A DNA stretch of 64,000 bases from Pirellulales bacterium (GTDB lineage Bacteria > Planctomycetota > Planctomycetia > Pirellulales > PALSA-1355), in the NCBI GenBank assembly GCA_963733035.1, contig CAVTBU010000006.1:448001-512000 (forward strand), given 5' to 3'. The notes under the pieces were generated by a model. It was not told the DNA's origin. It was given only the letters and a program-made list of their open reading frames with translations, and ran no database searches. This document shows positions 1-64,000 of the stretch, in pieces. The position numbers were made by a program, and so were the translations under genes. Each line of letters opens with the position of its first letter. Positions within the stretch are counted from its first letter, which is position 1.

Positions 1-908
1 GCCGCGGCGGCGCGATTGACCACCGCGTTGTCCTTGTTTTTGAGCGCCTGCACATACGTCGCCACGGCCGGCTGGTATTCGCGGGCCAACACTTCATCTC
101 GCGCCGCGGCGCGAATCTCGTCGTCGCGGTCGTAAAGCGAGACGCCCACCAGAATGTTTAGCGCCGCCGGCACATTGATGTGCCCGAGCGCGTGCAGATA
201 AAGCATCCGCACGTCCTGACGCGATTCGGTCTCCATGTGTTTGGCCAATGCGTTGACGGCGAACGGATCGTCGATAGCCTTGATACCGGCCACGGCTTCA
301 GCACCCTTGTCGGTTCCCAGCCAGGTGCTCCACCGCTTGATCTTGGCATGCCATTCGAGTTGCGCCCTGGTGACCTTCTCGCGGCGCTCAAGCAGTTCTT
401 CCTCTTGAGGCAGCACCCATTTGCCCGGCGCTTGCTTCGATCGGACGTAACCATTCTCGAGCATCACTTGCTCTTGCGTCACCCAGCGGCCGTCGATTTG
501 GCTGTAGCCCAATCCTCGGCGTGCTTCGGCATGATTCGGATCAAGCTCGATGACGCGCCGCAGGTGCTCTTTGCGCTCTTGATAAAGCTTGTTGTTGCGG
601 CACCATTCCGACATGATCCAATGTCCCTCGGGGGTATCGGGGCAATCGACCCGATAGCGATCATATTTCATCTCGGCGACACTTTGCGGACGCACCTGAA
701 CCACTTGGTCGGCATTGAGCACAAGTTGCCCGCCGCTGGTGGTATTAATGATGTACCGCTTGCGGGGCGACTCGTCGCGATTGACGAGTTGGCCGCGCAC
801 CTCGCCCTGCGTACTGAGTACGAAAACGTCGGCTCGCACTGGCAAAGACCAGGCGATGCCGATTGGCAATAGCGCGGCAATGGCGCGGAAGATTCCGGTG
901 CGTGCCAT
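1..908 (-). CDS. Secreted HEAT-repeat-like protein (partial, runs off the left edge; absent from the ORF track)
   Basis: My translation from ATG at 908: MARTGIFRAIAALLPIGIAWSLPVRA-DVFVL..., then ELDPNHAEARRGLGY..GRWV and HEAT-like helices (DEIRAAA, ALKNKDNAVVNRAAA). Open to the window edge. Confidence 0.75.
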   Translation of the reverse strand, partial: MARTGIFRAIAALLPIGIAWSLPVRADVFVLSTQGEVRGQLVNRDESPRKRYIINTTSGGQLVLNADQVVQVRPQSVAEMKYDRYRVDCPDTPEGHWIMSEWCRNNKLYQERKEHLRRVIELDPNHAEARRGLGYSQIDGRWVTQEQVMLENGYVRSKQAPGKWVLPQEEELLERREKVTRAQLEWHAKIKRWSTWLGTDKGAEAVAGIKAIDDPFAVNALAKHMETESRQDVRMLYLHALGHINVPAALNILVGVSLYDRDDEIRAAARDEVLAREYQPAVATYVQALKNKDNAVVNRAAA

Positions 909-1063
909 GACACTCCCGGCGATGCGTCGTAAACTCAAATGGGAAGTCGCCCTCCGTTTCAGTATACTTGGCGCGGCGATCCCTGGCGAACTTTGTCCAC
1001 TTGCCCGACGGCCGATTCTGCCGGTTTTGGCCCTTATTCCAACGACCCTTTGCGAGATCTCGC

Positions 1064-1573
1064 ATGAGTCAGGTTCCCGCTGAGCATCGAGCTACCGCCC
1101 CCGATCGGGTCACCTGCGCCGTCGTTACGGTGAGCGATACCCGGACACCCGAGACCGACACCGGCGGCCAGGCGGTCCACGACTTGCTGGTTGCGGCGGG
1201 CTTCGAAGTGACGGACCGGGAAATCATCCGCGACGAACCCGAACTGATGCAACTGCTCCTGGAGCGTTTTCGAGACGACCAGGCGGTCGACGCCGTACTG
1301 CTCACGGGCGGTACCGGCCTGAGCAGCCGCGATCAGACGTACGAGACCGTCAACTCGCTGCTCACCAAGGCGCTGCCCGGCTACGGCGAACTGTTTCGCA
1401 TGCTGAGCTATCAGGAGGTTGGTGCCGCCGCCATGCTCAGTCGAGCCGCAGCCGGACTCATGCAACGCACGGTAGTAATGACCATGCCAGGGTCACCCGG
1501 CGCGGTACGGTTGGCAATGGAAAAGCTCATTGTCCCCGAGCTCCGGCATCTTGTCCGCGAAGCCCGCCGCTAG
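1064..1573 (+). CDS. moaB: Molybdenum cofactor biosynthesis protein, MoaB/MogA family
   Basis: VTVSDTR, DTGG, TGGTGLSSRDQTYE, LPGYGELFR, SRAAAG and MPGSPGAV motifs. Confidence 0.88.
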   Translation: MSQVPAEHRATAPDRVTCAVVTVSDTRTPETDTGGQAVHDLLVAAGFEVTDREIIRDEPELMQLLLERFRDDQAVDAVLLTGGTGLSSRDQTYETVNSLLTKALPGYGELFRMLSYQEVGAAAMLSRAAAGLMQRTVVMTMPGSPGAVRLAMEKLIVPELRHLVREARR

Positions 1574-1720
1574 CACTGGCGCATGGGCAAAACTGCCCTG
1601 GAGCCAACGCGGGCATTCGTTTAACGTACCCGCCCCAATTCTGCCTGCTAGCGACCAGGACTGCAGGAGGTAGTCCACGCAGGGGCAGCTTGAGTTACTC
1701 GTGCCCACGGAGGGGCTTCC

Positions 1721-2704
1721 ATGCGCCGATTCGTGCTGCTCGTTGCCGGGCTAGCGGTTGCCGCCGGCGGCTGGCTATTTTCGCAGAACTTCAAGATCGA
1801 GGGGCTTGAGAATCTTTCGCTCTCGCCACGCGGTGTGGGCAACCCCGATCAAGGCTACAACGCCAATTTGCCAGGGGTCGCACGAAACGGCAATTCCATT
1901 CGCATCGCGTCGTTCAATATCCAGGTGTTCGGCGAGAAGAAGCTGTCGAAACCTCGCGTGACGGCGCTGCTAGCCGAAATTGTGCGTCAGTTCGACATCG
2001 TGGCGATCCAAGAGGTTCGCTCGAAGCAGGACATCATGCCACAGTTCATCGACCAGGTGAACGCGACGGGCAGGCACTACGACTATGTCATTGGTCCGCG
2101 GCTCGGGCGCACGTCGAGCAAGGAACAATATGTATTCGTGTTCGACACGGCTAGCATCGAGATCGACCGCTCGGCACTGTACACTGTTTCCGATCCCGAC
2201 GATCTGTTGCACCGCGAGCCGCTGGTCGGTTGGTTCCGCGTGCGAGGGCCGCCGCCCAACGAAGCCTTCACCTTTTCGCTGGTCAACATTCACACCGATC
2301 CTGACGAGACCAAGCAGGAGCTCGATGCGCTGGCCGACGTATTTCGTGCGGTCCGAGACGACGGGCGGGGCGAAGACGACGTGATCATTCTCGGCGACCT
2401 AAACGTCGATGAGCAGCACCTCGGTCGCCTGGGCCAAATCTCGAACATCCATTGGGCCGTCTCAGGCGTACCCACCAATACCCGGCAAGACAAGCAATAC
2501 GACAACATCGTGTTCTCGGACATTGCCACAACCGAGTATACCGGGCGCTGGGGAGTGTTCGACATGATACGGCAATTCAACCTCACGACCGACGAGGCCC
2601 TGGAGGTTTCGGACCACATGCCAGTCTGGGCTGAGTTCAGTTTGCGCGAGGGCGGTCAGCCGGGCCGGGTGGCCGCGCGTCCGTTTGATTCGGAGACGCG
2701 ATAG
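1721..2704 (+). CDS. Endonuclease/exonuclease/phosphatase (DNase I-like) with N-terminal signal or membrane anchor
   Basis: IASFNIQ, DIVAIQEV, REP, GDLN, YDNI and SDHMPV match the DNase I-type EEP motifs; hydrophobic N-terminus. Confidence 0.88.
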   Translation: MRRFVLLVAGLAVAAGGWLFSQNFKIEGLENLSLSPRGVGNPDQGYNANLPGVARNGNSIRIASFNIQVFGEKKLSKPRVTALLAEIVRQFDIVAIQEVRSKQDIMPQFIDQVNATGRHYDYVIGPRLGRTSSKEQYVFVFDTASIEIDRSALYTVSDPDDLLHREPLVGWFRVRGPPPNEAFTFSLVNIHTDPDETKQELDALADVFRAVRDDGRGEDDVIILGDLNVDEQHLGRLGQISNIHWAVSGVPTNTRQDKQYDNIVFSDIATTEYTGRWGVFDMIRQFNLTTDEALEVSDHMPVWAEFSLREGGQPGRVAARPFDSETR

Positions 2705-2743
2705 GGTTTTTCGCGCTTGCGGGAATGTCGTAGACTGGCGCGT

Positions 2744-3313
2744 ATGCAGCCCAGTCCAAGATTCTCCGCAGCGCTCGCCTACGCCTCCGAACTGCACGCC
2801 CGTCAACGGCGAAAACGGACAGAAGTTCCCTACGTGGCCCACCTGTTGGCCGTCACGTCCATCGTGCTGGAGCACGGCGGTAGTGAAGACGAAGCGATCG
2901 CCGCCCTGTTACACGACGCGGTGGAAGATCAGGGAGGCGCGCCGCGGCTAGCGGAGATCCGCCAGCGGTTTGGTGCGGCGGTCGCCGACATCGTCGACGG
3001 CTGCACCGATGCCGATATCACCCCCAAGCCGCCCTGGCGCGAGCGCAAGGACAAATACCTCGCGCATCTGCCCACCGCCAGCCGTTCCGTACAGCTCGTT
3101 TCGGCAGCCGATAAGTTGCACAACGTTCGATCGCTTTGCGAGGACTATCGCGTCAGCGGCGAAGACGTATGGCAGCGTTTCAATGGCGGCCGGGAGGGAA
3201 CGCTGTGGTACTACCGCGCCGTGCTCCAGCGTCTCGACAAGCTCGAGGGCACACCGCTAATCGCGCAGTTGACCCGCGCCATCGAAGAAATCGAGCGGTT
3301 GTCCGGGCGTTAA
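2744..3313 (+). CDS. Stand-alone HD hydrolase (Mesh1/SpoT hydrolase-like)
   Basis: H-x-x-Q-x-RK...PYVAH, AALLHDAVED, ADKLHN. Confidence 0.85.
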   Translation: MQPSPRFSAALAYASELHARQRRKRTEVPYVAHLLAVTSIVLEHGGSEDEAIAALLHDAVEDQGGAPRLAEIRQRFGAAVADIVDGCTDADITPKPPWRERKDKYLAHLPTASRSVQLVSAADKLHNVRSLCEDYRVSGEDVWQRFNGGREGTLWYYRAVLQRLDKLEGTPLIAQLTRAIEEIERLSGR

Positions 3314-3338
3314 TTCCGTCGGGCATCCATACACGCGC

Positions 3339-3368
3339 TTGAAATCGGGCCAGCCCTAGTGCTAGTTT
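3339..3368 (+). promoter_or_regulatory. Putative promoter P1 (TTGAAA-N18-TAGTTT, extended TG)
   Basis: ttgaaatcgggccagc is identical to 11771-11786; TGcTAGTTT lies at 3360-3368, just upstream of the RNA leader. Confidence 0.6.
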
Positions 3369-3384
3369 GCCTTTTGTTGATGAC

Positions 3385-3462
3385 GGGTATCGGCAGAGCC
3401 TGAGCGCGACTCAGGTATCCCAAGGGCCCCTTGCTGGTTTTTTTCCAGCAGGGGCCTTTTTT
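3385..3462 (+). ncRNA. Structured leader/attenuator copy 1 (bulged hairpin, second hairpin, intrinsic terminator)
   Basis: GGGTATC-ggca-GAGCC; CCTGAG-cgcga-CTCAGG; GGCCCC(T)TGCTGG-t7-CCAGCAGGGGCC-TTTTTT, ending just before ATG 3475. Homologous to 12040-12119. Confidence 0.7.
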
Positions 3463-3474
3463 ATTGGGGCAGGC

Positions 3475-4053
3475 ATGATGGCAAGTTCAGATTTGAGATG
3501 CGTCTCCTATCACGATGTGCGCAATCAGATTTGCGACGGCGACCTGCTGTTGTATCGCCGCCGGGGACTGATTTCGATCGCCGGACGCGGCGACCACTCG
3601 CACGCCGCCAAGGCCGCCTGGTGGCGAGACGATCTTTTTTGTCTGGAAGTCCGCGAACTGCACGGAGGACGGGCCGTCACCCTCTCCAGCCAGGTGAGCC
3701 GATTCCCAGGGCACATCGACGTCTACGAAGTGAATCCCGACAACCGCTGGCCGTATTACGATCGCACGGCCGCTTGTGCCGTGATGCGGCGGCTGGCCGG
3801 CTGCCCGTACGGATATGCCGGCGTCGCCGCGGCGGCACTATTGCACTTGCCAGTCGTGCGGCTATTCACCCAGGCCGACGTGCATGATGCCGCGGCATCG
3901 GGCCGCCCTCCGTTTTGCAGCCAGGCATGCGCGATGAGCGACCGCATCGGTGGCGGCGTGGACCCGGTGCCTCACCTGGCGGACCGTCTGACATTGCCGG
4001 CCGATCTGGCACGTAGCCCTTTCTATCGTTACCGCTTTACCCTCACGGCTTGA
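3475..4053 (+). CDS. Permuted papain-like NlpC/P60 enzyme (YaeF/YiiX, C92-like amidase)
   Basis: GDLLL...ISIAGRG.HSHAA (His before Cys), GCPYGY, FCSQ and PADL. Confidence 0.75.
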   Translation: MMASSDLRCVSYHDVRNQICDGDLLLYRRRGLISIAGRGDHSHAAKAAWWRDDLFCLEVRELHGGRAVTLSSQVSRFPGHIDVYEVNPDNRWPYYDRTAACAVMRRLAGCPYGYAGVAAAALLHLPVVRLFTQADVHDAAASGRPPFCSQACAMSDRIGGGVDPVPHLADRLTLPADLARSPFYRYRFTLTA

Positions 4054-4056
4054 TCC

Positions 4057-5313
4057 ATGCGACAAATCTCTTTGCTTTTGATCGCTTTGTGCGCGCTCGC
4101 GTTGGTTGATGGAACGTCGGGACAGGCGCGGGCAGTGGATTGCCCGACAGGCAGTTGTCCACTGCAGCCACCGTCTTCGCCAGCTGAAGTCGCCGTCGAC
4201 GCGCGGCCCATTGCACGGATTGAAAACACAACGCCTGCCGCCCGTGCGTATGGTACGGGAACGCTCGTCGACGTCGACGACGACCGAGGACTCGTCGTAA
4301 CCTGCGCTCATCTGTTTCGCGAAGGGGTGGGGACGGTGCGCGTCAGCTTTCCGAACCGCCCGGCGCAAACCGCCCGCGTGTTAAAGGCCGATCACAATGC
4401 CGACCTGGCAGCGCTCGCGATTCCGCCGTTGGAACTCCGGCCAGTGGAAGTTGCCCAGCAGTTCCCGCAGCGCGGCGACATGCTCGTTTCCTGCGGTTAT
4501 GGCGGTGATGGACGGCTGTGGTCTAACCGTGGGCAGGCGCTCGGGTATGTGACCACCGTCGGCAGTTACGGTCGCGAAACGTTGGAGCTGAGCGGCAGTG
4601 CTCGCTTGGGCGATTCGGGTGGTCCGGTGCTCGACGGCAATGGTTACCTGGTGGCCGTGTTGTTTGGAACTGATGGCCGCGTCGTGGATGCCACGTTTTG
4701 CGGCCGCGTGCGAAAGTTCCTCGCCGGCCTCTCGCCTCGATTCGGGCAAGCTCCCAACAGCGATGCGTCGGCATCGAACGACGAGCCTCGCGAAAAACTG
4801 GAAGACGTGCCACCCCGGATTCTGCGGCCGCAACGTTCCCCGCGCGAACAGAATCCAGCCGACGCCGACCCGCTGGCCAAAGCGGCAGACGCGGTAACCG
4901 ACGCCGCCGCGCCCTGGCTCACGGCGAAACTCACGGGGCTGCTCGTGTCTCTGGGAGTTCCCGGCGGAATCGCGGGCGTCGCCGGCGGAGGGCTCGTGTG
5001 GCTGGTCATGCGGCGCGGCAAGAAGCAACTACGAGCGGAAATCGATCGACTCAAAGCTCGCGCCGAGCAGGTACCACCGAACAGCCCGGCCAGCGATTCG
5101 ACTGGCGTACTTGCGTCGAGCACGGCCGGGAGCGTCGTTGAGCGACATCACAACCGTTATGTGGCGTACGAAGCCGGCTCGGTCGACAAGGCCTGGGCGG
5201 CTGCGCACGCCCGGGTCGGCGAGAAGTATCCCGGCGCCGTCCCGTATTTGAAGATCGTCGAAGGGGTCAAAGACCAACTTCTTTCGGGCATCGAAGAACC
5301 ACTTATTTCCTAA
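4057..5313 (+). CDS. Exported trypsin-like (S1) serine protease with C-terminal hydrophobic anchor
   Basis: Signal peptide, GTGTLV, VVTCAHL (His), DLAAL (Asp), GDSGGP (Ser); hydrophobic GVPGGIAGVAGGGLVWLVMRR segment. Confidence 0.85.
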   Translation: MRQISLLLIALCALALVDGTSGQARAVDCPTGSCPLQPPSSPAEVAVDARPIARIENTTPAARAYGTGTLVDVDDDRGLVVTCAHLFREGVGTVRVSFPNRPAQTARVLKADHNADLAALAIPPLELRPVEVAQQFPQRGDMLVSCGYGGDGRLWSNRGQALGYVTTVGSYGRETLELSGSARLGDSGGPVLDGNGYLVAVLFGTDGRVVDATFCGRVRKFLAGLSPRFGQAPNSDASASNDEPREKLEDVPPRILRPQRSPREQNPADADPLAKAADAVTDAAAPWLTAKLTGLLVSLGVPGGIAGVAGGGLVWLVMRRGKKQLRAEIDRLKARAEQVPPNSPASDSTGVLASSTAGSVVERHHNRYVAYEAGSVDKAWAAAHARVGEKYPGAVPYLKIVEGVKDQLLSGIEEPLIS

Positions 5314-5328
5314 AGGAGAAGTTTACAC

Positions 5329-6189
5329 ATGAGCACCACGCAGCCGATGTTCACCACCGATGAAATCCTTTGGTACGACAACGGGAAATGGGGCGAAGCC
5401 GGATACGCTATCGCCAACCCCAACGGGAAGATATGGACCGCGAATAGCGTAATTTTTCAATTTCACAGCCTGGTTGGCCGCAACATGTTCGAGTTGATGC
5501 ACCGCACCGACGTGCGGTTCTACGGTCCGCCGCACAAACAGTTCTGGTACGACCTGCACCAGCTCATCGTCACCGCCCGCAAGCGGCTGGCCGATCGCCA
5601 GCGGTTGCCGAACGACTCGAACGGGCTGGTCGTCGAACATGCCTCGCCGGCTCCACAGGTATTCATCGCCTGGCCGATTCCGTTCTTCGGCGATCGTGTT
5701 CGCCAGCCCGACATCCGGGAGTACGCCCAGCTCGCGCTGTTGATGCTCTCGGAGATGATGCAGCACAGCGAGAACGAGCTGCCCACGTATATCACCGACA
5801 GTTTCGCGGCCAAGATCGGTCAGTATCTTCGCGAAATTCTGGCGCTCATGGCCACCAAGTACTTCGGCTACACGCGCACCCAGGCCTACGACCCGGCATT
5901 CGCGCTGCAGGACACGGATTTCGCGAACTACGATCCCTCGAAGGTGATGACCAGCGTTGAGATGACCGAGGAGCGTCCGCCAGTGCAGTGGTGGCCGACC
6001 GAATCCGACCTGACGGCGATTCGGGCGATTCCCTACAACGAGGCGATCGTGCTTTCCAAGCGCTGGCCAGCCACGGCTTTGTTGGGTAGCGAAACGTTCG
6101 CGCCTGCGACGTCGAGCGCCGCGGCAACTTCGCCCGGAACCGCGCCGGCCAGCGCCGCCTTCGTCGCTCCGCCCGGACAGGCTCCGTGA
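5329..6189 (+). CDS. Hypothetical protein (286 aa) of the phage-like cluster
   Basis: Strong RBS (aaggag) before the ATG, strongly GC3-biased codons, operonic position; no motif recognised. Confidence 0.8.
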   Translation: MSTTQPMFTTDEILWYDNGKWGEAGYAIANPNGKIWTANSVIFQFHSLVGRNMFELMHRTDVRFYGPPHKQFWYDLHQLIVTARKRLADRQRLPNDSNGLVVEHASPAPQVFIAWPIPFFGDRVRQPDIREYAQLALLMLSEMMQHSENELPTYITDSFAAKIGQYLREILALMATKYFGYTRTQAYDPAFALQDTDFANYDPSKVMTSVEMTEERPPVQWWPTESDLTAIRAIPYNEAIVLSKRWPATALLGSETFAPATSSAAATSPGTAPASAAFVAPPGQAP

Positions 6190-6220
6190 TCATCATTTTC
6201 GTCGAGGAGAATCAGCAGCC

Positions 6221-6472
6221 ATGGCTTTTCCGGAGTGGAGTTTCATTGTGGGGGCGGCGCTTTCGGTTGCCCTCACGGCAGGACCTTGGATGTTCAAAGT
6301 GCATGCCAAGCTGGCAGTGATCGCCAGCAAGATCATCGACCTGTGCGAGAAGCTCGACCGCACGCAAGACGAGCATCGTCGACTGTGGGAAGTCTGCAGT
6401 CGCCACGAGTCGCGGCTCGACACGCACGACGTGCAGCTCTCGCACATCGCCGAGAGGCTGCGCGGCGACTGA
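6221..6472 (+). CDS. Small single-TM plus coiled-coil protein (holin/XhlA-like)
   Basis: gaggag RBS; N-terminal TM helix followed by heptad-like RLDTHDVQLSHI. Confidence 0.55.
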   Translation: MAFPEWSFIVGAALSVALTAGPWMFKVHAKLAVIASKIIDLCEKLDRTQDEHRRLWEVCSRHESRLDTHDVQLSHIAERLRGD

Positions 6473-6505
6473 TATCGCGCCAGGTACCAACCACTGGAGT
6501 TTCTC

Positions 6506-7063
6506 ATGCAAATTCGCGATCGAATTCGAGAGTTTCGTCGAGTGCGCGCCGATACGTTACGTCCGCACCCGCGCAATTGGCGCACGCATCCCCGCGCACA
6601 GCAGGAAGCTGTGCGCGGCGTACTGGCCGAGATCGGCTATGCCGACGCCCTCTTAGCCCGCGAACTGCCGGATGGCTCGCTGCAACTCATCGACGGCCAC
6701 CTGCGCGCAGAACTTACTCCCGACGCGTTGGTGCCGGTGTTGGTGCTGGACGTCAATGAAGACGAGGCGCTGAAGCTGCTGGTTACGGTTGACCCGCTGG
6801 CTGCCCAGGCCGAAACGGATGCTGCCATGCTGCGGGGACTGTTGGACGAAGTGCATACCGACAACCAGGCCGTGGCCGCGCTGCTCGCGTCGCTGGCCGA
6901 AGGAAATCCGCTGGACGGAACACTCGATGATCCCGCGCCCGAAGACCTCATCGTGCCGGCCAGCTTTCAGGTCGTCGTGCAGTGCACAGACGAGGATGAG
7001 CAACGCGAGGTCTACGAACGGATGAGGTCTGAGGGGTTCAAGTGTCGCGTTCTTTCATTGTGA
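6506..7063 (+). CDS. Phage-type ParB/Srx N-terminal domain protein
   Basis: LRPHPRNWRTH, IGYADALL and LIDGHLR motifs. Confidence 0.8.
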   Translation: MQIRDRIREFRRVRADTLRPHPRNWRTHPRAQQEAVRGVLAEIGYADALLARELPDGSLQLIDGHLRAELTPDALVPVLVLDVNEDEALKLLVTVDPLAAQAETDAAMLRGLLDEVHTDNQAVAALLASLAEGNPLDGTLDDPAPEDLIVPASFQVVVQCTDEDEQREVYERMRSEGFKCRVLSL

Positions 7064-7070
7064 GTCAGAC

Positions 7071-8178
7071 ATGCCTGTAGTCGAAGCAACCGTTAGTTGT
7101 CCGCTGTACGATTCGTTTCGCGTACAGCAGGTGGCGGGCATGTTCGACGTGCCGCTCGAAGAGCGACCGGCGCAGTCGTTTGCCGTGGACGTGCCCGATG
7201 TGGACGAAGACTGGCAAATCGGTTTGATTGTCGGTCCCTCGGGAAGCGGCAAAACGACGATCGCCCGGCGCGCGCTTGGCAAGTACCTGTGCGATGAACC
7301 CCAATGGCCGACGAACCGGGCCGTCGTCGACTGCTTCGGGCGCTCACGGCGAAGCAAATCACCGGGCTATTGACGGCGGTTGGATTCGGCTCTCCGCCGG
7401 CCTGGGTGCGGCCCTACCGGGTACTCAGCCGCGGAGAACAATTCCGCTGCGACCTGGCACGCGCACTCGGCGTTGCCATGGAGCAAGGCGCTCGCAAACC
7501 GCAGCGCTTCCGCCGCTGGTCGTCTTCGATGAATTCACTAGCGTGGTCGATCGCAATGTCGCGCAAATCGGTTCGGCCGCGATTGCGAAGTCGATTCGCG
7601 GAGGCCGCCTTCCCGGCCGTTTCGTGGCGGTCACCTGTCACTACGACGTCGCCAACTGGCTCGAGCCCGACTGGGTGGTCGACATGGCAACGCGCACCTG
7701 CTCGCGGAGGCGTCTTCGGCGACCGCCCATTGAACTTGAGCTGCACCGCTGCCATCGGCACCTCTGGACGTTGTTTGCGCCGCATCACTATTTGAGCGGA
7801 GCTCTCAGTCCGGGGGCGCATTGCTATGCGGCCTGGTGGCAGGGGCGGCCAGTCTCGTTTTGCGCCACGCTGCCCGTCATCGGCCGCAGAAATCATTGGA
7901 GAATCTCGCGCATCGTGACGCTGCCCGACTATCAGGGCGTGGGCATCGGCATGCAGGTGGCCGAGGCGGTGTGCCAGCTCTATCGCGCGGCTGGCTGCCG
8001 CATGAACGTGACGGCCAGCCACCCGGCCATGATCGCCCATTGCACGCGCTCGCCGCGATGGCGCACCGTGCGCGTGCTGCGCTCGGGTGCCGGCGAAACG
8101 CGACATTTTGTGCGCAGCTACCGTAGTTCGGCAGGGCGGAGCGTGGTGTCCTTCGAGTATCTGGGAAATCGACCGTGA
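7071..8178 (+). CDS. ABC-type ATPase fused to GNAT acetyltransferase (two -1 frameshifts, ~7340 and ~7500)
   Basis: GPSGSGKT in the 7071 ORF, LSRGEQFRCDLAR in the 7304 ORF, then FDEFTSVVDR, HHYL and SRIVTLPDYQGVGIG in the 7228 ORF. Confidence 0.82.
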
Positions 8179-8648
8179 GCGAGCGCAACGAACCGGGCCG
8201 GCCGCCGGTCCTCGACGACGTCAAGAAGGGCATGATTTGCGCCGTGCTGGCGATGGGAGGCACGCGTGTCACGGCCGCGGCCTACGTCGGCTGCCATCCC
8301 GACACGATTCGCAAGACCGAGCTGCGCGACGAGGAATTCGCCCAGAACCTCGAACAGGCAGAGTCAAAGCACGAGGTGTCGCAACTTGCCTATATCAGCA
8401 GCGCCGGCAAGGAAAGCCGACACTGGCGAGCCGCGGCCTGGGCGCTGGAGCGACGCTATCCCGGCCGCTATGGCCAACGACGCCCGGAGTTATTTACGCT
8501 CGACCAGGTATCTCACGTGGTGACCCAATTCGCCAGCGTGATTCTCGATGAAGTGACCGACAGCGTGCAGCGCGAACGTATCCTGGCGCGGCTGACCGTC
8601 TTGTCGGCCAGCCTGCAATCCACGGCCCTCGCGGGAGACAATTCATGA
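8175..8648 (+). CDS. Terminase small subunit-like HTH protein
   Basis: GRPPVLD N-terminus, HTH, WRAAAWALERRYP; overlaps the TerL start. Confidence 0.65.
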   Translation: MSERNEPGRPPVLDDVKKGMICAVLAMGGTRVTAAAYVGCHPDTIRKTELRDEEFAQNLEQAESKHEVSQLAYISSAGKESRHWRAAAWALERRYPGRYGQRRPELFTLDQVSHVVTQFASVILDEVTDSVQRERILARLTVLSASLQSTALAGDNS

Positions 8649-10255
8649 AACTCACCGCCACTTGGAATCGCGAAGGCATTCGCACCGATGCCTGGGCCGA
8701 ACTTGCCTTGCATCTCAGGGCTTGCGTGGCTCGCCGCGTGCGCTGTGAGGGGCGCGACAACCTGCCGCTGCTCGACTGGGGCCGCCGCTACCTGCCGCAC
8801 TATTTCCAAAAGCCCCCCTCGGGCATGCACCAATGGCTGGCCGAACGGCTGGATACGATGACCACCGAGCGCGGCACGAAGCTCAATGCCATTGGGCCGC
8901 GCGGTGGTGCCAAAAGCACGATCGGCACGTTGACCTACGCCCTCCGTGCGGCCGTCGAAGGCTGGGAGCCCTACATTTGGATCGTCTCCGATACCAAACA
9001 GCAAGCGCGCGGACATCTGGAGAACCTCAAGCTCGAACTGACGACCAATAAACTGCTCGCCGACGACTATCCCGCGTCCACCGGCAAGGGTTCCACCTGG
9101 CGCGTCAACGTGGTTCGCCTGAACAACGGGGTCACGATCGAAGCCTTGGGCACGGGCCAGCGTCTGCGCGGAAAACGAAGCGGTGCCAATCGTCCGACGC
9201 TTATCGTGTGCGATGACTTGCAGAATGACGATCACATGCGCTCGGCTATGGCACGCGAGAACTCGTTGCGGTGGTTCGAAGGCGCGTTGCTCAAGTCTGG
9301 CACGCCGCAGACGAACGTCGTCAACCTGGCCACGGCACTCCACCGCGATGCCCTGGCGCTCAAGCTCGATCGCACGCCCGGTTGGACATCGCAAGTGTTC
9401 CAGGCAATCCGCCGCTGGCCCGACAACATGAGCCTGTGGCATGAGTGGGAGCGGATCTACTGCAATCTGGAAGGTGGAGATTCGCCAGCCGCCGCGCGTG
9501 CGTTCTACGAGCGCAACCGCACGGCCATGGACGAGGGGGCCGAATTGTTGTGGCCCGAACTCGAAGACCTCTACACGCTGATGCGGATGCGGGTGGAAGG
9601 TGGACGTACCGCGTTCGAGCGCGAGAAGCAGGGTTCACCACTCAGTCCCGACGCCTGCGAGTGGCCGGCCGACTACTTCGACGAGCACGTGTGGTTCGAC
9701 CGGTGGCCCAGCGACTTGAGGCTCAAAGTCATGGCGCTCGACCCGAGCAAGGGGCGCGACTCCCGGCGGGGCGACTACTCGGCCTTCGTGCTGCTGGGCG
9801 TGGACCGCGACGGGGTGCTCTACGTCGACGCGGACCTCGCGCGACGCCCGACGCCCGAGATGGTGGCCACCGGCGTCGAACTCTGCCGGGTATTTCGTCC
9901 GGACGCGTTTGGCGTCGAGACTAATCAGTTCCAGGAATTGTTGTCCGACGAGTTCGCCGCGGAGTTTCAGCGACAGGAAATGGTCGACGTGCATCCCTGG
10001 GGCATCGACAACCGGGTGAACAAGCCCGTGCGGATCCGGCGGCTTGGCCCCTTTCTCTCGAGTCGCAGGCTGCGATTCAAGAGCGACTCACCGGGTACGC
10101 GACTGCTGCTCGAACAGCTGCAGGAATTTCCGGCCGCCGATCATGACGACGGACCCGACGCGCTGGAGATGGCAATCCGACTGGCGGGAGAACTCCTGGG
10201 CGGTACGGCAGTGGGCGACAGCCTGGGCGATCGGATACCCGTGGGGGCGGGGTAG
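8645..10255 (+). CDS. terL: Terminase large subunit
   Basis: Walker A PRGGAKST, LRG..GANRP, Walker B IVCDD; RNase H-like LDPS..DYSA..HDDGPDALE; intact 536 aa. Confidence 0.92.
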   Translation: MKLTATWNREGIRTDAWAELALHLRACVARRVRCEGRDNLPLLDWGRRYLPHYFQKPPSGMHQWLAERLDTMTTERGTKLNAIGPRGGAKSTIGTLTYALRAAVEGWEPYIWIVSDTKQQARGHLENLKLELTTNKLLADDYPASTGKGSTWRVNVVRLNNGVTIEALGTGQRLRGKRSGANRPTLIVCDDLQNDDHMRSAMARENSLRWFEGALLKSGTPQTNVVNLATALHRDALALKLDRTPGWTSQVFQAIRRWPDNMSLWHEWERIYCNLEGGDSPAAARAFYERNRTAMDEGAELLWPELEDLYTLMRMRVEGGRTAFEREKQGSPLSPDACEWPADYFDEHVWFDRWPSDLRLKVMALDPSKGRDSRRGDYSAFVLLGVDRDGVLYVDADLARRPTPEMVATGVELCRVFRPDAFGVETNQFQELLSDEFAAEFQRQEMVDVHPWGIDNRVNKPVRIRRLGPFLSSRRLRFKSDSPGTRLLLEQLQEFPAADHDDGPDALEMAIRLAGELLGGTAVGDSLGDRIPVGAG

Positions 10256-10333
10256 GGGGATGGCAAAAGTCAGAGGGATGAAGGAGGAGAGATACGGAAT
10301 TACTCGCCTTGAAGTCAAGATCATGAGGAGTTT

Positions 10334-11811
10334 GTGATGAGTAGCAACGGCGTAGTGGAACGTGACGTATCCGAGCGGTTGAACCGTCGATTGGCCGAGG
10401 CCTGGCAAAGTCTGTGGGATAACTTTGTCGATCCGCGAGAGTCGCTCTCTGATGATGGCGGCGATTGGATCGAGCTGGGAGCCGGTGGCGGAGCGACCAC
10501 GGCATCGTTGCCCTTCGGCAATGAGCAGGAGCTTCGTGAGATCCGCACGCAGTGCCGGGCTCTTGCGGTCGGAAACGAGTTCGCGATCAACGGACACGAG
10601 AACCGCATCAGCTTTCTGGTAGGCGCGGGACATACGTATCGCGCTGCTGTGAAGAAGGGGCGGGCGGCTTCCGACGAGTTGGCGAGCCGCGTGCAGGAGG
10701 TGTTGGATCGGTTCATTGCCGAAAACCGGTGGCACCGCCGCCAGCAGGAGATTGTCCGCCGCTACGATCGCGACGGAGAAGTGTTTCTACGTCTGTTCGC
10801 CACGGACGATGGCCAGACGCGTGTTCGTTTCGTCGAGCCTGGGCAGGTGGCCACGCCCAAGGAACTGGTAGGCGACGCGTCTGCGAGCTTCGGCATTCAA
10901 ACTGAGCCCGATGACGTGGAGACGCCCCTGTACTACTACATCGACGGCCGGCCGGTCGACGCTGCCGACGTGCAGCATCGCAAGGCAAACGCCGACGCGA
11001 ACGTCAAACGCGGGTTGCCCCTGTTCTATCCCGTGCGAAAGAACTTGCGACGCGCCGAGAAGCTGCTGCGCAACATGAGCGTCGTGGCAGAGATTCAGTC
11101 GGCGATCGCGTTGGTCAGAAAACATCGCGGCGCAACGCGTGCCAGCGTGCAGCAGTTCGCTTCGTCACAGGCCGACGTCAGCGTCACGTCGCCGGCGACC
11201 GGCCAGACGACCAACTATCGCCGGTTCGGACCGGGCACCATTCTCGACAGCCACGGTGGAATCGAATACGACTTTCCGACCGCGGGGCTCGACGCCGGCA
11301 ACTTCGTGACGATCTTGCAGGCCGAGCTCGCGCGATTGCCAGCCGACTGGTGATGCCTGAGTTCATGCTTACGTCGGATGCTTCGAACTCCAACTATGCT
11401 TCGACGATGGTGGCCGAGGGGCCGGCGATGCGGATGTTTGCCCGCTCGCAGGCCGAACTGGTGCACGACGACTTGTGCGTGATGCACCGCGTGCTGGAGA
11501 ACGCCGTGATCGCCGGTCTGTTGCCGCGTGAAGCGCTGACGCAAATCGAAATTCAGGCCGCACCGCCAACGCTGGCCGTTCGCGACCCGCTAGAAGAAGC
11601 GCAGGCGTTTCGCATCGAGTTCGAATCCGGCATTCTCTCGCCGCAAACTTGGAGCCAGCGGCGAGGCCTGGACTACGACCAGGAACAGACCAACTGGCGG
11701 CAAGCAAGGGACCGCGCCGCGCATGCTCCCGCGCCGCGAAAAAAAATTCCGCGACCGGCGAAAATGGAAATTGAAATCGGGCCAGCACTCCGGGTAACTT
11801 CGGAATCATGA
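10334..11811 (+). CDS. Portal protein (-1 frameshift ~11330; true C-terminus uncertain)
   Basis: Follows TerL; RDGEVFLR, RGLP, then DASNSNYAS and DPLEEA..GILSPQT in the next frame, typical of portal proteins. Confidence 0.85.
11771..11800 (+). promoter_or_regulatory. Putative promoter P2 (TTGAAA-N18-TAACTT) with upstream A-tracts; probably leaderless
   Basis: 16-bp identity with P1; the -10 ends at 11800 and the ATG is at 11808; no Shine-Dalgarno. Confidence 0.6.
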
Positions 11812-11990
11812 CAAGCAAACGGCATTCATCCGCAAACCAAACCAAAGTCGCCCGCGTGCGAGCCGCCTGTGACCAGCTGCTCGACGAAGTGCTGCGGGAA
11901 GGTTTTCACGGGGCTGCCAAAGTGGAGCTGATCATCGCCGACGGCACGATCCAGCGGATCAGCCGCACGGTGGAACGAATCGACAAGTAG
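11808..11990 (+). CDS. 60-aa small protein, YezD/DUF2292-like (candidate antiterminator)
   Basis: Helix-GFHG-strand-DG-strand pattern (EGFHGAAKVELIIADGTIQRISRTVE) resembles DUF2292 by eye; lies directly upstream of RNA leader copy 2. Confidence 0.6.
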   Translation: MTSKRHSSANQTKVARVRAACDQLLDEVLREGFHGAAKVELIIADGTIQRISRTVERIDK

Positions 11991-12039
11991 CACGAGCGGA
12001 ACGGGGGAGCGTGGAAACGCTGCCGGCCATTCGTGCGAA

Positions 12040-12119
12040 GGGTATCTCGACGAGCCTGCCAGGGGCGGGTTTCATTGCGGGCCCATTTGCCGGTGCATCC
12101 GGCAGATGGGCCTTTTTTT
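12040..12119 (+). ncRNA. Structured leader/attenuator copy 2
   Basis: GGGTATC-tcgac-GAGCC; CCTGCC-agg-GGCGGG; GGCCCATTTGCCGG-tgcat-CCGGCAGATGGGCC-T7, upstream of ATG 12142. Confidence 0.7.
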
Positions 12120-12141
12120 GTCTGACAAGGAAACCAAAACG

Positions 12142-13091
12142 ATGGACGAAAACTTGCAAGAGTTCGTAAGTTCGCGGGGCGTCGCGGTGCGGGTCGATCG
12201 CAACCTGGGTGTCATTCGCGGCGTCAAGTTACTGGGGCTCGAATCGCGCAACGGACGCCGCTATCTACCCGCCGCGCTGGCCCAGGCGGCTGCGCTCTAC
12301 GAGGGAGCCAAGGTCAACGTCAACCATCCCAAGGGAAGCCCGTTGGCGGCCCGCGACTATCAGGACCGGCTCGGGTCGATTCGCAGCGTGCGCAGTGCCG
12401 CCGACGGCCTGTTTGGCGACTTGCATTTCAATCCGAAACACGCCCTGGCCGAGCAGCTTGCCTGGGATGCCGAACAGCGCCGGAGAATGTCGGCTTTTCG
12501 CATAACGTCGAAGCCCGCACCGTGCGTCAGGATGGCCGCACGATCGTCGAGGCGATCCTGAAGGTGCAAAGCGTCGATCTGGTGGCCGATCCGGCGACGA
12601 CACACGGTTTGTACGAGGGTCTTGCGCCCGGCGAGGGGGCTTCGACACCGATCACGCTCTCAACAGCAACGCTGGAAGTGCTGCGCGCCGCTCGGCCCGA
12701 CCTGGTCGACGCCGTGCGCGCCGAAACGGCCGCCGAGCTGGTCAGCCTTCGCGAGCACGTCGTTCGCTTGCAGGGCGAAATCGAAGTTCGCCGGCGGCGC
12801 GAAACGGCGCAATCGTTGTTGCGGGAGTACCGACTTCCGGATCCCTCCCTGGCCGAGGCCGCCGCGCGACCGTTGGTCAGCGAGCAGTTCCTGGAAACCG
12901 TGCTGGCTGCGGCCGACGAATCGGCCATGCGACGGTTGGTCGAAGAGCGCGCCCAGCTAATCGCCGCGGCGCGGCTGTGCGAAGGCGAATCGTATCGCGG
13001 CGGCACGCGACCCGTTTCGCGCGAACAGCAGTGGAGCGAGCCGCGCACGCCAGCGCTCGATGCCCGTAGCTTCGCCCGCGCGATTTCCTGA
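12142..13091 (+). CDS. Prohead protease/scaffold (-1 frameshift ~12475)
   Basis: S.NGRRY, VNVNHP, GFSHN(V), SVDLVADPATT.GL; helical scaffold-like C-terminus. Confidence 0.8.
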
Positions 13092-13150
13092 CGCAATTGT
13101 CCAATCAAAATTCCACCTACTCACACGTTTACTCAACGGAGAATCCACAA

Positions 13151-13627
13151 ATGGCCAACACGATGCGCTGGAGATACGGAGAAACCAATCCGGTTGTGCT
13201 GCCAATCGCCGCGGCGACGGTAATTGAGATCGGCGACCTGGTGTACTTGGATACGACGGCCAAGCCGGCCGGCGACCTTCCTTACGGGGCGAGCCTGGCC
13301 GCGACCCAGGAATCGTTCCACGACACGTTCGTGGGCGTGGCGATGCAGCAGTCGCGCACCGGCGATACCGCCGAGATCCGCGTGGCGACGACCGGCGTGT
13401 TTGAGTTTGTCTGTGCGTCGGCCACGTTCGAAGTTGGCGCCCGCATCGGAGCCGACGACAACGCCGGCGCCAGCGCGCTGGTCAACCAACAGGTGATCGC
13501 CGTCAACACGGCCAATCCCGAGCTGTCGATCGGCTACTGCGCCAAGCGCGTCAACCCGGCCGCCACTTCGGTGCTGGTCGACATCGTCGGCACGCTCACT
13601 CACGCCGGACCGCAGGCTGTCGCTTGA
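13151..13627 (+). CDS. Capsid decoration/cement protein
   Basis: IEIGDLV, FVGVA and IRVATTGVFEF pattern; located between the protease and MCP. Confidence 0.65.
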   Translation: MANTMRWRYGETNPVVLPIAAATVIEIGDLVYLDTTAKPAGDLPYGASLAATQESFHDTFVGVAMQQSRTGDTAEIRVATTGVFEFVCASATFEVGARIGADDNAGASALVNQQVIAVNTANPELSIGYCAKRVNPAATSVLVDIVGTLTHAGPQAVA

Positions 13628-13688
13628 GGCGAGGCCGAGGCCGGACAATTTCGGAACGATCTTTCACTCTAGGCAGGAGATACACGAC

Positions 13689-14850
13689 GTGATCAAGATT
13701 AGCGAACTCAAACGCCGCTACGAACTTGACGGTCCGCGGCAGACGATCGCCCACCTGACCGAAGCGCTGCAGCAAGGCCATCTGCGGGCGGAAGATTTCA
13801 GCATTCGCGATCTGGCCGAAGGCCTGGTACCCGACGGCCACGAGTGGGTACGGCTGATGGACCCGCGCAGCGGCGGCAGCGTGCGGTGCTTGAAGCCGGC
13901 GAGGGCGTCGATGCGACGGCCTTTTTGAACATCACCGGCCAGGTCATTTATCAAAGATCATGGAGGCCTACACGCAGGAAGCGTTCGTCGTCTCGAGGCT
14001 GGTCGACACGATTCCGACGCGCTCGACGGCGAGAAGATTCCTGGGCATTGCCGGCCTGACCGACGGAGGACCACGAGATTCGCCCGGGCATGCCGTATCC
14101 GAGCTCGGCTTCGGCGAGGACTACATCGAAACGCCCTCGACCACCAAGCGCGGGTTCATCGTGCCGGTGACGAAGGAGGCGATCTTCTTCGATCGCACGC
14201 ACCTGGTGCTCAGCCGCGCGGCCGAGGTGGGCGAGATGCTGGGCTTGAACAAGGAGAAGCGATTGATCGACCTGGTGATCGGGGCGACGAACAACTACAA
14301 GTGGAACGGCACGACCTACAACACCTACCAGGCCGGCGACGCGCCGTGGATCAACGTCAACGACCGGCAACGAGCTGGTCGACTGGACCAACGTCGACGC
14401 GGCCGAGCAGCTGTTCGCCGACATCCTCGATCCCAACACGGGCGAGCCGGTGCTGGTCACAGGCCACCACGGTGCTGGTCATGCCGGCCTATCGTCACGC
14501 GGCCCATGCGCGTGTTCAACGCGCTGGAAGTTCGCTTCAATCCGGCGCCTCCGACACCACGACCGCTGGCGGCCAATCCGCTGGTCGAACTACCAGGTGG
14601 ACGAAAGCCGGCTGGCGTACGCCGCGTCATGGCCTCCGGCGCGGCGGCCGACGACGCCAAGAAGTGGTGGTTCATGGGCGATTTCCAGAAGGCGTTCGCC
14701 TACATGGAGAACTGGCCGATCACCGTCACGCAATCGCCGCAGGGCAGCGAGGCCGACTTCAACCAGGACATCGTCGTGCGGTTCAAGGCCAGCGAGCGCG
14801 GAGCGGCCGCCGTGCTCAATCCGCGTTACGTCGTCAAGTGCACGGGCTAG
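13689..14850 (+). CDS. Major capsid protein (several frameshifts)
   Basis: aggag RBS; pieces in three frames join into one protein (F.NITGQ.., KRG.I..VTKEAI..D, VLVMP, WFMGDFQKAFAYMENWP..RFKASERG...PRYVVK); canonical position. Confidence 0.8.
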
Positions 14851-14860
14851 CGACGCGCGG

Positions 14861-14919
14861 GGCGGGCACCGGGGTGCGGCGGGCGGCCAAACACAAGCCG
14901 CCCGCGACCCCGGTTCGTC
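14861..14919 (+). terminator. Long GC hairpin after the capsid gene (terminator or mRNA stabiliser)
   Basis: accggggt..gcgggcggc-caaacacaa-gccgcccgc..accccggt; no clear U-tract. Confidence 0.55.
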
Positions 14920-14958
14920 TGAAATGGACAAGGCGCCTCTTGGGAAAGGACAACTCGC

Positions 14959-15174
14959 ATGAGCAACGCAGAGCAGATCGAAACGATCAAAGCCAACACA
15001 CTCGCGCAGATGGCGGCCGTGTCGGCCGAACGTAAACCGAGCTACACCGAGAACGGTCAGACGTTTGCCTGGACCGAATATCTCGAACACTTGCAGCGTC
15101 GCGTCGACTGGTGCAACCAGCAACTCGCCGCCGAAGAGCCATTTGAAATTCCCACACAAGGATACACGCCATGA
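14959..15174 (+). CDS. Head completion/adaptor protein (gpW-like)
   Basis: 71 aa helix-hairpin-helix with SYTENGQTFAW, immediately after the MCP. Confidence 0.6.
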   Translation: MSNAEQIETIKANTLAQMAAVSAERKPSYTENGQTFAWTEYLEHLQRRVDWCNQQLAAEEPFEIPTQGYTP

Positions 15175-15488
15175 ACTTCGTTCCCGATCTCGTGGACGAT
15201 TGTCTGCTGGTTGACGGCACCGAAACGGTCACCTTGCATTCGAGCAGCACCGTGACAGTGGAAGGGGCCAAACGGGGGCTACTTACCCTGGCCGAAATGG
15301 AGTTTCGCCAGGTCGGTCTGGAATCGACCGATCTGGCCTGGAACCTTCCCGCAATAAACCTGGGCAACATTAATCCACGCCAGGGCGACACGATCGAGGA
15401 CTCCACTGGCGTGAATTGGACAATCCTCGGCGCAACGCACACGCCGCTCACCGGTGTTTGGCGGGTCGTGACGCGCAGGCAGCTGTAA
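15171..15488 (+). CDS. Head-tail joining (head closure) protein
   Basis: 105-aa beta-rich protein with PRQGDTI..G.NWTI; coupled by an ATGA overlap. Confidence 0.6.
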   Translation: MNFVPDLVDDCLLVDGTETVTLHSSSTVTVEGAKRGLLTLAEMEFRQVGLESTDLAWNLPAINLGNINPRQGDTIEDSTGVNWTILGATHTPLTGVWRVVTRRQL

Positions 15489-15569
15489 GGCCCTCGGGTC
15501 CGTCATCGTGAACGTCCACGTTGTTCGTTCCTTCCAACGGATGCGCGGTACATGCCGCGCGATACAAGC

Positions 15570-16084
15570 ATGATCACTATCACAGCAGCCACGCTCGGCG
15601 ACAGTTCGACAATCGCGGCTCTATGGAATGTCAAACGGCTGGACGCCGCCTCGTGTTGGTTTGGCGCCGAGGAAATCGACGACAATTACATTGCGAAGTT
15701 GTTGTCGTCCGGCATGACCCTCGCGTTGCGCGAGTTGATGGCTTGCCTGTCGGGTTTGGCCTCTGGTGTCCATCTGGAAACGAAGCCCGGCTCGTGGCCC
15801 TCGCCGCGGACGACGAGGAAGTGTACTACCGGCTGATGGCCGAGTACTGCCAGTGGGGAACTGCCTCGAATCGACCGACGGGCTTTGCCGAGTTGGGAAC
15901 CGCGGCCACGACCGAGCGCGCACGAATGGATGCCCTTGGCGTGATCACGTACACCGCGATTGGCTTCGAGCCGCTCTTGCCCGGACAAGCGGCCGACCAA
16001 CGGGTTCCGCAACTACTGCGTGCCGAATGCGATCTGACGCTGCTCACCGCGGCTGTCGGTAGTCGGTTGGAGGACCTGTCGTGA
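15570..16084 (+). CDS. GNAT-fold-like protein (-1 frameshift ~15730)
   Basis: ITAATLGD..IAALWN, then DGLPVGFGLW..ARLVAL in the next frame. Confidence 0.45.
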
Positions 16085-17394
16085 GCCAACAACTCGTCCT
16101 GCAACCGGACTCCGCAGCCGGTGTTGACGTCCATATCAGCAGTGGTTCGAACGCAACCGTCAACCTCGGGGGGGCGTCCGTTGCGATCATCGGCACCTCC
16201 CAGGCATCGAAGGCGCTCGCCTTTTACCGACTCCTCTTGCGGTTCGACCTCGCTGCGTTTCCTCCGGGCGCGGTCGTAACCGGCGCGACATTGACGCTCA
16301 CCTCGGCCGCGTCGCTCAATGCGGTTGGGCTCACGTTCTATGCCTATCGTTTGACACAGGATGATTGGACCGAGTTTGGGGCTACCTGGAATGTTTACGA
16401 CGGGGTGCACGCTTGGCAGAACGCAGGTGGCGACGTCACGACGGTGGGAGCCGCTTCGGAAAACCTATCCGCTGGCGACGCCGATCTGGTGTTTGCATCC
16501 TTGGCGGTGCTGGTTGCTGACGCGGTTTCGAATCGGAACGGGGTGCTCGATTTGATGGTGGTGGGTCCCGAAACGAGCGAGTCGAGCTATCTGGCAGTTT
16601 CCACTTCGGACGAGTCCTTGGCCGATCGCCGTCCCAAGTTGACCATCACGTACGCCGCCCCTCCCGGCCTGAGCATCGAAGATCACAGTGACGCCTCGGG
16701 GGCCACGGCCACGATTGTTGCCGTGGATCCGGAGGCCACGACAACGGTACTGGTTCTCGCGTTTGAGGGCGATTTGGGAACCGGAGCGTGGAGCGTCGCC
16801 GGTTCCGTCGAGGGAAACGGCGAGGTGCTGCTGACCCTCTCCCCCGGGCACTACTTTGCTTACGCCGTTTCGAGCATTGGCAGTGTGCGGGTGCCGTCGC
16901 CTGTCGTGTACTTCGTCGTCACCGATGGACTCGAGTCCATCCACACGCGCTGTCTGGCGGCCGTGCAAGCCCGCATACGACTCTTGGGATTGGCGGGTAT
17001 CGACAGCGAGCACGTGCTGATCGAAAAAGTTCCGGCCGGGCGTAATCTGTCGACCGCCATTGGGCTGCCCGCCATCGTGCTCTCTCCGGAACGGGCGGCC
17101 ATGCCGGCCGCCGAGGGAACCAACGGTGCAGACGACGTCCACTACGGCGTGCTGGTGTCGATCTTTGATCGCGACAACCAGGAGCCCTCGCTTGGGGCGA
17201 ACCTCGACCGTCACCTGTTGTGGCGGCAGCAAATCGCCCGGGCATTTCGAAATCAGCGGCTACCGGGTGTGCCGGAAGTCATCAACTCGGAAGTCGAGCC
17301 GGCCGAGGGACTGCTCGACGAGGCGTGGAAACGCGAACTGATGACCACCGCCATGCGGTTGCGGTTTACCAGTCGCGAATCGCGGGGATTTTAA
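16081..17394 (+). CDS. DNRLRE/CBM96-like domain fused to a tail-completion-like C-terminal domain
   Basis: D.HIS..N.G, LLRFDL..P.GA.VT.ATLTL, W.E..ATWN, RPKLTITY; C-terminus LPAIVLSP..YGVLVSI..RQQIARAF directly before the tail tube gene. Confidence 0.65.
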   Translation: MSQQLVLQPDSAAGVDVHISSGSNATVNLGGASVAIIGTSQASKALAFYRLLLRFDLAAFPPGAVVTGATLTLTSAASLNAVGLTFYAYRLTQDDWTEFGATWNVYDGVHAWQNAGGDVTTVGAASENLSAGDADLVFASLAVLVADAVSNRNGVLDLMVVGPETSESSYLAVSTSDESLADRRPKLTITYAAPPGLSIEDHSDASGATATIVAVDPEATTTVLVLAFEGDLGTGAWSVAGSVEGNGEVLLTLSPGHYFAYAVSSIGSVRVPSPVVYFVVTDGLESIHTRCLAAVQARIRLLGLAGIDSEHVLIEKVPAGRNLSTAIGLPAIVLSPERAAMPAAEGTNGADDVHYGVLVSIFDRDNQEPSLGANLDRHLLWRQQIARAFRNQRLPGVPEVINSEVEPAEGLLDEAWKRELMTTAMRLRFTSRESRGF

Positions 17395-17413
17395 ATAGGA
17401 GACAAACCAAACC

Positions 17414-18334
17414 ATGGCACCGACTACGGCCTCGATGGGCTATCAGGCCCGACTGGGCACCAAAAACGAAGCCACTTACGGCACGGCCGTCGCCGTGGAC
17501 GAAGCATTCGTATTTACCAGCGAAAATATTGTCAAGCATGGCGTGATTGTCGAGCGAACGGGACTGCGCGGTACCGCAGCCACCAAGCCGACGATGCTCG
17601 CATCGGACCCTACACGGTGGGCGGCCGGCTGGTGCTGGAGCCCACACCCCAAGACCTTTCCGTTTGGCTGCCACGGATCCTTGGCGCCGCGCCCGACGGT
17701 GCGGACTTCAACCTGGCCGAAACGCTGCCGAGCTTCACGCTCACGATCGATCGCGTGGCCAAGGTGTTCACCTATGCCGGTTGCAAGGTGAATCGCGCCA
17801 CGTTTTCCGGTTCGCAAGGCGGCCTGCTGCAATTGTCTCTCGACATCGTGGCCAAGTCTGAAGTTGTGGCGGCGGCCGGCACGTTCCCATCGCTTTCAAC
17901 GAGCGTCGCCCAACCGTACATCTTTTCCGACCTCGATCTCACATTGGCCTCCACCGCGCGGGAAGTGAAGGAGTTCGAGTTGTCGATCGACAACGGACTG
18001 ATTACCGATCGGTTCATGAACTCGGTGACGATCGTCAGCGCTCCCGAGGGGGACCGCAGCATCATGCTTCGTACGACGCACGCCTGGGCGGCGAGCAACA
18101 CCGATTTGTATGCCCAGGCATTGGCCGGTGCTCCGGGCACGTTGCAACTGACCAACGCGTTGGGCGCGCACCGCCGGCCGGCTATCAGACGACGTTTAGT
18201 TTTGCCACGCTGCAGGTACCCGATCGCAGCCCGAACGTGCCGGGCCGTAACGAGCTGTATCTAAACCTGGAAATGGCCCGCGCCGGATGGGGGCCTCGCC
18301 CGAGCTTTCCGTCACCCACGACGCCACGCCGTAG
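17414..18334 (+). CDS. Tail tube (major tail) protein (frameshifts ~17575, ~18170, ~18280)
   Basis: G..A.LG...E.TYGT N-terminus, LPSFTLTIDR, YAGCKVN, FELSIDNGL; ends ELSVTHDATP*. Confidence 0.72.
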
Positions 18335-18358
18335 TTCTCCCTTCAAGACGGATGAATC

Positions 18359-19087
18359 ATGTATCTCAAATATGGAACGTACCAGCATCCGCCGGGCGAA
18401 GCGTCGGTGGTGATTTCCAAACAGGGGCTGTTCAGCGACGCGGGCCTGCCGCAGGGCGTCCGCGAGCGATGGGACATACAAGGGCGCTTGCAAGCAGCGG
18501 ATCAAACGGCGCTCTCGGCCGCGATCGATGCCCTCACTTCGGCCTACGCTATACAGGGGCAGGACCTCGGCTTCTACTTCGACGACGGACAGCCCTCGAG
18601 CCATCAGATCACCGGCTCTTCGACCAACGGCGGAGTGCGTGTTGTCATGCCGCCGAGCTTTCCGCAAGGGAAGGGAGCCGAGTACTCGACTTTTCGCAAC
18701 TACGCGATCTCGCTGGAAGCCGAACTGCTGGACAGCGGTGCCACGCTCATCCAGTGGAACGAGCGGCTCAACTTCTCGGGAGGCGGCCCCCAGTTTGCCT
18801 TCCTGCAACCGATTAACGGGTTGCCAATCAAACAATTGCTCCGGCAGGCCACTCCGTATCACGCTGCGCAAAGCGGCGAAGCCGTCGGCTATCAGGCCTA
18901 TCCCACACCAGCGCTGCCACTGTGGCCCGACGCCGAACACGTGAACCAACGCGAGGTTCACTACGAGCTTCCCAAACGTATGGGACCACCCGGTAGCGCC
19001 ACCTACACACACTATCGGGTCACCTGGGCCTATCGCTTCGAGTCGGCCACGCCGCTGGTCGGAGCGCCGACCGGCTGGCCGTCGTGA
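18359..19087 (+). CDS. Hypothetical tail/baseplate-region protein
   Basis: Intact 242-aa beta-rich ORF in the operon after the tail tube gene. Confidence 0.65.
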   Translation: MYLKYGTYQHPPGEASVVISKQGLFSDAGLPQGVRERWDIQGRLQAADQTALSAAIDALTSAYAIQGQDLGFYFDDGQPSSHQITGSSTNGGVRVVMPPSFPQGKGAEYSTFRNYAISLEAELLDSGATLIQWNERLNFSGGGPQFAFLQPINGLPIKQLLRQATPYHAAQSGEAVGYQAYPTPALPLWPDAEHVNQREVHYELPKRMGPPGSATYTHYRVTWAYRFESATPLVGAPTGWPS

Positions 19088-19126
19088 TGACTAACACATC
19101 AACTTCATAGGTAATTCAACCGACAC

Positions 19127-20959
19127 ATGACCGTACCGCAAGGATTGGCTGCATTTCCGGGCATCGATCAACTGATCTCGGCATCAATTACGCTGAGCCA
19201 CGGCATCTCACCCAGCACTGCCAGACTAACGATGGCCCCGCAGGCCACGCCGCCCGCCGAGCTCGGCACGCTGCAATTTGTGTTGGGAACAGCGGTCGTC
19301 GAATTCCCGGAATGCAAAGTCGATCACGGCAGCTACCAGCGGAGCGACAGCGGCGAGTTCTGGCAAGTGTCGCTGCTCGACCGCCGCTGGAAATGGCGGT
19401 TTGGCCAAGTCTCAGGTCGATTCAACGTGTGGCGAGACAACGCCACACTTCAGAACGGCGATCCAGCCGGCTCATAGGTTCCGGCTTGGTGACCGACACC
19501 GAGCGCACACCGCAGGAATTGGCGGAGTTATATCTCAATGCCATGGGCGAAGTGGACTACGACATTTCCGAGTTGCCCGACGATACTCGACCCCCGGTCG
19601 ATCACGACTATGACAATCCGGCTGAGGCCCTGGCCGCATTGTGCGAAAGCCTGGGTTGCCGGATCGTGCTGCAACTCGACAACACGGTCAAACTAGTTCG
19701 CAGTGGCGCGGGAGCCGGCCTGCCTGCCGAATTCCTTTTGGAAGACAGCCTGACCATCGACCTGCCGGAAAAGCCGGACAAGATTGCAGTCGTCTGCGGG
19801 CCCAGCTTGTATCAGGTGGATTTTCCGCTGGAAGCAGTGGGACTCGACCGCGACACGACGTCCGGGGGCGACCCGACCGATACGATCAAGCCGATCGACG
19901 AGTTGAGCTACAAGCCGTCGGGCGGTTGGGGACAGATCGACTTGCCCTTGTTTGCTGATCTGTCGGCCGCCGACGACGAGGAGGATGTAAGCGGCTTGCG
20001 ACTCCCTGGCCACCAAGAGCGTCTTTCGCTACTACCGTATCAAACTTCCGATCAAGGTGCCCGGCTACGACGGTGATTCCGACGGATTGGTGACGAAACG
20101 CGAACAGCTCCTGCCGCTCTTCGAAGAGCAGGTTGTTTCGGCGGTCGAAAACGACGACAGCGTGCCGCTGCCCGCGGCCGTGTTCGGAGTGTGGTATCCA
20201 GGCCTCGACGATCAAACGAATACCGCCGAGCAACTTGCGCCGCTCGGAAATTCACCACCCGCGGCAGGTCCCGGCGGGACGTACAAGTCGCCGTTCTACA
20301 ATCGCGGCTTCACGCTAGACGCTGCCCGCGGTCTTGTGATTTTCAACGAGCCCGTCTACAAGAACGCCACGCCCAATGCGGCCAAAGTTACTCCGGAGCC
20401 TGCGCAGCTGGTGCTACGCACAAAGTGCCAGGTGCGCGACGCCGAGACGCTGACATTGTCACGTCACATTCGCGAGCGATCGACGGACTCGTCGCTCGGC
20501 ACGCAAACACAGTTCATCCGCCGCGATGAATTGACCGTAACCCACGTGCCAACGTATTCGGCCGCGACGTACGCCGAGGTACCAACGGCAGGTGCCGATC
20601 CGCGAGTCGTCGACGACGTGGAATCCACCGTTGACGACGTGAATGCCGCCTGCGACTACTATATCGACGCCGCGCTTGAGGAATATCAGCAGCCCGAACC
20701 GCGACAAGTCCGGACCGCGGGCATTTACCCCATCGATCTCGACGGCGCGATTGCGCAGGTCACCTATCAGATTGGCCCCTCCGGCGCGACGACTACCGTC
20801 GCCCGGGGGAGCGAACCATCGAGTTTCGCGGCCAGTCACGGCGAACGACGGCGCGCCGAGTTGTCTCGCGAGGCCAACAGGGAAGTTCGCAGGCGGCGCT
20901 CCGGCACCACCGGCCGTACCACACGTCGCGAGGCCGCTGCACGGAGGCAGGCACGATGA
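19127..20959 (+). CDS. Large tail/baseplate hub-like protein (frameshifts ~19470 and ~20000)
   Basis: Three consecutive ORFs (19127, 19312, 20057) join; LLDRRWKW and NPAEALAALCESLGCRIVL resemble hub-like segments. Confidence 0.55.
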
Positions 20960-23480
20960 ATCACGACAATCCACACTCGCTCGCCCGGCCGCTGCCGTTT
21001 CGCAACGTCTCGGGCGAAACCGTTCCAGCCTTTGCTGTCATGGCGATCCAGGGCTTGTCGACGGAAAACGGCATGGCCGTTTTGCAGTGCGGCCAGCCCG
21101 ACACGACTTTTCGCCGGCACTACGCGGTAAATGGCATCCAAGACGTGCCGGCGGGCCGACGTGGTAGTTGCTTTCGCGCCGGCGACGTACGCGTAAGCTA
21201 CGGATCGGGCACGCCCGAGCCGGGCGAGGGATGGGGACCCAAGCCCGGCAGTTGGGCATGGCCCAGGGATTTCCGGGTAGCACAATTCAAGGAATTGTCG
21301 ACGCGTCGCACAATATCGCGCGGATCGATTGTGAACCGATCGATCGCGCGTGGTGAAAACGACGGCAACCGTAGCGACCGATTCGAGTACCACGGACTAT
21401 CGCATTCATGCCGGGCCGGCGGGAAGCGAAATCGACGCCGGCTTTACCAACGTTCCCGCGGCCCACAATCGTAGCGGCCAGGTAATCGCCAGCGGCCAAT
21501 GGGCCTACCTTGTGTGGATCAACAATGGCTGGGAGATCCAGCCTATGCGACAGGCCGCGCTGTGTGCGGTGCCACCGTGCGGCGAGGGCATTCCCGCGAG
21601 CGGCGAGCAGCCCGGAGCGAATGTTTGTTGCCTGTTTACGATCGCCGCCGGCACGCTTGTTCCGGTGCTCGATGAGGAAGGGGCTCAGCTCAGGGCAACG
21701 GTGTACAACGTTCGCGAGATGGCAATTCCCCCGCTGGAGCCGCCCAATGAGCGGTATTTGCTGGTGTATGCGGATCCCAGCGGACGTTGGGTGTGCGAAG
21801 TGCCCGACACCAGTTCCGCCCACGAGCGCGTCGACCGCGACGACCAGTACCACAACGACGACCACGCTCGCGCCTTGCGCGGGAACCTGCAAATGGGTCT
21901 GGAATGATACGGATTCGGTGTGGGAGCTCGACGACAACAACTGTGCGACGGGCAGCTGGGTTACGTCGCCAGAACCGACCACGACCACGCCCGCTCCCGA
22001 CTGTCTTTGCCCCACGACAACGACGACCAGCACGACCGGCGATCCGAGCACCACGACGACGACCAGCACGACGACCACGACGCCATCGCCGTGCGATTGC
22101 GTGTATCCCGGCTACTGCGGCAGCACGGCCGGCGAGTGCACGTACACCTCCTGCGCTTCGGGCAACCAGAGCCCCTCAGTCGAGTGCACGACGACCACGA
22201 CCACCACGACGACCAGCTGCGACTGCAACACCACGACCACGGCGGATCCTGGGCCAGGCTGTAGCGATTGCAGCTGGTTCGATCACCCCGTCTATGGTTG
22301 GCAGAAGACGAGCGACGGGTGCCTGGGCGATTGCAGTTGCTCGCCGCCCGGCGGCGGCAGCGGCGATTGCAGCGCTGCGAGCACGCCTTGCGTCCCCGAT
22401 CCCATCATACCGCTGCCGCCGTGCGTGGGGTCGTGCGAGTGGCTGTGTATCCCCGAGCAGGGCTGGTGGCTCCGCAGCAACGGCTGTCCCGGTTCGTCGT
22501 CGACGGGCCCTTGCTTTTGCATTCCGCCCAGCGTTCCCTGCGACGTGTGCGGAGCGCCGCTCTCCACGGGGTGTCAGAGTCCGACCACGACCACACAGCC
22601 GCCGGGCAGTTGTCCGCAGTGCTATTCGACCACGACCAGTACCACCACGACGACGACCGCGGATCCCTGCGGCACGGGCTGCTTGTGGGACGGCAGCACG
22701 AGTGGCGACTGGACACTGTCGGCGAACCATTGCAGCCCGGGATGCGACTGCCTGCCTCCCTCATATGATGCCACCGACGATTGCGAGACGGCTCACACCC
22801 AGTGCTATCCGGGCCTGACCACGACGACGACCACCACAACCACCACGACCACGACGAGCACCACCACGACAACCGCGGAGCCCTGGTGGTGCGTGACCGC
22901 CGGCGGATGCGACGAGGCGAGCTGCCTGCAGGGGCAGGAATCGGACTTCTCCAGCATCACGATCTGTAGCGGTCCGCATGCCGACGAGGCGACGTGCATC
23001 GCCGATCCCTGCCCGCAGCCCACCACGACGACCACGACGACGACTTCCACTACCACGACGCCTGCTCCCTACTGGTGTTGTGACGATGGGCTGGGCGGCG
23101 TATGCGTTCAAGAATCCGGCGGGCCATGCAGCGGCTACAGCGGGACGCTCAGCGGGCCTTACGCGGATTCCACAGCCTGCGCCGCGGCCTGTGACACCAC
23201 CACAACGAGCACAACCACCACGACCACCTGCGATCCGCTTAACGATTGCACCGCCGGTCCCAGCCAGTGCGCGGTCGCCTGTAACAACTTCGTCTACGAG
23301 GTGACCGATCTGTGCATCGCCAACGGCAATGGCTGCGTGTGCGATTTGCCGCCGGACGCGATCGCCGTCCTGGGACAACCGTGCACGGAGGCTTATGGAA
23401 TTTACTCATGCTGCAATCAGTGCCCGGGCGCAAGCGTCTCGGTTTGCACGAATACCACCACCACGACTCCCGCCCCCTGA
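20956..23480 (+). CDS. Putative fibre/appendage protein with N-terminal anchor and Cys-rich modules separated by poly-Thr tracts (frameshifts ~21255, ~21345, ~21815)
   Basis: ORFs 20956, 21168, 21350 and 21510 join into ~840 aa; the C-terminal part alternates CxxxCxW/CxCxxP modules with Thr runs. Confidence 0.62.
21840..23470 (+). repeat. Coding low-complexity poly-Thr tracts (mixed ACC/ACG/ACA codons)
   Basis: For example 22818-22874 encodes T13-S-T5; further tracts near 22015-22085, 22190, 22630, 23020, 23200 and 23455. Confidence 0.9.
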
Positions 23481-23495
23481 CAAGGAGAAAAGTGT

Positions 23496-25457
23496 ATGAC
23501 GTATCCGGCAAAAACAGCACCGGCGTCCCCGCCGAAAACAGCACCGACGCCGAAGCTAACCATCGGCCTGCCGACGTACGACGATTTCGACGGCTGCTGG
23601 TTCACCCTGCAAAGCCTGCGACTGCATCACGACATGCGCGAGGTCGAATTGCTGCTGGTCGACAACAAGCCCGACTCGCCCGGCTCGGCCGATCTGAAGC
23701 AAAAGGTCGAGGGCTGGTTCCGCCCCGGGACCGCCGGCACGCGGTACATTGCCATGCCGGGCGATGGCGGACCGGCCTTGGCGAAGGACCGCGTGTTTCG
23801 CGAGGCGGCCGGCGAGATTGTGCTCTGTCTCGACTCGCACGTGCTGCTGGCTCCCGGCGCGATCACGAAGCTGCTCCAGTGGTACGACGATCACCCGGGT
23901 AGCCACGATCTGGTGCAAGGCCCGCTCTTGCTCGATCACCTGGCCGGCGTGCACACGCATTTCATCGACACCTGGCGCGGCGAAATGTGGGGCATCTGGG
24001 GCTCGGCCTGGGAAGTCTGTCCGGGAGGCGACCGGGTGAGCGTCGTCGAGGCTGGCGGGCGCGTGCAGTATTTGGCGCTGGACATGGGGAACGTGCCACT
24101 CTCCTCCAGCGCGGTTTGCCAGCGCGAACTGCCCGCCGTGGCTTGGGCCGGTCATGAACAACATCTGCTGGCTGCCGGCCTGCGGCCGCTGGGGCTGGCC
24201 GACAACGACGAATTTGAGATCCCCGGCATGGGCTGCGGCTTGATCAGTTGCCGGCGGCAGGCCTGGCCCGGTTTCAACGAGCACTTCCGTGGCTTCGGCG
24301 GTGAGGAGATGTACCTGCATGAGAAGTTCCGGCAGCGCGGCGACCGCTGCCTCTGCCTGGGGTTCCTCAAATGGGTGCACAAGTTCGCGCGGCCTGGCGG
24401 CGTCAAGTATCCGCTCACGCGCTGGAACAAGGTCCGCAACTATGTGCTGGGACATCAGGAATTGGGCCTGCCGCTCGAGCGCGCGCACGAGCATTTCGTG
24501 GGTGGCAAATTAATGAGCGAGCGGCAGTGGGAGTATTTGCTGGCCGATCCAATCGGCCACACGAGCGAGCCGGCCGCGCAAGCGCCCGGGACCATCGACG
24601 AGCTCTACGAGCAGGTGCAGGCCACGAAGTGGAGTTTGGACCAGCACATGCCGGCGCTTCGGGCGCTCGCCGAGCAATGCGAGCACGTGACCGAGTTTAG
24701 CCACACCCGCGAGTCCTTGGTGGCGCTGGCGGCCGGCAGTCCCGCGGCGATGATCTCGTACAACGTCGATCGACAGGCACCCGCCGCGGCGGCGCTCTGT
24801 CCCTACGTGGAATTGCAAACCGTCGATTCGCCCGAGGTGCCCGCGATCGACGAGACCGACCTGTTGTTCCTCGACACCAAACATACCCGCGCCCGCCTGG
24901 CCGAGGAGCTGGAAAGATTCGCCCTCCAGGTGCGGCGCTACATCGTGCTCCATGACACGGCCCTGCACGGCAGCCGCGGTGAAGACGGGGGCGCGGGCCT
25001 GGTGCCCGCGATTCGCGCCTTCATCGAAGCGCATCCCGCCTGGTTCGTCGCCAGCCACACGCAGACGCAATACGGCCTGACGGTACTGGGCTGCCGGGAG
25101 CAAGACCGGCCGGCCCAGCCGATTCGGCTCTGGCCGCCCGACTTCGGACCCGGTACGGAACTGAAAGCGATGCTGGCCAGTCTGGGCATCGAGCCGGCTC
25201 CCTCCTGCGATTGCAACGGCAAGAGCGTGCAGATGGACGTCTGGGGCGTGGCCGGCTGCCGCGCGAATCGCGAGCAGATCATCACTTGGATGCGCGAGGG
25301 GCAGTCGCGCTGGGGCTGGAAGGACAAACTGGCCGCCGCCGCGGCCGCCGTAAAAAGCGGTCTGGCATTCAAGCTCAATCCGCTCGATCCGTTCCCCAGC
25401 TTGATTGATGAAGCGATCCGCCGGGCGGAGGAGCGCGAAAGGCAGGCGGCCGCATGA
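23496..25457 (+). CDS. GT2 glycosyltransferase fused to class I methyltransferase-like domain and a Cys-containing C-terminal domain
   Basis: LTIGLPTYDD, LLVDN, CLDSH, GFGGEE (GT-A fold); DLLFLDTKH..L..EL..YIVLHDT (Methyltransf_24-like); GPGTELK..SCDC tail. Confidence 0.8.
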   Translation: MTYPAKTAPASPPKTAPTPKLTIGLPTYDDFDGCWFTLQSLRLHHDMREVELLLVDNKPDSPGSADLKQKVEGWFRPGTAGTRYIAMPGDGGPALAKDRVFREAAGEIVLCLDSHVLLAPGAITKLLQWYDDHPGSHDLVQGPLLLDHLAGVHTHFIDTWRGEMWGIWGSAWEVCPGGDRVSVVEAGGRVQYLALDMGNVPLSSSAVCQRELPAVAWAGHEQHLLAAGLRPLGLADNDEFEIPGMGCGLISCRRQAWPGFNEHFRGFGGEEMYLHEKFRQRGDRCLCLGFLKWVHKFARPGGVKYPLTRWNKVRNYVLGHQELGLPLERAHEHFVGGKLMSERQWEYLLADPIGHTSEPAAQAPGTIDELYEQVQATKWSLDQHMPALRALAEQCEHVTEFSHTRESLVALAAGSPAAMISYNVDRQAPAAAALCPYVELQTVDSPEVPAIDETDLLFLDTKHTRARLAEELERFALQVRRYIVLHDTALHGSRGEDGGAGLVPAIRAFIEAHPAWFVASHTQTQYGLTVLGCREQDRPAQPIRLWPPDFGPGTELKAMLASLGIEPAPSCDCNGKSVQMDVWGVAGCRANREQIITWMREGQSRWGWKDKLAAAAAAVKSGLAFKLNPLDPFPSLIDEAIRRAEERERQAAA

Positions 25458-26338
25458 CGACATACTCGTCGCAAAAAACACTGGTTTCATGTCTCTGCCC
25501 GACGTTCAACCGCTACCCGCGGCTGGCGTGGCTGCTCGAGGAAGCGGTCGAGTGCTTCTTGCGCCAGGACCACGCCGACAAGGAGCTGCTGATCCTGAAC
25601 GACACGCCCGGACAAAAGCTCGTATTGGATCATCCGCAAGTGCGGGTGTTCAACGCCCAGCGGCGGCTGCCGGACTTGTCGGCGAAGATCCAGTACCTCG
25701 TCGATCGGGCCGCCGGCGATGTCTTTTGCCGCTGGGATGACGATGATTTGTCATTCCCTTGGCGGTTGAGCTATTCGCTCGCTAGGCTCGACGATCGCGT
25801 CGAGTGGCGGCCTGAGAATTTCTGGTTCGCCAATGGCGATCAGCCGTGGAAGGAAGATCATCATCCGGGCAATACGCACGTGATGGCCATCTGGCGGCGC
25901 GCGGCGCTCGACTTGATCGGCGGCAAGTACCCGGCTGGGTTTAGCGGCGGCGAGGACATTTCCTTCAACCGGCGGTTGGCCGAGGCCGGGTTGCCGCCGC
26001 GTGGCGACCTGCTGCCGACCGACGAGATGTTCTATGTCTATCGCTGGGGCACCGGTAGCCGGCACCTTTCGGGCGTCAGCGATAGCAGCGCGAGGCCGCA
26101 CCAGGCCCATTGGAACGCCCTGGGACAACTGCCGATCGAGCCCGGTACGTTTCGCATCAAGCCCCGGATGCGCAATGGTGGCGCATGGTACCAAGTGCCA
26201 CTAAGTCCTACGGGCAAATCTTGCTTGGATGCCGCCGCGTCTCGTCCGGCAGCGTCAGATTTCGGTAATGGCAATCTTTTGATAGAGCAAATCGACCACC
26301 CCCATCAGGAATCCTGCTTCGGCACTCTCCAGCAGTAA
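25454..26338 (+). CDS. GT2 glycosyltransferase (3' end uncertain; overlaps the convergent XRE gene)
   Basis: VSCLCPTFNR, FLRQD..KELLILND, WDDDD, GED. Confidence 0.85.
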   Translation: MTTYSSQKTLVSCLCPTFNRYPRLAWLLEEAVECFLRQDHADKELLILNDTPGQKLVLDHPQVRVFNAQRRLPDLSAKIQYLVDRAAGDVFCRWDDDDLSFPWRLSYSLARLDDRVEWRPENFWFANGDQPWKEDHHPGNTHVMAIWRRAALDLIGGKYPAGFSGGEDISFNRRLAEAGLPPRGDLLPTDEMFYVYRWGTGSRHLSGVSDSSARPHQAHWNALGQLPIEPGTFRIKPRMRNGGAWYQVPLSPTGKSCLDAAASRPAASDFGNGNLLIEQIDHPHQESCFGTLQQ

Positions 26339-26749
26339 GGCAACCTTGCGGTGCACGTTTCGTTTCTCATTGATGGCCAAGGCAATTTCGGCAGCACCTT
26401 CGGCGGACAAAGCGCCGCCGGTGCCAAAGTTGCTATAGAGCTCTTCAAAGTCCGCGGCAGACCAGTCGCTGAACAACTCTGGGCGGCGTTCGATCGCCTC
26501 CTTCACGGCTGGGTTCGTGCGGCGGTCGAACAATTGATGTGTCGGCGACAACGGTGGTTGAAACAACTCATCGGTAGATACGCCCAAACCAGCGGCCAAC
26601 CGATGCAGCGTGCGAGCGTGTGGCTTGCCGTTGCCAGCGAGCGCGGCTTTGACCGTGCGATCGTGCAATCCCGAGGCCGCTACGAGCTCACGCAACGTCA
26701 TTCCATTGCGAGCCATCAAGCGACGAACATTGTGGGCAAACGGCAGCAT
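26255..26749 (-). CDS. XRE-family HTH transcriptional regulator
   Basis: NVRRLMARNGMTLRELVAASGL..TV....G..KP...TLHRLAAGLGVSTDELF. Confidence 0.88.
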   Translation of the reverse strand: MLPFAHNVRRLMARNGMTLRELVAASGLHDRTVKAALAGNGKPHARTLHRLAAGLGVSTDELFQPPLSPTHQLFDRRTNPAVKEAIERRPELFSDWSAADFEELYSNFGTGGALSAEGAAEIALAINEKRNVHRKVALLLESAEAGFLMGVVDLLYQKIAITEI

Positions 26750-26783
26750 GGCAGGTTCACTCGCGCGAGTGTTTCCAATCTGC

Positions 26784-26812
26784 TTGACACGATAGTGTAT
26801 ATATGTATACTA
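26784..26812 (+). promoter_or_regulatory. sigma70-like promoter (TTGACA-N16-TATACT) overlapped by a 20-bp imperfect palindrome
   Basis: TTGACA at 26784-26789, TATACT at 26806-26811; TAGTGTATATATGTATACTA at 26793-26812, between divergent genes. Confidence 0.7.
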
Positions 26813-26889
26813 ATCGCCAGTAACACGTCAACAGAAACCAAGTGTTGGATGGAAATGGGTTCCGGTGCGATTCTCAGGGAGACCGTGTC

Positions 26890-27249
26890 ATGAATGGGCT
26901 GGAGTTGCCTGGTGATGCATGCTCGTCGGACGTCGTCGGTGGTTGCGAGGCGATCGGCACATCGCGGCTTTTTCGCCTTTGGATTGCGTCCTACGACAAC
27001 TGGCGACCGGCACGTTGGAATGACACTCCGCCGGCCGCGACGGCAGTCGAGTTGATCGAGGACTCGAACTTTTCCGAGGGGGAAGCACGCTTGTTTCTCG
27101 AAGGATTTAACGCGCAAATGCTAACGTGTAACAAGCAGCTGTGGGCCGTTGCCGTGCCGATTGTGCTGCGCTGTGAAGGCGATTCACGGCCTGGCGAACT
27201 GATTCGAGGCTACGCGTTTGCTGACGCAAAGTCGAACCTGGAAATCTGA
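26890..27249 (+). CDS. Hypothetical protein divergent from the XRE gene
   Basis: ggag RBS before ATG 26890; plausible globular sequence (FLEGFNAQML..WAVAVP). Confidence 0.6.
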   Translation: MNGLELPGDACSSDVVGGCEAIGTSRLFRLWIASYDNWRPARWNDTPPAATAVELIEDSNFSEGEARLFLEGFNAQMLTCNKQLWAVAVPIVLRCEGDSRPGELIRGYAFADAKSNLEI

Positions 27250-27298
27250 AATACGGTCTGGGTGAAACCGTGAATGAAACGGCTATACGAAAAGTGGT

Positions 27299-28117
27299 TC
27301 AAGTCGGCCAGGGGTTCGGCCAATCACCCCACCGTTGTAAATAGCCCTGATAGGCGGGCGAATCTCCCGACCGTTTGATTAGCCACGTTTTCGTTTGGGC
27401 GATCAGCCCTTGTTCTTCGTCGAGTGATATCAATCCGAACAACACGCGTGTCCGCAAGAAGACGAAATATGTGTCGAGGACATCGCAGCGGCAGTAGTCG
27501 TTGATCTCTTGTAACTTTCCCTCGTTGTAGAGGTCCTGGACCATGAACCCTTGGATGTCCATTTTTCCCGGCTTGCCCAACACGTTGGCCGCCAGATTGA
27601 GACCGCCGGTGAAGCGTGTGGAACCGAAGTTGGTCAGAATTTCCTGCAGATCGAGATGAGAGTCGAGATTGTACCGATTGCGAAATTGCTCAAAGCTCTT
27701 GGCCATCACATTAAACCAACCGGGAACGCTGATCCCGTAGCGAAACGCCGCCAACTCCATCAGCGGCACATCGAACGTGCGACCGTTGAAACTGACCAGC
27801 GTGGGGCGGCGATACTTGTCCCAGCCGCGCCAAAAGTGTTCCGTGATCACGTGCGGACGGAACTTCGGTTCGTCGAGCACCGAGATATCGATCAGCCGAT
27901 AGTCGGCCGCGATCTTGGCAACGGCCACCGATACGGGCAAGTGGAACGTGTATGGGATGAAATCGTTTTCATACTTTTCCATCAGTTCCGCGCGATAGCG
28001 AGCGACGGCCTCGGCGGGCTCGAGTCCTTCGCCGGGATAGCGAATACGGGAAACCAATTGTCCGTCAGCGACACTTTCGGTATCGAATGCCAGATAAACG
28101 ACAGCCGGATCGGCCAT
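27299..28117 (-). CDS. Predicted 3'-5' exonuclease (PolB-exo-like, DEDDy)
   Basis: FDTES (Exo I), SFNGRTFDVP (Exo II), YCRCDV (Exo III). Confidence 0.88.
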   Translation of the reverse strand: MADPAVVYLAFDTESVADGQLVSRIRYPGEGLEPAEAVARYRAELMEKYENDFIPYTFHLPVSVAVAKIAADYRLIDISVLDEPKFRPHVITEHFWRGWDKYRRPTLVSFNGRTFDVPLMELAAFRYGISVPGWFNVMAKSFEQFRNRYNLDSHLDLQEILTNFGSTRFTGGLNLAANVLGKPGKMDIQGFMVQDLYNEGKLQEINDYCRCDVLDTYFVFLRTRVLFGLISLDEEQGLIAQTKTWLIKRSGDSPAYQGYLQRWGDWPNPWPT

Positions 28118-28241
28118 GATCCATTCCTCGCACGGGTTCGTAAACGTTTATTTCAACCTAACAGAAGCGCCTGCCTGGCGTGAAGGGTGCGCAGCCAGAT
28201 ATAACGGCGGTCCATTGGTGCCCTTCGAGGATCGTTGTACG

Positions 28242-28571
28242 ATGGCCTATAGCAAAACACTTGCGGCACGCGTTCGTCATTCCCTGGCCGGCCGTCACGG
28301 GATCGCCGAAAAGAAGATGTTCGGCGGCGTCGGGTTTTTGCTCCACGGCAATATGTTGGTTGGCGTGTGGCAGAATTCCCTCATCGCTCGGCTTGGTGTC
28401 GACCAGGCCCGGTTGGCCATCCGACAAGAACATCTTCGAGAGTTCGACGTGACGGGAAGAGCCATGAAGGGTTGGGTCATGGTCGATCTGGACGGCCTCG
28501 AATCGGATGCTCAACTTTTGCGGTGGCTTGAGCAGGCAAACGAGTTCGTGATGACATTGCCGCCGAAGTGA
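28242..28571 (+). CDS. TfoX N-terminal domain protein
   Basis: EKKMFGGVGFLLHGNM..GV, F..TGR.MKGWVMV, LPPK C-terminus. Confidence 0.85.
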   Translation: MAYSKTLAARVRHSLAGRHGIAEKKMFGGVGFLLHGNMLVGVWQNSLIARLGVDQARLAIRQEHLREFDVTGRAMKGWVMVDLDGLESDAQLLRWLEQANEFVMTLPPK

Positions 28572-28620
28572 GTCGTCAATTCTTTCGATATCATGCGGAC
28601 AACGTGCGCATTGCTGTGGA

Positions 28621-29475
28621 TCATGGGGGCGCTTCAGACAAGAGCAGTTTCACACTGTCACTTACCCAGCCGCTATGCCAATTGTGTTTGAACTGCCGGC
28701 TGTTTTGGTAAATGTGAGGGATCTCAAGTTTGTCGAGTAGGGAGTGTGTTGCTTCAGTGTCGCTTCGAAACCCGCCCCAACCGAGCAGGACCAGCCGCGC
28801 TCGGCTGCTCAGGTCAAGTGTTCGCGCCCTGAGAAGATCCGCTACGCAGTAACGCCGAAAGTTTTCCTGCGTTCCGAAGATCGGGCCGGTACCGTATTGA
28901 CCCAGCTCATGCATGTCGAGCGGAGCATCCCAGGCGGCGGCCCGTTCGAAGACGTTCGGATGCCGTAACAGTAACGTCCAGGCGCCCCAACCCGACTTGC
29001 TGAAGCCTAAAAGAAACCGACCGCGCCTTTCGGCCAGTGTTTGGTACGTGTCATCGACAAAAGGTACAACCACGCGCAGCAGATAAGATTCCTGCCGGAC
29101 CTTTGGATCGGTGGGATGATCGGCATACCATGGCAGTTGGGAGAATGTGGGCGCAACAAAGACGACGCGATGCGATTCGGTGAGCTTCTGACGTTTGACT
29201 TCTAACAACCCGTCGCCATAGCGATGCTCCGAATTCGCTTCGACCGGAAGCACATATACGACCGGGTAGCGCAACTGTGGAGCAAGCGGCTCGGGAAGAA
29301 GCACTCGAATTTGCGTTGGACCTGCCTGGAACGGCGAAATCACGGTATGAATCAGGAAGCCATTTTGATCCGTTGCGGCAGCAGATATCTTGACCGTATC
29401 GTCGGCCGTTGCGGCTGCATTTGCGGCGACGCTCAGCAGAATAGCTAGGAATGTATGGATTGTCGCTCGCATCAC
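28621..29475 (-). CDS. Secreted alpha/beta-hydrolase (esterase family)
   Basis: Signal peptide; YPVVYVL, nucleophile elbow GFSKSG, HNW. Confidence 0.78.
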   Translation of the reverse strand: MMRATIHTFLAILLSVAANAAATADDTVKISAAATDQNGFLIHTVISPFQAGPTQIRVLLPEPLAPQLRYPVVYVLPVEANSEHRYGDGLLEVKRQKLTESHRVVFVAPTFSQLPWYADHPTDPKVRQESYLLRVVVPFVDDTYQTLAERRGRFLLGFSKSGWGAWTLLLRHPNVFERAAAWDAPLDMHELGQYGTGPIFGTQENFRRYCVADLLRARTLDLSSRARLVLLGWGGFRSDTEATHSLLDKLEIPHIYQNSRQFKHNWHSGWVSDSVKLLLSEAPP

Positions 29476-29559
29476 ACATCATCGTAGCCGCTTGCTCACG
29501 CGACTTCAGCCCCATAAAGTGGCGAAAAGGATTTCCGCCACCTCTAAGTCACAAACACC

Positions 29560-30801
29560 ATGATCGACAAAGAACGGCTACTCGAGCGATTCTTGCGCTA
29601 CGTCCGTATCGACACGACGGCTCGGGAGGGACAATCGACGTATCCAAGTTCCCCGGGACAGTTGGAGTTGGGGCGGATGCTCCGGGATGAATTGTTCGCG
29701 CTGGGCCTGACCCACGTTCTGCAAAGCGAGATGGGCATCCTCATGGCAACCTTGCCGGCGACAATCGACCAGGCTGTGCCGGTCGTGGCATTCAATGCAC
29801 ATCTGGACACGTCGCCCGAAACGACTGGCGCGCACGTCCAACCGCAGGTAATTCGCAACTACCCGGGCGGCGATATCCAGTTGCCGGGCGATCCAGAGGC
29901 CGTGATCCGAACGGCGGACGATCCTGAACTCAACGATCTGATTGGCGCAACGCTAATCACCACCGATGGAAACACGCTACTTGGAGCTGACGACAAGGCG
30001 GGTGTGGCCGTCATCATGGAGGCCATTTCGTACCTGTCAACGCACCCAGAGATTCCCCACGGTCCAGTGCGTGTTTGTTTCACCTGCGATGAGGAGATTG
30101 GCCACGGCGTTGATCATATTGATTTGGAGCAGCTTGGTGCCACCGTGTGCTACACGCTCGATGGGCAAGGAGTCGACGAGATCGACGTCGAAACGTTCTC
30201 CGCAGACTTGGCGATCATCGTTGTGCGAGGCGTGAACGTGCATCCCGCGATTGCCAAAGGCCGAATGGTGAACGCGCTCCGTGTGGCGGGCGATTTTGTG
30301 ACTCGGTTACCCGTCGAATGCTTGGCGCCAGAGACGACGAGTGATCGGGAGGGTTTTCTGCACCCGTATCACGTCTCAGGCGGAGTGGGTGAGGTGACGC
30401 TACGGATTCTGCTTCGTGATTTCAACACATCGCGACTCGCTGAACTAGCGAACCTGTTGCGCGTGGCCGCGGACGAGAGCCAGCAGCAGTTCCCAGGCTC
30501 CAGCATCGAAGTGCAAGTGACACCCCAGTATCGCAACATGGCTGAGGGATTGGCTCGGGAACCTCGAGCCGTAGACTACGCCAAACGTGCCCACGAGAGG
30601 TTGGGGCGCAAGCCGCGACTAACGATCGTCCGGGGAGGTACCGACGGCTCTCGATTTACCGAGCTGGGACTTCCGACGCCAAATCTGTCGACCGGTCAAC
30701 ATCACCTCCACTCTCGCCTGGAGTGGGCTTGCCTCGAGGAAATGGAATCGGCCGCTCGCATCCTCATTGAGTTGGTGCAGGTTTGGGCGACCGAATCCTA
30801 G
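29560..30801 (+). CDS. pepT: Peptidase T (M20B tripeptidase)
   Basis: RFLRYV.IDT, AHLDTS, LGADDKAG, DEEIG, RGGTDG, LPTPN. Confidence 0.93.
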   Translation: MIDKERLLERFLRYVRIDTTAREGQSTYPSSPGQLELGRMLRDELFALGLTHVLQSEMGILMATLPATIDQAVPVVAFNAHLDTSPETTGAHVQPQVIRNYPGGDIQLPGDPEAVIRTADDPELNDLIGATLITTDGNTLLGADDKAGVAVIMEAISYLSTHPEIPHGPVRVCFTCDEEIGHGVDHIDLEQLGATVCYTLDGQGVDEIDVETFSADLAIIVVRGVNVHPAIAKGRMVNALRVAGDFVTRLPVECLAPETTSDREGFLHPYHVSGGVGEVTLRILLRDFNTSRLAELANLLRVAADESQQQFPGSSIEVQVTPQYRNMAEGLAREPRAVDYAKRAHERLGRKPRLTIVRGGTDGSRFTELGLPTPNLSTGQHHLHSRLEWACLEEMESAARILIELVQVWATES

Positions 30802-31034
30802 GCGGCAATTTGCTAGCGTTTGCATGCTGTCACAACGGCCGAGAAGGGCGGAACGGATACCCGCGTGGGCAATTGCCGTACAAGTTCGCAACGGGTTCAA
30901 TCAACTTACCTGGCGCGGAGAGCCGACATAATCGGAATAGCGATGCTGACGTTCCTGACTTCCACGGTGCCCAGCTTGCGCTCGCTGGCATTCGATTGCC
31001 CGCCCCATTTCGCTCCGTTTGATGAGGTTCCGCG

Positions 31035-32009
31035 GTGCCACGCCTCGCGATCGTCATTTCCGCAGTTGGTAGTACTGAATCCTTGGAAGGCACGCTGCTT
31101 TCGGTGTTGGAAAATCGGCCCGCCGATTGTGAGATCGTCGTCGCGCTCAAGCGTCCATATGCCGACCCATACGAACTTAAGGACGAAGTACGGTTTGTCG
31201 CACCGCGGCGCCGAGACGCGACGACAAGAGCGATCAATGAAGCCCTGGCGACGACCCAAGCTCCCTTTGTGCACGTATTGGCGAGCGGCTGCCTGGTGAG
31301 CGAAGGCTGGGCCGATGCTGGCCTGTCGCGGTTCGAAGATCGTCGCGTCGGGGCGGTTGTTCCATGGGTTTTCGACGCCGTTGAATCCAAACGGCTATTC
31401 GCCGTCGGAATTGGCTATCGCATGCGCGGACAACGTTATCTGATTGGCAGTGGCGTCGATGCCGACCGCTTCGAGCTTCCCGCATCGGTTATTGGTCCAG
31501 CGCTATTTGCGGCCTTCTATCGTAAGGCTGCGCTCGACATCGTTGGCGGTTTCAGCCGAGCGCTTGGACCGCGGCAAGCTGATGTTGACGTCGCACTGGC
31601 ATTCAAACAGGCCGGATTGACAATTGCGGTTGAGCCGCGGTCGCAACTCTTCGCGACGGCAGTGGTTGATCCCACCGAGGGAGCCTTCCGCGACGCGCTT
31701 GCCGACGAGCGATTGTTCTGGCGAAACCTGGCCGGTGGCTCAACGGCGCGAGAAGTTCTTGCACACCTGGGACTGGTGAGCTGGGATGTGTTGCGTCGCC
31801 TACCGCAACCCCAGGCGCTGGCCCGGTGTTTAGGGCGGTCTTGGGCTGCCGTGGACCTGGGCAACTCGGCTCGACATCGACGGCTGTTGAGCGAGCTTGC
31901 GGCACGAGCGATACCGCCCACGCGCTCGCACGAACACATGCGAATCGACGACTCTCACGGCGCTCCCGGACGGCGTGAAACCTCACCGGGGAGGATTCCC
32001 GCCCGGTAG
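31035..32009 (+). CDS. Glycosyltransferase family 2-like protein
   Basis: LAIVI..LEGTLLSVL, AAFYRKAALDIVGGF, DVDVAL. Confidence 0.7.
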   Translation: MPRLAIVISAVGSTESLEGTLLSVLENRPADCEIVVALKRPYADPYELKDEVRFVAPRRRDATTRAINEALATTQAPFVHVLASGCLVSEGWADAGLSRFEDRRVGAVVPWVFDAVESKRLFAVGIGYRMRGQRYLIGSGVDADRFELPASVIGPALFAAFYRKAALDIVGGFSRALGPRQADVDVALAFKQAGLTIAVEPRSQLFATAVVDPTEGAFRDALADERLFWRNLAGGSTAREVLAHLGLVSWDVLRRLPQPQALARCLGRSWAAVDLGNSARHRRLLSELAARAIPPTRSHEHMRIDDSHGAPGRRETSPGRIPAR

Positions 32010-32036
32010 GGTTCACGCCGCTGCGTGGGTGCCGGA

Positions 32037-33119
32037 TTACGCGCCGGTCTCTTCGTCGGCAAGCTTGCCTTTGCTCGGATAGAACAGCTCTCGCGTGGCG
32101 TGCAGCAGTGCCAGATCCTCGCGACCGGCTGATTCTGAATGCAGCTTGGCTTCGAGTTGAGCCAGCTGGTGTTTTCCCTCCGGCCAACGCACTTCCATCA
32201 CGCGTCCACACTCCTCAAGCAATTGGTAGACGCGTGCGCGGGTCACACCCATTCGCTTGGCTTGCTGACGGACGCTTTGCGGCGTTTCGTTAATTCCTAG
32301 GCGACCAGCGCTGAGTTGATGGATCGTCGGTCCGGCGTCGATATGGATTTGATCCAGCAGCGGTACCGTTAGATTGTCGCGCACTTCGTCAGGCGAGGGC
32401 AGACGCTCGTCGGCCATTACCTTGGCGATCCAATCTTCGATCGGCTGAATAAACTTCGGCACGACTCGCAACACTAGATGTTTGGCCGTGCCCGCGCCCG
32501 AAAGCATCTCATGCACGATGTAGAACACTTCGAGAACGACACGGACGCGTTTCTCGCCGTGAGTCTTCAATTGACGGATCTCGGCCACCGTATGGTTCAC
32601 GTAATGGTCAAGCGGCGTGTGCCAGATGACCGTAGGAAGGGCCTGCAGCGTAGGGGCTAAACGACCAAGTTTTTCGCGGCCCAGCCCATATTCAATAACG
32701 GTCTGCTGCCATTCCGACCACAGTGCTTCCGAAACGATCGACGGATCGAACCCGGTTCCTTGCCGGCGCGGCTTTTCGACGGCTGGTGCCTTCTTGGATT
32801 CGTTCAACTCCGGCAACCCGAACGGAGTCACTGGAGGATGATCCTTCGTCGCCCGCGAGAGTAATTTCACGAGCGAACTGATTTTTTTCTGCCCAATCCC
32901 CGGCGTTGCGGACAGTTCTTCAAATGGTGTGGCCAGCAGGTCTTTGATCGTGCGACCTAAAAACGCCAGCGGCAGACGGCGATCATTGGGCAGCGCCCAA
33001 TAGGCGAGCGGCTTTTCCAGGCGGTCGGCGAAACGCTCATCCAACAGCGTTTTGCGGAGCGATTGAAAGCTGCTCACGATCTTGTAATCTTCGACCGAAG
33101 TCACCTTATTCATCTTCAT
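32037..33119 (-). CDS. Conserved hypothetical with RNAP alpha-CTD/HhH-like repeats and a sigma region-4-like HTH
   Basis: ELSATPGIGQKKI, EIRQLKTHGEKRV, C-terminal SVRQQAKRMGVTRARVYQL. Confidence 0.6.
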   Translation of the reverse strand: MKMNKVTSVEDYKIVSSFQSLRKTLLDERFADRLEKPLAYWALPNDRRLPLAFLGRTIKDLLATPFEELSATPGIGQKKISSLVKLLSRATKDHPPVTPFGLPELNESKKAPAVEKPRRQGTGFDPSIVSEALWSEWQQTVIEYGLGREKLGRLAPTLQALPTVIWHTPLDHYVNHTVAEIRQLKTHGEKRVRVVLEVFYIVHEMLSGAGTAKHLVLRVVPKFIQPIEDWIAKVMADERLPSPDEVRDNLTVPLLDQIHIDAGPTIHQLSAGRLGINETPQSVRQQAKRMGVTRARVYQLLEECGRVMEVRWPEGKHQLAQLEAKLHSESAGREDLALLHATRELFYPSKGKLADEETGA

Positions 33120-33911
33120 GGGTTATCTCCCTCCCGCGATCCCCAGACGCGGAAAAAATGGCGGTGGGCTATCCAATGCCAAACCGCGAACGTACCTCTG
33201 TGTCTCTATTTCGAAGTAAGTAAAGTTCTGCTCAATTCTGCTCGCCTTAACGCCACCATGGGCGCGCGACCAGAACCCTAGCCATGCACGAATTCCGCTC
33301 GAGCCGCCTGCGGCGTTTCGACGCTAAATTCCGCACGTTTTTGTCGTGAAGCCGAAAAAACTAGTCAATAATGGCTGCTCAGGCGGGGGCGCTGAAAAGT
33401 CGCGGTGGGATGTCCGTTGCAGTGCTGGGAGTCAATCCAAATTCCCGACCGACCACACGCCTTGCTAAATCTTCCTTACGAAGATTTTCCGCTTTATGTT
33501 CGTTTTCACTTCAAACAAAAAAAGCGAGGCTCCGGTCTGTCCTACACCCATCGGAGGCCGATTCACCCCTCATTACACCCTGCGCCGAGAGTGCAACAGC
33601 GAATCGAGCCAACATGAACGCTTTGCATTCTCCCGCTCGACGGTCGGGGCGTCAAGCCAAATCCCTTGCTAAAGGGCTGGCAAATTTTCCAATCTCGCGT
33701 CGCAATTGCTCTACCAGCAATGAGTTGCGGTCTAAGCTATTTTTCTCGAAAATAACCCTAATTGCGCAAAGTCGCCATTTGGCGCGCGAGCTAGTGACGG
33801 GAGCATGTAAACGTCTTCATCCGCAAGTCGTTGAAGAAATGCCCCGACCGACATTTTTTGCAACCGCCAGTCTATACCCCCCTCCCAAGAAAAAACGGCG
33901 GCTCAGCCCTG

Positions 33912-34652
33912 CTAGAACTCCATTTCCAGCCGATCATGTCCCAGCAACACGGGCGGAGAAAAGCCAGTTGGAGACTGCATTTTTTGCAGTTCGTCTTGCC
34001 CGGCCAGAGGGTCAAGGTGCACCAGCACCAATCGTTTGACCCCTGCCGACTGCGCCAGGCGTGTCACAGCGCCAACTGAACTGTGGCCCCAGCGAGCCGC
34101 AAGTTCGGCATGCTCATCGGTAAAATTACATTCGTGAATCAGCAAATCCACGCCGCGTACCGCTTCGATGTAGATCGCCGATTCAGAAGCGGTCGTGTCC
34201 GTGACATAAGCGAGCGAACAAGTGGGCCAGTCGAGACGATATCCGACCGCGCCGCCGGGATGCTCGACCGGAAAAGACGTCAAGTGACCTCCCTTCGCCA
34301 GAGGCACCCGACCGCCAAGCGACTGAAAATTGCAAGGCGGCCTAGCCGGAAACAGCGCCTCGGAGAGCAGGTGCTGTTGGATTGCCGCCAATTTATCGGC
34401 CGCGCCGTGCACTGTCACACGGTCGACGTTCCTGTCGCGAACAACGTCAAACAGGTAGGTCAGTCCCACCACGTGGTCCAGGTGTGCGTGCGTAACGAAC
34501 ACGTCCAACTCATTGGTGCAAAGATAGTCACGAACTCGGTAGAACGCCGTTCCCGCATCGAGCACGACGCCGACCTCTGGTAACATGAGGCACGCCGTCT
34601 GGCGATCATCACTGGGATGATAGCCCGCAGTGCCCAAGAGAATGAGTTTCAT
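33912..34652 (-). CDS. Metallo-beta-lactamase fold, RNase Z-like hydrolase
   Basis: LLGT.G, DAGT, THAHLDH, YVTDT, DLLIHEC, HS, LVLVH. Confidence 0.85.
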   Translation of the reverse strand: MKLILLGTAGYHPSDDRQTACLMLPEVGVVLDAGTAFYRVRDYLCTNELDVFVTHAHLDHVVGLTYLFDVVRDRNVDRVTVHGAADKLAAIQQHLLSEALFPARPPCNFQSLGGRVPLAKGGHLTSFPVEHPGGAVGYRLDWPTCSLAYVTDTTASESAIYIEAVRGVDLLIHECNFTDEHAELAARWGHSSVGAVTRLAQSAGVKRLVLVHLDPLAGQDELQKMQSPTGFSPPVLLGHDRLEMEF

Positions 34653-34834
34653 GGATCGATCCCGCGCTTGAGTCGCGGTCTATGTGAGAACGTACGGCTG
34701 CCACAAGATCAATTTAGCATCTGAGCACGGCGGCGCAATACCGGCCTGCACAGGCGTCGCCTGGAACGCTCCATCGTACGGTGCGTCGTCGACGGTGATG
34801 CGAGCGCTAGGCGGATTCGAGACGACTGTTCGGA

Positions 34835-37800
34835 TCAGACTTCGACGGTCAACGCGTCGAGATCCAGGTCGAGGTCCACCAGTTCGTCTTCGCTTGATGA
34901 CGTATCATCATCGTCGAATGCGGCCTCGACTCCGGCCGGAGTTGGCGGGACCGCCGAAGCCTTCGACGATGGTGGTGTCTCATCCTTGACGGACAACGTA
35001 TCCAAGCTTGGTACACCCTGCCATGTTGAGGTGTCACCCATGTCGTCGAACAGCACGAAGCTATTGTCTATCGTGGCGGCAGGTTCGGCCACGGCGGCCT
35101 GGGGCGCGGCGGATTGGTTAAGAATATAGTTGACCACCATCAAGAGATCGCTTGTCGTTATGCGACCGTCTCCCGACACGTCCAGGTAGTACTGTCCGGT
35201 TGATACCTGGTTGGTGGCCGTCAAGGGCGACGCGGATTGCAGCAAGCGATTGACCAAGACCAATAGGTCGCCCGTTGAAACGCGACCATCGTTGTTGACG
35301 TCCTGGGGAAGCGCGGCGTTGTGAGCCAACGGACCCGCTTCTGGCACGGCTCCCTCGCGCAGGATCATCATTGCATCCGCGGCAACCGGCGCGCTGCCCT
35401 CGTTTTTCAAATCGACTGTGATCATTCCGGCGGACACGTTGACTGCACCGACGCTTGCCCAACGTCGACCGCTAATCAACAGTCCCGGCTCGATCTGCTG
35501 ATTGACAAGCAGAGTCGTGTTGTTTCCGATCCCGTCGGAAACCGTAAACGGTGCGTTCGTCGCCAGACTGTCCGAAGATGCCCAGGTGGTGTAAACGAAA
35601 TAATTGCCCGGGCTGAGTCCCGAGAACATCCAGCGAGCATACGTTCCCGCCGCGCCAGCGGTGCTCGTAAGCATGTTGCCGTGGAACGCCGCGGCATCGG
35701 CGCTCGAAGTCCACGATCCGACCTGGGCAAAACTTGCATCGCCATTGTCGATGATGACCTGGCCCGCACTCTCGCCGTTTCCAGTCCCCTCGACAGCAAA
35801 TGTGTAGGGATGTTCGCTGTCGTCATCGTTCGCAATGGATACGGTCGCCGTACGGACGCCCACGGCGGTCGGGTGAAAAACGATCTGGAAGGTCGTCGCC
35901 TTGCCGGGAGCGACGGTGGAGGCCGGCTGGGTAACGACCTGGAAATCGCCGCCGGCCACACCCGTCATCGTCACCCGCGGACTACCGGTCAGGTGCAGCG
36001 TGGTGTTCCCGTTGTTTTGGATGGTGAACGTGTGCGTGATCGAGTCGGTATAGAGGGGAGCCTGGCCGAATTGCGTGGAGTCGTCGTAGTCCGGCGTGTT
36101 GTCGCCGGTGTCAATCGAGCGATCGAGTGCTGAGACGTCCATTTCGGGTACTTGGGGCGCGATGCCGTCTTTGACGATTCGCACCGCGTCGGCAATGACG
36201 TAGCCGTTGGCGTTGTCGCTCAAGCGAACGCGAAGCGTGTTGCCGGTGACGGTGAAGGTGCCCAGGCTCTGCCAGGTGATGCCATTCGAAATATCGCCGG
36301 TCGGAGCTAGCTGCTGGTTGACCGGGATGGTGGCCAGCGGGGTATTGCCGTCATAAATGGTGAACGGCGCATTGGTAGCCCGATTCAAAAACGGAATCCA
36401 GCGAGTGAAGACCTGGTAGTTCCCAGCTGGCAGGGACGCAAAGGTCCAGGTGGCCACTCCGCTGCCGTCCCCGGCGGCATGATAATCGTAGTCGAGTTGA
36501 TGCGCCAGCGTGTTGGTCAGCGTGTACCAACCGCTGTTGGCGCTGTAGCCGGCGGCACCGTTGTCGATTGTCTCTTCTCCCAGCGGTTCGGCGGCGTAGA
36601 CGATTGTGCAGTCACCGACCGGGTCGATCAGGCCGGCGTTGAATGCATTGCTCAGTTGCAGATAGAATTTTTTGTTGGCCGAGTAGCTGTCGCTGGTCAT
36701 GACCGGGATAACGATCTGTTGCGTTCGCACGCCAGAAGCGAAATTCAAAACGCCGCTGACGCCTTGGTATTCAATGCCGGCCCGGGCGGTGCCATCGTTC
36801 GTCGCGTAGGCCACCGAGACGTCGCGTCCGCTGGGCCAATCGAGCGCCACGGTAAACGTGGCAATCCGATTGCCAGCCAGCGTGGTTGTGACTTGCACAT
36901 CGTCGACGTAGAAATTCGGCAGCGGGTCGTTGTCGACAATCGTGCCGGTTGCAACGCCGCGCACGATGTCGGCATGTTGCGCGTTGGAGAGTGTGAGCAG
37001 GAATGTTTCGGTCACTTCATTCAGTTTGTCGCCTACGATTGGGACGGCGATAGTACCGTGGGTTGCTCCTGGCGCAAAGGTGAACACGCCACTTCGTGCC
37101 GCATAATCTGGGCCGGCGTGGGCAGTGACATCGGAAGTGATGTAATTGACCGTGATCGCGAAGTTATGTTCCGCCCCGTTAAGCGACAGGTTGAACACCG
37201 CGTCCTTGGTGCCGTCATCCCCTTCGACAACCTGCACGTCGTTGAGTGTGATTTTCGCTGTTTCAACCGACGTCACGACGGTCGCGCTGTTGTTGTCGGG
37301 AAATGTCTCGTTCTGTGCCGCTGTGATCGTAGCCGTGTTGCTCACCAGGCCGAGTTGGGTGGGAACGGCGACGATCGTTATCGTGGCGCTGCTCCCAGCG
37401 GTCAATATGCCGAGGTCGGCGGTAACGACGCCTCCGTCCTGCGAAACCGTTCCCTGGCTGCTACTGGCACTTAGGAAGGTGACGCCTGCGGGAAGCATGT
37501 CTTCCACCTTGACGCTTGTTGCCGGATCAGGGCCGTTGTTCGTCGCGACCAAGGAATATGTGAGTTGGTTGTTGACGATCACCGGATCGGGCGAGTCTGA
37601 CATCGCGATCTGCATGTCGGTGTCACCGCTGATGAAACTCTCAGCCTGCAGGAAGACCCACGAGTCGAGTGCCGTATCGCCCGCGTCGGCAACGGCCAAT
37701 TTGATGTGATGGGGACCCGGAGTGATATCCGCTGTCGCGGTGAGCACGACTGTGAATCCGTCAGCCTGGGTGAGAAACGGGGTGGGTGTCCCCAGGTCGC

Positions 37801-38428
37801 TAGGGTCATTGTTGTGATAGAGATTCGAATTGACGTTCTGATTTACGTTGTTGATTGAAACGGGAGTTGTCGTACCCGGAATCAGCGCGATATTGGCACC
37901 ATCGAGAAAGAAACCGAATACGTCGTTGAAGGGGGAATCAACAAATTCGTTGTACTCTTCGGAACCGAAGACATACTGGACACTGATCGACCCGCCGAGC
38001 GCCACGAAATCGAACTCCAGCACCGACGCGTCATTTGTGCTGTATCCCGGAATGAGTCCGTCAAGTTGAGGATCGCCGGGTGTTCCAAAGCTGGTAGTCG
38101 TGCCATCGCTATCATTGGGTCCCGCGGCGTCGGCGATCGTGCCGCTGCTTAGCATCACGCCCGACTCGATGCCCAGGCCCTCGGATTCTCCGCCCGTGAA
38201 TTTGCCCGCCGACGCGAAATCACCGGTGAACTGGACATCGGTGACGTCGACTCCACCGCCAACCAACTCCTGTACTAGATCCTGTGGCGTCAGCCCCATG
38301 TTCAGGTTGGTGGTCGATAGAGCGAGCATTCGCCGAAATTCCAGGGGTTCCGCACCCAAGCGGCGCCCGCAGGGCGGTGTATTCCGAGCTTGCCTTGCGA
38401 ATTTCGCTCGCCTGGTGAAGCGTGCCAT
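34835..38428 (-). CDS. Large secreted surface protein (choice-of-anchor L-like, DUF11, Calx-beta, golvesin-like, Ig-like and dockerin-like domains)
   Basis: Planctomycete signal RRLGAEPLEFRRMLA; FGSEEY..FNDVFGFF; N.GPD.AT; Calx-beta repeats; ADAVR modules; DVNNDGRV dockerin. Confidence 0.85.
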   Translation of the reverse strand: MARFTRRAKFARQARNTPPCGRRLGAEPLEFRRMLALSTTNLNMGLTPQDLVQELVGGGVDVTDVQFTGDFASAGKFTGGESEGLGIESGVMLSSGTIADAAGPNDSDGTTTSFGTPGDPQLDGLIPGYSTNDASVLEFDFVALGGSISVQYVFGSEEYNEFVDSPFNDVFGFFLDGANIALIPGTTTPVSINNVNQNVNSNLYHNNDPSDLGTPTPFLTQADGFTVVLTATADITPGPHHIKLAVADAGDTALDSWVFLQAESFISGDTDMQIAMSDSPDPVIVNNQLTYSLVATNNGPDPATSVKVEDMLPAGVTFLSASSSQGTVSQDGGVVTADLGILTAGSSATITIVAVPTQLGLVSNTATITAAQNETFPDNNSATVVTSVETAKITLNDVQVVEGDDGTKDAVFNLSLNGAEHNFAITVNYITSDVTAHAGPDYAARSGVFTFAPGATHGTIAVPIVGDKLNEVTETFLLTLSNAQHADIVRGVATGTIVDNDPLPNFYVDDVQVTTTLAGNRIATFTVALDWPSGRDVSVAYATNDGTARAGIEYQGVSGVLNFASGVRTQQIVIPVMTSDSYSANKKFYLQLSNAFNAGLIDPVGDCTIVYAAEPLGEETIDNGAAGYSANSGWYTLTNTLAHQLDYDYHAAGDGSGVATWTFASLPAGNYQVFTRWIPFLNRATNAPFTIYDGNTPLATIPVNQQLAPTGDISNGITWQSLGTFTVTGNTLRVRLSDNANGYVIADAVRIVKDGIAPQVPEMDVSALDRSIDTGDNTPDYDDSTQFGQAPLYTDSITHTFTIQNNGNTTLHLTGSPRVTMTGVAGGDFQVVTQPASTVAPGKATTFQIVFHPTAVGVRTATVSIANDDDSEHPYTFAVEGTGNGESAGQVIIDNGDASFAQVGSWTSSADAAAFHGNMLTSTAGAAGTYARWMFSGLSPGNYFVYTTWASSDSLATNAPFTVSDGIGNNTTLLVNQQIEPGLLISGRRWASVGAVNVSAGMITVDLKNEGSAPVAADAMMILREGAVPEAGPLAHNAALPQDVNNDGRVSTGDLLVLVNRLLQSASPLTATNQVSTGQYYLDVSGDGRITTSDLLMVVNYILNQSAAPQAAVAEPAATIDNSFVLFDDMGDTSTWQGVPSLDTLSVKDETPPSSKASAVPPTPAGVEAAFDDDDTSSSEDELVDLDLDLDALTVEV

Positions 38429-38657
38429 GGTGTGACTCAAAGATGCGTAATGATGGATGCAATGTGGGTCGAAGGAAGATGCGCCGGCCCTCCCCGCGCA
38501 CCGTACATACTAGTTGGGCCCCTTGGAGGCCGCAACAAGGAGGGAAACCCATCCACTGCGGCGAATTTGTGACGGATTGGAACGCCGACGAGAAATGGCA
38601 GTCCTGGCATGGACTTTCGTCCACGAGACCGCTGGTGTGGCAAACAGCCGATACTGG

Positions 38658-41600
38658 CTAGGGAGAAGGAATGGTCTGTTGACGTTGCGGAAGAAGCCGC
38701 TCGAGCTGCTTGCCCAGGCCGTTTTGCAGCACGCCTCGCGTGAGACTTTGCAAAATGCCCGCGGTGATCTGCCGAAGCGTTCCCCGATCGAGTTGCGGTT
38801 TGCTCAGCGTGCCCCCAATGGGAATGCGAATGACCTGACCCTCGAGTGTTCCCAGCGCCAGGTCGCGCCCGAGGAGATTCGCCTGCAAGGGAATTTCCGC
38901 CACCATGGCGAGCGATTCGTCATCCAGCCCAACCGATCCGTATGTCGAGATGGGCAGCGTACCAACTACGAACTGCAGATTCCGATGATAAACCCGGCGC
39001 TCAACCATGCGGAATTCCACGTCGCTGGTGTCGATGCTCATCAACGCGCCCGTCTGATCGTTGAGCGGTTGGAAATTGCCAGCCTTGAGTACCGTGAATA
39101 ACTCGTTAACCAGGATCATGAACTCGTGTGCGACGGGCCCCGGCTTGACTTGGGCGCGAATTGCCATGTGACCCGCCAGGTCGCCCCCCTTGGGGTCGCG
39201 AATCGGAACCCGTCCACCGTCCATCGATACCGAGAACCGCCCTTCGGCCACGGTAGTTTCGGCCACGATGGGTGCCACGAATTTCAGGCCGCGTCGGCAC
39301 ATCTCGGGCGAAAGATGGATGTTCGTCAACAGCGGGCCACGCGGAATGTAAAGTTCGGCCGGCGTGGGAGTCAGCCGTACTAGCGGCGCGAAGGTCAAAC
39401 GACCGTCGCTCACGGCCACGTCGATTGGCTGCACCTGAATCTGGCCCTCGCTCAGCGTGGCGGCAATATCGCCCTGGCCAACCACGAACCCGTGCATGCT
39501 AATCCCGCTCCAACCAACCGCTGCGTTGCCAGTGACTTGCTTCCAGGAATCGGCCGCCGCAGGCGGGCCGGTGAGGCGGCCATTGACGGCGAACTTTCGG
39601 GATTGCTGTCCGGCGATCTGGAAGCCGTCTCCCAGGTAAGGACGCCACAATGGGGCCAGCTGCTGCCAGTCGTACTGGATCGTGCCGTCGATATTTACAT
39701 TTCCGCCCTGCTTCGAGAGGGGTAAGTCTCCCTTGGCGTCGCAACGTAGGGCCGCCGACGCAACCTGAATCTGATCGAGTTTGAGCGTCTCGCTCGCAGG
39801 ACGATAAGTGGCAAGCGCCGCCAGCGTGATGCGGGGTTCCTGCCATGTGGCCGAAGTTGCGCCTCCGGCCTGTTGCGCAAGATCGACCAGCACCAATTGG
39901 TCGACGGAGCCATCGATGCGGGCGGTTGTCGATTCGGCGTCAAGTTTGAGTTGCGTCTGTGCGGCAAGCCGGCCGGAAACTCGCCAGGCGGCGGGGAGGC
40001 GCGGGTCGTGATGCCAGCGATAGAGCGTGGCCAACTCCGCGCCTAGTTGAGCCGTTCCACCATCGACTTTCCAGCCGTCGTCGGTTGTCTGTAAGATGGC
40101 ATTGCTCAGGATGGCCGTTGTCGTACCGGCGCTAAGACGAGCGGCGCTGATCTGGCCGCGACGCTTCCCACGGTCCCATTGAGCTTCACACGTCAGGTTC
40201 GCCGTCGGTTCATTGACGAACCATTCATGTCCCCACACATGCAATTGTGCGAAATCCGCCTTGGCGTGTTCGACTTCGATCGTTTCGGGTGAGACGGTTA
40301 TCGCGACTTGCAGATCGCCGGCACCGCGCAAATCCCAACCCGTTATTCCCAGACAAGTGTCCAAGCGAGTTGCCCAGGGCTCCAGGTTGCCCCGCCACGA
40401 GCATTGCAGCGGCCAGGAGGACGACGAAGCGGGGTTCACAACAGATTGGCGCAATTGCACGCCAATCCGGTCGCCGGCAACATCGAAAGTAATCGTGCCG
40501 CGGTCGATTCGCTGGAGCGATTCCTTTTCGAACTTTCCACCCACGTCGAGCGTCGCCACGAGTTTTTCTTCTCGCCAGGGCTGGCCGCCGGCAGTCGGCA
40601 CGAACTGAAACTCGCGGGCTTCGAATTGTCCTTGCGCGGTGAATTGGTCACCGGCGAGGCGTTTCAGTTCTAAGCGGGCGTCGCCCTGACCGGCCAGTTG
40701 CAAATCACTCAGATCCGCGAACTGCTTCAATTCGTTCACGAGTCGCGCCAGGTCGAAGTTGGCCGTTGCCGTTAGGTCGTCGATGCTCCCTTTCGCCGTG
40801 GCGTGCAAAAAGCTGGACGTGCACTCGGCCCGATCGACAACCAAGCCGTGTTTCGACTGCCGGGCGGCAAAGTCCAGGGCCAACGGATTCTCCCAGACCA
40901 GGGTGCGACCGTCGGCATTGGCGCCCAAGTGACTTGCGGAGATTTGGCCGCTCCACACCGATTCGCCGTCTTCGTGTCCGCTCGTAATTGCCAACTGAAC
41001 TTTACCCGAGGTAATTTCGGTGCCCTCGCGAATGCGAAGTGTGTCTGGCAGTACGCGAGCGACGGCCACCAGGTCGATTTCGCCCCGAACGTTGAACGTT
41101 TCCCTGAGCAGTGCTGCCAACTTGTCGGTGGCCGAAAAGTCGTCCATTCGGGCCGTACCCGTCAAGGTGACGTTCCCGAGTTCACAGTCGATGCCTAATT
41201 TCTGGATGTCGAGGAGTTCACCGTTTTGAATCACGTGACACGGGACCTCGATGCGCGCCAATTGCACCGTGTCACTCCCCAGTGCATCTGCGGCGAAGGT
41301 CAGTTCGGTGACGAGCGCTTCGCCCTGAATGGAAGCCTCGCCACTTTCGGCCAGCTTGCCCCACGCGCCGTTCAATCGCGTCGACAACCGGCCCGCGAGC
41401 GTCGCGCCCTTGACGTGGCGCCTCAAAATTGGATCGGCGAGTTCCAGTGGCAGGGCGGTTGAGTTGCACTCGACCTTTCCGCTCGCCAGGGCATTCTTGC
41501 CGTCTTCCGATCGCTCGGTGCGCAGGTCGAGTGCGAATTTGCCGGGCTGCTTGCCATCGACGAGCGAGCCGTTGGCCGCGACGACGATCGGCTGATCGCT

Positions 41601-42176
41601 GTCGGCAATTGCACAATCGACGGCCAATTGTTCGATGCGAAACTTGCGAGCCGGGGGTAGGTCCTCGATTTCGACCGTGCCATCGGTGACCTTGAGTTCT
41701 ACTGCGACCTTGCCGTTGGTGTCGCGCTGGATGACCTTGGCAAATAGACGTTCGAGGTTCGTATCCCGCTCGTCGCATACGATGTGCAGGACGGGCTGGT
41801 CGATCTCGACGACACCCAGACTGCCAAAGTCGAGTAGCAAACCGATCAGTGACTTGCTGGTGCGGAGTTGGGCTACCTGGGCCACGATCTTGTCGTCCGC
41901 ATCGCGAAGTTCCAGATTGTCGACTACCACGTTAGAAAACCAACCCAGCGATGCGGACCCGAGTGTAATTGTGCCATCCAGTTCCAGGCTCGACTGCAAC
42001 AGGCTGTTTCGTAGTGAAGTATGGGAAATGATGTAGGGAGCGAAATAGGTTGCCAGACACAGCAACAGAATCATGGCAATGCCGCCATTGCGAAACGCAT
42101 GTGAGCGACGGGGAAGCGAGTCCTCGAAGTCGTCGTGCTGGCTCGAGCGTTTGTCTTCTACCGTGGCCATGGCCAA
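38658..42176 (-). CDS. AsmA-like/repeating beta-groove envelope protein
   Basis: 1172 aa, single N-terminal TM, amphipathic beta repeats, C-terminal G.VGLD..L...IPIGGTLSKPQLD. Confidence 0.7.
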   Translation of the reverse strand: MAMATVEDKRSSQHDDFEDSLPRRSHAFRNGGIAMILLLCLATYFAPYIISHTSLRNSLLQSSLELDGTITLGSASLGWFSNVVVDNLELRDADDKIVAQVAQLRTSKSLIGLLLDFGSLGVVEIDQPVLHIVCDERDTNLERLFAKVIQRDTNGKVAVELKVTDGTVEIEDLPPARKFRIEQLAVDCAIADSDQPIVVAANGSLVDGKQPGKFALDLRTERSEDGKNALASGKVECNSTALPLELADPILRRHVKGATLAGRLSTRLNGAWGKLAESGEASIQGEALVTELTFAADALGSDTVQLARIEVPCHVIQNGELLDIQKLGIDCELGNVTLTGTARMDDFSATDKLAALLRETFNVRGEIDLVAVARVLPDTLRIREGTEITSGKVQLAITSGHEDGESVWSGQISASHLGANADGRTLVWENPLALDFAARQSKHGLVVDRAECTSSFLHATAKGSIDDLTATANFDLARLVNELKQFADLSDLQLAGQGDARLELKRLAGDQFTAQGQFEAREFQFVPTAGGQPWREEKLVATLDVGGKFEKESLQRIDRGTITFDVAGDRIGVQLRQSVVNPASSSSWPLQCSWRGNLEPWATRLDTCLGITGWDLRGAGDLQVAITVSPETIEVEHAKADFAQLHVWGHEWFVNEPTANLTCEAQWDRGKRRGQISAARLSAGTTTAILSNAILQTTDDGWKVDGGTAQLGAELATLYRWHHDPRLPAAWRVSGRLAAQTQLKLDAESTTARIDGSVDQLVLVDLAQQAGGATSATWQEPRITLAALATYRPASETLKLDQIQVASAALRCDAKGDLPLSKQGGNVNIDGTIQYDWQQLAPLWRPYLGDGFQIAGQQSRKFAVNGRLTGPPAAADSWKQVTGNAAVGWSGISMHGFVVGQGDIAATLSEGQIQVQPIDVAVSDGRLTFAPLVRLTPTPAELYIPRGPLLTNIHLSPEMCRRGLKFVAPIVAETTVAEGRFSVSMDGGRVPIRDPKGGDLAGHMAIRAQVKPGPVAHEFMILVNELFTVLKAGNFQPLNDQTGALMSIDTSDVEFRMVERRVYHRNLQFVVGTLPISTYGSVGLDDESLAMVAEIPLQANLLGRDLALGTLEGQVIRIPIGGTLSKPQLDRGTLRQITAGILQSLTRGVLQNGLGKQLERLLPQRQQTIPSP

Positions 42177-42501
42177 CCTCGGTGCATTTCGGAGGATGAG
42201 GTCGATTTGCCGAAATCCTGGAGGGCGACTTGTCCTCCGGATCGATCTTAACGCGGCTACGAATTTTAGACGGCTTGCCTCGGAAGTGCACTGTCATTCT
42301 GGGCGATGTGGGACCGATGGCAACCCGGCGGCATGTGCTATAGAATCGACATACTTGGGGGCCCCGACCTGCAAACCCGGTTTTATCGCTGTTCGGAAAC
42401 GATGATATCGCTTTTCTGCGGACGGGAGGCGGGCCTGACTTACACCGCGACAGCATTGCTAAGCTGGCACGGTGCCGCACCTTGAGGCGAGGAATTGCAA
42501 G

Positions 42502-43794
42502 ATGGCGACACTCCCGTCGGTTTTCCGCCTGCGACAAAAATTCGACGCGCCGCGGGTCGAGGACATTTCCGGGGAAGTTGCGCGCCAACTTGCGGGGTTG
42601 CGGCTCCAGGACACAATTCGTCCGGAACAAAGTGTCGCTATCACGGCGGGTAGCCGAGGGATCGCCAATATTCGAGTGATCACCAAGGCGGTTGTCGACC
42701 ATATGAAGCGTTTGGGCGCCAAGCCTTTCATCGTACCGGCCATGGGAAGTCACGGAGGCGGAACGGCCGAGGGTCAGCGGCAGGTGCTCAACTCGTACGG
42801 CATCACCGAGGACTATTGCGGCTGTCCGATTCGTTCGAGCATGGAGACGGTTGTTGTCTGCCAGACCGCCGAGGGGTTTGATGTCCATTTCGACCGTCAC
42901 GCCTTCGAGGCTGATCACGTGCTGGTTTGCAACCGCATCAAGCCCCATACCGGCTTCGTCGGGGATATCGAAAGTGGCTTAATGAAAATGATGCTCATCG
43001 GGCTGGGCAAGCACGAGGGGGCAAAAATCTATCATCGCGCGATTCAAGATCATAGCTTCGGCCAAATCGTTCGTAGCGTTGCGGGGCGGGTGCTTGAGTC
43101 GTGCCGAGTGGCTGGTGGCCTGGCGATCGTCGAGAACCCCTACGATCAAACGGCGCATCTGGAGGCCGTCGCGCCGGCGAATTTCGAAACTCGCGAGAAG
43201 GAACTGCTGGTGATGGCCAAAAGGTTGCTGCCGCGATTGCCGTTTGAGCAGATCGATTTGCTGATCATCGACGAGATTGGCAAAAACATCAGTGGCACTG
43301 GCATGGACACGAACGTCGTCGGCCGCAAGTTTCACGAACATCGCGCCGCCAAGAACGAGTTTCCCAAGATCAAACGTATCATGGTGCGCGGCTTGACTGA
43401 GGCGACGCACGGCAACGCGTCGGGTATCGGACTCGTCGAGTTTGTCACCAGTCGGGCACTCGCGCAAACGGACATGCGGAAGACGCGGATCAATTGCATC
43501 ACGGCTGGGCACGTTTCCGCGGCCATGATTCCGATCGACCTGCCGACCGACCGCGAAACGATCGAAACCGCCCTTACGACACTAGGCTTGGTGTCGCCCG
43601 CGGAGACGAAGATAATTTGGATTCGCAATACGCTGGACTTGGGCGAGGTGGAATGTTCCCAGGTCTATCTCGACGAAGCCCGCGAGCGCGAAGACTTGGA
43701 GATCCTCACGCCGCTTCGTGCGATGCCGTTCGATGCCGCCGGGAACCTACCGGACGACGGCGTGCAAGCCTTCGCGAACCTTGGTTCCCGTTAG
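42502..43794 (+). CDS. Lactate racemase (LarA) N-terminal domain family protein
   Basis: VAITAGSRGI, PAMGSHGG, NRIKPHT, ESGLMKM..IGLGK, GKNISG.GMD. Confidence 0.8.
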   Translation: MATLPSVFRLRQKFDAPRVEDISGEVARQLAGLRLQDTIRPEQSVAITAGSRGIANIRVITKAVVDHMKRLGAKPFIVPAMGSHGGGTAEGQRQVLNSYGITEDYCGCPIRSSMETVVVCQTAEGFDVHFDRHAFEADHVLVCNRIKPHTGFVGDIESGLMKMMLIGLGKHEGAKIYHRAIQDHSFGQIVRSVAGRVLESCRVAGGLAIVENPYDQTAHLEAVAPANFETREKELLVMAKRLLPRLPFEQIDLLIIDEIGKNISGTGMDTNVVGRKFHEHRAAKNEFPKIKRIMVRGLTEATHGNASGIGLVEFVTSRALAQTDMRKTRINCITAGHVSAAMIPIDLPTDRETIETALTTLGLVSPAETKIIWIRNTLDLGEVECSQVYLDEAREREDLEILTPLRAMPFDAAGNLPDDGVQAFANLGSR

Positions 43795-46700
43795 TCGCCG
43801 ATATCAGGTTCCTTACGAGCTTTGATCGTGCGCTGCTTCGCTTTGAGCAGGCGGGCAGTGTAGCCTTCTTCTTCGACCTGCGGCGCTAGACCTTGGCCGT
43901 GCGTGGACTTGAGCGTGCGGGGTTCCGTGGCGACGGCCACTGCTTCTCCGCTAAGTTCGGACGCGCCCTCTGTTTCTGGCTCGAACCGCGCGGCAGCGCG
44001 GCGATCTTCGAGTTGTTGATCGATTTCGGCCTTGCGGGTCTGCAGGCGTTCGAGCGAGCGCGGTTCTTCGATGGCTTGCTGCCGGCGTGTCAAATACTGA
44101 CCGATCCGGCGGAACGTGGCCGGCAACCAGGCAAAGCTAACGATCACTCTGCGGTTGAACACGTCGAACAAAAACAGGCAGCCGGCTGCAAGCGCTAGTA
44201 AATGCCAGCTATCCTGGCGGCTAGTGGCCTGCTGCAGATCGTGACGAAAGACGTTGGTCGCCAGCGCCCTATCAAGATCTTCGCCGGCTTGTCGTTCCTC
44301 CAGCACCTCTCCTGGTTTTCCGCCCCTGGGCGTGAGCGAAGCCAGGTTGCGGAGCATCTGCGGATTGCTCTGGCGATCGTTAAACTCGGCCGAATAGGGT
44401 ACGTTGACTCCCGCCCGCACGGGCGCCTGATTCGGACCCGCGACGATCGAGAGAAAGTAGCTACCCGGCTGGGTTGCCGGCACACGGGTTACGTATCGTC
44501 CCGGGGCGGTCTGTTCGAGCTTCAAATCGACCGCGTCGATATGCGGGCCGAGTAGCGTACCGCCGAGGTCGAGAAAATTGAGGAACTGATCGTCCTTGTC
44601 GAGTGCCGTCACGACGATCTGAATCTGGCCATCCTGCACTTCGGCAAAGACGTCGAGGGAGCCTTGCTTGTCCGTCGGCCGCATCGTCCAGCGAACCATT
44701 TGCGTAAAGAATTGCTCGTAACCAGACCACTCCGGCCAGGTCTTGGTCCAGCGCTGCCCGGCATCGGTGGTGAACGCCACGGCTCGCCCCAGTCCGTATT
44801 GCCAAGTTGCCAGCAACGAATTCTGATTGCCAGACGGCCGCGGCGACACGATGGGGATCTCGACCAACGGGCTGTCCTTGGGACTGGTCATCACGAACCC
44901 GGTCATGGGCGGCAGCGTCCCTTCGATGCCGTCCAGAATCTCGTGACTTGCCACGCGCTGCGGCGAAATACCTTGAACGTCTTCAAAAATCACCGGCCGT
45001 GCGACCCGCATCGCTTCTTTCATAAAGATGCGGGGAATCGTTCGCGGGTTGTCGACCAGGTAGTATTTTCCGCCGCCCGTGCGGGCAATGTCGTTGAGCA
45101 ATTGGACCGCCGCATCCGCTCCGACTGCCACGGTGCTCGTGGTGATCTTTTGCTGACGGGCGACCTGGGCCATATAGGTGAAATTGCTGCCATGCGTTTG
45201 GCCGTCGGTGAGCACAATCATGTGCTTCACGGCGGCGTCCACCTTCCGCAAAGCCATGTAACCTTGAGCCATGCCCGGTTCCATGTCTGTGCCGCCACCG
45301 GATTCGAGTCGGGCAATGCGGCGAAAAATCGTCTCCGCGTTGTTGATCTTCGTCGTCGGCACAATCCAGTGCGCCGCCGAATCGAATGACACGACTCCCA
45401 CCGAATCGTCATGGCCCAACACCCGCACGGCCGCAATAGCGGCCGCTTTGCTTAGCTCGAGCTTCTCGCCAGACATCGAGCCGGAGCTGTCGATCACCAG
45501 CATCAAGGCTCCGCTTGGCACCACCTTGGCGTTCTTCACTTGGAAGTTGACCGGCATGGCCTCTTCGAGTGCCGTGTTGGTCCAGCCGCCGGCACCGAAA
45601 CTGTCGGGTCCACCCAGCACCAATAGCCCGCTCCCCATATGCTGGGTGTTTTGCGCCAGTATTTCGATTTGTTCGTCGCTGAAGGTAACGAGCTGGTCCG
45701 CGGCGTCACCCGTTGTGCGGGCTACGTCGCCTAGGATTACCAGGTCGAAGCGTTGCAACTCGGCCAGACTCGTGAACAGCCGGTTGCTCGGCTGGACGAC
45801 GACCTCCAGCTGGTGCCGACCGAACAGCTCGACAAGTTCACGGAACTTGCCTGGCTTGGCGAAATCTTCGATCAACAGCACTTGTCCGCGACCTCGAACG
45901 TGTGTGAACGCCGTGGCCTCATTGTTCTCGACGAGCGAGTCGCCCTTCGGGTCGTCGGGTACAAACCGTGCCGAGTAAGTGTAAAAGTCCGGTCGGGCAA
46001 TTTCTTCCTGAAACGAAAGCACCTGTTTGCCGGGGGCAAGCGTTACTGGGCGATCTGCGAGCGTCTGGGTTTGGCCGCTTGCCGTTCGGCTGATACGGAG
46101 GCGTCCGTTGACCGCTGTCGCTTCAGCGTCTCCAGAGTTGTTGTTGAGGACAACGCGGGCTTCGAAAGGTGTGCCCTGGCGAATGTCTTGCGGCAGCGCG
46201 ATCTTTTCGACCGACACTTCGCGCTGTCCCCCACGTTCCAACGGAAGGACATCGATCCCGATTCCCAGTTCAGCAAGTTGTTGAGCCTGCGCTTGGGCAT
46301 CGCCGAGGTTCTCGTTGCCGTCACTAATGATCACCACGCGTTTGGCCGCGTCGGCGGGAAACACCGCTTGAGCCAAACGCAAGGCGGCAGCCAGATTCGT
46401 GGCCTCACCGTCAACATCGCTTTCGAATCGGGCCGGTAAATGCCTACTGCCGGCCAGCGGCGGCGATTCGACTGCGGCTTCACGTCCAAAGACGATTACT
46501 CCGGCACGGTCCTCATGCTTGCGGTCTGACTGCGATTCGGTGGCGCGTTGAATGTATTGAACAACTTGGCTTGCCGTGTCGGCGGGTATGCTGGCCGATC
46601 GATCCACGACATAGAGCACGGCCACGCGATCGCTCGTTCGCACAAGTTGGATTTCGGCCAACGCCGCCACTAGCAGCAATACCAGCACCGTTCGCACGCC

Positions 46701-46829
46701 TAGCGCCGTCCAGCGCCGCCACGCGCCAAGTCCAGCGAGACTATGTCGACCGATCCACCACAAGACCGGCAGCACAGCCAGCAAGAGCAGATAGGAAGGC
46801 CGATCAAAAGCGAGTCGATAATCGAGCAT
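43791..46829 (-). CDS. Membrane protein with two VWA domains and a GATase-like domain
   Basis: BatA-like N-terminal TMs; DRSAS and DSSGSM MIDAS motifs; LTDG; WQYGLGRAVAFTTD. Confidence 0.85.
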   Translation of the reverse strand: MLDYRLAFDRPSYLLLLAVLPVLWWIGRHSLAGLGAWRRWTALGVRTVLVLLLVAALAEIQLVRTSDRVAVLYVVDRSASIPADTASQVVQYIQRATESQSDRKHEDRAGVIVFGREAAVESPPLAGSRHLPARFESDVDGEATNLAAALRLAQAVFPADAAKRVVIISDGNENLGDAQAQAQQLAELGIGIDVLPLERGGQREVSVEKIALPQDIRQGTPFEARVVLNNNSGDAEATAVNGRLRISRTASGQTQTLADRPVTLAPGKQVLSFQEEIARPDFYTYSARFVPDDPKGDSLVENNEATAFTHVRGRGQVLLIEDFAKPGKFRELVELFGRHQLEVVVQPSNRLFTSLAELQRFDLVILGDVARTTGDAADQLVTFSDEQIEILAQNTQHMGSGLLVLGGPDSFGAGGWTNTALEEAMPVNFQVKNAKVVPSGALMLVIDSSGSMSGEKLELSKAAAIAAVRVLGHDDSVGVVSFDSAAHWIVPTTKINNAETIFRRIARLESGGGTDMEPGMAQGYMALRKVDAAVKHMIVLTDGQTHGSNFTYMAQVARQQKITTSTVAVGADAAVQLLNDIARTGGGKYYLVDNPRTIPRIFMKEAMRVARPVIFEDVQGISPQRVASHEILDGIEGTLPPMTGFVMTSPKDSPLVEIPIVSPRPSGNQNSLLATWQYGLGRAVAFTTDAGQRWTKTWPEWSGYEQFFTQMVRWTMRPTDKQGSLDVFAEVQDGQIQIVVTALDKDDQFLNFLDLGGTLLGPHIDAVDLKLEQTAPGRYVTRVPATQPGSYFLSIVAGPNQAPVRAGVNVPYSAEFNDRQSNPQMLRNLASLTPRGGKPGEVLEERQAGEDLDRALATNVFRHDLQQATSRQDSWHLLALAAGCLFLFDVFNRRVIVSFAWLPATFRRIGQYLTRRQQAIEEPRSLERLQTRKAEIDQQLEDRRAAARFEPETEGASELSGEAVAVATEPRTLKSTHGQGLAPQVEEEGYTARLLKAKQRTIKARKEPDIGD

Positions 46830-46906
46830 CGCGGCCACTCGCGAGGATTCCGGGGCCACTGGACGACCTGCCAATGCGGCAAGTTCACAATCTCGATTGT
46901 ATCCGA

Positions 46907-49147
46907 CTAGAGGTGGAAGTTGAACGTGCGCATCAGCCACCGCCACGCCCGTTTTCCCAGCGGTTGCCATTCGGCCGAGACGCGCGCCGTGCCGCTTAAA
47001 CCTTGCACGAGGGCCCCCGTGTCGTCGTCAATTTCGGCCCGGGCCTGATACGACGTGTTAATGGGGCGTTCGACACCCGTGGAATCCTGCTTGCTCATCA
47101 GGCTACCGCCGGATTTGCTGGACATTTGTCGGCTGGTAAATTCCATTTCGGGGCCAATCTCGACTAGGGTTGAGTCAAATGTGCGATTTGGGAGCGATTC
47201 GAATTTGATTTTGACTTCTTGGCCCTCATGGATGAACTCAATCTCGTCCTGATCGATTACGATATTCGCTTCCCACTTGGTGGGATCGCCGATTTGGCAA
47301 TAGAGCGCGGGCGGTTCGAGGAAAGCCCCCACATTCGACTGCTCCAGTGGGCTGCCGCTCCAAGTTGGCAGCTGTTTATCGCCTGGGTCAGGACGCTTCG
47401 CGACCGACGGCGGTGGCAGCACGGTACCCGACACCGGCGCGATCAGCTTCAAACGCTCCCGATCTTCGAGCCGTTGCGAGAGCAGCTTTTCCGAGGCGTC
47501 GAGAGCCTTCTCAAGTGCCGGTAGCGTCAGGCTGGCTGTCGCGTTCGAAACTTCGAACTGTTCGTGCTTGAGCACTTCCAGGTGAATTCGGTCTTGAGCC
47601 ACATTGGACTGCAACTCGTTGATCTCTAATTCCAGTGGAATGCTGTTCAGTTGCGCCAGTTCCTGGTCCTTGACGACTTTCTGGCCGGATTTCACATCGA
47701 TTTTTTCCAGGAGTCCCGGCACTTGCACGTATACCGCCTCGGCGTCACGCGGCTTGAGTTCCAGCGGGCACATCACTCGGTACGGCAGGGGGACGAACAT
47801 GATCAAGGCGGCCACGACCGCCAGAATGCTTAGCGTGGCGTAGACATTCTTGCGTTTCACTTTGTGAAGCCTTCCGGGAACGTAGAAGAACTTACCGACC
47901 TTATAGATAGGTACGACCACCAGACTGCCCATCGAGACGACCGCCAGCATCTGGCTCAGAATCTTCAAATCGTACGGCTCGAGTACCTTGTACAGAAAAA
48001 ACAAAATGCCAAACAGCACGAGCCATTTGTAGATCGAGGCCGCCACCGTATAGAGTGCGAAGAACACCTGGTTCCGTTGCGGGAGAAACGGATCCTCAGG
48101 CTCCTCCAGTCCCAGGCACCAGGCGCCCAGCTTGCGGTTGAGAATCTGGCTGGCCTTTTGCCGCAGATTTGGGATTTCCGTGAGGTCCGACAGGATGTAA
48201 TAGCCGTCGTACCGCAGCAGCGGATTCGCATTGAAAATGAGAGTACTCACCGAGCAGACGAACATCGTGCTCAGCGCCAACTGATGGAGCATGCCCGGTG
48301 TACTGAACCACCACAGATACGTGCAGATCGACGCGATCACGATTTCGAAGTACATTCCCGCGGCACCGATGGCCGCACGATGCCACTTGTTGGGCAACAT
48401 CCAAGAGTCCGAGACGTTGCAATACAAGCAGGGCGTGAGCACCAGCAGCATGACGCCCATTTCATGGCATTCGCCGCCAAAATGCTTGCAGCTCAGGCCA
48501 TGACCAAATTCGTGAATCACCTTGGTTACGGCCAACGTCACGCCCAAATAGATCCAGTTCTTGGCTTCGAAAAACTGGTGGAACGTCGGTAGCTTTTGTT
48601 GGAACGTATCGAACTGCACCAGTACCAACAACAATGCCGAGAGTGCGAATAGCAAACAACAAACTAACGCCGTCCTGGTGAAGAACCAGAGCATCTTTGG
48701 GTGGAGCCAGTTGAGAATACGTTCGGGGTCGATGCCTTTGAAACGCATCGCCAGAACGTTGCTGGCCGCACCGGCAAATTCTTTCCACTTGCGCTCGGTG
48801 TTCCGCTTGCGGAGCTGTTTGCCCTGGCCAGGCACATTGGCGATGACCAGCCCGCTGCGATGCAGCATGCCCACGAACTGGCCCAGTTCCTCGACTGTGA
48901 TCTTTTGCGGTGGAAAGCGGCGTTCGAATTCGACCTTGATTTCATCGAGGCTCGTTTCACCGTCAAGCATCTGCAAGATCGCGTACTCTTCTTCCTGGAA
49001 ACGGAAGTACTTCAGGCCCACGGGCTCCTTGATCACCCAATAAACCTGACCCAGGTAGCGATGCTGCGCCGCAGATAGGTCCGGGCGCATCCGCAGTTTC
49101 ATCGCCCGCGCGGAACTGGAAACGAGACTATCGGCCAAACTGACCAT
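46907..49147 (-). CDS. Site-2 (M50) metalloprotease fused to an HlyD-like adaptor, with PqqD-like N-terminus
   Basis: HEFGH, NPLLRYDGY, multiple TMs, lipoyl-like/coiled-coil C-terminus. Confidence 0.85.
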   Translation of the reverse strand: MVSLADSLVSSSARAMKLRMRPDLSAAQHRYLGQVYWVIKEPVGLKYFRFQEEEYAILQMLDGETSLDEIKVEFERRFPPQKITVEELGQFVGMLHRSGLVIANVPGQGKQLRKRNTERKWKEFAGAASNVLAMRFKGIDPERILNWLHPKMLWFFTRTALVCCLLFALSALLLVLVQFDTFQQKLPTFHQFFEAKNWIYLGVTLAVTKVIHEFGHGLSCKHFGGECHEMGVMLLVLTPCLYCNVSDSWMLPNKWHRAAIGAAGMYFEIVIASICTYLWWFSTPGMLHQLALSTMFVCSVSTLIFNANPLLRYDGYYILSDLTEIPNLRQKASQILNRKLGAWCLGLEEPEDPFLPQRNQVFFALYTVAASIYKWLVLFGILFFLYKVLEPYDLKILSQMLAVVSMGSLVVVPIYKVGKFFYVPGRLHKVKRKNVYATLSILAVVAALIMFVPLPYRVMCPLELKPRDAEAVYVQVPGLLEKIDVKSGQKVVKDQELAQLNSIPLELEINELQSNVAQDRIHLEVLKHEQFEVSNATASLTLPALEKALDASEKLLSQRLEDRERLKLIAPVSGTVLPPPSVAKRPDPGDKQLPTWSGSPLEQSNVGAFLEPPALYCQIGDPTKWEANIVIDQDEIEFIHEGQEVKIKFESLPNRTFDSTLVEIGPEMEFTSRQMSSKSGGSLMSKQDSTGVERPINTSYQARAEIDDDTGALVQGLSGTARVSAEWQPLGKRAWRWLMRTFNFHL

Positions 49148-49197
49148 GTTCGACTCAACGGGTGCAAAGCTTCAGGGTGCCGTCGAATACGAGGGCT

Positions 49198-50130
49198 CTA
49201 GTTACGTTGCCCACGCGATGCAGCGGGATGAACCGGTGCCTTCCGTGGCGTGGCCGCAACCGGCCGGCTGACGTGGATCGTCATCGACGCTTTGAGGCCG
49301 GCACGAACCACGGGCAAATCGTTCTCCATCGTCGCGTCGATCTCCGCATAGACCGGCAGGTGTCCAAGCGTCACGACGGGGCTCACGTAGGTTACCGTGC
49401 CGGGAACCTTAATTGCGCGGCCGCGAGGAAGTTGCACTTCCACCGTCACGTCGCGACCCGCGATGTCTGTCGGGCCCCACTGACTGGCGTCTAGATTGCC
49501 CATTACGCGAAGCCGCTTGATGCCGACCACTTGCACTACAGGTTCGCCTGAGGCCACCCACTCTCCTGGCTTCTTGATGACGCTTGTGATTACCCCGTCA
49601 AACGGGGCGCGCAAGATCCGCCGGTCGAGCGCCACCTGGGCGGCGCCCACTTCGGCTTTCTTGGCCTTTGCGGTCAACTGGTTTTCGATTTGCTCTTCCA
49701 TCGTCTGCTCGGTTGCCAACTCAGCTTTCTTGAGTTCGAGCTTCGATTTCAATATGTCGATGTGGCTTACCGTGCCGGGAGCGCGGCGGTTGGCTTCCTC
49801 ATATTGTCTAAGTGCGGCCTGGGCCACGTCGGCCGCTGCTTTGGCGTGGCGGATGTTGATGTCGCTGTTGGCCTTTTGAGTCGCCGCTTCATATTCGAGT
49901 TGTTTGACGTCCAGGTTGGCTCGGGCCTCGCTCTCATCGATCAGCCCGAGTTCCATCCCGCGCGTGACCTGCATGCCTTCGGAAGCTTTGAGATGCGTAA
50001 GCACTCCGGCGTCGGCTCCGGGGACGTATTGATCGTCGATCGAGGCGATGACACAGTCTTGGATTTGTGGATCGGTGGTTCCGGTCGGATCGGCGGTCAC
50101 CGCCAACATGAGTAGAATCGACGCGAGCAT
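49198..50130 (-). CDS. HlyD/RND periplasmic adaptor subunit
   Basis: Signal peptide, lipoyl half-motifs (LRAPFDGVI..GEWV..GEPV), alpha-hairpin. Confidence 0.85.
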   Translation of the reverse strand: MLASILLMLAVTADPTGTTDPQIQDCVIASIDDQYVPGADAGVLTHLKASEGMQVTRGMELGLIDESEARANLDVKQLEYEAATQKANSDINIRHAKAAADVAQAALRQYEEANRRAPGTVSHIDILKSKLELKKAELATEQTMEEQIENQLTAKAKKAEVGAAQVALDRRILRAPFDGVITSVIKKPGEWVASGEPVVQVVGIKRLRVMGNLDASQWGPTDIAGRDVTVEVQLPRGRAIKVPGTVTYVSPVVTLGHLPVYAEIDATMENDLPVVRAGLKASMTIHVSRPVAATPRKAPVHPAASRGQRN

Positions 50131-50192
50131 GGGATACCTCTCCCTTTCGGTTTTCCCGGAGCGGCGACCGGCTGGTCACCACGCCGCCAAGA

Positions 50193-52211
50193 CTAGAAAA
50201 GTCGGAACAGAATCTTCAATTGCACGAACGTGATCAGGTCATGGAACCACACGTAGCCGAGCGAAGCGCGACCGCAATGGACTTGCGCGGTCACTTCCGC
50301 GCCATCACGGCGAATGGGTACGTCTTGCTTGTTGATGGCCACTCGAATCAGCACCGTGTTTCCCTCTTCGCCGCGGACTTCCGCGCTTTCATGAACTTCT
50401 TTTACCGTGCCTTCGAGCGTGACTCCCGGCTTGGCCTTGGCGGTGTAACTTACCTTCAGTTCGGGACTCAGTTCGGCTTGGGCTTCGGCAATGTAACCCA
50501 TGTCGTTTTCGGGCATTTGCAATTCCAGTTCCCAATCGCCCTGCGGCTCGATCACCGTTAAGAGCTGTTGCCCGGTTTGCACCGGTCGCCGCATCAGCAG
50601 GTCGCGCAGTTTCCAGGTCGCCACCTGGCCGTCCACCGGACTGGTGATGATCAGCTGTTTCTGTTGCTGCTCGAGCAACTTCACCTGTTCTTCGATACTT
50701 CGCACTTGCGAAGCCAAGGCAGCTTGCTTGCCCGCCAGTTCGAAGAAATCATCTTGCCGCGACTTGGTTGGGTGTGCGATTTGCTCATTGACACCTGCCA
50801 GCTGGTCGACCGTTTCCGCCAGTTTGCCGCGGGCCTCGGTGATGTCTCGTTGCAGTTCGCTGTTTTCCAACTCGGCGAGCGGCTGGCCGGCCTCGACCAT
50901 GTCGCCGTGGTCCACAAAGACTTTGACGACGCGGCCGTCGACTTCGGCGAAAACTTGCTTGCGGACAACGGGTTGCAATTTGCCATTGGCAGTCAACTTA
51001 AAGTCGGCTGGCCAGATGAACAGGAAGGCCACGACCACGGCAAGCGCAATGGCCGCGGACGCCGTCCATGGCAATTGCCGGGCTTCGACCAGCCACCGCG
51101 ACTTGCCAATTGCTCGCCAGACGGGCATCAGGAACAAATCGTTGTGTTCCAGTACGTTTGTCAAGGAAAGCGCACTGTGCTCGCTGACGATTTCGATTCG
51201 TTGCGCCAGGCCGTCGCGCGGCCGGCTATCTTCAATCTGCTCGATGATCAGCGCGCCGATGACCCGTGGCGTTGCCATCGGGTCGGTCTTGTCGTGCGGT
51301 TCCTTCAGCGGCACGATCGCCACGGCTTTCGAATGCACTTCGTCGACGTATTCCTGCACGGCCTCCTCGACCTGCGGAGCCATCATCGAAGTGTCGCCCG
51401 TGTACCACACGGTTTCGCCTGTTGCCACCACGCTCTTGGCGAGCCGCGTGAGCAGGGTGATCGTGTTTGATCGCTTGTCAAACGTGTCCTGTCCGCTGAC
51501 GGCCTCGATTTTGGTCTTGCGGCCCCGCGTGATGGCCACACTTACGCGGTCGCATTCGATCAGCCGGCGGCCCTCGTTGGCGATCGTATAGGCTGTTTCG
51601 CGGGGTTCGAGCCCCTGGTGCACGAGCCGGGTGAATTGTTCGAGCTGCGCCCACAGCGCCTGTCGGTCGGTGAAGTGCTGCAACTTTCGCGACTTCAAAT
51701 ACTCACTGGCCAGGTCGCACATCTGCTGCAGGAACCGCAGATAACCACGCTGCACGGTCACGCTGCTGCCGGGGCGTTGGAAGACCTCCATCACACCGGC
51801 CGTTTCGTTGGCTGTCTTCAGAGGCCCGAGGACCAGCAGGTAATCGGTTGGATTCGCTCCGTCTTCCGGGCTTCCGCCGCCGGAGTGCGGAGCCATCAGC
51901 ATCCCTTCGCCGCTGGCGATCACCTTTCTCAAGAGACGACCGTGCTTAACCTGATCGTCTTCGCTCTCGGCCAGCCGAGTCTCGCGGAGGTTGATTTGGT
52001 ATTCGAGCGAAAGTTGCCCGGTCTCGGTCACCGTCCAGACGGCGCCGCCGACTGCCGCCAGAGCCGTCACGACACGGTTGAGCACGGCATCGTAAAACTC
52101 TTGTGGAGAGACATCGCTCTTGGCAATCTGGGCAATTTCGCGCACCAGATTGCGAATCTGCTGCTTTGTCTGTTCGACGAGCTCAGGATCGACGGATTGT
52201 TCGGTGCTCAT
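50193..52211 (-). CDS. GAF-domain plus HlyD-family adaptor protein
   Basis: GAF-like N-terminus (CDRVSVA), TM, FAEVDGRV..V.HGD.V..GQ.L, ITSPVDGQV. Confidence 0.85.
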   Translation of the reverse strand: MSTEQSVDPELVEQTKQQIRNLVREIAQIAKSDVSPQEFYDAVLNRVVTALAAVGGAVWTVTETGQLSLEYQINLRETRLAESEDDQVKHGRLLRKVIASGEGMLMAPHSGGGSPEDGANPTDYLLVLGPLKTANETAGVMEVFQRPGSSVTVQRGYLRFLQQMCDLASEYLKSRKLQHFTDRQALWAQLEQFTRLVHQGLEPRETAYTIANEGRRLIECDRVSVAITRGRKTKIEAVSGQDTFDKRSNTITLLTRLAKSVVATGETVWYTGDTSMMAPQVEEAVQEYVDEVHSKAVAIVPLKEPHDKTDPMATPRVIGALIIEQIEDSRPRDGLAQRIEIVSEHSALSLTNVLEHNDLFLMPVWRAIGKSRWLVEARQLPWTASAAIALAVVVAFLFIWPADFKLTANGKLQPVVRKQVFAEVDGRVVKVFVDHGDMVEAGQPLAELENSELQRDITEARGKLAETVDQLAGVNEQIAHPTKSRQDDFFELAGKQAALASQVRSIEEQVKLLEQQQKQLIITSPVDGQVATWKLRDLLMRRPVQTGQQLLTVIEPQGDWELELQMPENDMGYIAEAQAELSPELKVSYTAKAKPGVTLEGTVKEVHESAEVRGEEGNTVLIRVAINKQDVPIRRDGAEVTAQVHCGRASLGYVWFHDLITFVQLKILFRLF

Positions 52212-52867
52212 GCGGGCTCAGAAGGGGCAAATGATGGCATTGCGACGCCGATTCGGCGGAAATTCCCAAGAAGGTCTGCCGCGAGACGGCCGTTCGGCGA
52301 CCTATCTTTTAAACCTAGCTTGTGTTACGTCATTTCGAGTGAGTTCGTTCACGGCCAGACCCAGTCGGGCATGGGCCGGCGAGGAGGCCCCACGGTGCCG
52401 AAAGTACAACCAACGAAAAGGCAATTGTCGTAGCACCCCAACGCAATCGTCTCGGTACGGGGACGACAAGAGCCACCTTGGACGACGTGTTATTCAGGGG
52501 CTCCGCCTCTGGTGTAGCTCCCAGCGGCTCCTCTGGTACTGTTCCGCTGCGGTCGGTGTGGCACAACCCCTGGAGGGCACATTCCTGAACAGGTTTGACC
52601 GCTTTATCCCTCTTGTTACCTTCGCCGAAGCGTGCGGAGGGTATTGCACCATTCTTCTTTAGTTGAGCAGGTGGTAGGGCTTTGATCAAGACCGACTCGC
52701 CCGTTCGACACAGGCAAACGAGCTGAAAACTGACGGTTCTCGCGGATTTGCCGGTTCCGGCGGCCCCTCGAAGCCGCCGTCCGAGTCAAAACAGCACGAC
52801 GCCCGGGCGTCGGCTTGCTACACTGGGGCCGATTCCCCTTGACGCCAGTTTCTGGCAGATCCTCTCG

Positions 52868-53545
52868 ATGCGCATCCTGCTTACGCACCACGCCCCCCTC
52901 CAGCAGTCGCCAGCGGGCAAGCTGGTGTCGCAATGGGCTAGTGCCCTTCAAGCTCTTGGAAATGACGTTCGCTTGCTAGTGGCCGACAATCAGCATCGTT
53001 TCGGCGAGTTCCTCCCGACCGAACGAGTCGTGTGCGGCAGCGATCCCAACGCCGACTTGCTGTTCGGATTGCCGCGATTTACCGACGAGGACGGCTCGAG
53101 TGGGCGTCCTACCTTCGCCGAACTCTCCGATGCCCAACTCGTACGCTATCGCGACTGCTTGCGCCGCCGGTTGGACAACCAGATCATGCATTTCGATCCG
53201 CACGTGATTCACGTGCAACACATCTGGATTCTGGGGCAGCTTGCGCTCGAAAGTGGCGTTCCCTATGTACTCAATGCCTGGAACGCGGAATTGAACGATT
53301 TCGAATTGGATCCTCGCTATCAACCGCTGGCCGAGCAGGCCGCTGAGAATGCCAGCCGAATCCTCGTGGGTGACGAAGCGACGAGACTGCGGGTGAAAAC
53401 GCGGTTCGAAACCGCGGCCGACCGCATCGTCGTGTTGTCGGTGCCCGGTCCGTTTGAGCAAGGCCTGGATTACGTGTCCCCGGTGGACATCGGTGACCAA
53501 CTTCAAAATCTGTACCAAACGCTACTCACCGAGCGATTTGGCTAG
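52868..53545 (+). CDS. Glycosyltransferase family 4 N-terminal-like protein
   Basis: MRILLTHH, LQALGNDV, FDPHVIHVQH, GVPYV; no C-terminal GT-B domain. Confidence 0.6.
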   Translation: MRILLTHHAPLQQSPAGKLVSQWASALQALGNDVRLLVADNQHRFGEFLPTERVVCGSDPNADLLFGLPRFTDEDGSSGRPTFAELSDAQLVRYRDCLRRRLDNQIMHFDPHVIHVQHIWILGQLALESGVPYVLNAWNAELNDFELDPRYQPLAEQAAENASRILVGDEATRLRVKTRFETAADRIVVLSVPGPFEQGLDYVSPVDIGDQLQNLYQTLLTERFG

Positions 53546-53549
53546 TCTG

Positions 53550-55039
53550 TCAAGCTGGTTGCGCGCCGGTATTGGATTCGCCAGGTTCAGGAGCGGGTCG
53601 AGCGGGCGTGCGATTGCCGAAAGCGTAGTACACAATCGCTCCCAATGAAATCAGGCCCAGGCCGACCATCCTGTGTCCGAAGTTCTCGAACAGCATCGTT
53701 ATTAGCAGGAAAGCATAGAAGGCCAGGAACACGAGCGGCACCAGCGGGTAGCCCCAGGCCCGATAGGGTCGTTCGGCGTTTGGCCGGCGGATGCGGAGTA
53801 CGAACACGGCGACCACGGCGGAGAAATAAAAGATCGACCCGCCAAACACGGTCCATTCACTCATCAGGTTGAACAGTTGTGCTTTGGGATCCCAACTCAG
53901 TCCTCCCATCAAGATCAAGGCACATGCCCAGCCACACATGCCGGCAATCGCCCAGGCGGGAGTTCGTGTCGCGGGATGAATGCGGCTAAATGGGCCCAGG
54001 AATGCGTGGTCTCGAGCCACTGCAAATAGGACTCGCGGTCCAACCAGCACGTTGGAACTTAGCGCGCCGAATACGGAGACCATTATCATCGAACGCATCA
54101 GCTTGGCACCAAAACTCGGCAGCAGCCGCTCGCATACGGGAATTGCGGGACAGGCGTTCTCGGGTGCGGCAATTACGCTCGATGGCAGCGTCAGATGATA
54201 CGCGAGATTCGCCCCGGCATAGAGCGCGATCAGAATCACGACGCCGGCGATCAGGCCCATTGGCAAGTTGCGTTGGGGATTATGGATTTCTTCGGCCACG
54301 ACCGTCACGTTGCCCCAGCCGTCGTAGGCCCACATGATCGCGGCCACCGCGGCTCCAATTCCCAATACAGCGCCGCCATCGACGGCGTCGGGCCACAGCG
54401 GGTCGATTTCGACCGGATCACCGCTCAGAGCAATAAACGGCAAGACGGCCAAGACGGCGACGAACCCTCCCTTGACGAGCGTTGCCACGTTCTGCACGGC
54501 ACCTGCCCATGTCGTTCGCAGGATACTGATGACGCCCAGCAACGAGATGACCGAAACGGCAAGGATCTTCTGCATATCCGTGGAGCCAGCTCCCGAGAGA
54601 TCGATGCCCGAGGGACTTCCAGTCGAGCTGGGGTAAAGGACGTTCTCCAGCGACACGGCGAAGTAGGCGGCCAGCGCGGCGATCGCTCCGGTCCGAATCA
54701 CCCAGAATTCAGCCCAGGCCCACAGAAACGACCATAGCGGGCCGTATGCTTCGCGCAAAAACACATACGTGCCACCGGCCCGGGGAAACATGGCGCCTAG
54801 TTCCCCCATCGACAATGCGCCGCATAGGTTCACCAGCCCGCACAGAATCCATAGCGCCAAGATCAGGCCCACAAACCCGCCGGTTTGCTGGGCGACAACC
54901 TGTGGTTTGAAAAAGATGCCCGAGCCGATTACCTGGCCCACGACGATGAACACGACCGAATAGAAGCCGAGCACCTTTTCGAGTTCGTGGTGCGGCTTGT
55001 TGGGTGCTGGAACCGAAGCGCGGGCGCGGGTGACGACAT
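53550..55039 (-). CDS. APC-family amino acid permease (possible 1-nt indel near the start)
   Basis: IGSGIF, ELGAMFP.AGG.YVFL, AYDGW, EEI.NP.RN.P, RPYR.WGYP; ATG at 55039 is out of frame with the body. Confidence 0.88.
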
Positions 55040-55159
55040 GCCGCCCAGCATACCGAGCGGTCTCGCGCGTGGCCAGCAAACCTCACATTGGTGACGCAAT
55101 CGGCCGGAGGGCTATACTGGGCCGTGTCTTCCCTACTCGTCGACCGTGTTGGTTGCCTC

Positions 55160-56338
55160 ATGGAAAACCCACAAGATATCTGTCCCCGTCCCGATCGGTT
55201 GCCCAGTGAAGGCCCCACTCGCCCGCACGCGCCGCCGGTCTATCTTTCAAGCGTTTACGAGTGTGCGGATCCCCAGCAGGCGGACGCGCTACTGGACGGT
55301 CGCCTGCCGGGGTACGTCTACGCGCGCGACGGTCATCCAAATGGCGACCTGCTTGCCGAAAAGTGCCGTCAATTGCACGGCACGCAGCGGGCCGCAATTA
55401 CCGGTACCGGCATGTCCGCCCTCGCCTTGGTCGTACTGTCGCAACTTCAACCCGGCGACCACCTCGTCATTAGCAACCAACTTTACGGCCGAAGTAGCAC
55501 GCTGTTGACGACGGAGGCAGCGCGGTGGGGCTTGACGCACACCCTTGTCGACGCGTGCGATCTCAAGCAGGTCCGTGCGGCAATCAATGCCAGAACAAAG
55601 CTCTTGGTGGTCGAGACGATCAGCAACCCACTTTTGCGCGTGGCCGATTTGGCGGCCCTGGCCGATCTTGGCCACGCCAGCGGCGCGGCACTGTTGGCCG
55701 ACAACACGTTTGCTGGACCCATGGTTTGCACTCCCCATGCACTGGGTGCCGACTGGGTGATGGAAAGCCTGACCAAGAGCATGAATGGCCACAGCGATGT
55801 CGTGCTGGGATTGGTGTGTGGTTCAGCCGACCGATGGGAACGGCTACCCGCCACAATCTCGACCTGGGGGCTTTCGGCGGCACCGTTTGATTGCTGGCTG
55901 GCTCTGCGCGGTCTGGGGACGCTCGGCGTGCGGATGGAGCGGGCATGTCAGAACGCACTTGCCGTAGCGCAATCACTCGTTGGAGCGCCGGGCATTGATG
56001 CGGTCTACTATCCCGGCTTACCAGAACATCCAGATCACGCGCTGGCGCAACGGCAGTTCGGAGGGCGGTTTGGTTCGATGGTCAGTTTCACTCTCGCCGG
56101 CGGCCTGCAAGCAGCCACCGCCTTTATGAAGGCAGCATCTCAAATTCCGTTTTGCCCCTCGCTTGGAGAGCTTTCGACCACTTTGAGTCATCCGGCATCA
56201 ACGAGTCATCGATCGCTAACTTTCGGCGAGCAATTGGCCTTGGGCATCACAGGCGGAACAATCCGCCTGTCGGTCGGAATCGAATCGGTATCGGCTGTCG
56301 TCGATGCCGTACGGCAGGGATTGTTGGGAGTGAACTAA
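55160..56338 (+). CDS. Cys/Met metabolism PLP enzyme (cystathionine gamma-synthase/lyase family)
   Basis: Y.RDGHPN, GMSA, ETISNP, DNTFA, SLTKSMNGHSD, SLG..T...HP..TSH, IRLSVGIE. Confidence 0.9.
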   Translation: MENPQDICPRPDRLPSEGPTRPHAPPVYLSSVYECADPQQADALLDGRLPGYVYARDGHPNGDLLAEKCRQLHGTQRAAITGTGMSALALVVLSQLQPGDHLVISNQLYGRSSTLLTTEAARWGLTHTLVDACDLKQVRAAINARTKLLVVETISNPLLRVADLAALADLGHASGAALLADNTFAGPMVCTPHALGADWVMESLTKSMNGHSDVVLGLVCGSADRWERLPATISTWGLSAAPFDCWLALRGLGTLGVRMERACQNALAVAQSLVGAPGIDAVYYPGLPEHPDHALAQRQFGGRFGSMVSFTLAGGLQAATAFMKAASQIPFCPSLGELSTTLSHPASTSHRSLTFGEQLALGITGGTIRLSVGIESVSAVVDAVRQGLLGVN

Positions 56339-56573
56339 ACCGATCGGGCGGAAAAATCGGATGCCCAGGGCAGTGATCGTGAGGGTTGCAGGGGGGATCC
56401 ACAGTCACAAGCCGCTGATCCGGCACGGTAGGCCGACGGTGGGCCCAACTAAATTGCCAAACCGCGACTTGCCGATTTGAAGCTATGGACTGGGCAGTAG
56501 TAAAAGTTATGATAATAGGTCGCGTTGCTAATATCAGAGCCCCTTGAAGCGGGATGTGTTCCTGGAGTTGCGT

Positions 56574-56801
56574 ATGACGCAAAAGCAAAAAGAAGAAGCG
56601 TTAGAAGTCGAAGGTGTGGTCACCCAGGCGTTGGCCAACACCCGTTTTCGCGTGCAATTGGACGGTGGCCACTTGGTAATCGCCCACGTTGCTGGAAAAA
56701 TGCGGAAGCATTTCATTCGTATCGTGCCGGGTGACCGTGTACGTGTTGAGCTTTCCCCCTATGATCTGACCAAGGGCCGTATCACCTTCCGCGAACGCTA
56801 G
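56574..56801 (+). CDS. infA: Translation initiation factor IF-1
   Basis: [55 protein letters not shown]. Confidence 0.97.
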
Positions 56802-57223
56802 CCTCGAGCGTCCAGGCCCGGTCATCTCCAATACTTCGCGCCCATTGTGGGCTGGTCTCGCCAACGACGTTCGCGGCGAGCAGGTTCGTTTCGCGCACAG
56901 GCCCCATCGAGACTTGGTCGAATTGCCAGCTTGGTGGCATCCGCGGGCTAGCGGAACGCATAGACAAAACTCGGCAATTTCGGCCCAATGCCAGGAGCTT
57001 TGCTAGGCGCCCGCGTCGTCATAACCTACGATTTAGTTTCCGGGTTGGGAGAATTGGGACAGATTTGCGGCGTCGGGCCAATGGAGTGACGCAAACTTCC
57101 CCCAATCGCTAAACTCTCAAAACTCGGCGTCAAGTCGAGGGGTATAAGCGGCTGGAACCTGCGCGGTGCGGTTCTCTGGCCGCGCGCAACTGCTTCATCG
57201 CGAATTCTCAGGAGAAAACCAAC

Positions 57224-58912
57224 GTGAAACAGATCCTTCTTTCCGTGCTCGCTGTAGCGTTGCTCGCCCTCCCAGCAACGCGTTGCGTGGCGCAAGACGC
57301 CGAGGACGTAAAGCCCGTCGCCGTCCTGTCGATTGCTAGTTACGACCGACTGATGAGCGACATCGCGTTCATCGGCGATCTGACCGGAAACCCCGACCTC
57401 GACAAAAATCTCGAGGGCATGATCCAGTTGTTTACACAGGGTCAGGGTCTTGCGGGGCTCGACCGCAAGCGTCCCCTTGGCTTGGCGCTCAATACCGACG
57501 GGTTGCAATTTCAGTTTCTCATTGTGTTGCCGGTGACTGACCTGCAACAGTTGCTGGCCGCGCTCGAGGGGTTGGTTGGCGCTGCACAAGACGCGGGAGA
57601 CGGAGTTTTTGAACTCGACGTCTTTAATCAGAAGATTTATGTCAAGGAAAACAATACTTGGGCCTACCTGTCGACGTCGCCAGAGCCGCTCGCCACGCTG
57701 CCCAAAAACGGCGGAGATCTGTTCGGCGGGCTGGAAAAGACCTACGACATTGCCGGCCGCCTGTATGTGCAGAATGTACCCGAAGTCTTCCGCACGATGC
57801 TAATCGACCAGTTGCGCGTCGGTGTCGATGCAGGGATGGCCCGTCAACCCAACGAGAGTGACGAAGCGTACGAAACGCGTCGCAAGATGGTCGATGCGCA
57901 GATTGATTCGCTGACGACGGCGATCAACGATTTGGACCAATTGACACTCGGTCTGACGCTGAATCGGGAAGCCAAGACTGCGCAACTCGAATTGGCATTC
58001 AAGGCCGTGCCGGGCACCGAAACGGCCAAGCAACTTAGTCGAACCAAGGCTACGACTTCACGCTTCGCCGGTTTCCTCCAGCCAGACGCTTCAGCTTCGC
58101 TGAGTCTGACTTCGGAACTGGCCGAAAGCGATGCCGCGCAGTACGTGGCCGGGTTGGACGCCATTCGCGGACAAGTCATGCAGCACATCGAAGGCGAGGG
58201 TCGCTTGAAGGACGAAGCCTCGAAGAAGCTGGCCAAGGAGATGATGGGACAGGTGTTCGATGCGATCAAGGCCACTTTCGAAAGCGGGAAGATCGATGCC
58301 GGCGCAACGCTAGACGTCAGTGACAAATCGATGGCGCTCGTCGTGGGTGCCTACGTGGCTGACACGAAGTCGCTCGACGAGGCCCTGCAAAAGTTCGCCA
58401 AACTGGCTGCTGGTGAACCTGGCTTTTCGCCGATCGCATTCAACGCCGCCGAGCACGCGGGCGTGAAGTTTCACACCACGTCCATTGACGTGCCCGCCGA
58501 CCACAAGATTGCCACGGTCGTAGGCGACAAACTCGAGGTGGCCGTGGGAATAGGCAAGGACACGGTCTATTTGGCTTTGGGCACCGATAGCTTGAATTTG
58601 GCCAAAAAGCTCATTGACCGGTCGGCCTCCGAAGCGGGCAAGGAGCTTCCCCCATTTCAATTGAACGTGGCCTTGGAGCCGATCTTCCAGTTTGCCGCCG
58701 CTCTGCAAGGCGAAGGCACCGAAAGCAATTTGAAGACCATGGCCGAGGATTTGGCCAAAGCGCCCGGCAAGGACCATGTGCGATTGGAGTATGTGCCGAT
58801 GCAGGACGGCGGCAGCCTCCGGCTCTCGGCCGAGGAAGGGGTGCTGCAACTCTTGGGCACGGCCTTCAAGAACGCCCAAGCCAGCGGAGCCCTGCCGATT
58901 CCAGGTTTCTGA
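57224..58912 (+). CDS. Secreted hypothetical protein (562 aa)
   Basis: aggag RBS, signal peptide, long intact ORF with host codon bias. Confidence 0.8.
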   Translation: MKQILLSVLAVALLALPATRCVAQDAEDVKPVAVLSIASYDRLMSDIAFIGDLTGNPDLDKNLEGMIQLFTQGQGLAGLDRKRPLGLALNTDGLQFQFLIVLPVTDLQQLLAALEGLVGAAQDAGDGVFELDVFNQKIYVKENNTWAYLSTSPEPLATLPKNGGDLFGGLEKTYDIAGRLYVQNVPEVFRTMLIDQLRVGVDAGMARQPNESDEAYETRRKMVDAQIDSLTTAINDLDQLTLGLTLNREAKTAQLELAFKAVPGTETAKQLSRTKATTSRFAGFLQPDASASLSLTSELAESDAAQYVAGLDAIRGQVMQHIEGEGRLKDEASKKLAKEMMGQVFDAIKATFESGKIDAGATLDVSDKSMALVVGAYVADTKSLDEALQKFAKLAAGEPGFSPIAFNAAEHAGVKFHTTSIDVPADHKIATVVGDKLEVAVGIGKDTVYLALGTDSLNLAKKLIDRSASEAGKELPPFQLNVALEPIFQFAAALQGEGTESNLKTMAEDLAKAPGKDHVRLEYVPMQDGGSLRLSAEEGVLQLLGTAFKNAQASGALPIPGF

Positions 58913-58957
58913 ATCTTAGCAACTAACCGGCAGGATGCCGAACTCGTGAACACTCGC

Positions 58958-58993
58958 AACGGCACCGGTCCCAGTTGGACCGGTGCCGTTTTT
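58958..58993 (+). terminator. Intrinsic terminator
   Basis: aacggcaccggtcc-cagtt-ggaccggtgccgtt followed by T's. Confidence 0.8.
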
Positions 58994-59172
58994 CGTGGCT
59001 TGCCAGGCACGTTTTACTTGCTGTTTTTGCCGTATTTTGCTTGTTGCGGGGCCGAAACCGCGTAACTAGTATGAAGTGGCCTCGATCCGTAGTGCTATTC
59101 TGTTCGACCACATCCGATTGGTCCGCAGATGGTCAAGCGCCATATTCCCCTCCAGAGCAATTACCACATAAC

Positions 59173-62100
59173 ATGTTTGATCCAGTGCATCGGCGATCAA
59201 CACGAAAGTCCGGTACTCATGCGCAGCGTAGCACCCAAGCCGCGAAGTTTCACCCCGGTCTTGAACCGCTAGAAGACCGGCGGATGCTTCATTTTGACGG
59301 CTACCAACAGGCGCTTGTTGCGTTCGAAGGTGACGACCTGGTCGGTAAGGACGGGCCAATGTCCCGAGTTGGCTTTGACCTGACGCTGATGTTCGAACAG
59401 TACAAGATTCAGACCAGCCTCGACCCAGGAGCCGCGTTTGTACCGTCGGGCGGGCTGCCGGTCGAAATCTCAGGGAATTCTATCAATATCGATCTGGTAG
59501 GTTCCGGCGATGCCAACGCCTTTCGGAATCAGTTGACGTCGCTGGGAATGACGAACATTGTTTCGTTTGGTTCGCTCGTCAGTGGAAGCATTCCGCTGGG
59601 TAACTTGGATCAATTGGCCGGCTTGAACACGCTCCTCTTTGCGAGACCAACCTATCTGCCTATTACGTCGGCCGGTTTGACAACAAGTCAAGCCGATTCG
59701 GCGCTACACGCCGACGAGGCTAGATCCCTGTTTGGAGTGGATGGCAGCGGAATCACCGTTGGCGTGATCTCCGACAGTTTCGATTCCGTACCTTATGCGG
59801 GCGGTGTCGACGGAGTGACAAAGGATATTCAAACGGGCGACTTGCCGCAGGACACGCAAGTCCTTCAGGACTTCGTGTCTCCGTTTTCCACAGATGAAGG
59901 CCGTGCCATGGCGCAGCTGATTCATGACCTTGCTCCCGGTGCCGCGATTCGATTCGCAACCGCCGACGTGAATGGTCAAGTTGGCTTTGCCCAAAATATC
60001 TTGGCTCTGGCAAATGCGGGAGCCAACGTCATCACGGATGACATCAGTTACTTTGCCGAACCGTTCTTTCAGGATGGGGTCATCGCGCAGGCCGCCCAGC
60101 AAGTAGTTGCCCAGGGCGTTTCCTACTTTTCGTCTGCGGGTAACGAAGAGGCTAGGTCGTATGAGAGTGCTTTCGTCGATTCCGGGCAGACGCTGGCAAA
60201 CGGCGCCAAACTGCACGATTTCGACCCTGGCCCGGGTGTCTCGACACTTCAAGAAATCAAACTGCCAGTGGGCGACGCAGTTCAAATGAGTTTTCAGTGG
60301 GATCAGCCCTTCGCTTCGCTCGGCGGTGCAGGTTCGCAGAGCGACTTAGACATTTCCCTCATTGGTGCCGACGGGACGACTGTAGTTGCCAGTTCGATAG
60401 ACCAGAATATCGGTGGTGATCCGATTGAGTTCCTGCAGGCTCTCAACGACGGCAGCATAGACCTCGACAACGACGGGCAGCCTGACACCAAATTCTACAT
60501 TCAGATTTCGCTCGTTTCCGGACCTGCACCGGGTCTGATGAAGTACGTTGACTTTGGTCGCTCGTCGACAATCGTTTCTTTTGCGACCGATAGCAGCACC
60601 GACGTGGGACATCACAATACCGCGGGCGTCATCGGAGTTGCGGCAACGGCCTTTTACGGTACGCCTCAGTTTGGCATCACGCCGCCCGTGCTCGACTATT
60701 ATTCATCCAAGGGCGGAACGTCGATCTTATTTGACACCAGTGGTCAGAGGTTGACGACGCCGTTCAATCCGAACTCTCCGCAGTTGACCGGGGTCGACGG
60801 AACAAACACGACCTTCTTCGGAAGTGATATCTCCCAGGACGCAGATTCGTTTCCCAACTTTTTCGGAACGTCGGCGGCAGCACCTCATTTGGCTGCTGTC
60901 GCAGCATTGATGATCGAGTTGACCGGGGGGCCCGGGAGCGTCGCGCCAGACGACATCTACAATGCGCTGGAAGAAACTGCGATAGACATCGTAAATCGCT
61001 CGGATGGCACGGTCTTGATACCGATTGTCAATGGCCAGGGTTTCGACCTATACAGCGGCTATGGACTTGTCGACGCCGTGGCGGCATTGCAATCGATAAA
61101 CTCCCGCGTCTCGCTTGGCGACGACGTCGCAATGCTCGAAGGCGATAGTGGCATTACGAATTTCGTCTTTGCGGTCAACTATATGGGAACGGCTGTCAGC
61201 CCAGTCACGGTAGCCTATACAACCTTGGACGGTACCGCGGTGGCCGGTGCCGACTACCTTTCTAACAGTGGAACGCTTACGTTTTCCGTTGGTGGGGCCA
61301 CGACGCAATGGATCACGATTGGTGTCGTCGCGGACCAGGTTGTGGAGTCAAATGAAACGTTTTTGGTAAAACTCAGCAGTCCCGAGAACGCGGTGCTGGG
61401 TCGAAGCCAGGCCGTGGGCACAATACTGAACGACGACATCGACTTGTCGATTAACGATGTCGCTCTGGTCGAGGGTCACAACGGACTTAGGGATGCGGTT
61501 TTTACCGTTTCGACCTACGGGGTTGTAAATCAAGTCATATCCGTTAGTTATACGACGGTAAACAATACCGCACAGGGTGCCAGCGATTACTTGCCAACCG
61601 CCGGTGTGGTAACACTCAATGCCCAAACACCCACGGCGTTGGTTACCGTACCTGTCGTCGGTGATATTGTGGACGAGGACGACGAGACATTCTTCGTCGT
61701 GTTGACGAGTTCGCATGGTGCGCGAATTGCCGACGGCACGGGAGTGGGCACGATCATTGATGACGATCAATCGCCTGCGCTCTATGTGAACGACGTGCAA
61801 GTGACGACGACGGCCTCCGGGACGTTTGCGGCAATGTTTACGGTTGGGCTCGATGCCGTCAGCGGTCGCGCGGTGACGGCCAATTTTGCCACGTCTGACG
61901 TCAGCGCCCACAGCGGTGTGGACTATTCCGGGCTGGTTGGCGTATTGACCTTCAATCCGGGCGTGCGCACGCAAACCGTGGTGGTTCCCATCATGACCGC
62001 CGCGGTGTACTCGGCCGACAAGACGTTTCATCTGAACCTCACGAGTGCTCAGAATGCCTTGATGGCCGATCCGCAGGGGACGGCCACGATCGTGTTTGCC

Positions 62101-63441
62101 AATGGCCCGGTTGGCGAGCGCATCATTGACGACGGAGATACTGGCTACAGTCACTCGAGCGGTTGGACCACGGTAACCAACACGCTGGCCTACGGGCTCG
62201 ACTATGATTATCACGCGGCGGGCAATGACAACAGTACCGCCAGCTATACTTTCAACGGGCTGGCCGACGGTAGCTACGAGATCTATGCCAAGTGGATCCC
62301 GTTCAGCAATCGCGCTACCAATGCGCCCTACACGATTCTGAATGGCTCGACCGTGGTTGACACGGTGCTCGTCAATCAGCAGGCGGCGCCCAGCGGTGAT
62401 GTGTCCAACGGCGTGACCTGGCAGAAGCTGGGCACCTATACGACAACGACCGGCAAGCTCGTTGTACGATTGGGAGACAACGCCAATGGGTATGTCGTGG
62501 CTGACGCCGTGCGGCTGGTGCCCAATAGTATCGCCGCGCAAACGCCTGAAATCGACGTGGCGGGGCTGGGCATTTCGATCAACACGGGGGATACCGTCCC
62601 CGCGGCCGCTGATGGCACGGAGTTCGGCACCACGAACCTCAATAGCGACTCGCCGCTTCATACCTTTACGATCACGAATAACGGCAATGCCTTACTGCAG
62701 CTGGGTGGCAGCCCGCGAGTCCTTGTTTCTGGTGCGAATGCGTCTGACTTCCTGGTCACGGTGCAGCCGGCGGCGTCCTTGAATCCAAACACCTCGACGA
62801 ACTTCGGAATCTTGTTCCGTCCAACCGGCACGGGCTTGCGTCAGGCCACTGTGACGATCGCCAACAACGACAGCAACGAAGGGCCGTACACCTTCACAAT
62901 TGAAGGTACCGGTGTGGCCGCCGCTTCGCCGCTTGTGCACAACAGCGTACTACCTCAAGATGTCAATGCGGATGCGAAGGTCACGAGCAGCGATGTCTTG
63001 ATCCTGGTGAACAACTTGCTGCGGGGGCAGGGCGCCGCGCCCCTGGCTGCCGTTGCCAGCAATGGTTCGACGCCAAGCTACTACCTAGACGTCAACGATG
63101 ATGGATGCTTTTCATCCAGCGACTTGCTGATGGTGGTGAACTACATGCTCCGCACTTTCGCCGCGCCGCACGCTGCGCCGGCGGTGGCCGAACCGCTCGC
63201 CGCACCCGCCGTGGACGAGGCCTTCGTGTTGTTTGATGATACCGCCCAGGAATCCACGGGAGAGAACGCCGCTCGTGCCGAGTCGATCGCCGCTGCCAAG
63301 GCCGACACGCCCCGCAACGCCTCTGCGCCCTCGGCCACGCTGACATCGCCGGCGGTAAATGCCGCTCTGGCCACATTGGATGACCAGGAACAGGCTGACG
63401 ACAAGGACTTTGACTGGGACCCGCTTTCGCTTGAGGTTTAG
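59173..63441 (+). CDS. Large secreted S8-family peptidase with Calx-beta, golvesin-like, Ig-like and dockerin-like domains
   Basis: LEPLEDRRML signal; GITVGVISDS, DEGRAM, SSAGN, FFGTSAAAPH; C-terminal modules paralogous to 34835-38428. Confidence 0.85.
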   Translation: MFDPVHRRSTRKSGTHAQRSTQAAKFHPGLEPLEDRRMLHFDGYQQALVAFEGDDLVGKDGPMSRVGFDLTLMFEQYKIQTSLDPGAAFVPSGGLPVEISGNSINIDLVGSGDANAFRNQLTSLGMTNIVSFGSLVSGSIPLGNLDQLAGLNTLLFARPTYLPITSAGLTTSQADSALHADEARSLFGVDGSGITVGVISDSFDSVPYAGGVDGVTKDIQTGDLPQDTQVLQDFVSPFSTDEGRAMAQLIHDLAPGAAIRFATADVNGQVGFAQNILALANAGANVITDDISYFAEPFFQDGVIAQAAQQVVAQGVSYFSSAGNEEARSYESAFVDSGQTLANGAKLHDFDPGPGVSTLQEIKLPVGDAVQMSFQWDQPFASLGGAGSQSDLDISLIGADGTTVVASSIDQNIGGDPIEFLQALNDGSIDLDNDGQPDTKFYIQISLVSGPAPGLMKYVDFGRSSTIVSFATDSSTDVGHHNTAGVIGVAATAFYGTPQFGITPPVLDYYSSKGGTSILFDTSGQRLTTPFNPNSPQLTGVDGTNTTFFGSDISQDADSFPNFFGTSAAAPHLAAVAALMIELTGGPGSVAPDDIYNALEETAIDIVNRSDGTVLIPIVNGQGFDLYSGYGLVDAVAALQSINSRVSLGDDVAMLEGDSGITNFVFAVNYMGTAVSPVTVAYTTLDGTAVAGADYLSNSGTLTFSVGGATTQWITIGVVADQVVESNETFLVKLSSPENAVLGRSQAVGTILNDDIDLSINDVALVEGHNGLRDAVFTVSTYGVVNQVISVSYTTVNNTAQGASDYLPTAGVVTLNAQTPTALVTVPVVGDIVDEDDETFFVVLTSSHGARIADGTGVGTIIDDDQSPALYVNDVQVTTTASGTFAAMFTVGLDAVSGRAVTANFATSDVSAHSGVDYSGLVGVLTFNPGVRTQTVVVPIMTAAVYSADKTFHLNLTSAQNALMADPQGTATIVFANGPVGERIIDDGDTGYSHSSGWTTVTNTLAYGLDYDYHAAGNDNSTASYTFNGLADGSYEIYAKWIPFSNRATNAPYTILNGSTVVDTVLVNQQAAPSGDVSNGVTWQKLGTYTTTTGKLVVRLGDNANGYVVADAVRLVPNSIAAQTPEIDVAGLGISINTGDTVPAAADGTEFGTTNLNSDSPLHTFTITNNGNALLQLGGSPRVLVSGANASDFLVTVQPAASLNPNTSTNFGILFRPTGTGLRQATVTIANNDSNEGPYTFTIEGTGVAAASPLVHNSVLPQDVNADAKVTSSDVLILVNNLLRGQGAAPLAAVASNGSTPSYYLDVNDDGCFSSSDLLMVVNYMLRTFAAPHAAPAVAEPLAAPAVDEAFVLFDDTAQESTGENAARAESIAAAKADTPRNASAPSATLTSPAVNAALATLDDQEQADDKDFDWDPLSLEV

Positions 63442-63672
63442 CGCACTTACCGGATGTCGACGTCGTCTAATCCACTCTGGCACGAACCTGGCCGGGCATT
63501 TCCGTGTCTGCCCGGGCGGCTGGCTCCGAATTTCGGCGCGTTGGAGGATGAGCCGCGGCACTTCTCCCGGTAGCCGCGATCCGCTAACCTAACGGTTTGA
63601 GCCGTTCGTGGAACCGCTCCGCTGCCGTTAAGTTGACGCTCTCCGACAGATGGTTCGAGGAAGGTTTACTGC

Positions 63673-64000
63673 ATGACCTGCGCGACTCGATTCTCACCGC
63701 TTCGCACGCAAATCGCCGGCGTCGACGTCGAGGCCTTGGCTCGCGATTTCGGTACGCCGACCTATGTTTACGACGCCACCAAGATCGTCGAGCGGATTGA
63801 GGACCTGGAAGCCTTCGACACGGTTCGTTTTGCACAGAAGGCCTGTTCGAATCTGGCGATTCTCGATCTCGTGCGACGTCATAGCGTCCTCGTCGACGCC
63901 GTGAGTGCCGGCGAGATTCGGCGGGCTTTGGCCTCCGGTTATTCGGCCACGGGAGATCCTCCGCCGATTGTTTATACGGCCGACATCTTTGACGCCGAGG
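63673..64000 (+). CDS. lysA: Diaminopimelate decarboxylase (partial, runs off the right edge; absent from the ORF track)
   Basis: My translation: ...ALARDFGTPTYVYD..RFAQKACSNLAIL..VDAVSAGEI.RAL. Confidence 0.88.
   Translation, partial: MTCATRFSPLRTQIAGVDVEALARDFGTPTYVYDATKIVERIEDLEAFDTVRFAQKACSNLAILDLVRRHSVLVDAVSAGEIRRALASGYSATGDPPPIVYTADIFDAE

Follow-up and report, generated by a model that had tools for sequence, protein, structure and literature searches.

A vertically inherited, phage-derived and gene-transfer-agent-like particle locus in Pirellulales

Background

Gene transfer agents (GTAs), as a functional class, are particles that package random host DNA, in pieces shorter than the length that encodes the particle, and deliver it to recipients; their production takes place in a subpopulation of cells under host control. 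The PBSX-type defective prophages of Bacillus, which have a contractile tail, give particles that kill rather than transfer. RcGTA of Alphaproteobacteria (Rhodogtaviriformidae) is described as a chromosomal head-tail cluster lacking replication and integration genes, passed on by vertical descent throughout a taxon of high rank, kept under purifying selection and with genes that may occupy more than one locus (PMC9662315, PMC10883770).

In this study, we report the analysis of a gene block in a 64,000-nucleotide stretch of DNA (the window; GCA_963733035.1, CAVTBU010000006.1:448001-512000) from a bacterium of the order Pirellulales (Planctomycetota), for which an earlier note had proposed a GTA-type system. 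No description of this locus was found in the literature searched. Gene content, distribution, descent, fixed position and selection identify a vertically inherited, selected, phage-derived and GTA-like locus. The block in the window is probably one instance of a particle locus that derives from a phage, was domesticated long ago and has passed vertically through most Pirellulales, with a GTA-like role the most likely one.

Methods

Gene families were assigned by Pfam and PHROG scans, and intact orthologues in the relative G016 were used as a cross-check. Order-wide profile searches covered 401 Pirellulales genomes with completeness of at least 90%. dN/dS was calculated by NG86 for ten genome pairs.

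Results

Gene content and limits of the locus

The locus is a single-strand gene block at 3367-27249 of the window, containing packaging, head, neck, tail tube and distal tail genes. Its features and the conserved right neighbour are listed below.

3367..4053, + strand: 'crot', candidate lysis enzyme that may be a papain-like (cysteine) peptidase (phrog_1128, E 1e-6)
4057..5313, + strand: trypsin-like serine peptidase (PF13365, E 7.7e-18)
5329..6189, + strand: u298, conserved protein, 85% identical to G016
6209..6466, + strand: small protein whose N-terminal part has a single hydrophobic segment, 75.6% identical to the same-frame G016 ORF
6482..7063, + strand: ParB-like nuclease-domain protein (phrog_498, 620, 723)
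7071..8178, + strand: P-loop NTPase/GNAT acetyltransferase fusion (phrog_11143; G016 orthologue, E 7e-98)
8175..8648, + strand: small terminase subunit, TerS (phrog_4102, E 6e-15), intact
8645..10255, + strand: large terminase subunit, TerL (phrog_38, E 1e-76; PF17289), intact
10334..11811, + strand: lambda-family portal (PF05136, phrog_21)
12099..13091, + strand: prohead protease/scaffold candidate, between portal and decoration protein (phrog_29592)
13097..13627, + strand: head decoration (cement) protein (PF09956, E 4e-9; phrog_122), intact
13689..14850, + strand: major capsid protein, MCP (PF25209)
14871..15488, + strand: h200, neck or head-completion candidate, orthologue of a 200-aa G016 ORF, no family match
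15521..16084, + strand: h168, neck candidate, one frameshift (~15747)
16081..17394, + strand: DNRLRE/CBM96-domain protein, beta-helix-like carbohydrate-binding (PF24517), intact
17414..18330, + strand: tail tube protein (PF18906, phrog_290)
18359..19087, + strand: t242, conserved tail protein, orthologues in families f1, f22 and f25, intact
19127..20884, + strand: t604, large tail protein, possible baseplate hub, two frameshifts (~19475, ~20002)
20881..21541, + strand: part of a distal tail gene (t705 homologue), two frameshifts
21510..23480, + strand: Thr/Cys-rich repeat protein, lineage-specific (from the translation)
23496..26338, + strand: two family-2 glycosyltransferases (GT2; PF00535), lineage-specific insert
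26351..27249, + strand: u129 and u184, two small conserved genes that close the block in many families
27299..28117, - strand: PolB-exonuclease-like 3'-5' exonuclease, conserved right neighbour (PF10108, E 1.9e-57)

The packaging and head module that the earlier note had read was borne out for TerS, TerL, portal, decoration protein and MCP by Pfam and PHROG matches and by the G016 orthologues. The claimed protease fits by position, and the S77/S78/Mu-like_Pro prohead proteases were nearest in a language-model look-alike search (score 0.94, a lead only), but the candidate (read there as 12106-13091) has no Pfam match; its N-terminal domain is conserved and its helical C-terminus variable. MCP is the most conserved cluster gene across the order, with 63-86% identity to G016. 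The tail tube, also claimed, was confirmed by PF18906 and by a profile match to PDB entry 8ed0 ('Tail Tube Protein gp93', E 3.5e-12, residues 32-202). A scan of 39 ORFs between 1 and 32 kb turned up no integrase, recombinase, primase, helicase or polymerase, in agreement with the absence claimed for these five, and no repressor, and no tRNA was found in the window. Structural and packaging genes are thus present without replication, integration and lysogeny modules, as in a GTA. Ordinary genes lie on both sides as stated, MoCF, Exo_endo_phos and HD on the left and the PolB-exo2-like exonuclease, TfoX_N and an M20 peptidase on the right. A host-like GC content was nearly right, the cluster (~0.63) being close to, yet slightly above, the genome (0.603).

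Upstream of TerS, the 'lysis trio' (3367-6189) of the earlier note is plausible at most: a possible cysteine peptidase and a trypsin-like peptidase are present, but the third member, u298, is a conserved protein (dN/dS 0.056 for G001/G003) that matched nothing in PDB, Pfam or NCBIfam. The 'crot' profile matched PDB 3kw0 ('Cysteine peptidase', E 0.023) and no Pfam family, and in f1 genomes, in G043 and G050, and in named records of Bythopirellula the gene precedes the cluster. Residues 1-19 of the trypsin-like peptidase are hydrophobic and signal-peptide-like, and a homologue precedes TerS in the paralogous element G001b. The small protein at 6209..6466 stands, by position alone, where a holin or spanin might be expected. 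The genes taken by the note as the locus's own regulators are there, as the ParB-like protein and the P-loop/GNAT fusion, but neither was identified as a regulator; the ParB-like gene is kept upstream of TerS order-wide, and the fusion also precedes TerL on L257, a 48-kb phage-like contig.

Conservation across the order does not extend to the tail module, and distal tail genes differ between lineages. The tube family was not found in any of the five genomes checked of f12, f19 and f28, where other genes follow MCP, and tail genes other than the tube are conserved in f1, f22 and f25 without a named function. Searches of PDB and family databases with t242 gave no match; the nearest protein-atlas clusters to t604 are viral hypothetical proteins, and its structural likeness to gpD/VgrG-type hubs is weak (TM 0.34-0.47, a lead only). 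The G016 orthologue of the DNRLRE/CBM96 protein matched NF033679 (E 2.5e-19). No tape-measure protein was recognised in any cluster examined, including beside the tube. Homologues of the Thr/Cys-rich protein and of the GT2 pair were absent at the same place in G016 and G024, and the former probably lies outside the conserved system. The u129/u184 genes follow tail or head genes in loci of f1, f4, f9, f12, f19, f22, f25, f28 and f131.

Frameshifts in this copy

As assembled, nine cluster genes are broken, with ~24 frameshifts in eight of them and three in-frame stops, two of which fall in the ninth, h200, in an aligned N-terminal part that may precede the true start. MCP carries 11 frameshifts, the tail tube three (~17576, ~18166, ~18279), the P-loop/GNAT fusion two (~7341, ~7496), the protease candidate two (~12138, ~12475) and a stop (12123), and the portal, one ORF in G001, G003 and G016, a single one (~11327). 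The broken state of this copy is absent from the earlier note.

Either function was recently lost in this lineage or the assembly consensus is locally poor; because host genes, including rpoB, are also frameshifted in the assembly, real decay and consensus error look alike here. A real, recently inactivated pseudogene array, with the system lost in the lineage, is a possibility to which we give somewhat less than even weight. The ~24 frameshifts fall in 14.5 kb of cluster (1.66/kb), against none seen in ~49 kb of window flanks compared with G016 and ~0.14 per kb in host genes genome-wide; the genome has no second intact copy, and lineage-specific residue changes are more numerous in its MCP (20) than in that of G001 (9). 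However, ordinary host genes are shifted too (11 of 62 orthologous ORFs), and rpoB, an essential gene that is one open frame in all 40 full-length matches in relatives, is split. Moreover, no lineage-specific excess occurs in portal (27 vs 50), tube (15 vs 27) or P-loop/GNAT fusion (18 vs 37), and the shifts are uneven (11 in MCP, none in TerL and the CBM96 gene), unlike the expectation for neutral decay.

Distribution, descent and position

Among 61 relatives, 49 had a TerL. Order-wide, its profile matched 226 of the 401 genomes, mostly as one full-length copy, and that of MCP 216, mostly single, full length and with the same family pattern; TerL and MCP were each matched in ~55% of these genomes, and in 85-100% of those in several families. 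By family, TerL was matched in f12 (61/71), f19 (67/79), f20 (9/9), f22 (12/13), f25 (9/9) and f28 (4/4). Two large families are nearly without the element (MCP in 0/79 of f15 and, weakly, 11/79 of f24), and a phylum-wide sample gave sporadic matches (20/401 genomes). As to the host, named records with close TerL relatives were MAGs of Pirellulales, Thermoguttaceae and Planctomycetaceae, and Bythopirellula, with 330 of 374 candidate stretches confirmed.

On the TerL tree (75 rows), family labels require 24 changes, with a minimum of 21 and a shuffled mean of 54.4, and none of 200 label shuffles was as low. Since f1, f19, f22 and f25 each fail to form one clade in this quick tree, some transfer between lineages is possible. 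TerL and RpoB identities to G000 are correlated (Spearman 0.75, n=31 genomes), although this correlation, like the tallies above, overstates the case because kin genomes are non-independent. Both flanks are shared across genera (G016, G024 and G030), synteny with G016 reaching the window end. In 11 fetched loci from seven families, the cluster ends next to the right flank, the PolB-exo2-like gene (69-79% identical), often with M20. In G039, G472, G558 and G033, ordinary host genes come after the portal; the only MCP of these four genomes, and of G047, is intact (71-77% identical) and encoded at another genomic site; both halves of such split clusters, seen in some families, are intact. The locus is thus inherited vertically at a stable position, as GTA loci are.

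Selection

Head and tail genes gave dN/dS of 0.03-0.41 over the ten pairs: TerS 0.03, TerL 0.065 and portal 0.11 in G002/G003 (dS 0.18-0.28), 0.056-0.41 for 18 genes in G001/G003, and 0.03 for MCP in G544/G538. The exceptions came from alignments that were short or doubtful (one piece of 40 codons, 0.76; u129, 2.9; one pair with dS undefined). Every cluster gene is in a single frame in eight short-contig genomes (G001, G003, G029, G016, G470, G531, G538 and G544). Purifying selection, another mark of GTAs, acts on the cluster genes.

Phage relatives

Over 95% of its length, TerL shares 33-34% identity with that of D3112/Mu-like Pseudomonas phages such as Pseudomonas phage H70, and tblastn of MCP against 50,697 phage records gave no match. 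MuF is present in more distant relatives, on viral contigs of 48-50 kb, of which L257 also has ThyX and a DNA methylase. G001 and G003 each contain, as their second copy, a related but distinct element. Many cluster-bearing contigs are listed as viral in IMG/VR, 240 of 337 candidate stretches being confirmed.

Discussion

The computational checks proposed with the GTA-type idea all came out favourably: clusters homologous to this one are common in Pirellulales, mostly with one copy per genome, position is fixed in both flanks across genera and in the right flank across seven families, the TerL tree follows families and dN/dS is well below 1. Sporadic clusters, variable loci, linkage to integrase and relaxed selection, named beforehand as grounds against it, were not seen. 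Support for the idea is partial, as packaging of random host DNA and its delivery to recipients are predictions and the copy from which the idea came is heavily frameshifted; the tail, too, is not order-wide. We regard the locus as a strong candidate for a GTA of a new kind, though the copy in this genome reads as broken.

From these genes we infer particle assembly, packaged content and transfer as follows. TerS and TerL would pump DNA via the lambda-type portal into a capsid of MCP, assembled with the protease/scaffold candidate and stabilised by the decoration protein; neck, non-contractile tail tube and distal tail proteins would finish the particle in the window's family and some others, and the upstream cassette of peptidases and a small membrane protein may release it. 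The most likely use of such a GTA-like particle would be packaging of cellular DNA by a headful mechanism, suggested because the nearest isolated relatives of TerL are Mu/D3112-like phages. As replication, integration and lysogeny genes are missing and the sites are split in some lineages, the locus cannot propagate as a virus, and purifying selection in spite of this means that the host must benefit.

That benefit could also come from particles made for competition or cell interaction and not for gene transfer, such as killer or defective particles of the PBSX type, or devices that deliver proteins. We regard this as unlikely but worth keeping in view, since sequence alone cannot separate it from a GTA and distal tail genes vary between lineages. 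Genus g2 (G004, G018) moreover holds cassettes between portal and protease in which other domains are joined to a copy of the C-terminal half of the portal (in G004, Peptidase_M91 'effector protein'), with ankyrin and LRR proteins alongside, a hint at protein cargo. These cassettes, however, were seen in one genus only and come from error-prone assemblies, and a full terminase pair and portal under strong constraint argue that DNA packaging matters.

An ordinary defective prophage remnant, functionless and widespread by chance, would account for the missing integrase and replication genes, as is often the case in remnants, and for the broken copy here; it is very improbable, being contradicted by intact single-frame genes across families at saturated dS with dN/dS of 0.03-0.4, by one copy at a conserved locus in seven families and by the retention of both split halves. 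Least probable of all is an active temperate phage family that uses a single integration site and co-speciates with its hosts. The IMG/VR listings and the second element in G001 and G003 would fit such a phage, but integrase, repressor and replication module are absent in and next to the window's cluster, host genes abut it, no tRNA is present and the TerL tree follows host families; clusters in distant pieces, as in G039, G472, G558 and G033, would not be survivable for a phage.

With the GTA-like reading preferred, the locus can be set beside known systems. It resembles Mu/D3112-like transposable siphoviruses in TerL identity, in the Mu-like_Pro look-alike and in the MuF of its distant relatives, but lacks transposase, MuF and regulatory genes, and its MCP is unmatched. 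Its tube shares Pfam Phage_tube_2 with gp93 of 8ed0, presumably from the long-tailed Thermus phage P74-26, although the relationship is limited to the tube; next to that of the cluster, no gene for a tape measure was recognised. PBSX is likewise a phage-like particle locus that is conserved and kept by its host without propagating; it differs in host phylum, contractile tail and killing. With RcGTA, the locus shares a head-tail cluster without replication or integration genes, vertical descent, purifying selection, possible multiple loci and a cluster GC slightly above the genome mean. It differs in phylum, in its GTA function, which for the Pirellulales locus is a predicted one, and in its PF05136 portal, Phage_capsid_4 MCP, decoration protein and ParB-like and P-loop/GNAT pair; with TerL nearest to Mu/D3112-like phages, its phage ancestry differs as far as tested. 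To our knowledge, PF05136, PF25209, PF09956 and PF18906 are not among the families of RcGTA. An origin independent of RcGTA is therefore likely.

Gene content of the cluster

The genome holding the window (G000) comprises 6.65 Mb in 10 contigs and is 92% complete, and the window corresponds to positions 448001-512000 of its contig 6. Between approximately 3.4 and 27.2 kb, almost every plausible gene is carried by the plus strand. Genes were named from Pfam and PHROG scans of 39 ORFs of the window and of the intact orthologues in the relative G016, as follows.

6482-7063, plus strand, ParB-like protein (Pfam/PHROG)
7071-8178, plus strand, P-loop/GNAT fusion (phrog_11143)
8175-8648, plus strand, small terminase, TerS (Pfam/PHROG)
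8645-10255, plus strand, large terminase, TerL (Pfam/PHROG)
10334-11811, plus strand, lambda-family portal (Pfam/PHROG)
13097-13627, plus strand, decoration protein (Pfam/PHROG)
13689-14850, plus strand, major capsid protein (MCP), family Phage_capsid_4 (Pfam/PHROG)
16081-17394, plus strand, DNRLRE/CBM96 protein (Pfam/PHROG)
17414-18330, plus strand, tail tube (profile against PDB 8ed0 'Tail Tube Protein gp93', E 3.5e-12)

The gene between the portal and the decoration protein had no family match; its product was nearest to prohead serine proteases in a language-model look-alike search, and its alignment showed a conserved N-terminal domain followed by a helix-rich variable tail, resembling protease-scaffold fusions. 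Four more conserved genes lie 3' of the tube, including t604, which is similar to viral hypothetical proteins and shows a weak likeness to gpD/VgrG-type hubs. At the 5' end, four genes encode a possible papain-like peptidase (weak match), a trypsin-like peptidase with a signal-peptide-like start, a highly conserved protein without a family (u298) and a small protein with a single hydrophobic segment; judged by its position directly before the terminase genes, this set fits a lysis cassette. No tape-measure protein was recognised. The scans of the 39 ORFs revealed no integrase, recombinase or replication protein, as the earlier note had claimed, and the window contained no tRNA. The NCBIfam search yielded a portal_lambda match, the DNRLRE domain and weak terminase matches and added nothing else, and profiles of the protease/scaffold, t604, t242, t420 and u298 gave nothing usable against the sequences of solved structures. 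The GC content of the cluster was approximately 0.63 versus 0.603 for the genome; a GC3 frame plot of the window was too noisy for frame calls.

Distribution in Pirellulales and Planctomycetota

Of the 61 relatives, 49 carried TerL, mostly as a single full-length copy, with identity of 77% within the genus and down to 56-66% across the order. In a survey of 401 order genomes (completeness at least 90%), the TerL profile matched 226, distributed by family as f12 61/71, f19 67/79, f20 9/9, f22 12/13, f25 9/9, f28 4/4 and f1 9/15; it was scarce in f15 (4/79) and f24 (21/79), where all matches were weak. The MCP profile matched 216 of the 401 with the same family pattern (f15 0/79; f24 11/79, weak), and strong matches were nearly all single and stop-free. 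The search for homologues across Planctomycetota proposed in the earlier note found the cluster to be common in Pirellulales and rare in a phylum-wide sample, where just 20 of 401 genomes gave a match with an E-value of 1e-20 or lower. Public named records with close TerL relatives were MAGs of Pirellulales, Thermoguttaceae and 'Planctomycetaceae' together with Bythopirellula, including the isolate B. polymerisocia Pla144; since all these records belong to such taxa, the label 'planctomycete' is right. In the cultured Pla144 (record L103) the genes from the 5' end through the portal are intact. Its protease gene sits ahead of the 5' genes and is read from the other strand (2-628 minus versus 4494-13043 plus), so that the terminase-portal half and the second half of the head module have opposite orientations.

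Vertical descent, fixed position and selection

A TerL tree of 75 rows was built by IQ-TREE quick search (LG+G4) after removal of rows that covered fewer than 430 query residues or contained stops. Its grouping followed the taxonomic families, with 24 label changes against a minimum of 21; shuffled labels gave a mean of 54.4, and none of 200 shuffles was as low as 24. Families f12, f28, f131, f4, f8 and f16 formed single clades; f1, f19, f22 and f25 did not, and the backbone was poorly resolved. Identity to G000 correlated between TerL and RpoB (Spearman 0.75) over 31 genomes having full matches to both, some RpoB values coming from partial matches and kin not being independent.

Both flanks of the window were shared with G016, G024 and G030, of three other genera, and synteny with G016 extended to the end of the window. 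On the right, the cluster end adjoined a pair of small genes, a PolB-exonuclease-like gene in opposite orientation and often an M20 peptidase; this held in 11 loci retrieved from 7 families. The 5' peptidase genes preceded the cluster in f1, G043, G050 and three Bythopirellula records. Agreement of the TerL tree with taxonomy and a fixed chromosomal position, both put forward for checking in the earlier note, were thus recovered, save for the four families that were not single clades.

Beside the PolB-exonuclease-like neighbour, a protein with a TfoX N-terminal domain is encoded at 28116-28571, and likewise in G016. Members of the TfoX family are regulators of competence in other bacteria; a tie between this neighbour and DNA uptake would be pure speculation.

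In G039, G472, G558 and G033, the genes directly 3' of the portal are ordinary host ones (Kdp, UPRTase, Ku and PutA among them), and these four genomes and G047 each have one intact MCP (71-77% identical), either 45 kb away or on a different contig. A split between portal and MCP would be fatal to a phage, though both halves have been kept. Values of dN/dS (NG86), which the note expected to be below 1, were low in ten genome pairs: 0.03 for TerS, 0.065 for TerL and 0.11 for the portal in G002/G003 (dS 0.18-0.28, unsaturated), 0.056-0.41 over 18 genes including tail genes in G001/G003, and similar in eight more. The exceptions were short or doubtful alignments (a 40-codon piece, 0.76; u129, 2.9; one pair with undefined dS). 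Cluster genes were in single frames throughout in G001, G003, G029, G016, G470, G531, G538 and G544.

State of the copy in the window

Frameshift-aware alignment of G001 proteins to the window revealed approximately 24 frameshifts and 3 in-frame stops.

Disrupted genes of the window copy (frameshifts, in-frame stops)
P-loop/GNAT: 2, 0
portal: 1, 0
protease: 2, 1
MCP: 11, 0
h200: 0, 2
h168: 1, 0
tube: 3, 0
t604: 2, 0
t705: 2, 0

TerS, TerL, the decoration protein, the CBM96 protein, t242 and the 5' genes were clean. Real recent decay of this copy, which we put only a little short of an even chance, is favoured by a frameshift rate in the cluster about 12 times the genome background; no frameshift was found in approximately 49 kb of flanks compared with G016. 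A locally poor consensus is the alternative, and in its favour host ORFs of G000 are also split between frames: 11 of 62 G016 orthologues (91 kb aligned, approximately 0.14 per kb; e.g. contig 6, 408749-433248) and rpoB (contig 5, 2072557-2076212), which is one open frame in all 40 full-length matches of relatives. The G000 assembly is error-prone, with indel errors, which may have lowered the completeness estimate too. Lineage-specific residue changes were not in excess in the frameshifted genes, save MCP (20 versus 9). The only public run with pieces of the window was X1, a soil metagenome (share 0.06), in contigs of 150-250 bases that matched the window identically or nearly so, none shown to span a frameshift site. 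A metagenome scan for contigs of the same species gave no TerL identity above 78%, and the nearest IMG/VR contigs had 81%. Homopolymers as the cause were not supported, the sites lying outside them.

Variation between lineages

Conservation across the order is limited to the head and packaging core (ParB-like protein, P-loop/GNAT, TerS, TerL, portal, protease, decoration protein and MCP). The tube-type tail is common to f1, f22 and f25; the tube profile had no match in 5 genomes from f12, f19 and f28, where other genes follow MCP (Laminin_G_3, Tail_completion_gp17 and phrog_22694). The G016 tail gene t420 is absent from the window, G001, G003 and G024.

The window carries at 21510-26338 a Thr/Cys-rich repeat protein with long poly-Thr linkers and then two family-2 glycosyltransferases, of which one is 653 aa long and may include a methyltransferase-like part; this block, which separates the tail genes from the conserved end genes, is absent there in G016 and G024. 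Short-read contigs of X1 had repeat-length variants within 22036-22839.

In genus g2 the portal-protease gap is filled by 2-4 repeats spaced roughly 3 kb apart, each with a copy of the C-terminal half of the portal (59-78% identical to the G016 portal), at oriented positions 14240-20840 in G004 (L017/L018) and 13600-25000 in G018 (L021/L022), all in error-prone assemblies. In the scanned ORFs of these two genomes the portal copy runs on into a differing C-terminal part, with a Peptidase_M91 'effector protein' domain in G004, and ankyrin-repeat and LRR proteins lie between copies; G022 has one extra portal fragment of the same type. The array looks like a set of alternative portal ends with putative cargo.

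Phage ancestry and a second element

TerL was 33-34% identical to that of D3112/Mu-like Pseudomonas siphoviruses, and MCP had no tblastn match among 50,697 phage records. More distant TerL relatives (43-54%) occur on IMG/VR contigs of 27-67 kb, which look like true phages; the two that were annotated both have Mu F-like proteins, and L257 additionally has ThyX, a C5 methylase and the same P-loop/GNAT gene. A second, related element is present in G001 (C25) and G003 (C1) (L183, L182), with a TerL 50-55% identical, a Mu F-like protein, a 657-aa portal and a 1257-aa Laminin_G_3 protein. In G000 it is reduced to a TerL fragment (contig 4, 34355-35299). The TerL branch of this element lies outside the order-wide clade.

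Discussion

The comparisons support the reading of this locus as a vertically inherited, host-maintained and non-propagating particle locus of phage origin. They support a likeness to gene transfer agents (GTAs) in every respect that sequence can test; the packaged content and the activity of the particles we infer. Particles with a PBSX-like or a protein-delivery role are possible. As a tentative proposal, somewhat doubtful as a whole, Pirellulales may hold an ancient, independently domesticated GTA, a new viriform lineage with a Mu-like headful-packaging head and a lambda-type portal, which would be the first in Planctomycetota. Most Pirellulales would have kept it throughout their history, with remodelling of its tail and cargo ends in each lineage; the portal-effector cassettes, which might load proteins into the head, would be part of this remodelling. 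To our knowledge, the independently domesticated GTAs described so far number only a handful.

If true, this GTA would offer a route of gene exchange that can be put to the test in a group where genetic manipulation is difficult, and an experimental test is feasible because Pla144, with its intact 5'-through-portal genes, is a cultured carrier. The split-but-retained loci and portal-fused cassettes are unusual and could reveal how such elements evolve after domestication. In the literature available as full text, supplements aside, no description of a GTA or of a conserved phage-derived cluster in Planctomycetota was found; the main text of a 2025 review of the phylum contains neither 'prophage' nor 'GTA', and in the available portion of a Namib preprint naming both GTAs and planctomycetes the GTAs are alphaproteobacterial. 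The classification paper PMC9662315 evaluates GTAs whose genetic basis is established from three groups, Rhodobacterales, Bartonella and Brachyspira. An order-wide candidate in Planctomycetota would, if true, extend GTAs to another phylum and to another phage ancestry.

Follow-up and report, generated by a model that had tools for sequence, protein, structure and literature searches.

In lambda N/nut, HK022 put and Q/qut antitermination, a modified RNA polymerase passes many terminators, and the sites involved are not part of a terminator. For the gene transfer agent of Caulobacter, a processive antitermination system, GafYZ, is also known. The standard expression platform of riboswitches has a closing helix whose 3′ strand is common to the terminator, and in the hut system of Bacillus subtilis the hutP ORF follows the promoter and precedes the regulated terminator. 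The loops of ANTAR targets have a conserved A at position 1 and a conserved G at position 4. ANTAR targets have been described as tandem repeated units, the second of which shares nucleotides with the terminator (PMC3369931), and as dual hexaloop motifs (preprint 10.1101/2020.09.27.315978). The RAT, which is the target of the BglG/SacY/LicT CAT domain, is a single hairpin with imperfect pairing; its apical loop is variable, and its stem is interrupted by two conserved irregularities that resemble each other. The 3′ strand of this hairpin overlaps the 5′ strand of an intrinsic terminator, which is the more stable fold and wins unless a dimeric protein acts as a clamp on the hairpin (PMC5393181). 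Rhodopirellula-1 was the sole planctomycete motif met in our literature search. Weinberg et al. (2010) present it as a candidate cis-regulatory RNA, with no Rfam accession in their table, and their supplementary alignment (AACAA..GAUGAAC...GUUAUC..ACGUU) is annotated as overlapping a transposase-linked motif. We rejected it as the element described here, given an alignment that is unrelated in sequence and layout.

The window analyzed is a stretch of 64,000 nucleotides from a Pirellulales bacterium. Both of its phage-like particle operons share one type of leader RNA of ~80 nt at their 5′ ends (Table 1). The first-pass annotation had described two elements of common architecture, each with a hairpin, an overlapping second hairpin and a U-tract terminator 12-22 nt ahead of the first ATG, and all three features are present at 3385-3462 and 12040-12119. 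The T6 tract of leader 1 ends 12 nt before the ATG at 3475 and the T7 tract of leader 2 ends 22 nt before the ATG at 12142. The two-hairpin anatomy was correct in the features that it listed but overlooked a second copy of the GGUAUC...GAGCC unit in each leader, the 3′ arm of which doubles as the 5′ base of the terminator. Each leader may be divided into five segments: s1 (GGUAUC), s2 (GAGCC), s3 (GGUAUC-like), s4 (GAGCC or GGGCC) and s5, which supplies the 3′ strand of the terminator.

Table 1 Coordinates of leader segments, putative promoters and adjoining genes in the window
Feature	Position	Strand	Remarks
Putative promoter P1: TTGAAA, TCG, GGCCA, TAGTTT	3339-3368	+	TTGAAA 3339-3344; TAGTTT 3363-3368; motif in related loci
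Leader 1, s1 GGGUAUC	3385-3391	+	5′ strand of the proposed basal (switch) helix
Leader 1, unit-1 loop GGCA; s2 GAGCC	s2 3396-3400	+	
Leader 1, CCTGAG/CTCAGG hairpin	3399-3415	+	
Leader 1, long hairpin P1	3396-3419	+	s2 3396-3400; variable apical stem-loop 3401-3413; s3 GGUAUC 3414-3419; double compensatory changes
Leader 1, second unit copy GGTATC-CCAA-GGGCC	3414-3428	+	
Leader 1, s4 GGGCC	3424-3428	+	5′ base of the intrinsic terminator
Leader 1, terminator	3424-3462	+	stem 3424-3456; U6 3457-3462
g1, first gene of unit 1	3475-4053	+	192 aa, no Pfam family; downstream: trypsin-like peptidase, ParB-like protein, P-loop/GNAT protein, TerS, TerL, portal
Putative promoter P2: TTGAAATCGGGCCAG...TAACTT	11771-11800	+	ends 7 nt before the s60 ATG
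s60, conserved 60-aa ORF between P2 and leader 2	11808-11990	+	28 homologues in 28 loci
Leader 2, overall	12040-12119	+	best covariance-model match in the genome, E = 1.6e-10
Leader 2, s1 GGGTATC, loop TCGAC, s2 GAGCC	12040-12046, 12047-12051, 12052-12056	+	
Leader 2, CCTGCC/GGCGGG hairpin		+	
Leader 2, apical stem, s3 GGUUUC	12057-12067, 12068-12073	+	
Leader 2, second unit copy GGTTTC-ATTGC-GGGCC	12068-12083	+	
Leader 2, loop, s4 GGGCC, terminator stem, U7	12074-12078, 12079-12083, 12079-12112, 12113-12119	+	
h1, first gene after leader 2	12142-12561	+	downstream: h2, decoration protein, major capsid protein, tail genes

The leaders resemble the RAT in layout only, as the candidate antiterminator overlaps the terminator and contains two similar recognition modules, while the sequences are unrelated. 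The leader hairpin is longer (45-60 nt vs about 29 nt), and its conserved modules consist of 5-bp helices, each bearing a bulged A and a U.G pair, whereas those of the RAT are internal loops. It shares about 5 nt with the terminator, compared to 8 in the RAT. The regulated genes and the phylum are different as well. The CAT_RBD domain (PF03123) had no match in the genome of the window (92% complete); in the control it was found in 4 of 14 genomes.

The ~80-nt leaders are real, mutually homologous and far above chance. The pattern GGTATC-N3-7-GAGCC occurs twice in the window compared to a mean of 0.08 in shuffled sequences, 1 of 100 of which reaches two. The folding of the leaders relative to shuffles gives z = -3.5 and -3.8 (0 of 200 shuffles equally stable), and in the 6.6-Mb genome the covariance model recovers only four sites with E < 1e-7, the next match having E = 0.08. 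A fifth leader of this genome, with a long apical insert, was spotted by eye. The class of leader RNA is previously undescribed. Searching the whole window against Rfam 15 at gathering thresholds gave no match, and in E-value mode both leaders gave chance-level matches only, all well under the family thresholds (the best scored 17.4 bits where 70 are required and 19.4 where 74 are required, both in eukaryotic families). The Rfam comparison proposed in the first-pass annotation thus returned no family that matches either leader.

Related leaders occur in 30 of the 33 genomes of the family, including 16 out of 16 high-quality ones. Across the order Pirellulales, 58 of 151 sampled genomes have them, and the leaders always point the same way as the downstream genes. 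Across many planctomycete genomes they also precede polymorphic toxin/immunity cassettes, and every transcription unit, down to toxin cassettes of 1-3 genes, has its own copy overlapping its own terminator. Based on 71 TerL-bearing loci, the window and one further locus (L080), the covariance model gave 52 matches with E <= 1. The gene strand carries 51 of them; the one match on the minus strand sits between inverted s60 and h1 genes and is co-oriented with them. Leaders are present in the genomes G017, G001 and G067, where MCP and s60 were searched for and found in none of the three. A close TerL was likewise not found: G067 had no match, and the matches in G017 (E = 3e-7) and G001 (E = 2e-10) were weak. 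The leader regulon therefore persists in genomes where capsid genes were not found. This recurrence across the family and the order, together with real covariation, bears out the earlier proposal of a conserved, structured and functional RNA. The accompanying view that the leader gates particle production is right in that it fronts both particle operons but is too narrow, since it also precedes toxin cassettes and is present in genomes where the capsid and a close terminase were not found.

Within the first alignment, 97.4% of the cells of the s2:s3 helix are paired, with double changes at 7 of 8 modelled pairs (61 cells). This level was matched by 0 of 500 shuffles, and the signal arose although the alignment had been fitted to the rival structure. 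Double changes recur at 6 of 8 pairs in the second alignment, A5, where it should be noted that the alignments were fitted by covariance models, that both sets share species and that relatives are not independent. Leaders missed by the model carry the s2/s3 variants GAGCG..CGUAUC, GAGUU..AAUAUC and GAAGC..GCAUUC. At the level of sequence comparison, covariation establishes that s2, the 3′ arm of unit 1, pairs with s3, the 5′ arm of unit 2, in a long hairpin. The overlapping hairpin for which compensatory changes had first been noted is real and extends into this longer helix.

The s1:s4 helix is pairable in 259 of 260 cells of the first alignment and in 340 of 340 of A5. It is nearly without covariation because both strands are invariant: among 110 distinct leaders, s1 is GGUAUC in 100, the bulged A is present in 109 and s4 is GAGCC or GGGCC in 108, whereas s2 and s3 vary together. 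The one double change is U-A to C-G in L107, and in the variant L049 s1 (GGUAUU) matches s4 (GAAGCC), not s2. Conservation, thermodynamic prediction, this double change and this variant are the support for s1:s4 as the candidate switch. Loop 1 is 4 or 5 nt long in 107 of the 110 leaders and loop 2 in 100, with no conserved positions, and the RNA as a whole shows pseudo-two-fold symmetry.

A hairpin and T-tract with s4 at the base were identified in 49 out of 52 aligned leaders; the terminator was not found in L080 (poor U-tract), L037 (where the locus ends) and L031, and in the C5 toxin leaders the U-tract is poor. Both window leaders have a GC-rich hairpin directly before the U-tract, with stems of 15 and 10 pairs and then T7 and T6. 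Between positions 3000 and 22900 of the window these are the strongest terminator-like sites; the other 23 have 5-8 pairs, and no further strong terminators were found inside the operons. When the RNA was cut after s4, the minimum-free-energy folds contained at least 4 of 5 s1:s4 pairs in 33 of 49 leaders, and 16 fell below this, window leader 1 included (3 of 5). Based on full-length RNAs (n = 49), the mean energy of the terminator state is -43.2 kcal/mol, and that of the forced s1:s4 plus s2:s3 state -32.1 kcal/mol. As the terminator is ~11 kcal/mol more stable than the antiterminator, termination at the leaders is predicted to be the default, so some form of antitermination would be needed. 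This agrees with the first-pass annotation, which had transcription stop by default.

Each unit probably has a conserved promoter of the form TTGAAA-N3-GGCCA-N10-TAnnnT. In related loci, a motif of the P1 type precedes leader 1 by ~40-45 nt, with 14 matches in the forward direction and 0 in the reverse, and the predicted start of the leader-1 RNA is at about 3375. The first 15 bases of P2 are identical to P1. The genome of the window has six matches to the motif compared to three in the reversed control, and three of the six precede leaders or s60. Of 28 s60 genes, 15 have a promoter-like match in the 90 nt ahead of them, compared to 11 of 2000 random windows. An HTH and phage zinc-finger gene bears the same promoter type.

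The small ORF s60 is located between the portal gene and leader 2, and 18 of 29 stop-to-leader rows show the s60 C-terminus. Its AlphaFold model has one helix and a beta hairpin (pLDDT 90.5), and it has no match in Pfam, NCBIfam or PDB. The placement of s60 between promoter and terminator in unit 2 is like that of hutP, but the HutP domain (PF09021) has no match in s60 or elsewhere in the genome (the control search was positive). Unlike in the hut layout, s60 was not found in the motif-bearing G017, G001 and G067, and leader 1 and the toxin leaders are without such an ORF.

On balance, we consider it probable that the leaders are cis-acting attenuators in which an s1:s4/s2:s3 antiterminator competes with the terminator, with factor-dependent read-through and a dedicated promoter. 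The sequence comparison itself shows that the leaders are conserved and strand-biased, that s2 and s3 form a helix and that s4 belongs to the terminator stem. Each element would act at the 5′ end of a transcription unit, with s2 and s3 always paired around the variable apical stem as a long hairpin. Pairing of s4 with s1 would form the antiterminator by closing one long, roughly two-fold symmetric hairpin, made up of the basal s1:s4 helix (with bulged A and U.G pair), the upper s2:s3 helix and, between the two, an internal loop of 4-5 by 4-5 nt. Pairing of s4 with s5 would instead form the GC-rich intrinsic terminator, followed by 6-7 U. In the nascent RNA the antiterminator would fold first, and the emerging s5 would then displace s1 because of the greater stability of the terminator, releasing a short leader RNA, which in the case of leader 1 would be about 85 nt long. 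Read-through would require a putative factor, acting in trans, to clamp the basal helix, which is conserved in sequence. We infer both the existence and the nature of this factor. The likeliest candidate is an RNA-binding protein with its gene outside the particle cluster, given the leaders of G017, G001 and G067; a small ligand is less likely. Control would have two layers, the promoter first and the leader second, and the same two-layer module would drive both particle operons and several polymorphic toxin/immunity cassettes. To judge from its sequence, the anatomy is that of local, passive antitermination, RAT- or ANTAR-like in logic and not processive.

A small-molecule effector, with the long hairpin as a riboswitch aptamer (for example for a signalling nucleotide) and a ligand that stabilizes the basal helix, is unlikely. 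A closing helix that shares its 3′ strand with the terminator would be a standard expression platform, and the symmetry of the RNA, the negative searches for the CAT_RBD and HutP families in the genome and the presence of the element where the particle cluster was not found are consistent with such a ligand. However, no conserved unpaired pocket nucleotides were found: the internal loops vary in sequence and in length (4 to 7 nt), and the s3 bulge is A, U or G. Conservation is in helical positions, as is more usual where a protein recognizes the RNA than where a ligand has its pocket.

We are distinctly doubtful of an ANTAR-like arrangement, in which separate s1:s2 and s3:s4 hairpins are bound by a dimeric protein and the second sequesters the terminator base. 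Nearly every leader can be drawn with both hairpins (s1:s2 is pairable in 98.1% of cells in alignment A4 and 99.4% in A5, s3:s4 in about 95% and 95.3%). As with the targets of EutV, AmiR and NasR, there is a small regulon of several leaders per genome and a tandem of units, the second overlapping the terminator (PMC3369931). Covariation, however, places s2 with s3 and not with s1, and the outer pair of s3:s4 is broken where s2 or s3 change (8 of 52 cells in A4, 13 of 68 in A5). Neither hairpin appeared in any of the 49 minimum-free-energy folds of RNA cut after s4, and the forced state has a full-length mean of -23.2 kcal/mol (n = 49), ~20 kcal/mol over the minimum and ~9 over the s1:s4 state. 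Instead of two independent hexaloop hairpins, the leaders have units that pair with each other (s2:s3) and unconserved loops of 4-5 nt. The ANTAR domain (PF03861) had no match in the genome, and likewise none in the 14 control genomes. The GGUAUC/GAGCC hairpin (s1:s2) of the first-pass annotation can thus be drawn but lacks support from covariation, as changes in s2 are compensated in unit 2; it might still form as a transient structure.

The leaders are very unlikely to be constitutive terminators, insulators or genes of stable ~85-nt RNAs, with downstream expression from other starts or leak. The strongly favoured terminated fold and the failure to find a factor would fit, but this leaves unexplained why s1 is near-invariant and always pairable with s4 and why the same module precedes unrelated toxin cassettes, and the 12-22 nt between U-tract and first gene in the window leave no space for another promoter. 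The nut/put-like reading of the first-pass annotation, in which the leader loads a factor on RNA polymerase or acts on it directly so that later terminators are passed, is highly improbable. In its favour, the operons are of phage origin and extend over 8.5 kb and more than 15 kb, phages are known to have processive systems, and a terminator shortly after a late-type promoter is a feature shared with N/nut, put and Q/qut. In contrast to one site serving several downstream terminators from outside them, there is one overlapping element per terminator, repeated at each unit and each small toxin cassette, with the conserved s4 itself part of the terminator stem; the operon interiors are without other strong terminators, and no antitermination RNA in Rfam matches. 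Hardly credible is a DNA-level element, with the direct repeats GGTATC-N4-5-GAGCC as operators for a DNA-binding regulator such as an HTH/zinc-finger protein, since, for all that two repeats lie near a conserved promoter of the type shared by the HTH and zinc-finger gene, the arms covary as base pairs (GAGUU/AAUAUC, AAGCC/GGUAUU) with repeat identity lost and RNA pairing kept, the spacing between repeats ranges from 6 to about 50 nt, and strand specificity is strict.

Beyond the attenuator model, a rather unlikely possibility is that the leaders represent a new signal-gated antiterminator class, a riboswitch for a small signalling molecule or the target of a new RNA-binding protein family, and, in combination with the dedicated promoter, an order-wide Pirellulales switch that fires particle and toxins. 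If this were true, a domesticated, gene-transfer-agent-like particle and polymorphic nuclease toxins would be fired together, and the particle might deliver the toxins or be released alongside them.

Two elements of ~80 nt, leader 1 and leader 2, lie ahead of the two particle units of a phage-like structural cluster. The first-pass annotation had read them as a duplicated leader plus terminator, and both are present as it described, except that it overlooked a second GGUAUC..GAGCC unit in each. This second unit is GGTATC-CCAA-GGGCC in leader 1 (3414-3428) and GGTTTC-ATTGC-GGGCC in leader 2 (12068-12083), and in both its 3' arm forms the base of the terminator. We refer to the arms of the two repeated units as s1-s4, and to the 3' strand of the terminator as s5. 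The window has two occurrences of the pattern GGTATC-N3-7-GAGCC, whereas shuffles lead one to expect 0.08. The leaders fold much more stably than shuffled sequence (z = -3.5 and -3.8), and no other terminator-like site within window positions 3000-22900 is as strong as their two terminators. The proposed Rfam search returned no family at gathering thresholds and only noise in E-value mode. A loose two-unit regular expression applied to the whole genome gave 63 matches versus 62 in a reversed control and was dropped for lack of discrimination.

Positions of the leaders, promoters, genes and related sites (window coordinates unless a contig of the same genome, G000, is named)
Feature	Position	Description
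Predicted promoter P1	3339-3368	conserved box TTGAAA-N3-GGCCA-N10-TAnnnT
Leader 1	3385-3462	ahead of unit 1
Unit 1	from ATG 3475	unknown 192-aa protein, trypsin-like peptidase, ParB-like, P-loop/GNAT, TerS, TerL, portal
Predicted promoter P2	11771-11800	near-identical to P1, first 15 bases the same; 7 nt before the s60 ATG
s60	11808-11990	conserved 60-aa ORF between P2 and leader 2
Leader 2	12040-12119	ahead of unit 2
Unit 2	from ATG 12142	two unknown head-module proteins, decoration protein, major capsid protein, tail tube, more
Toxin-cassette leader sites	G000 C5:1083220 (+); C5:2648303 (-); C6 ~237.9 kb	related loci L112-L131
HTH and phage zinc-finger gene (P0004)	G000 C5:1733202-1733627 (L158 503-931)	weak Pfam matches

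Relatives were collected with a TerL search using one genome per species, which yielded 71 loci, nearly all from Pirellulales. Across these loci the GGTATC..GAGCC motif is confined to the gene strand, and a simple parse picked out 35 leaders in which a hairpin and a T-run come after two GGUAUC..GAGCC units. Based on a covariance model (R1), the genome itself contains four sites with E < 1e-7, the next best match having E = 0.08; a fifth site, on contig C6, has a long apical insert. In the 71 loci, the window and locus L080 together, the same model found 52 sites at E <= 1, of which 51 are on the plus strand. The single minus-strand site is placed between inverted copies of s60 and of h1, the first gene of unit 2, and thus all 52 sites are co-oriented with their genes. 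The leader motif was detected in 30 of 33 whole genomes of the family (16/16 of the high-quality ones) and, with a second model (R2), in 58 of the 151 genomes sampled from the order. The conservation in homologous clusters that a functional RNA had been predicted to show is borne out.

The alignment of 52 leaders (A4) was fitted to a structure in which s1 pairs with s2 and s3 with s4. Here 98.1% of s1:s2 and ~95% of s3:s4 positions are paired, with one-sided changes only. The pairing of s2 with s3, including the inner linker stem, reaches 97.4% and shows double compensatory changes at 7 of its 8 pairs (61 cells), a result matched by 0 of 500 shuffles. Mismatches in s1:s2 and s3:s4 coincide exactly with the positions where s2 and s3 covary, for example AAGCC with GGUAUU, GAGCU with AGUAUC, GAGUC with GAUAUC and GAGUU with AAUAUC; the pairing of GAGCG with CGUAUC was found in leaders missed by the model. 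This covariation shows that the second of the two hairpins initially proposed is real and longer than drawn, since it takes in both GAGCC and GGUAUC and leaves the A as a bulge.

The outer arms behave differently from the inner ones. In A4, 259 of the 260 s1:s4 cells are paired. The corresponding figure for a second alignment (A5, 71 rows), which overlaps A4 in species, is 340/340 with one double change, and in the same rows s1:s2 is 99.4% and s3:s4 95.3% paired. Of 110 distinct leaders, 100 have GGUAUC as s1 and 108 have either GAGCC or GGGCC as s4, whereas s2 and s3 are variable. Near-constant outer arms around variable inner ones are what a structure with s1:s4 and s2:s3 helices would predict. 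Leaders of the toxin type (discussed below) have an additional covarying hairpin 5' of s1.

We folded the 49 of 52 leaders that have a recognisable terminator (L080, L037 and L031 have none). When the RNA is cut just past s4, at least 4 of the 5 s1:s4 pairs are present in the minimum-free-energy fold of 33 of 49 leaders, and neither s1:s2 nor s3:s4 hairpins appear in any of the 49. The s1:s2 hairpin, drawn as the first hairpin in the first-pass annotation, is thus supported neither by these folds nor by covariation. For full-length leaders the minimum-energy state combines s2:s3 with the terminator (mean -43.2 kcal/mol), compared with -32.1 kcal/mol when s1:s4 and s2:s3 are forced and -23.2 kcal/mol when s1:s2 and s3:s4 are forced (n = 49 throughout). 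The simplest reading of these predicted folds is a switch in three steps. A long, roughly two-fold symmetric hairpin would form first, s5 would then displace its basal helix, and read-through would need something that holds the basal helix in place. We conclude that the leader is a real and widespread predicted attenuator RNA, not described before, that it is built differently from the structure first drawn, and that its most likely mode of action is local antitermination by means of an s1:s4 switch helix.

In logic, the closest known system is the RAT hairpin of the BglG/SacY/LicT family, which combines a variable apex, two similar recognition modules, overlap with the terminator and a dimer clamp (PMC5393181). 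The targets of ANTAR proteins are also near. However, the leader falls outside both classes: the sequence and loop rules differ, and the two units of the leader pair with each other. It further differs from RAT systems in that the genome has no CAT domain; searches of this genome found neither CAT_RBD nor HutP domains, and both control searches gave matches. The nut/put-like antitermination initially envisaged is not borne out, and the likeness is instead to local antitermination of the RAT type. Attenuation by a leader peptide was rejected, as the short ORF over s1 of leader 1 (ATG 3381) lies in other reading frames or is absent in other leaders, and the leader is not the Rhodopirellula-1 motif (Weinberg et al. 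2010). Among the matches listed in searches of openly accessible literature, we found no description of this leader, nor of any antitermination system or gene-transfer-agent-like element in Planctomycetota.

Leader 1 begins ~10 nt past the predicted transcript start. In related loci, the strict promoter pattern has 14 forward and 0 reverse matches, at the expected places, and a looser pattern is found ahead of 15 of 28 s60 genes versus 11 of 2000 random windows. We discarded a sigma-54 interpretation of GG-N10-GC: the two leaders have spacings 1 nt apart, and the remaining consensus does not fit. The placement of P2 ahead of s60 implies that unit 2 is ordered P2, s60, leader 2 and head genes, which explains why s60 always accompanies leader 2, even in inverted modules. 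As the s60 ATG lies 7 nt past the predicted -10 box, the s60 mRNA may, judging from sequence, be leaderless. The protein is predicted to fold into one helix and a beta hairpin (pLDDT 90.5). Our searches found no family match, no PDB relative and no paralogue in its own genome, and a protein atlas gave a weak lead to DUF2292 (score 0.78) and to phage proteins. Despite its attractive position, s60 was rejected as the antiterminator: it was not found in genomes G017, G001, G027 and G067, three of which have leaders. The clusters of loci L055-L064 (gut Thermoguttaceae MAGs), L016 and L019 are without both leaders and without s60.

The genome (6.6 Mb, 60% G+C; Planctomycetota, order Pirellulales) carries the structural cluster at ~3.4 to 27 kb of the window (3400-27250). 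Integrase, repressor and replication genes were not seen among the ORFs scanned in the first 42 kb. A TerL relative (E <= 1e-30) occurs in 110 of the 151 genomes sampled from the order, as a single match in most, and the cluster is syntenic over many Pirellulales species (loci L009-L068). On the left flank, adjoining leader 1, the same host genes (MoCF-domain, Exo_endo_phos and sometimes HD_4) are found in many species. A pattern scan of IMG/VR gave 116 stretches, and 3 of the 80 that were scored with the model are true leaders, all three from this same cluster. Based on the spread of TerL over the order, the shared flanking genes and the IMG/VR leaders, the cluster looks like a domesticated, gene-transfer-agent-like element rather than a mobile prophage.

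Within the cluster, the P-loop/GNAT gene (phrog_11143; window 7071-8178) is split over overlapping frames (7071-7373 and 7228-8178), which could be a frameshift, either programmed or a defect. The portal homologue (10334-11811) comprises two ORFs (10334-11353 and 11350-11811) with a 4-nt overlap, and its parts are matched separately in related loci too. Two family-2 glycosyltransferase genes occupy the distal end (23496-26338), and a TfoX_N-domain gene lies just past it (28116-28571). Elsewhere in the genome there is a second, partial TerL-like stretch (C4:34355-35299; 55% identity over residues 296-519).

The other leader sites of the genome are ahead of polymorphic toxin cassettes. Two of them fall within a 2-kb duplication (98.7% identical), each preceding an acidic protein and then a protein of ~500 aa. 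A Pfam scan of one copy showed a Tox-REase-5 end on the second protein and an Imm52 protein after it. We sampled 20 further extra-cluster sites from seven other genomes. Downstream of 7 of these are Pfam toxin or immunity domains: Tox-REase-5, AHH together with Imm11, Imm1 (twice) and LRR proteins (twice, once with a DMP19-like domain). Most of the remaining ORFs at the 20 sites have no Pfam family, and one site (L128) has downstream an ORF resembling g1, the first gene of unit 1, as leader 1 does. An N-terminal motif, PSEAWLFAQ..LG.PIP, is common to many of the toxins. The suggestion that the leader gates particle production is too narrow, as its regulon also takes in genes other than those of the particle. 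Co-regulation of toxins and particle prompts one to ask whether the particle carries the toxins as cargo.

Leaders also occur in G017 (96% complete), G001 (99%) and G067 (91%), in which MCP and s60 were not found. No close TerL was found in G067, and only weak ones in G017 (E = 3e-7) and G001 (E = 2e-10), so any trans-acting factor is probably encoded outside the capsid cluster. In G017 and G001 a leader is still ahead of a g1 homologue.

The gene for an HTH and zinc-finger protein, which often adjoins the particle cluster, was found in 101 of the 151 genomes of the order. The protein has an arginine-rich C-terminal helix, and its gene is preceded by an acidic ORF of 65-74 aa and, in 8 of 13 loci examined, by a regulon-type promoter. 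At L016 and L019, where leaders are lacking, g1 follows it directly. We rejected it as a leader-specific partner, as it is found in 53 of the 58 genomes with the motif but also in 48 of the 93 without it; it is a good candidate for a regulator acting at the promoter, and a candidate master regulator. One promoter-pattern match lies upstream of an operon (G000 C7:192865-194368, L157) that comprises an 80-aa ORF, an ECF sigma factor and a probable anti-sigma factor and that may belong to the same circuit.

Regulation has hardly been explored in Planctomycetota. The leader offers a compact and testable switch, 45-60 nt plus a terminator, with more than 100 natural variants in hand, and its RNA is usable as a genomic marker for toxin/immunity cassettes. 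The small regulon links a vertically inherited phage-like particle to these polymorphic cassettes. Once found, the factor that would hold the basal helix should lead to the signal that commits these bacteria to particle and toxin production.
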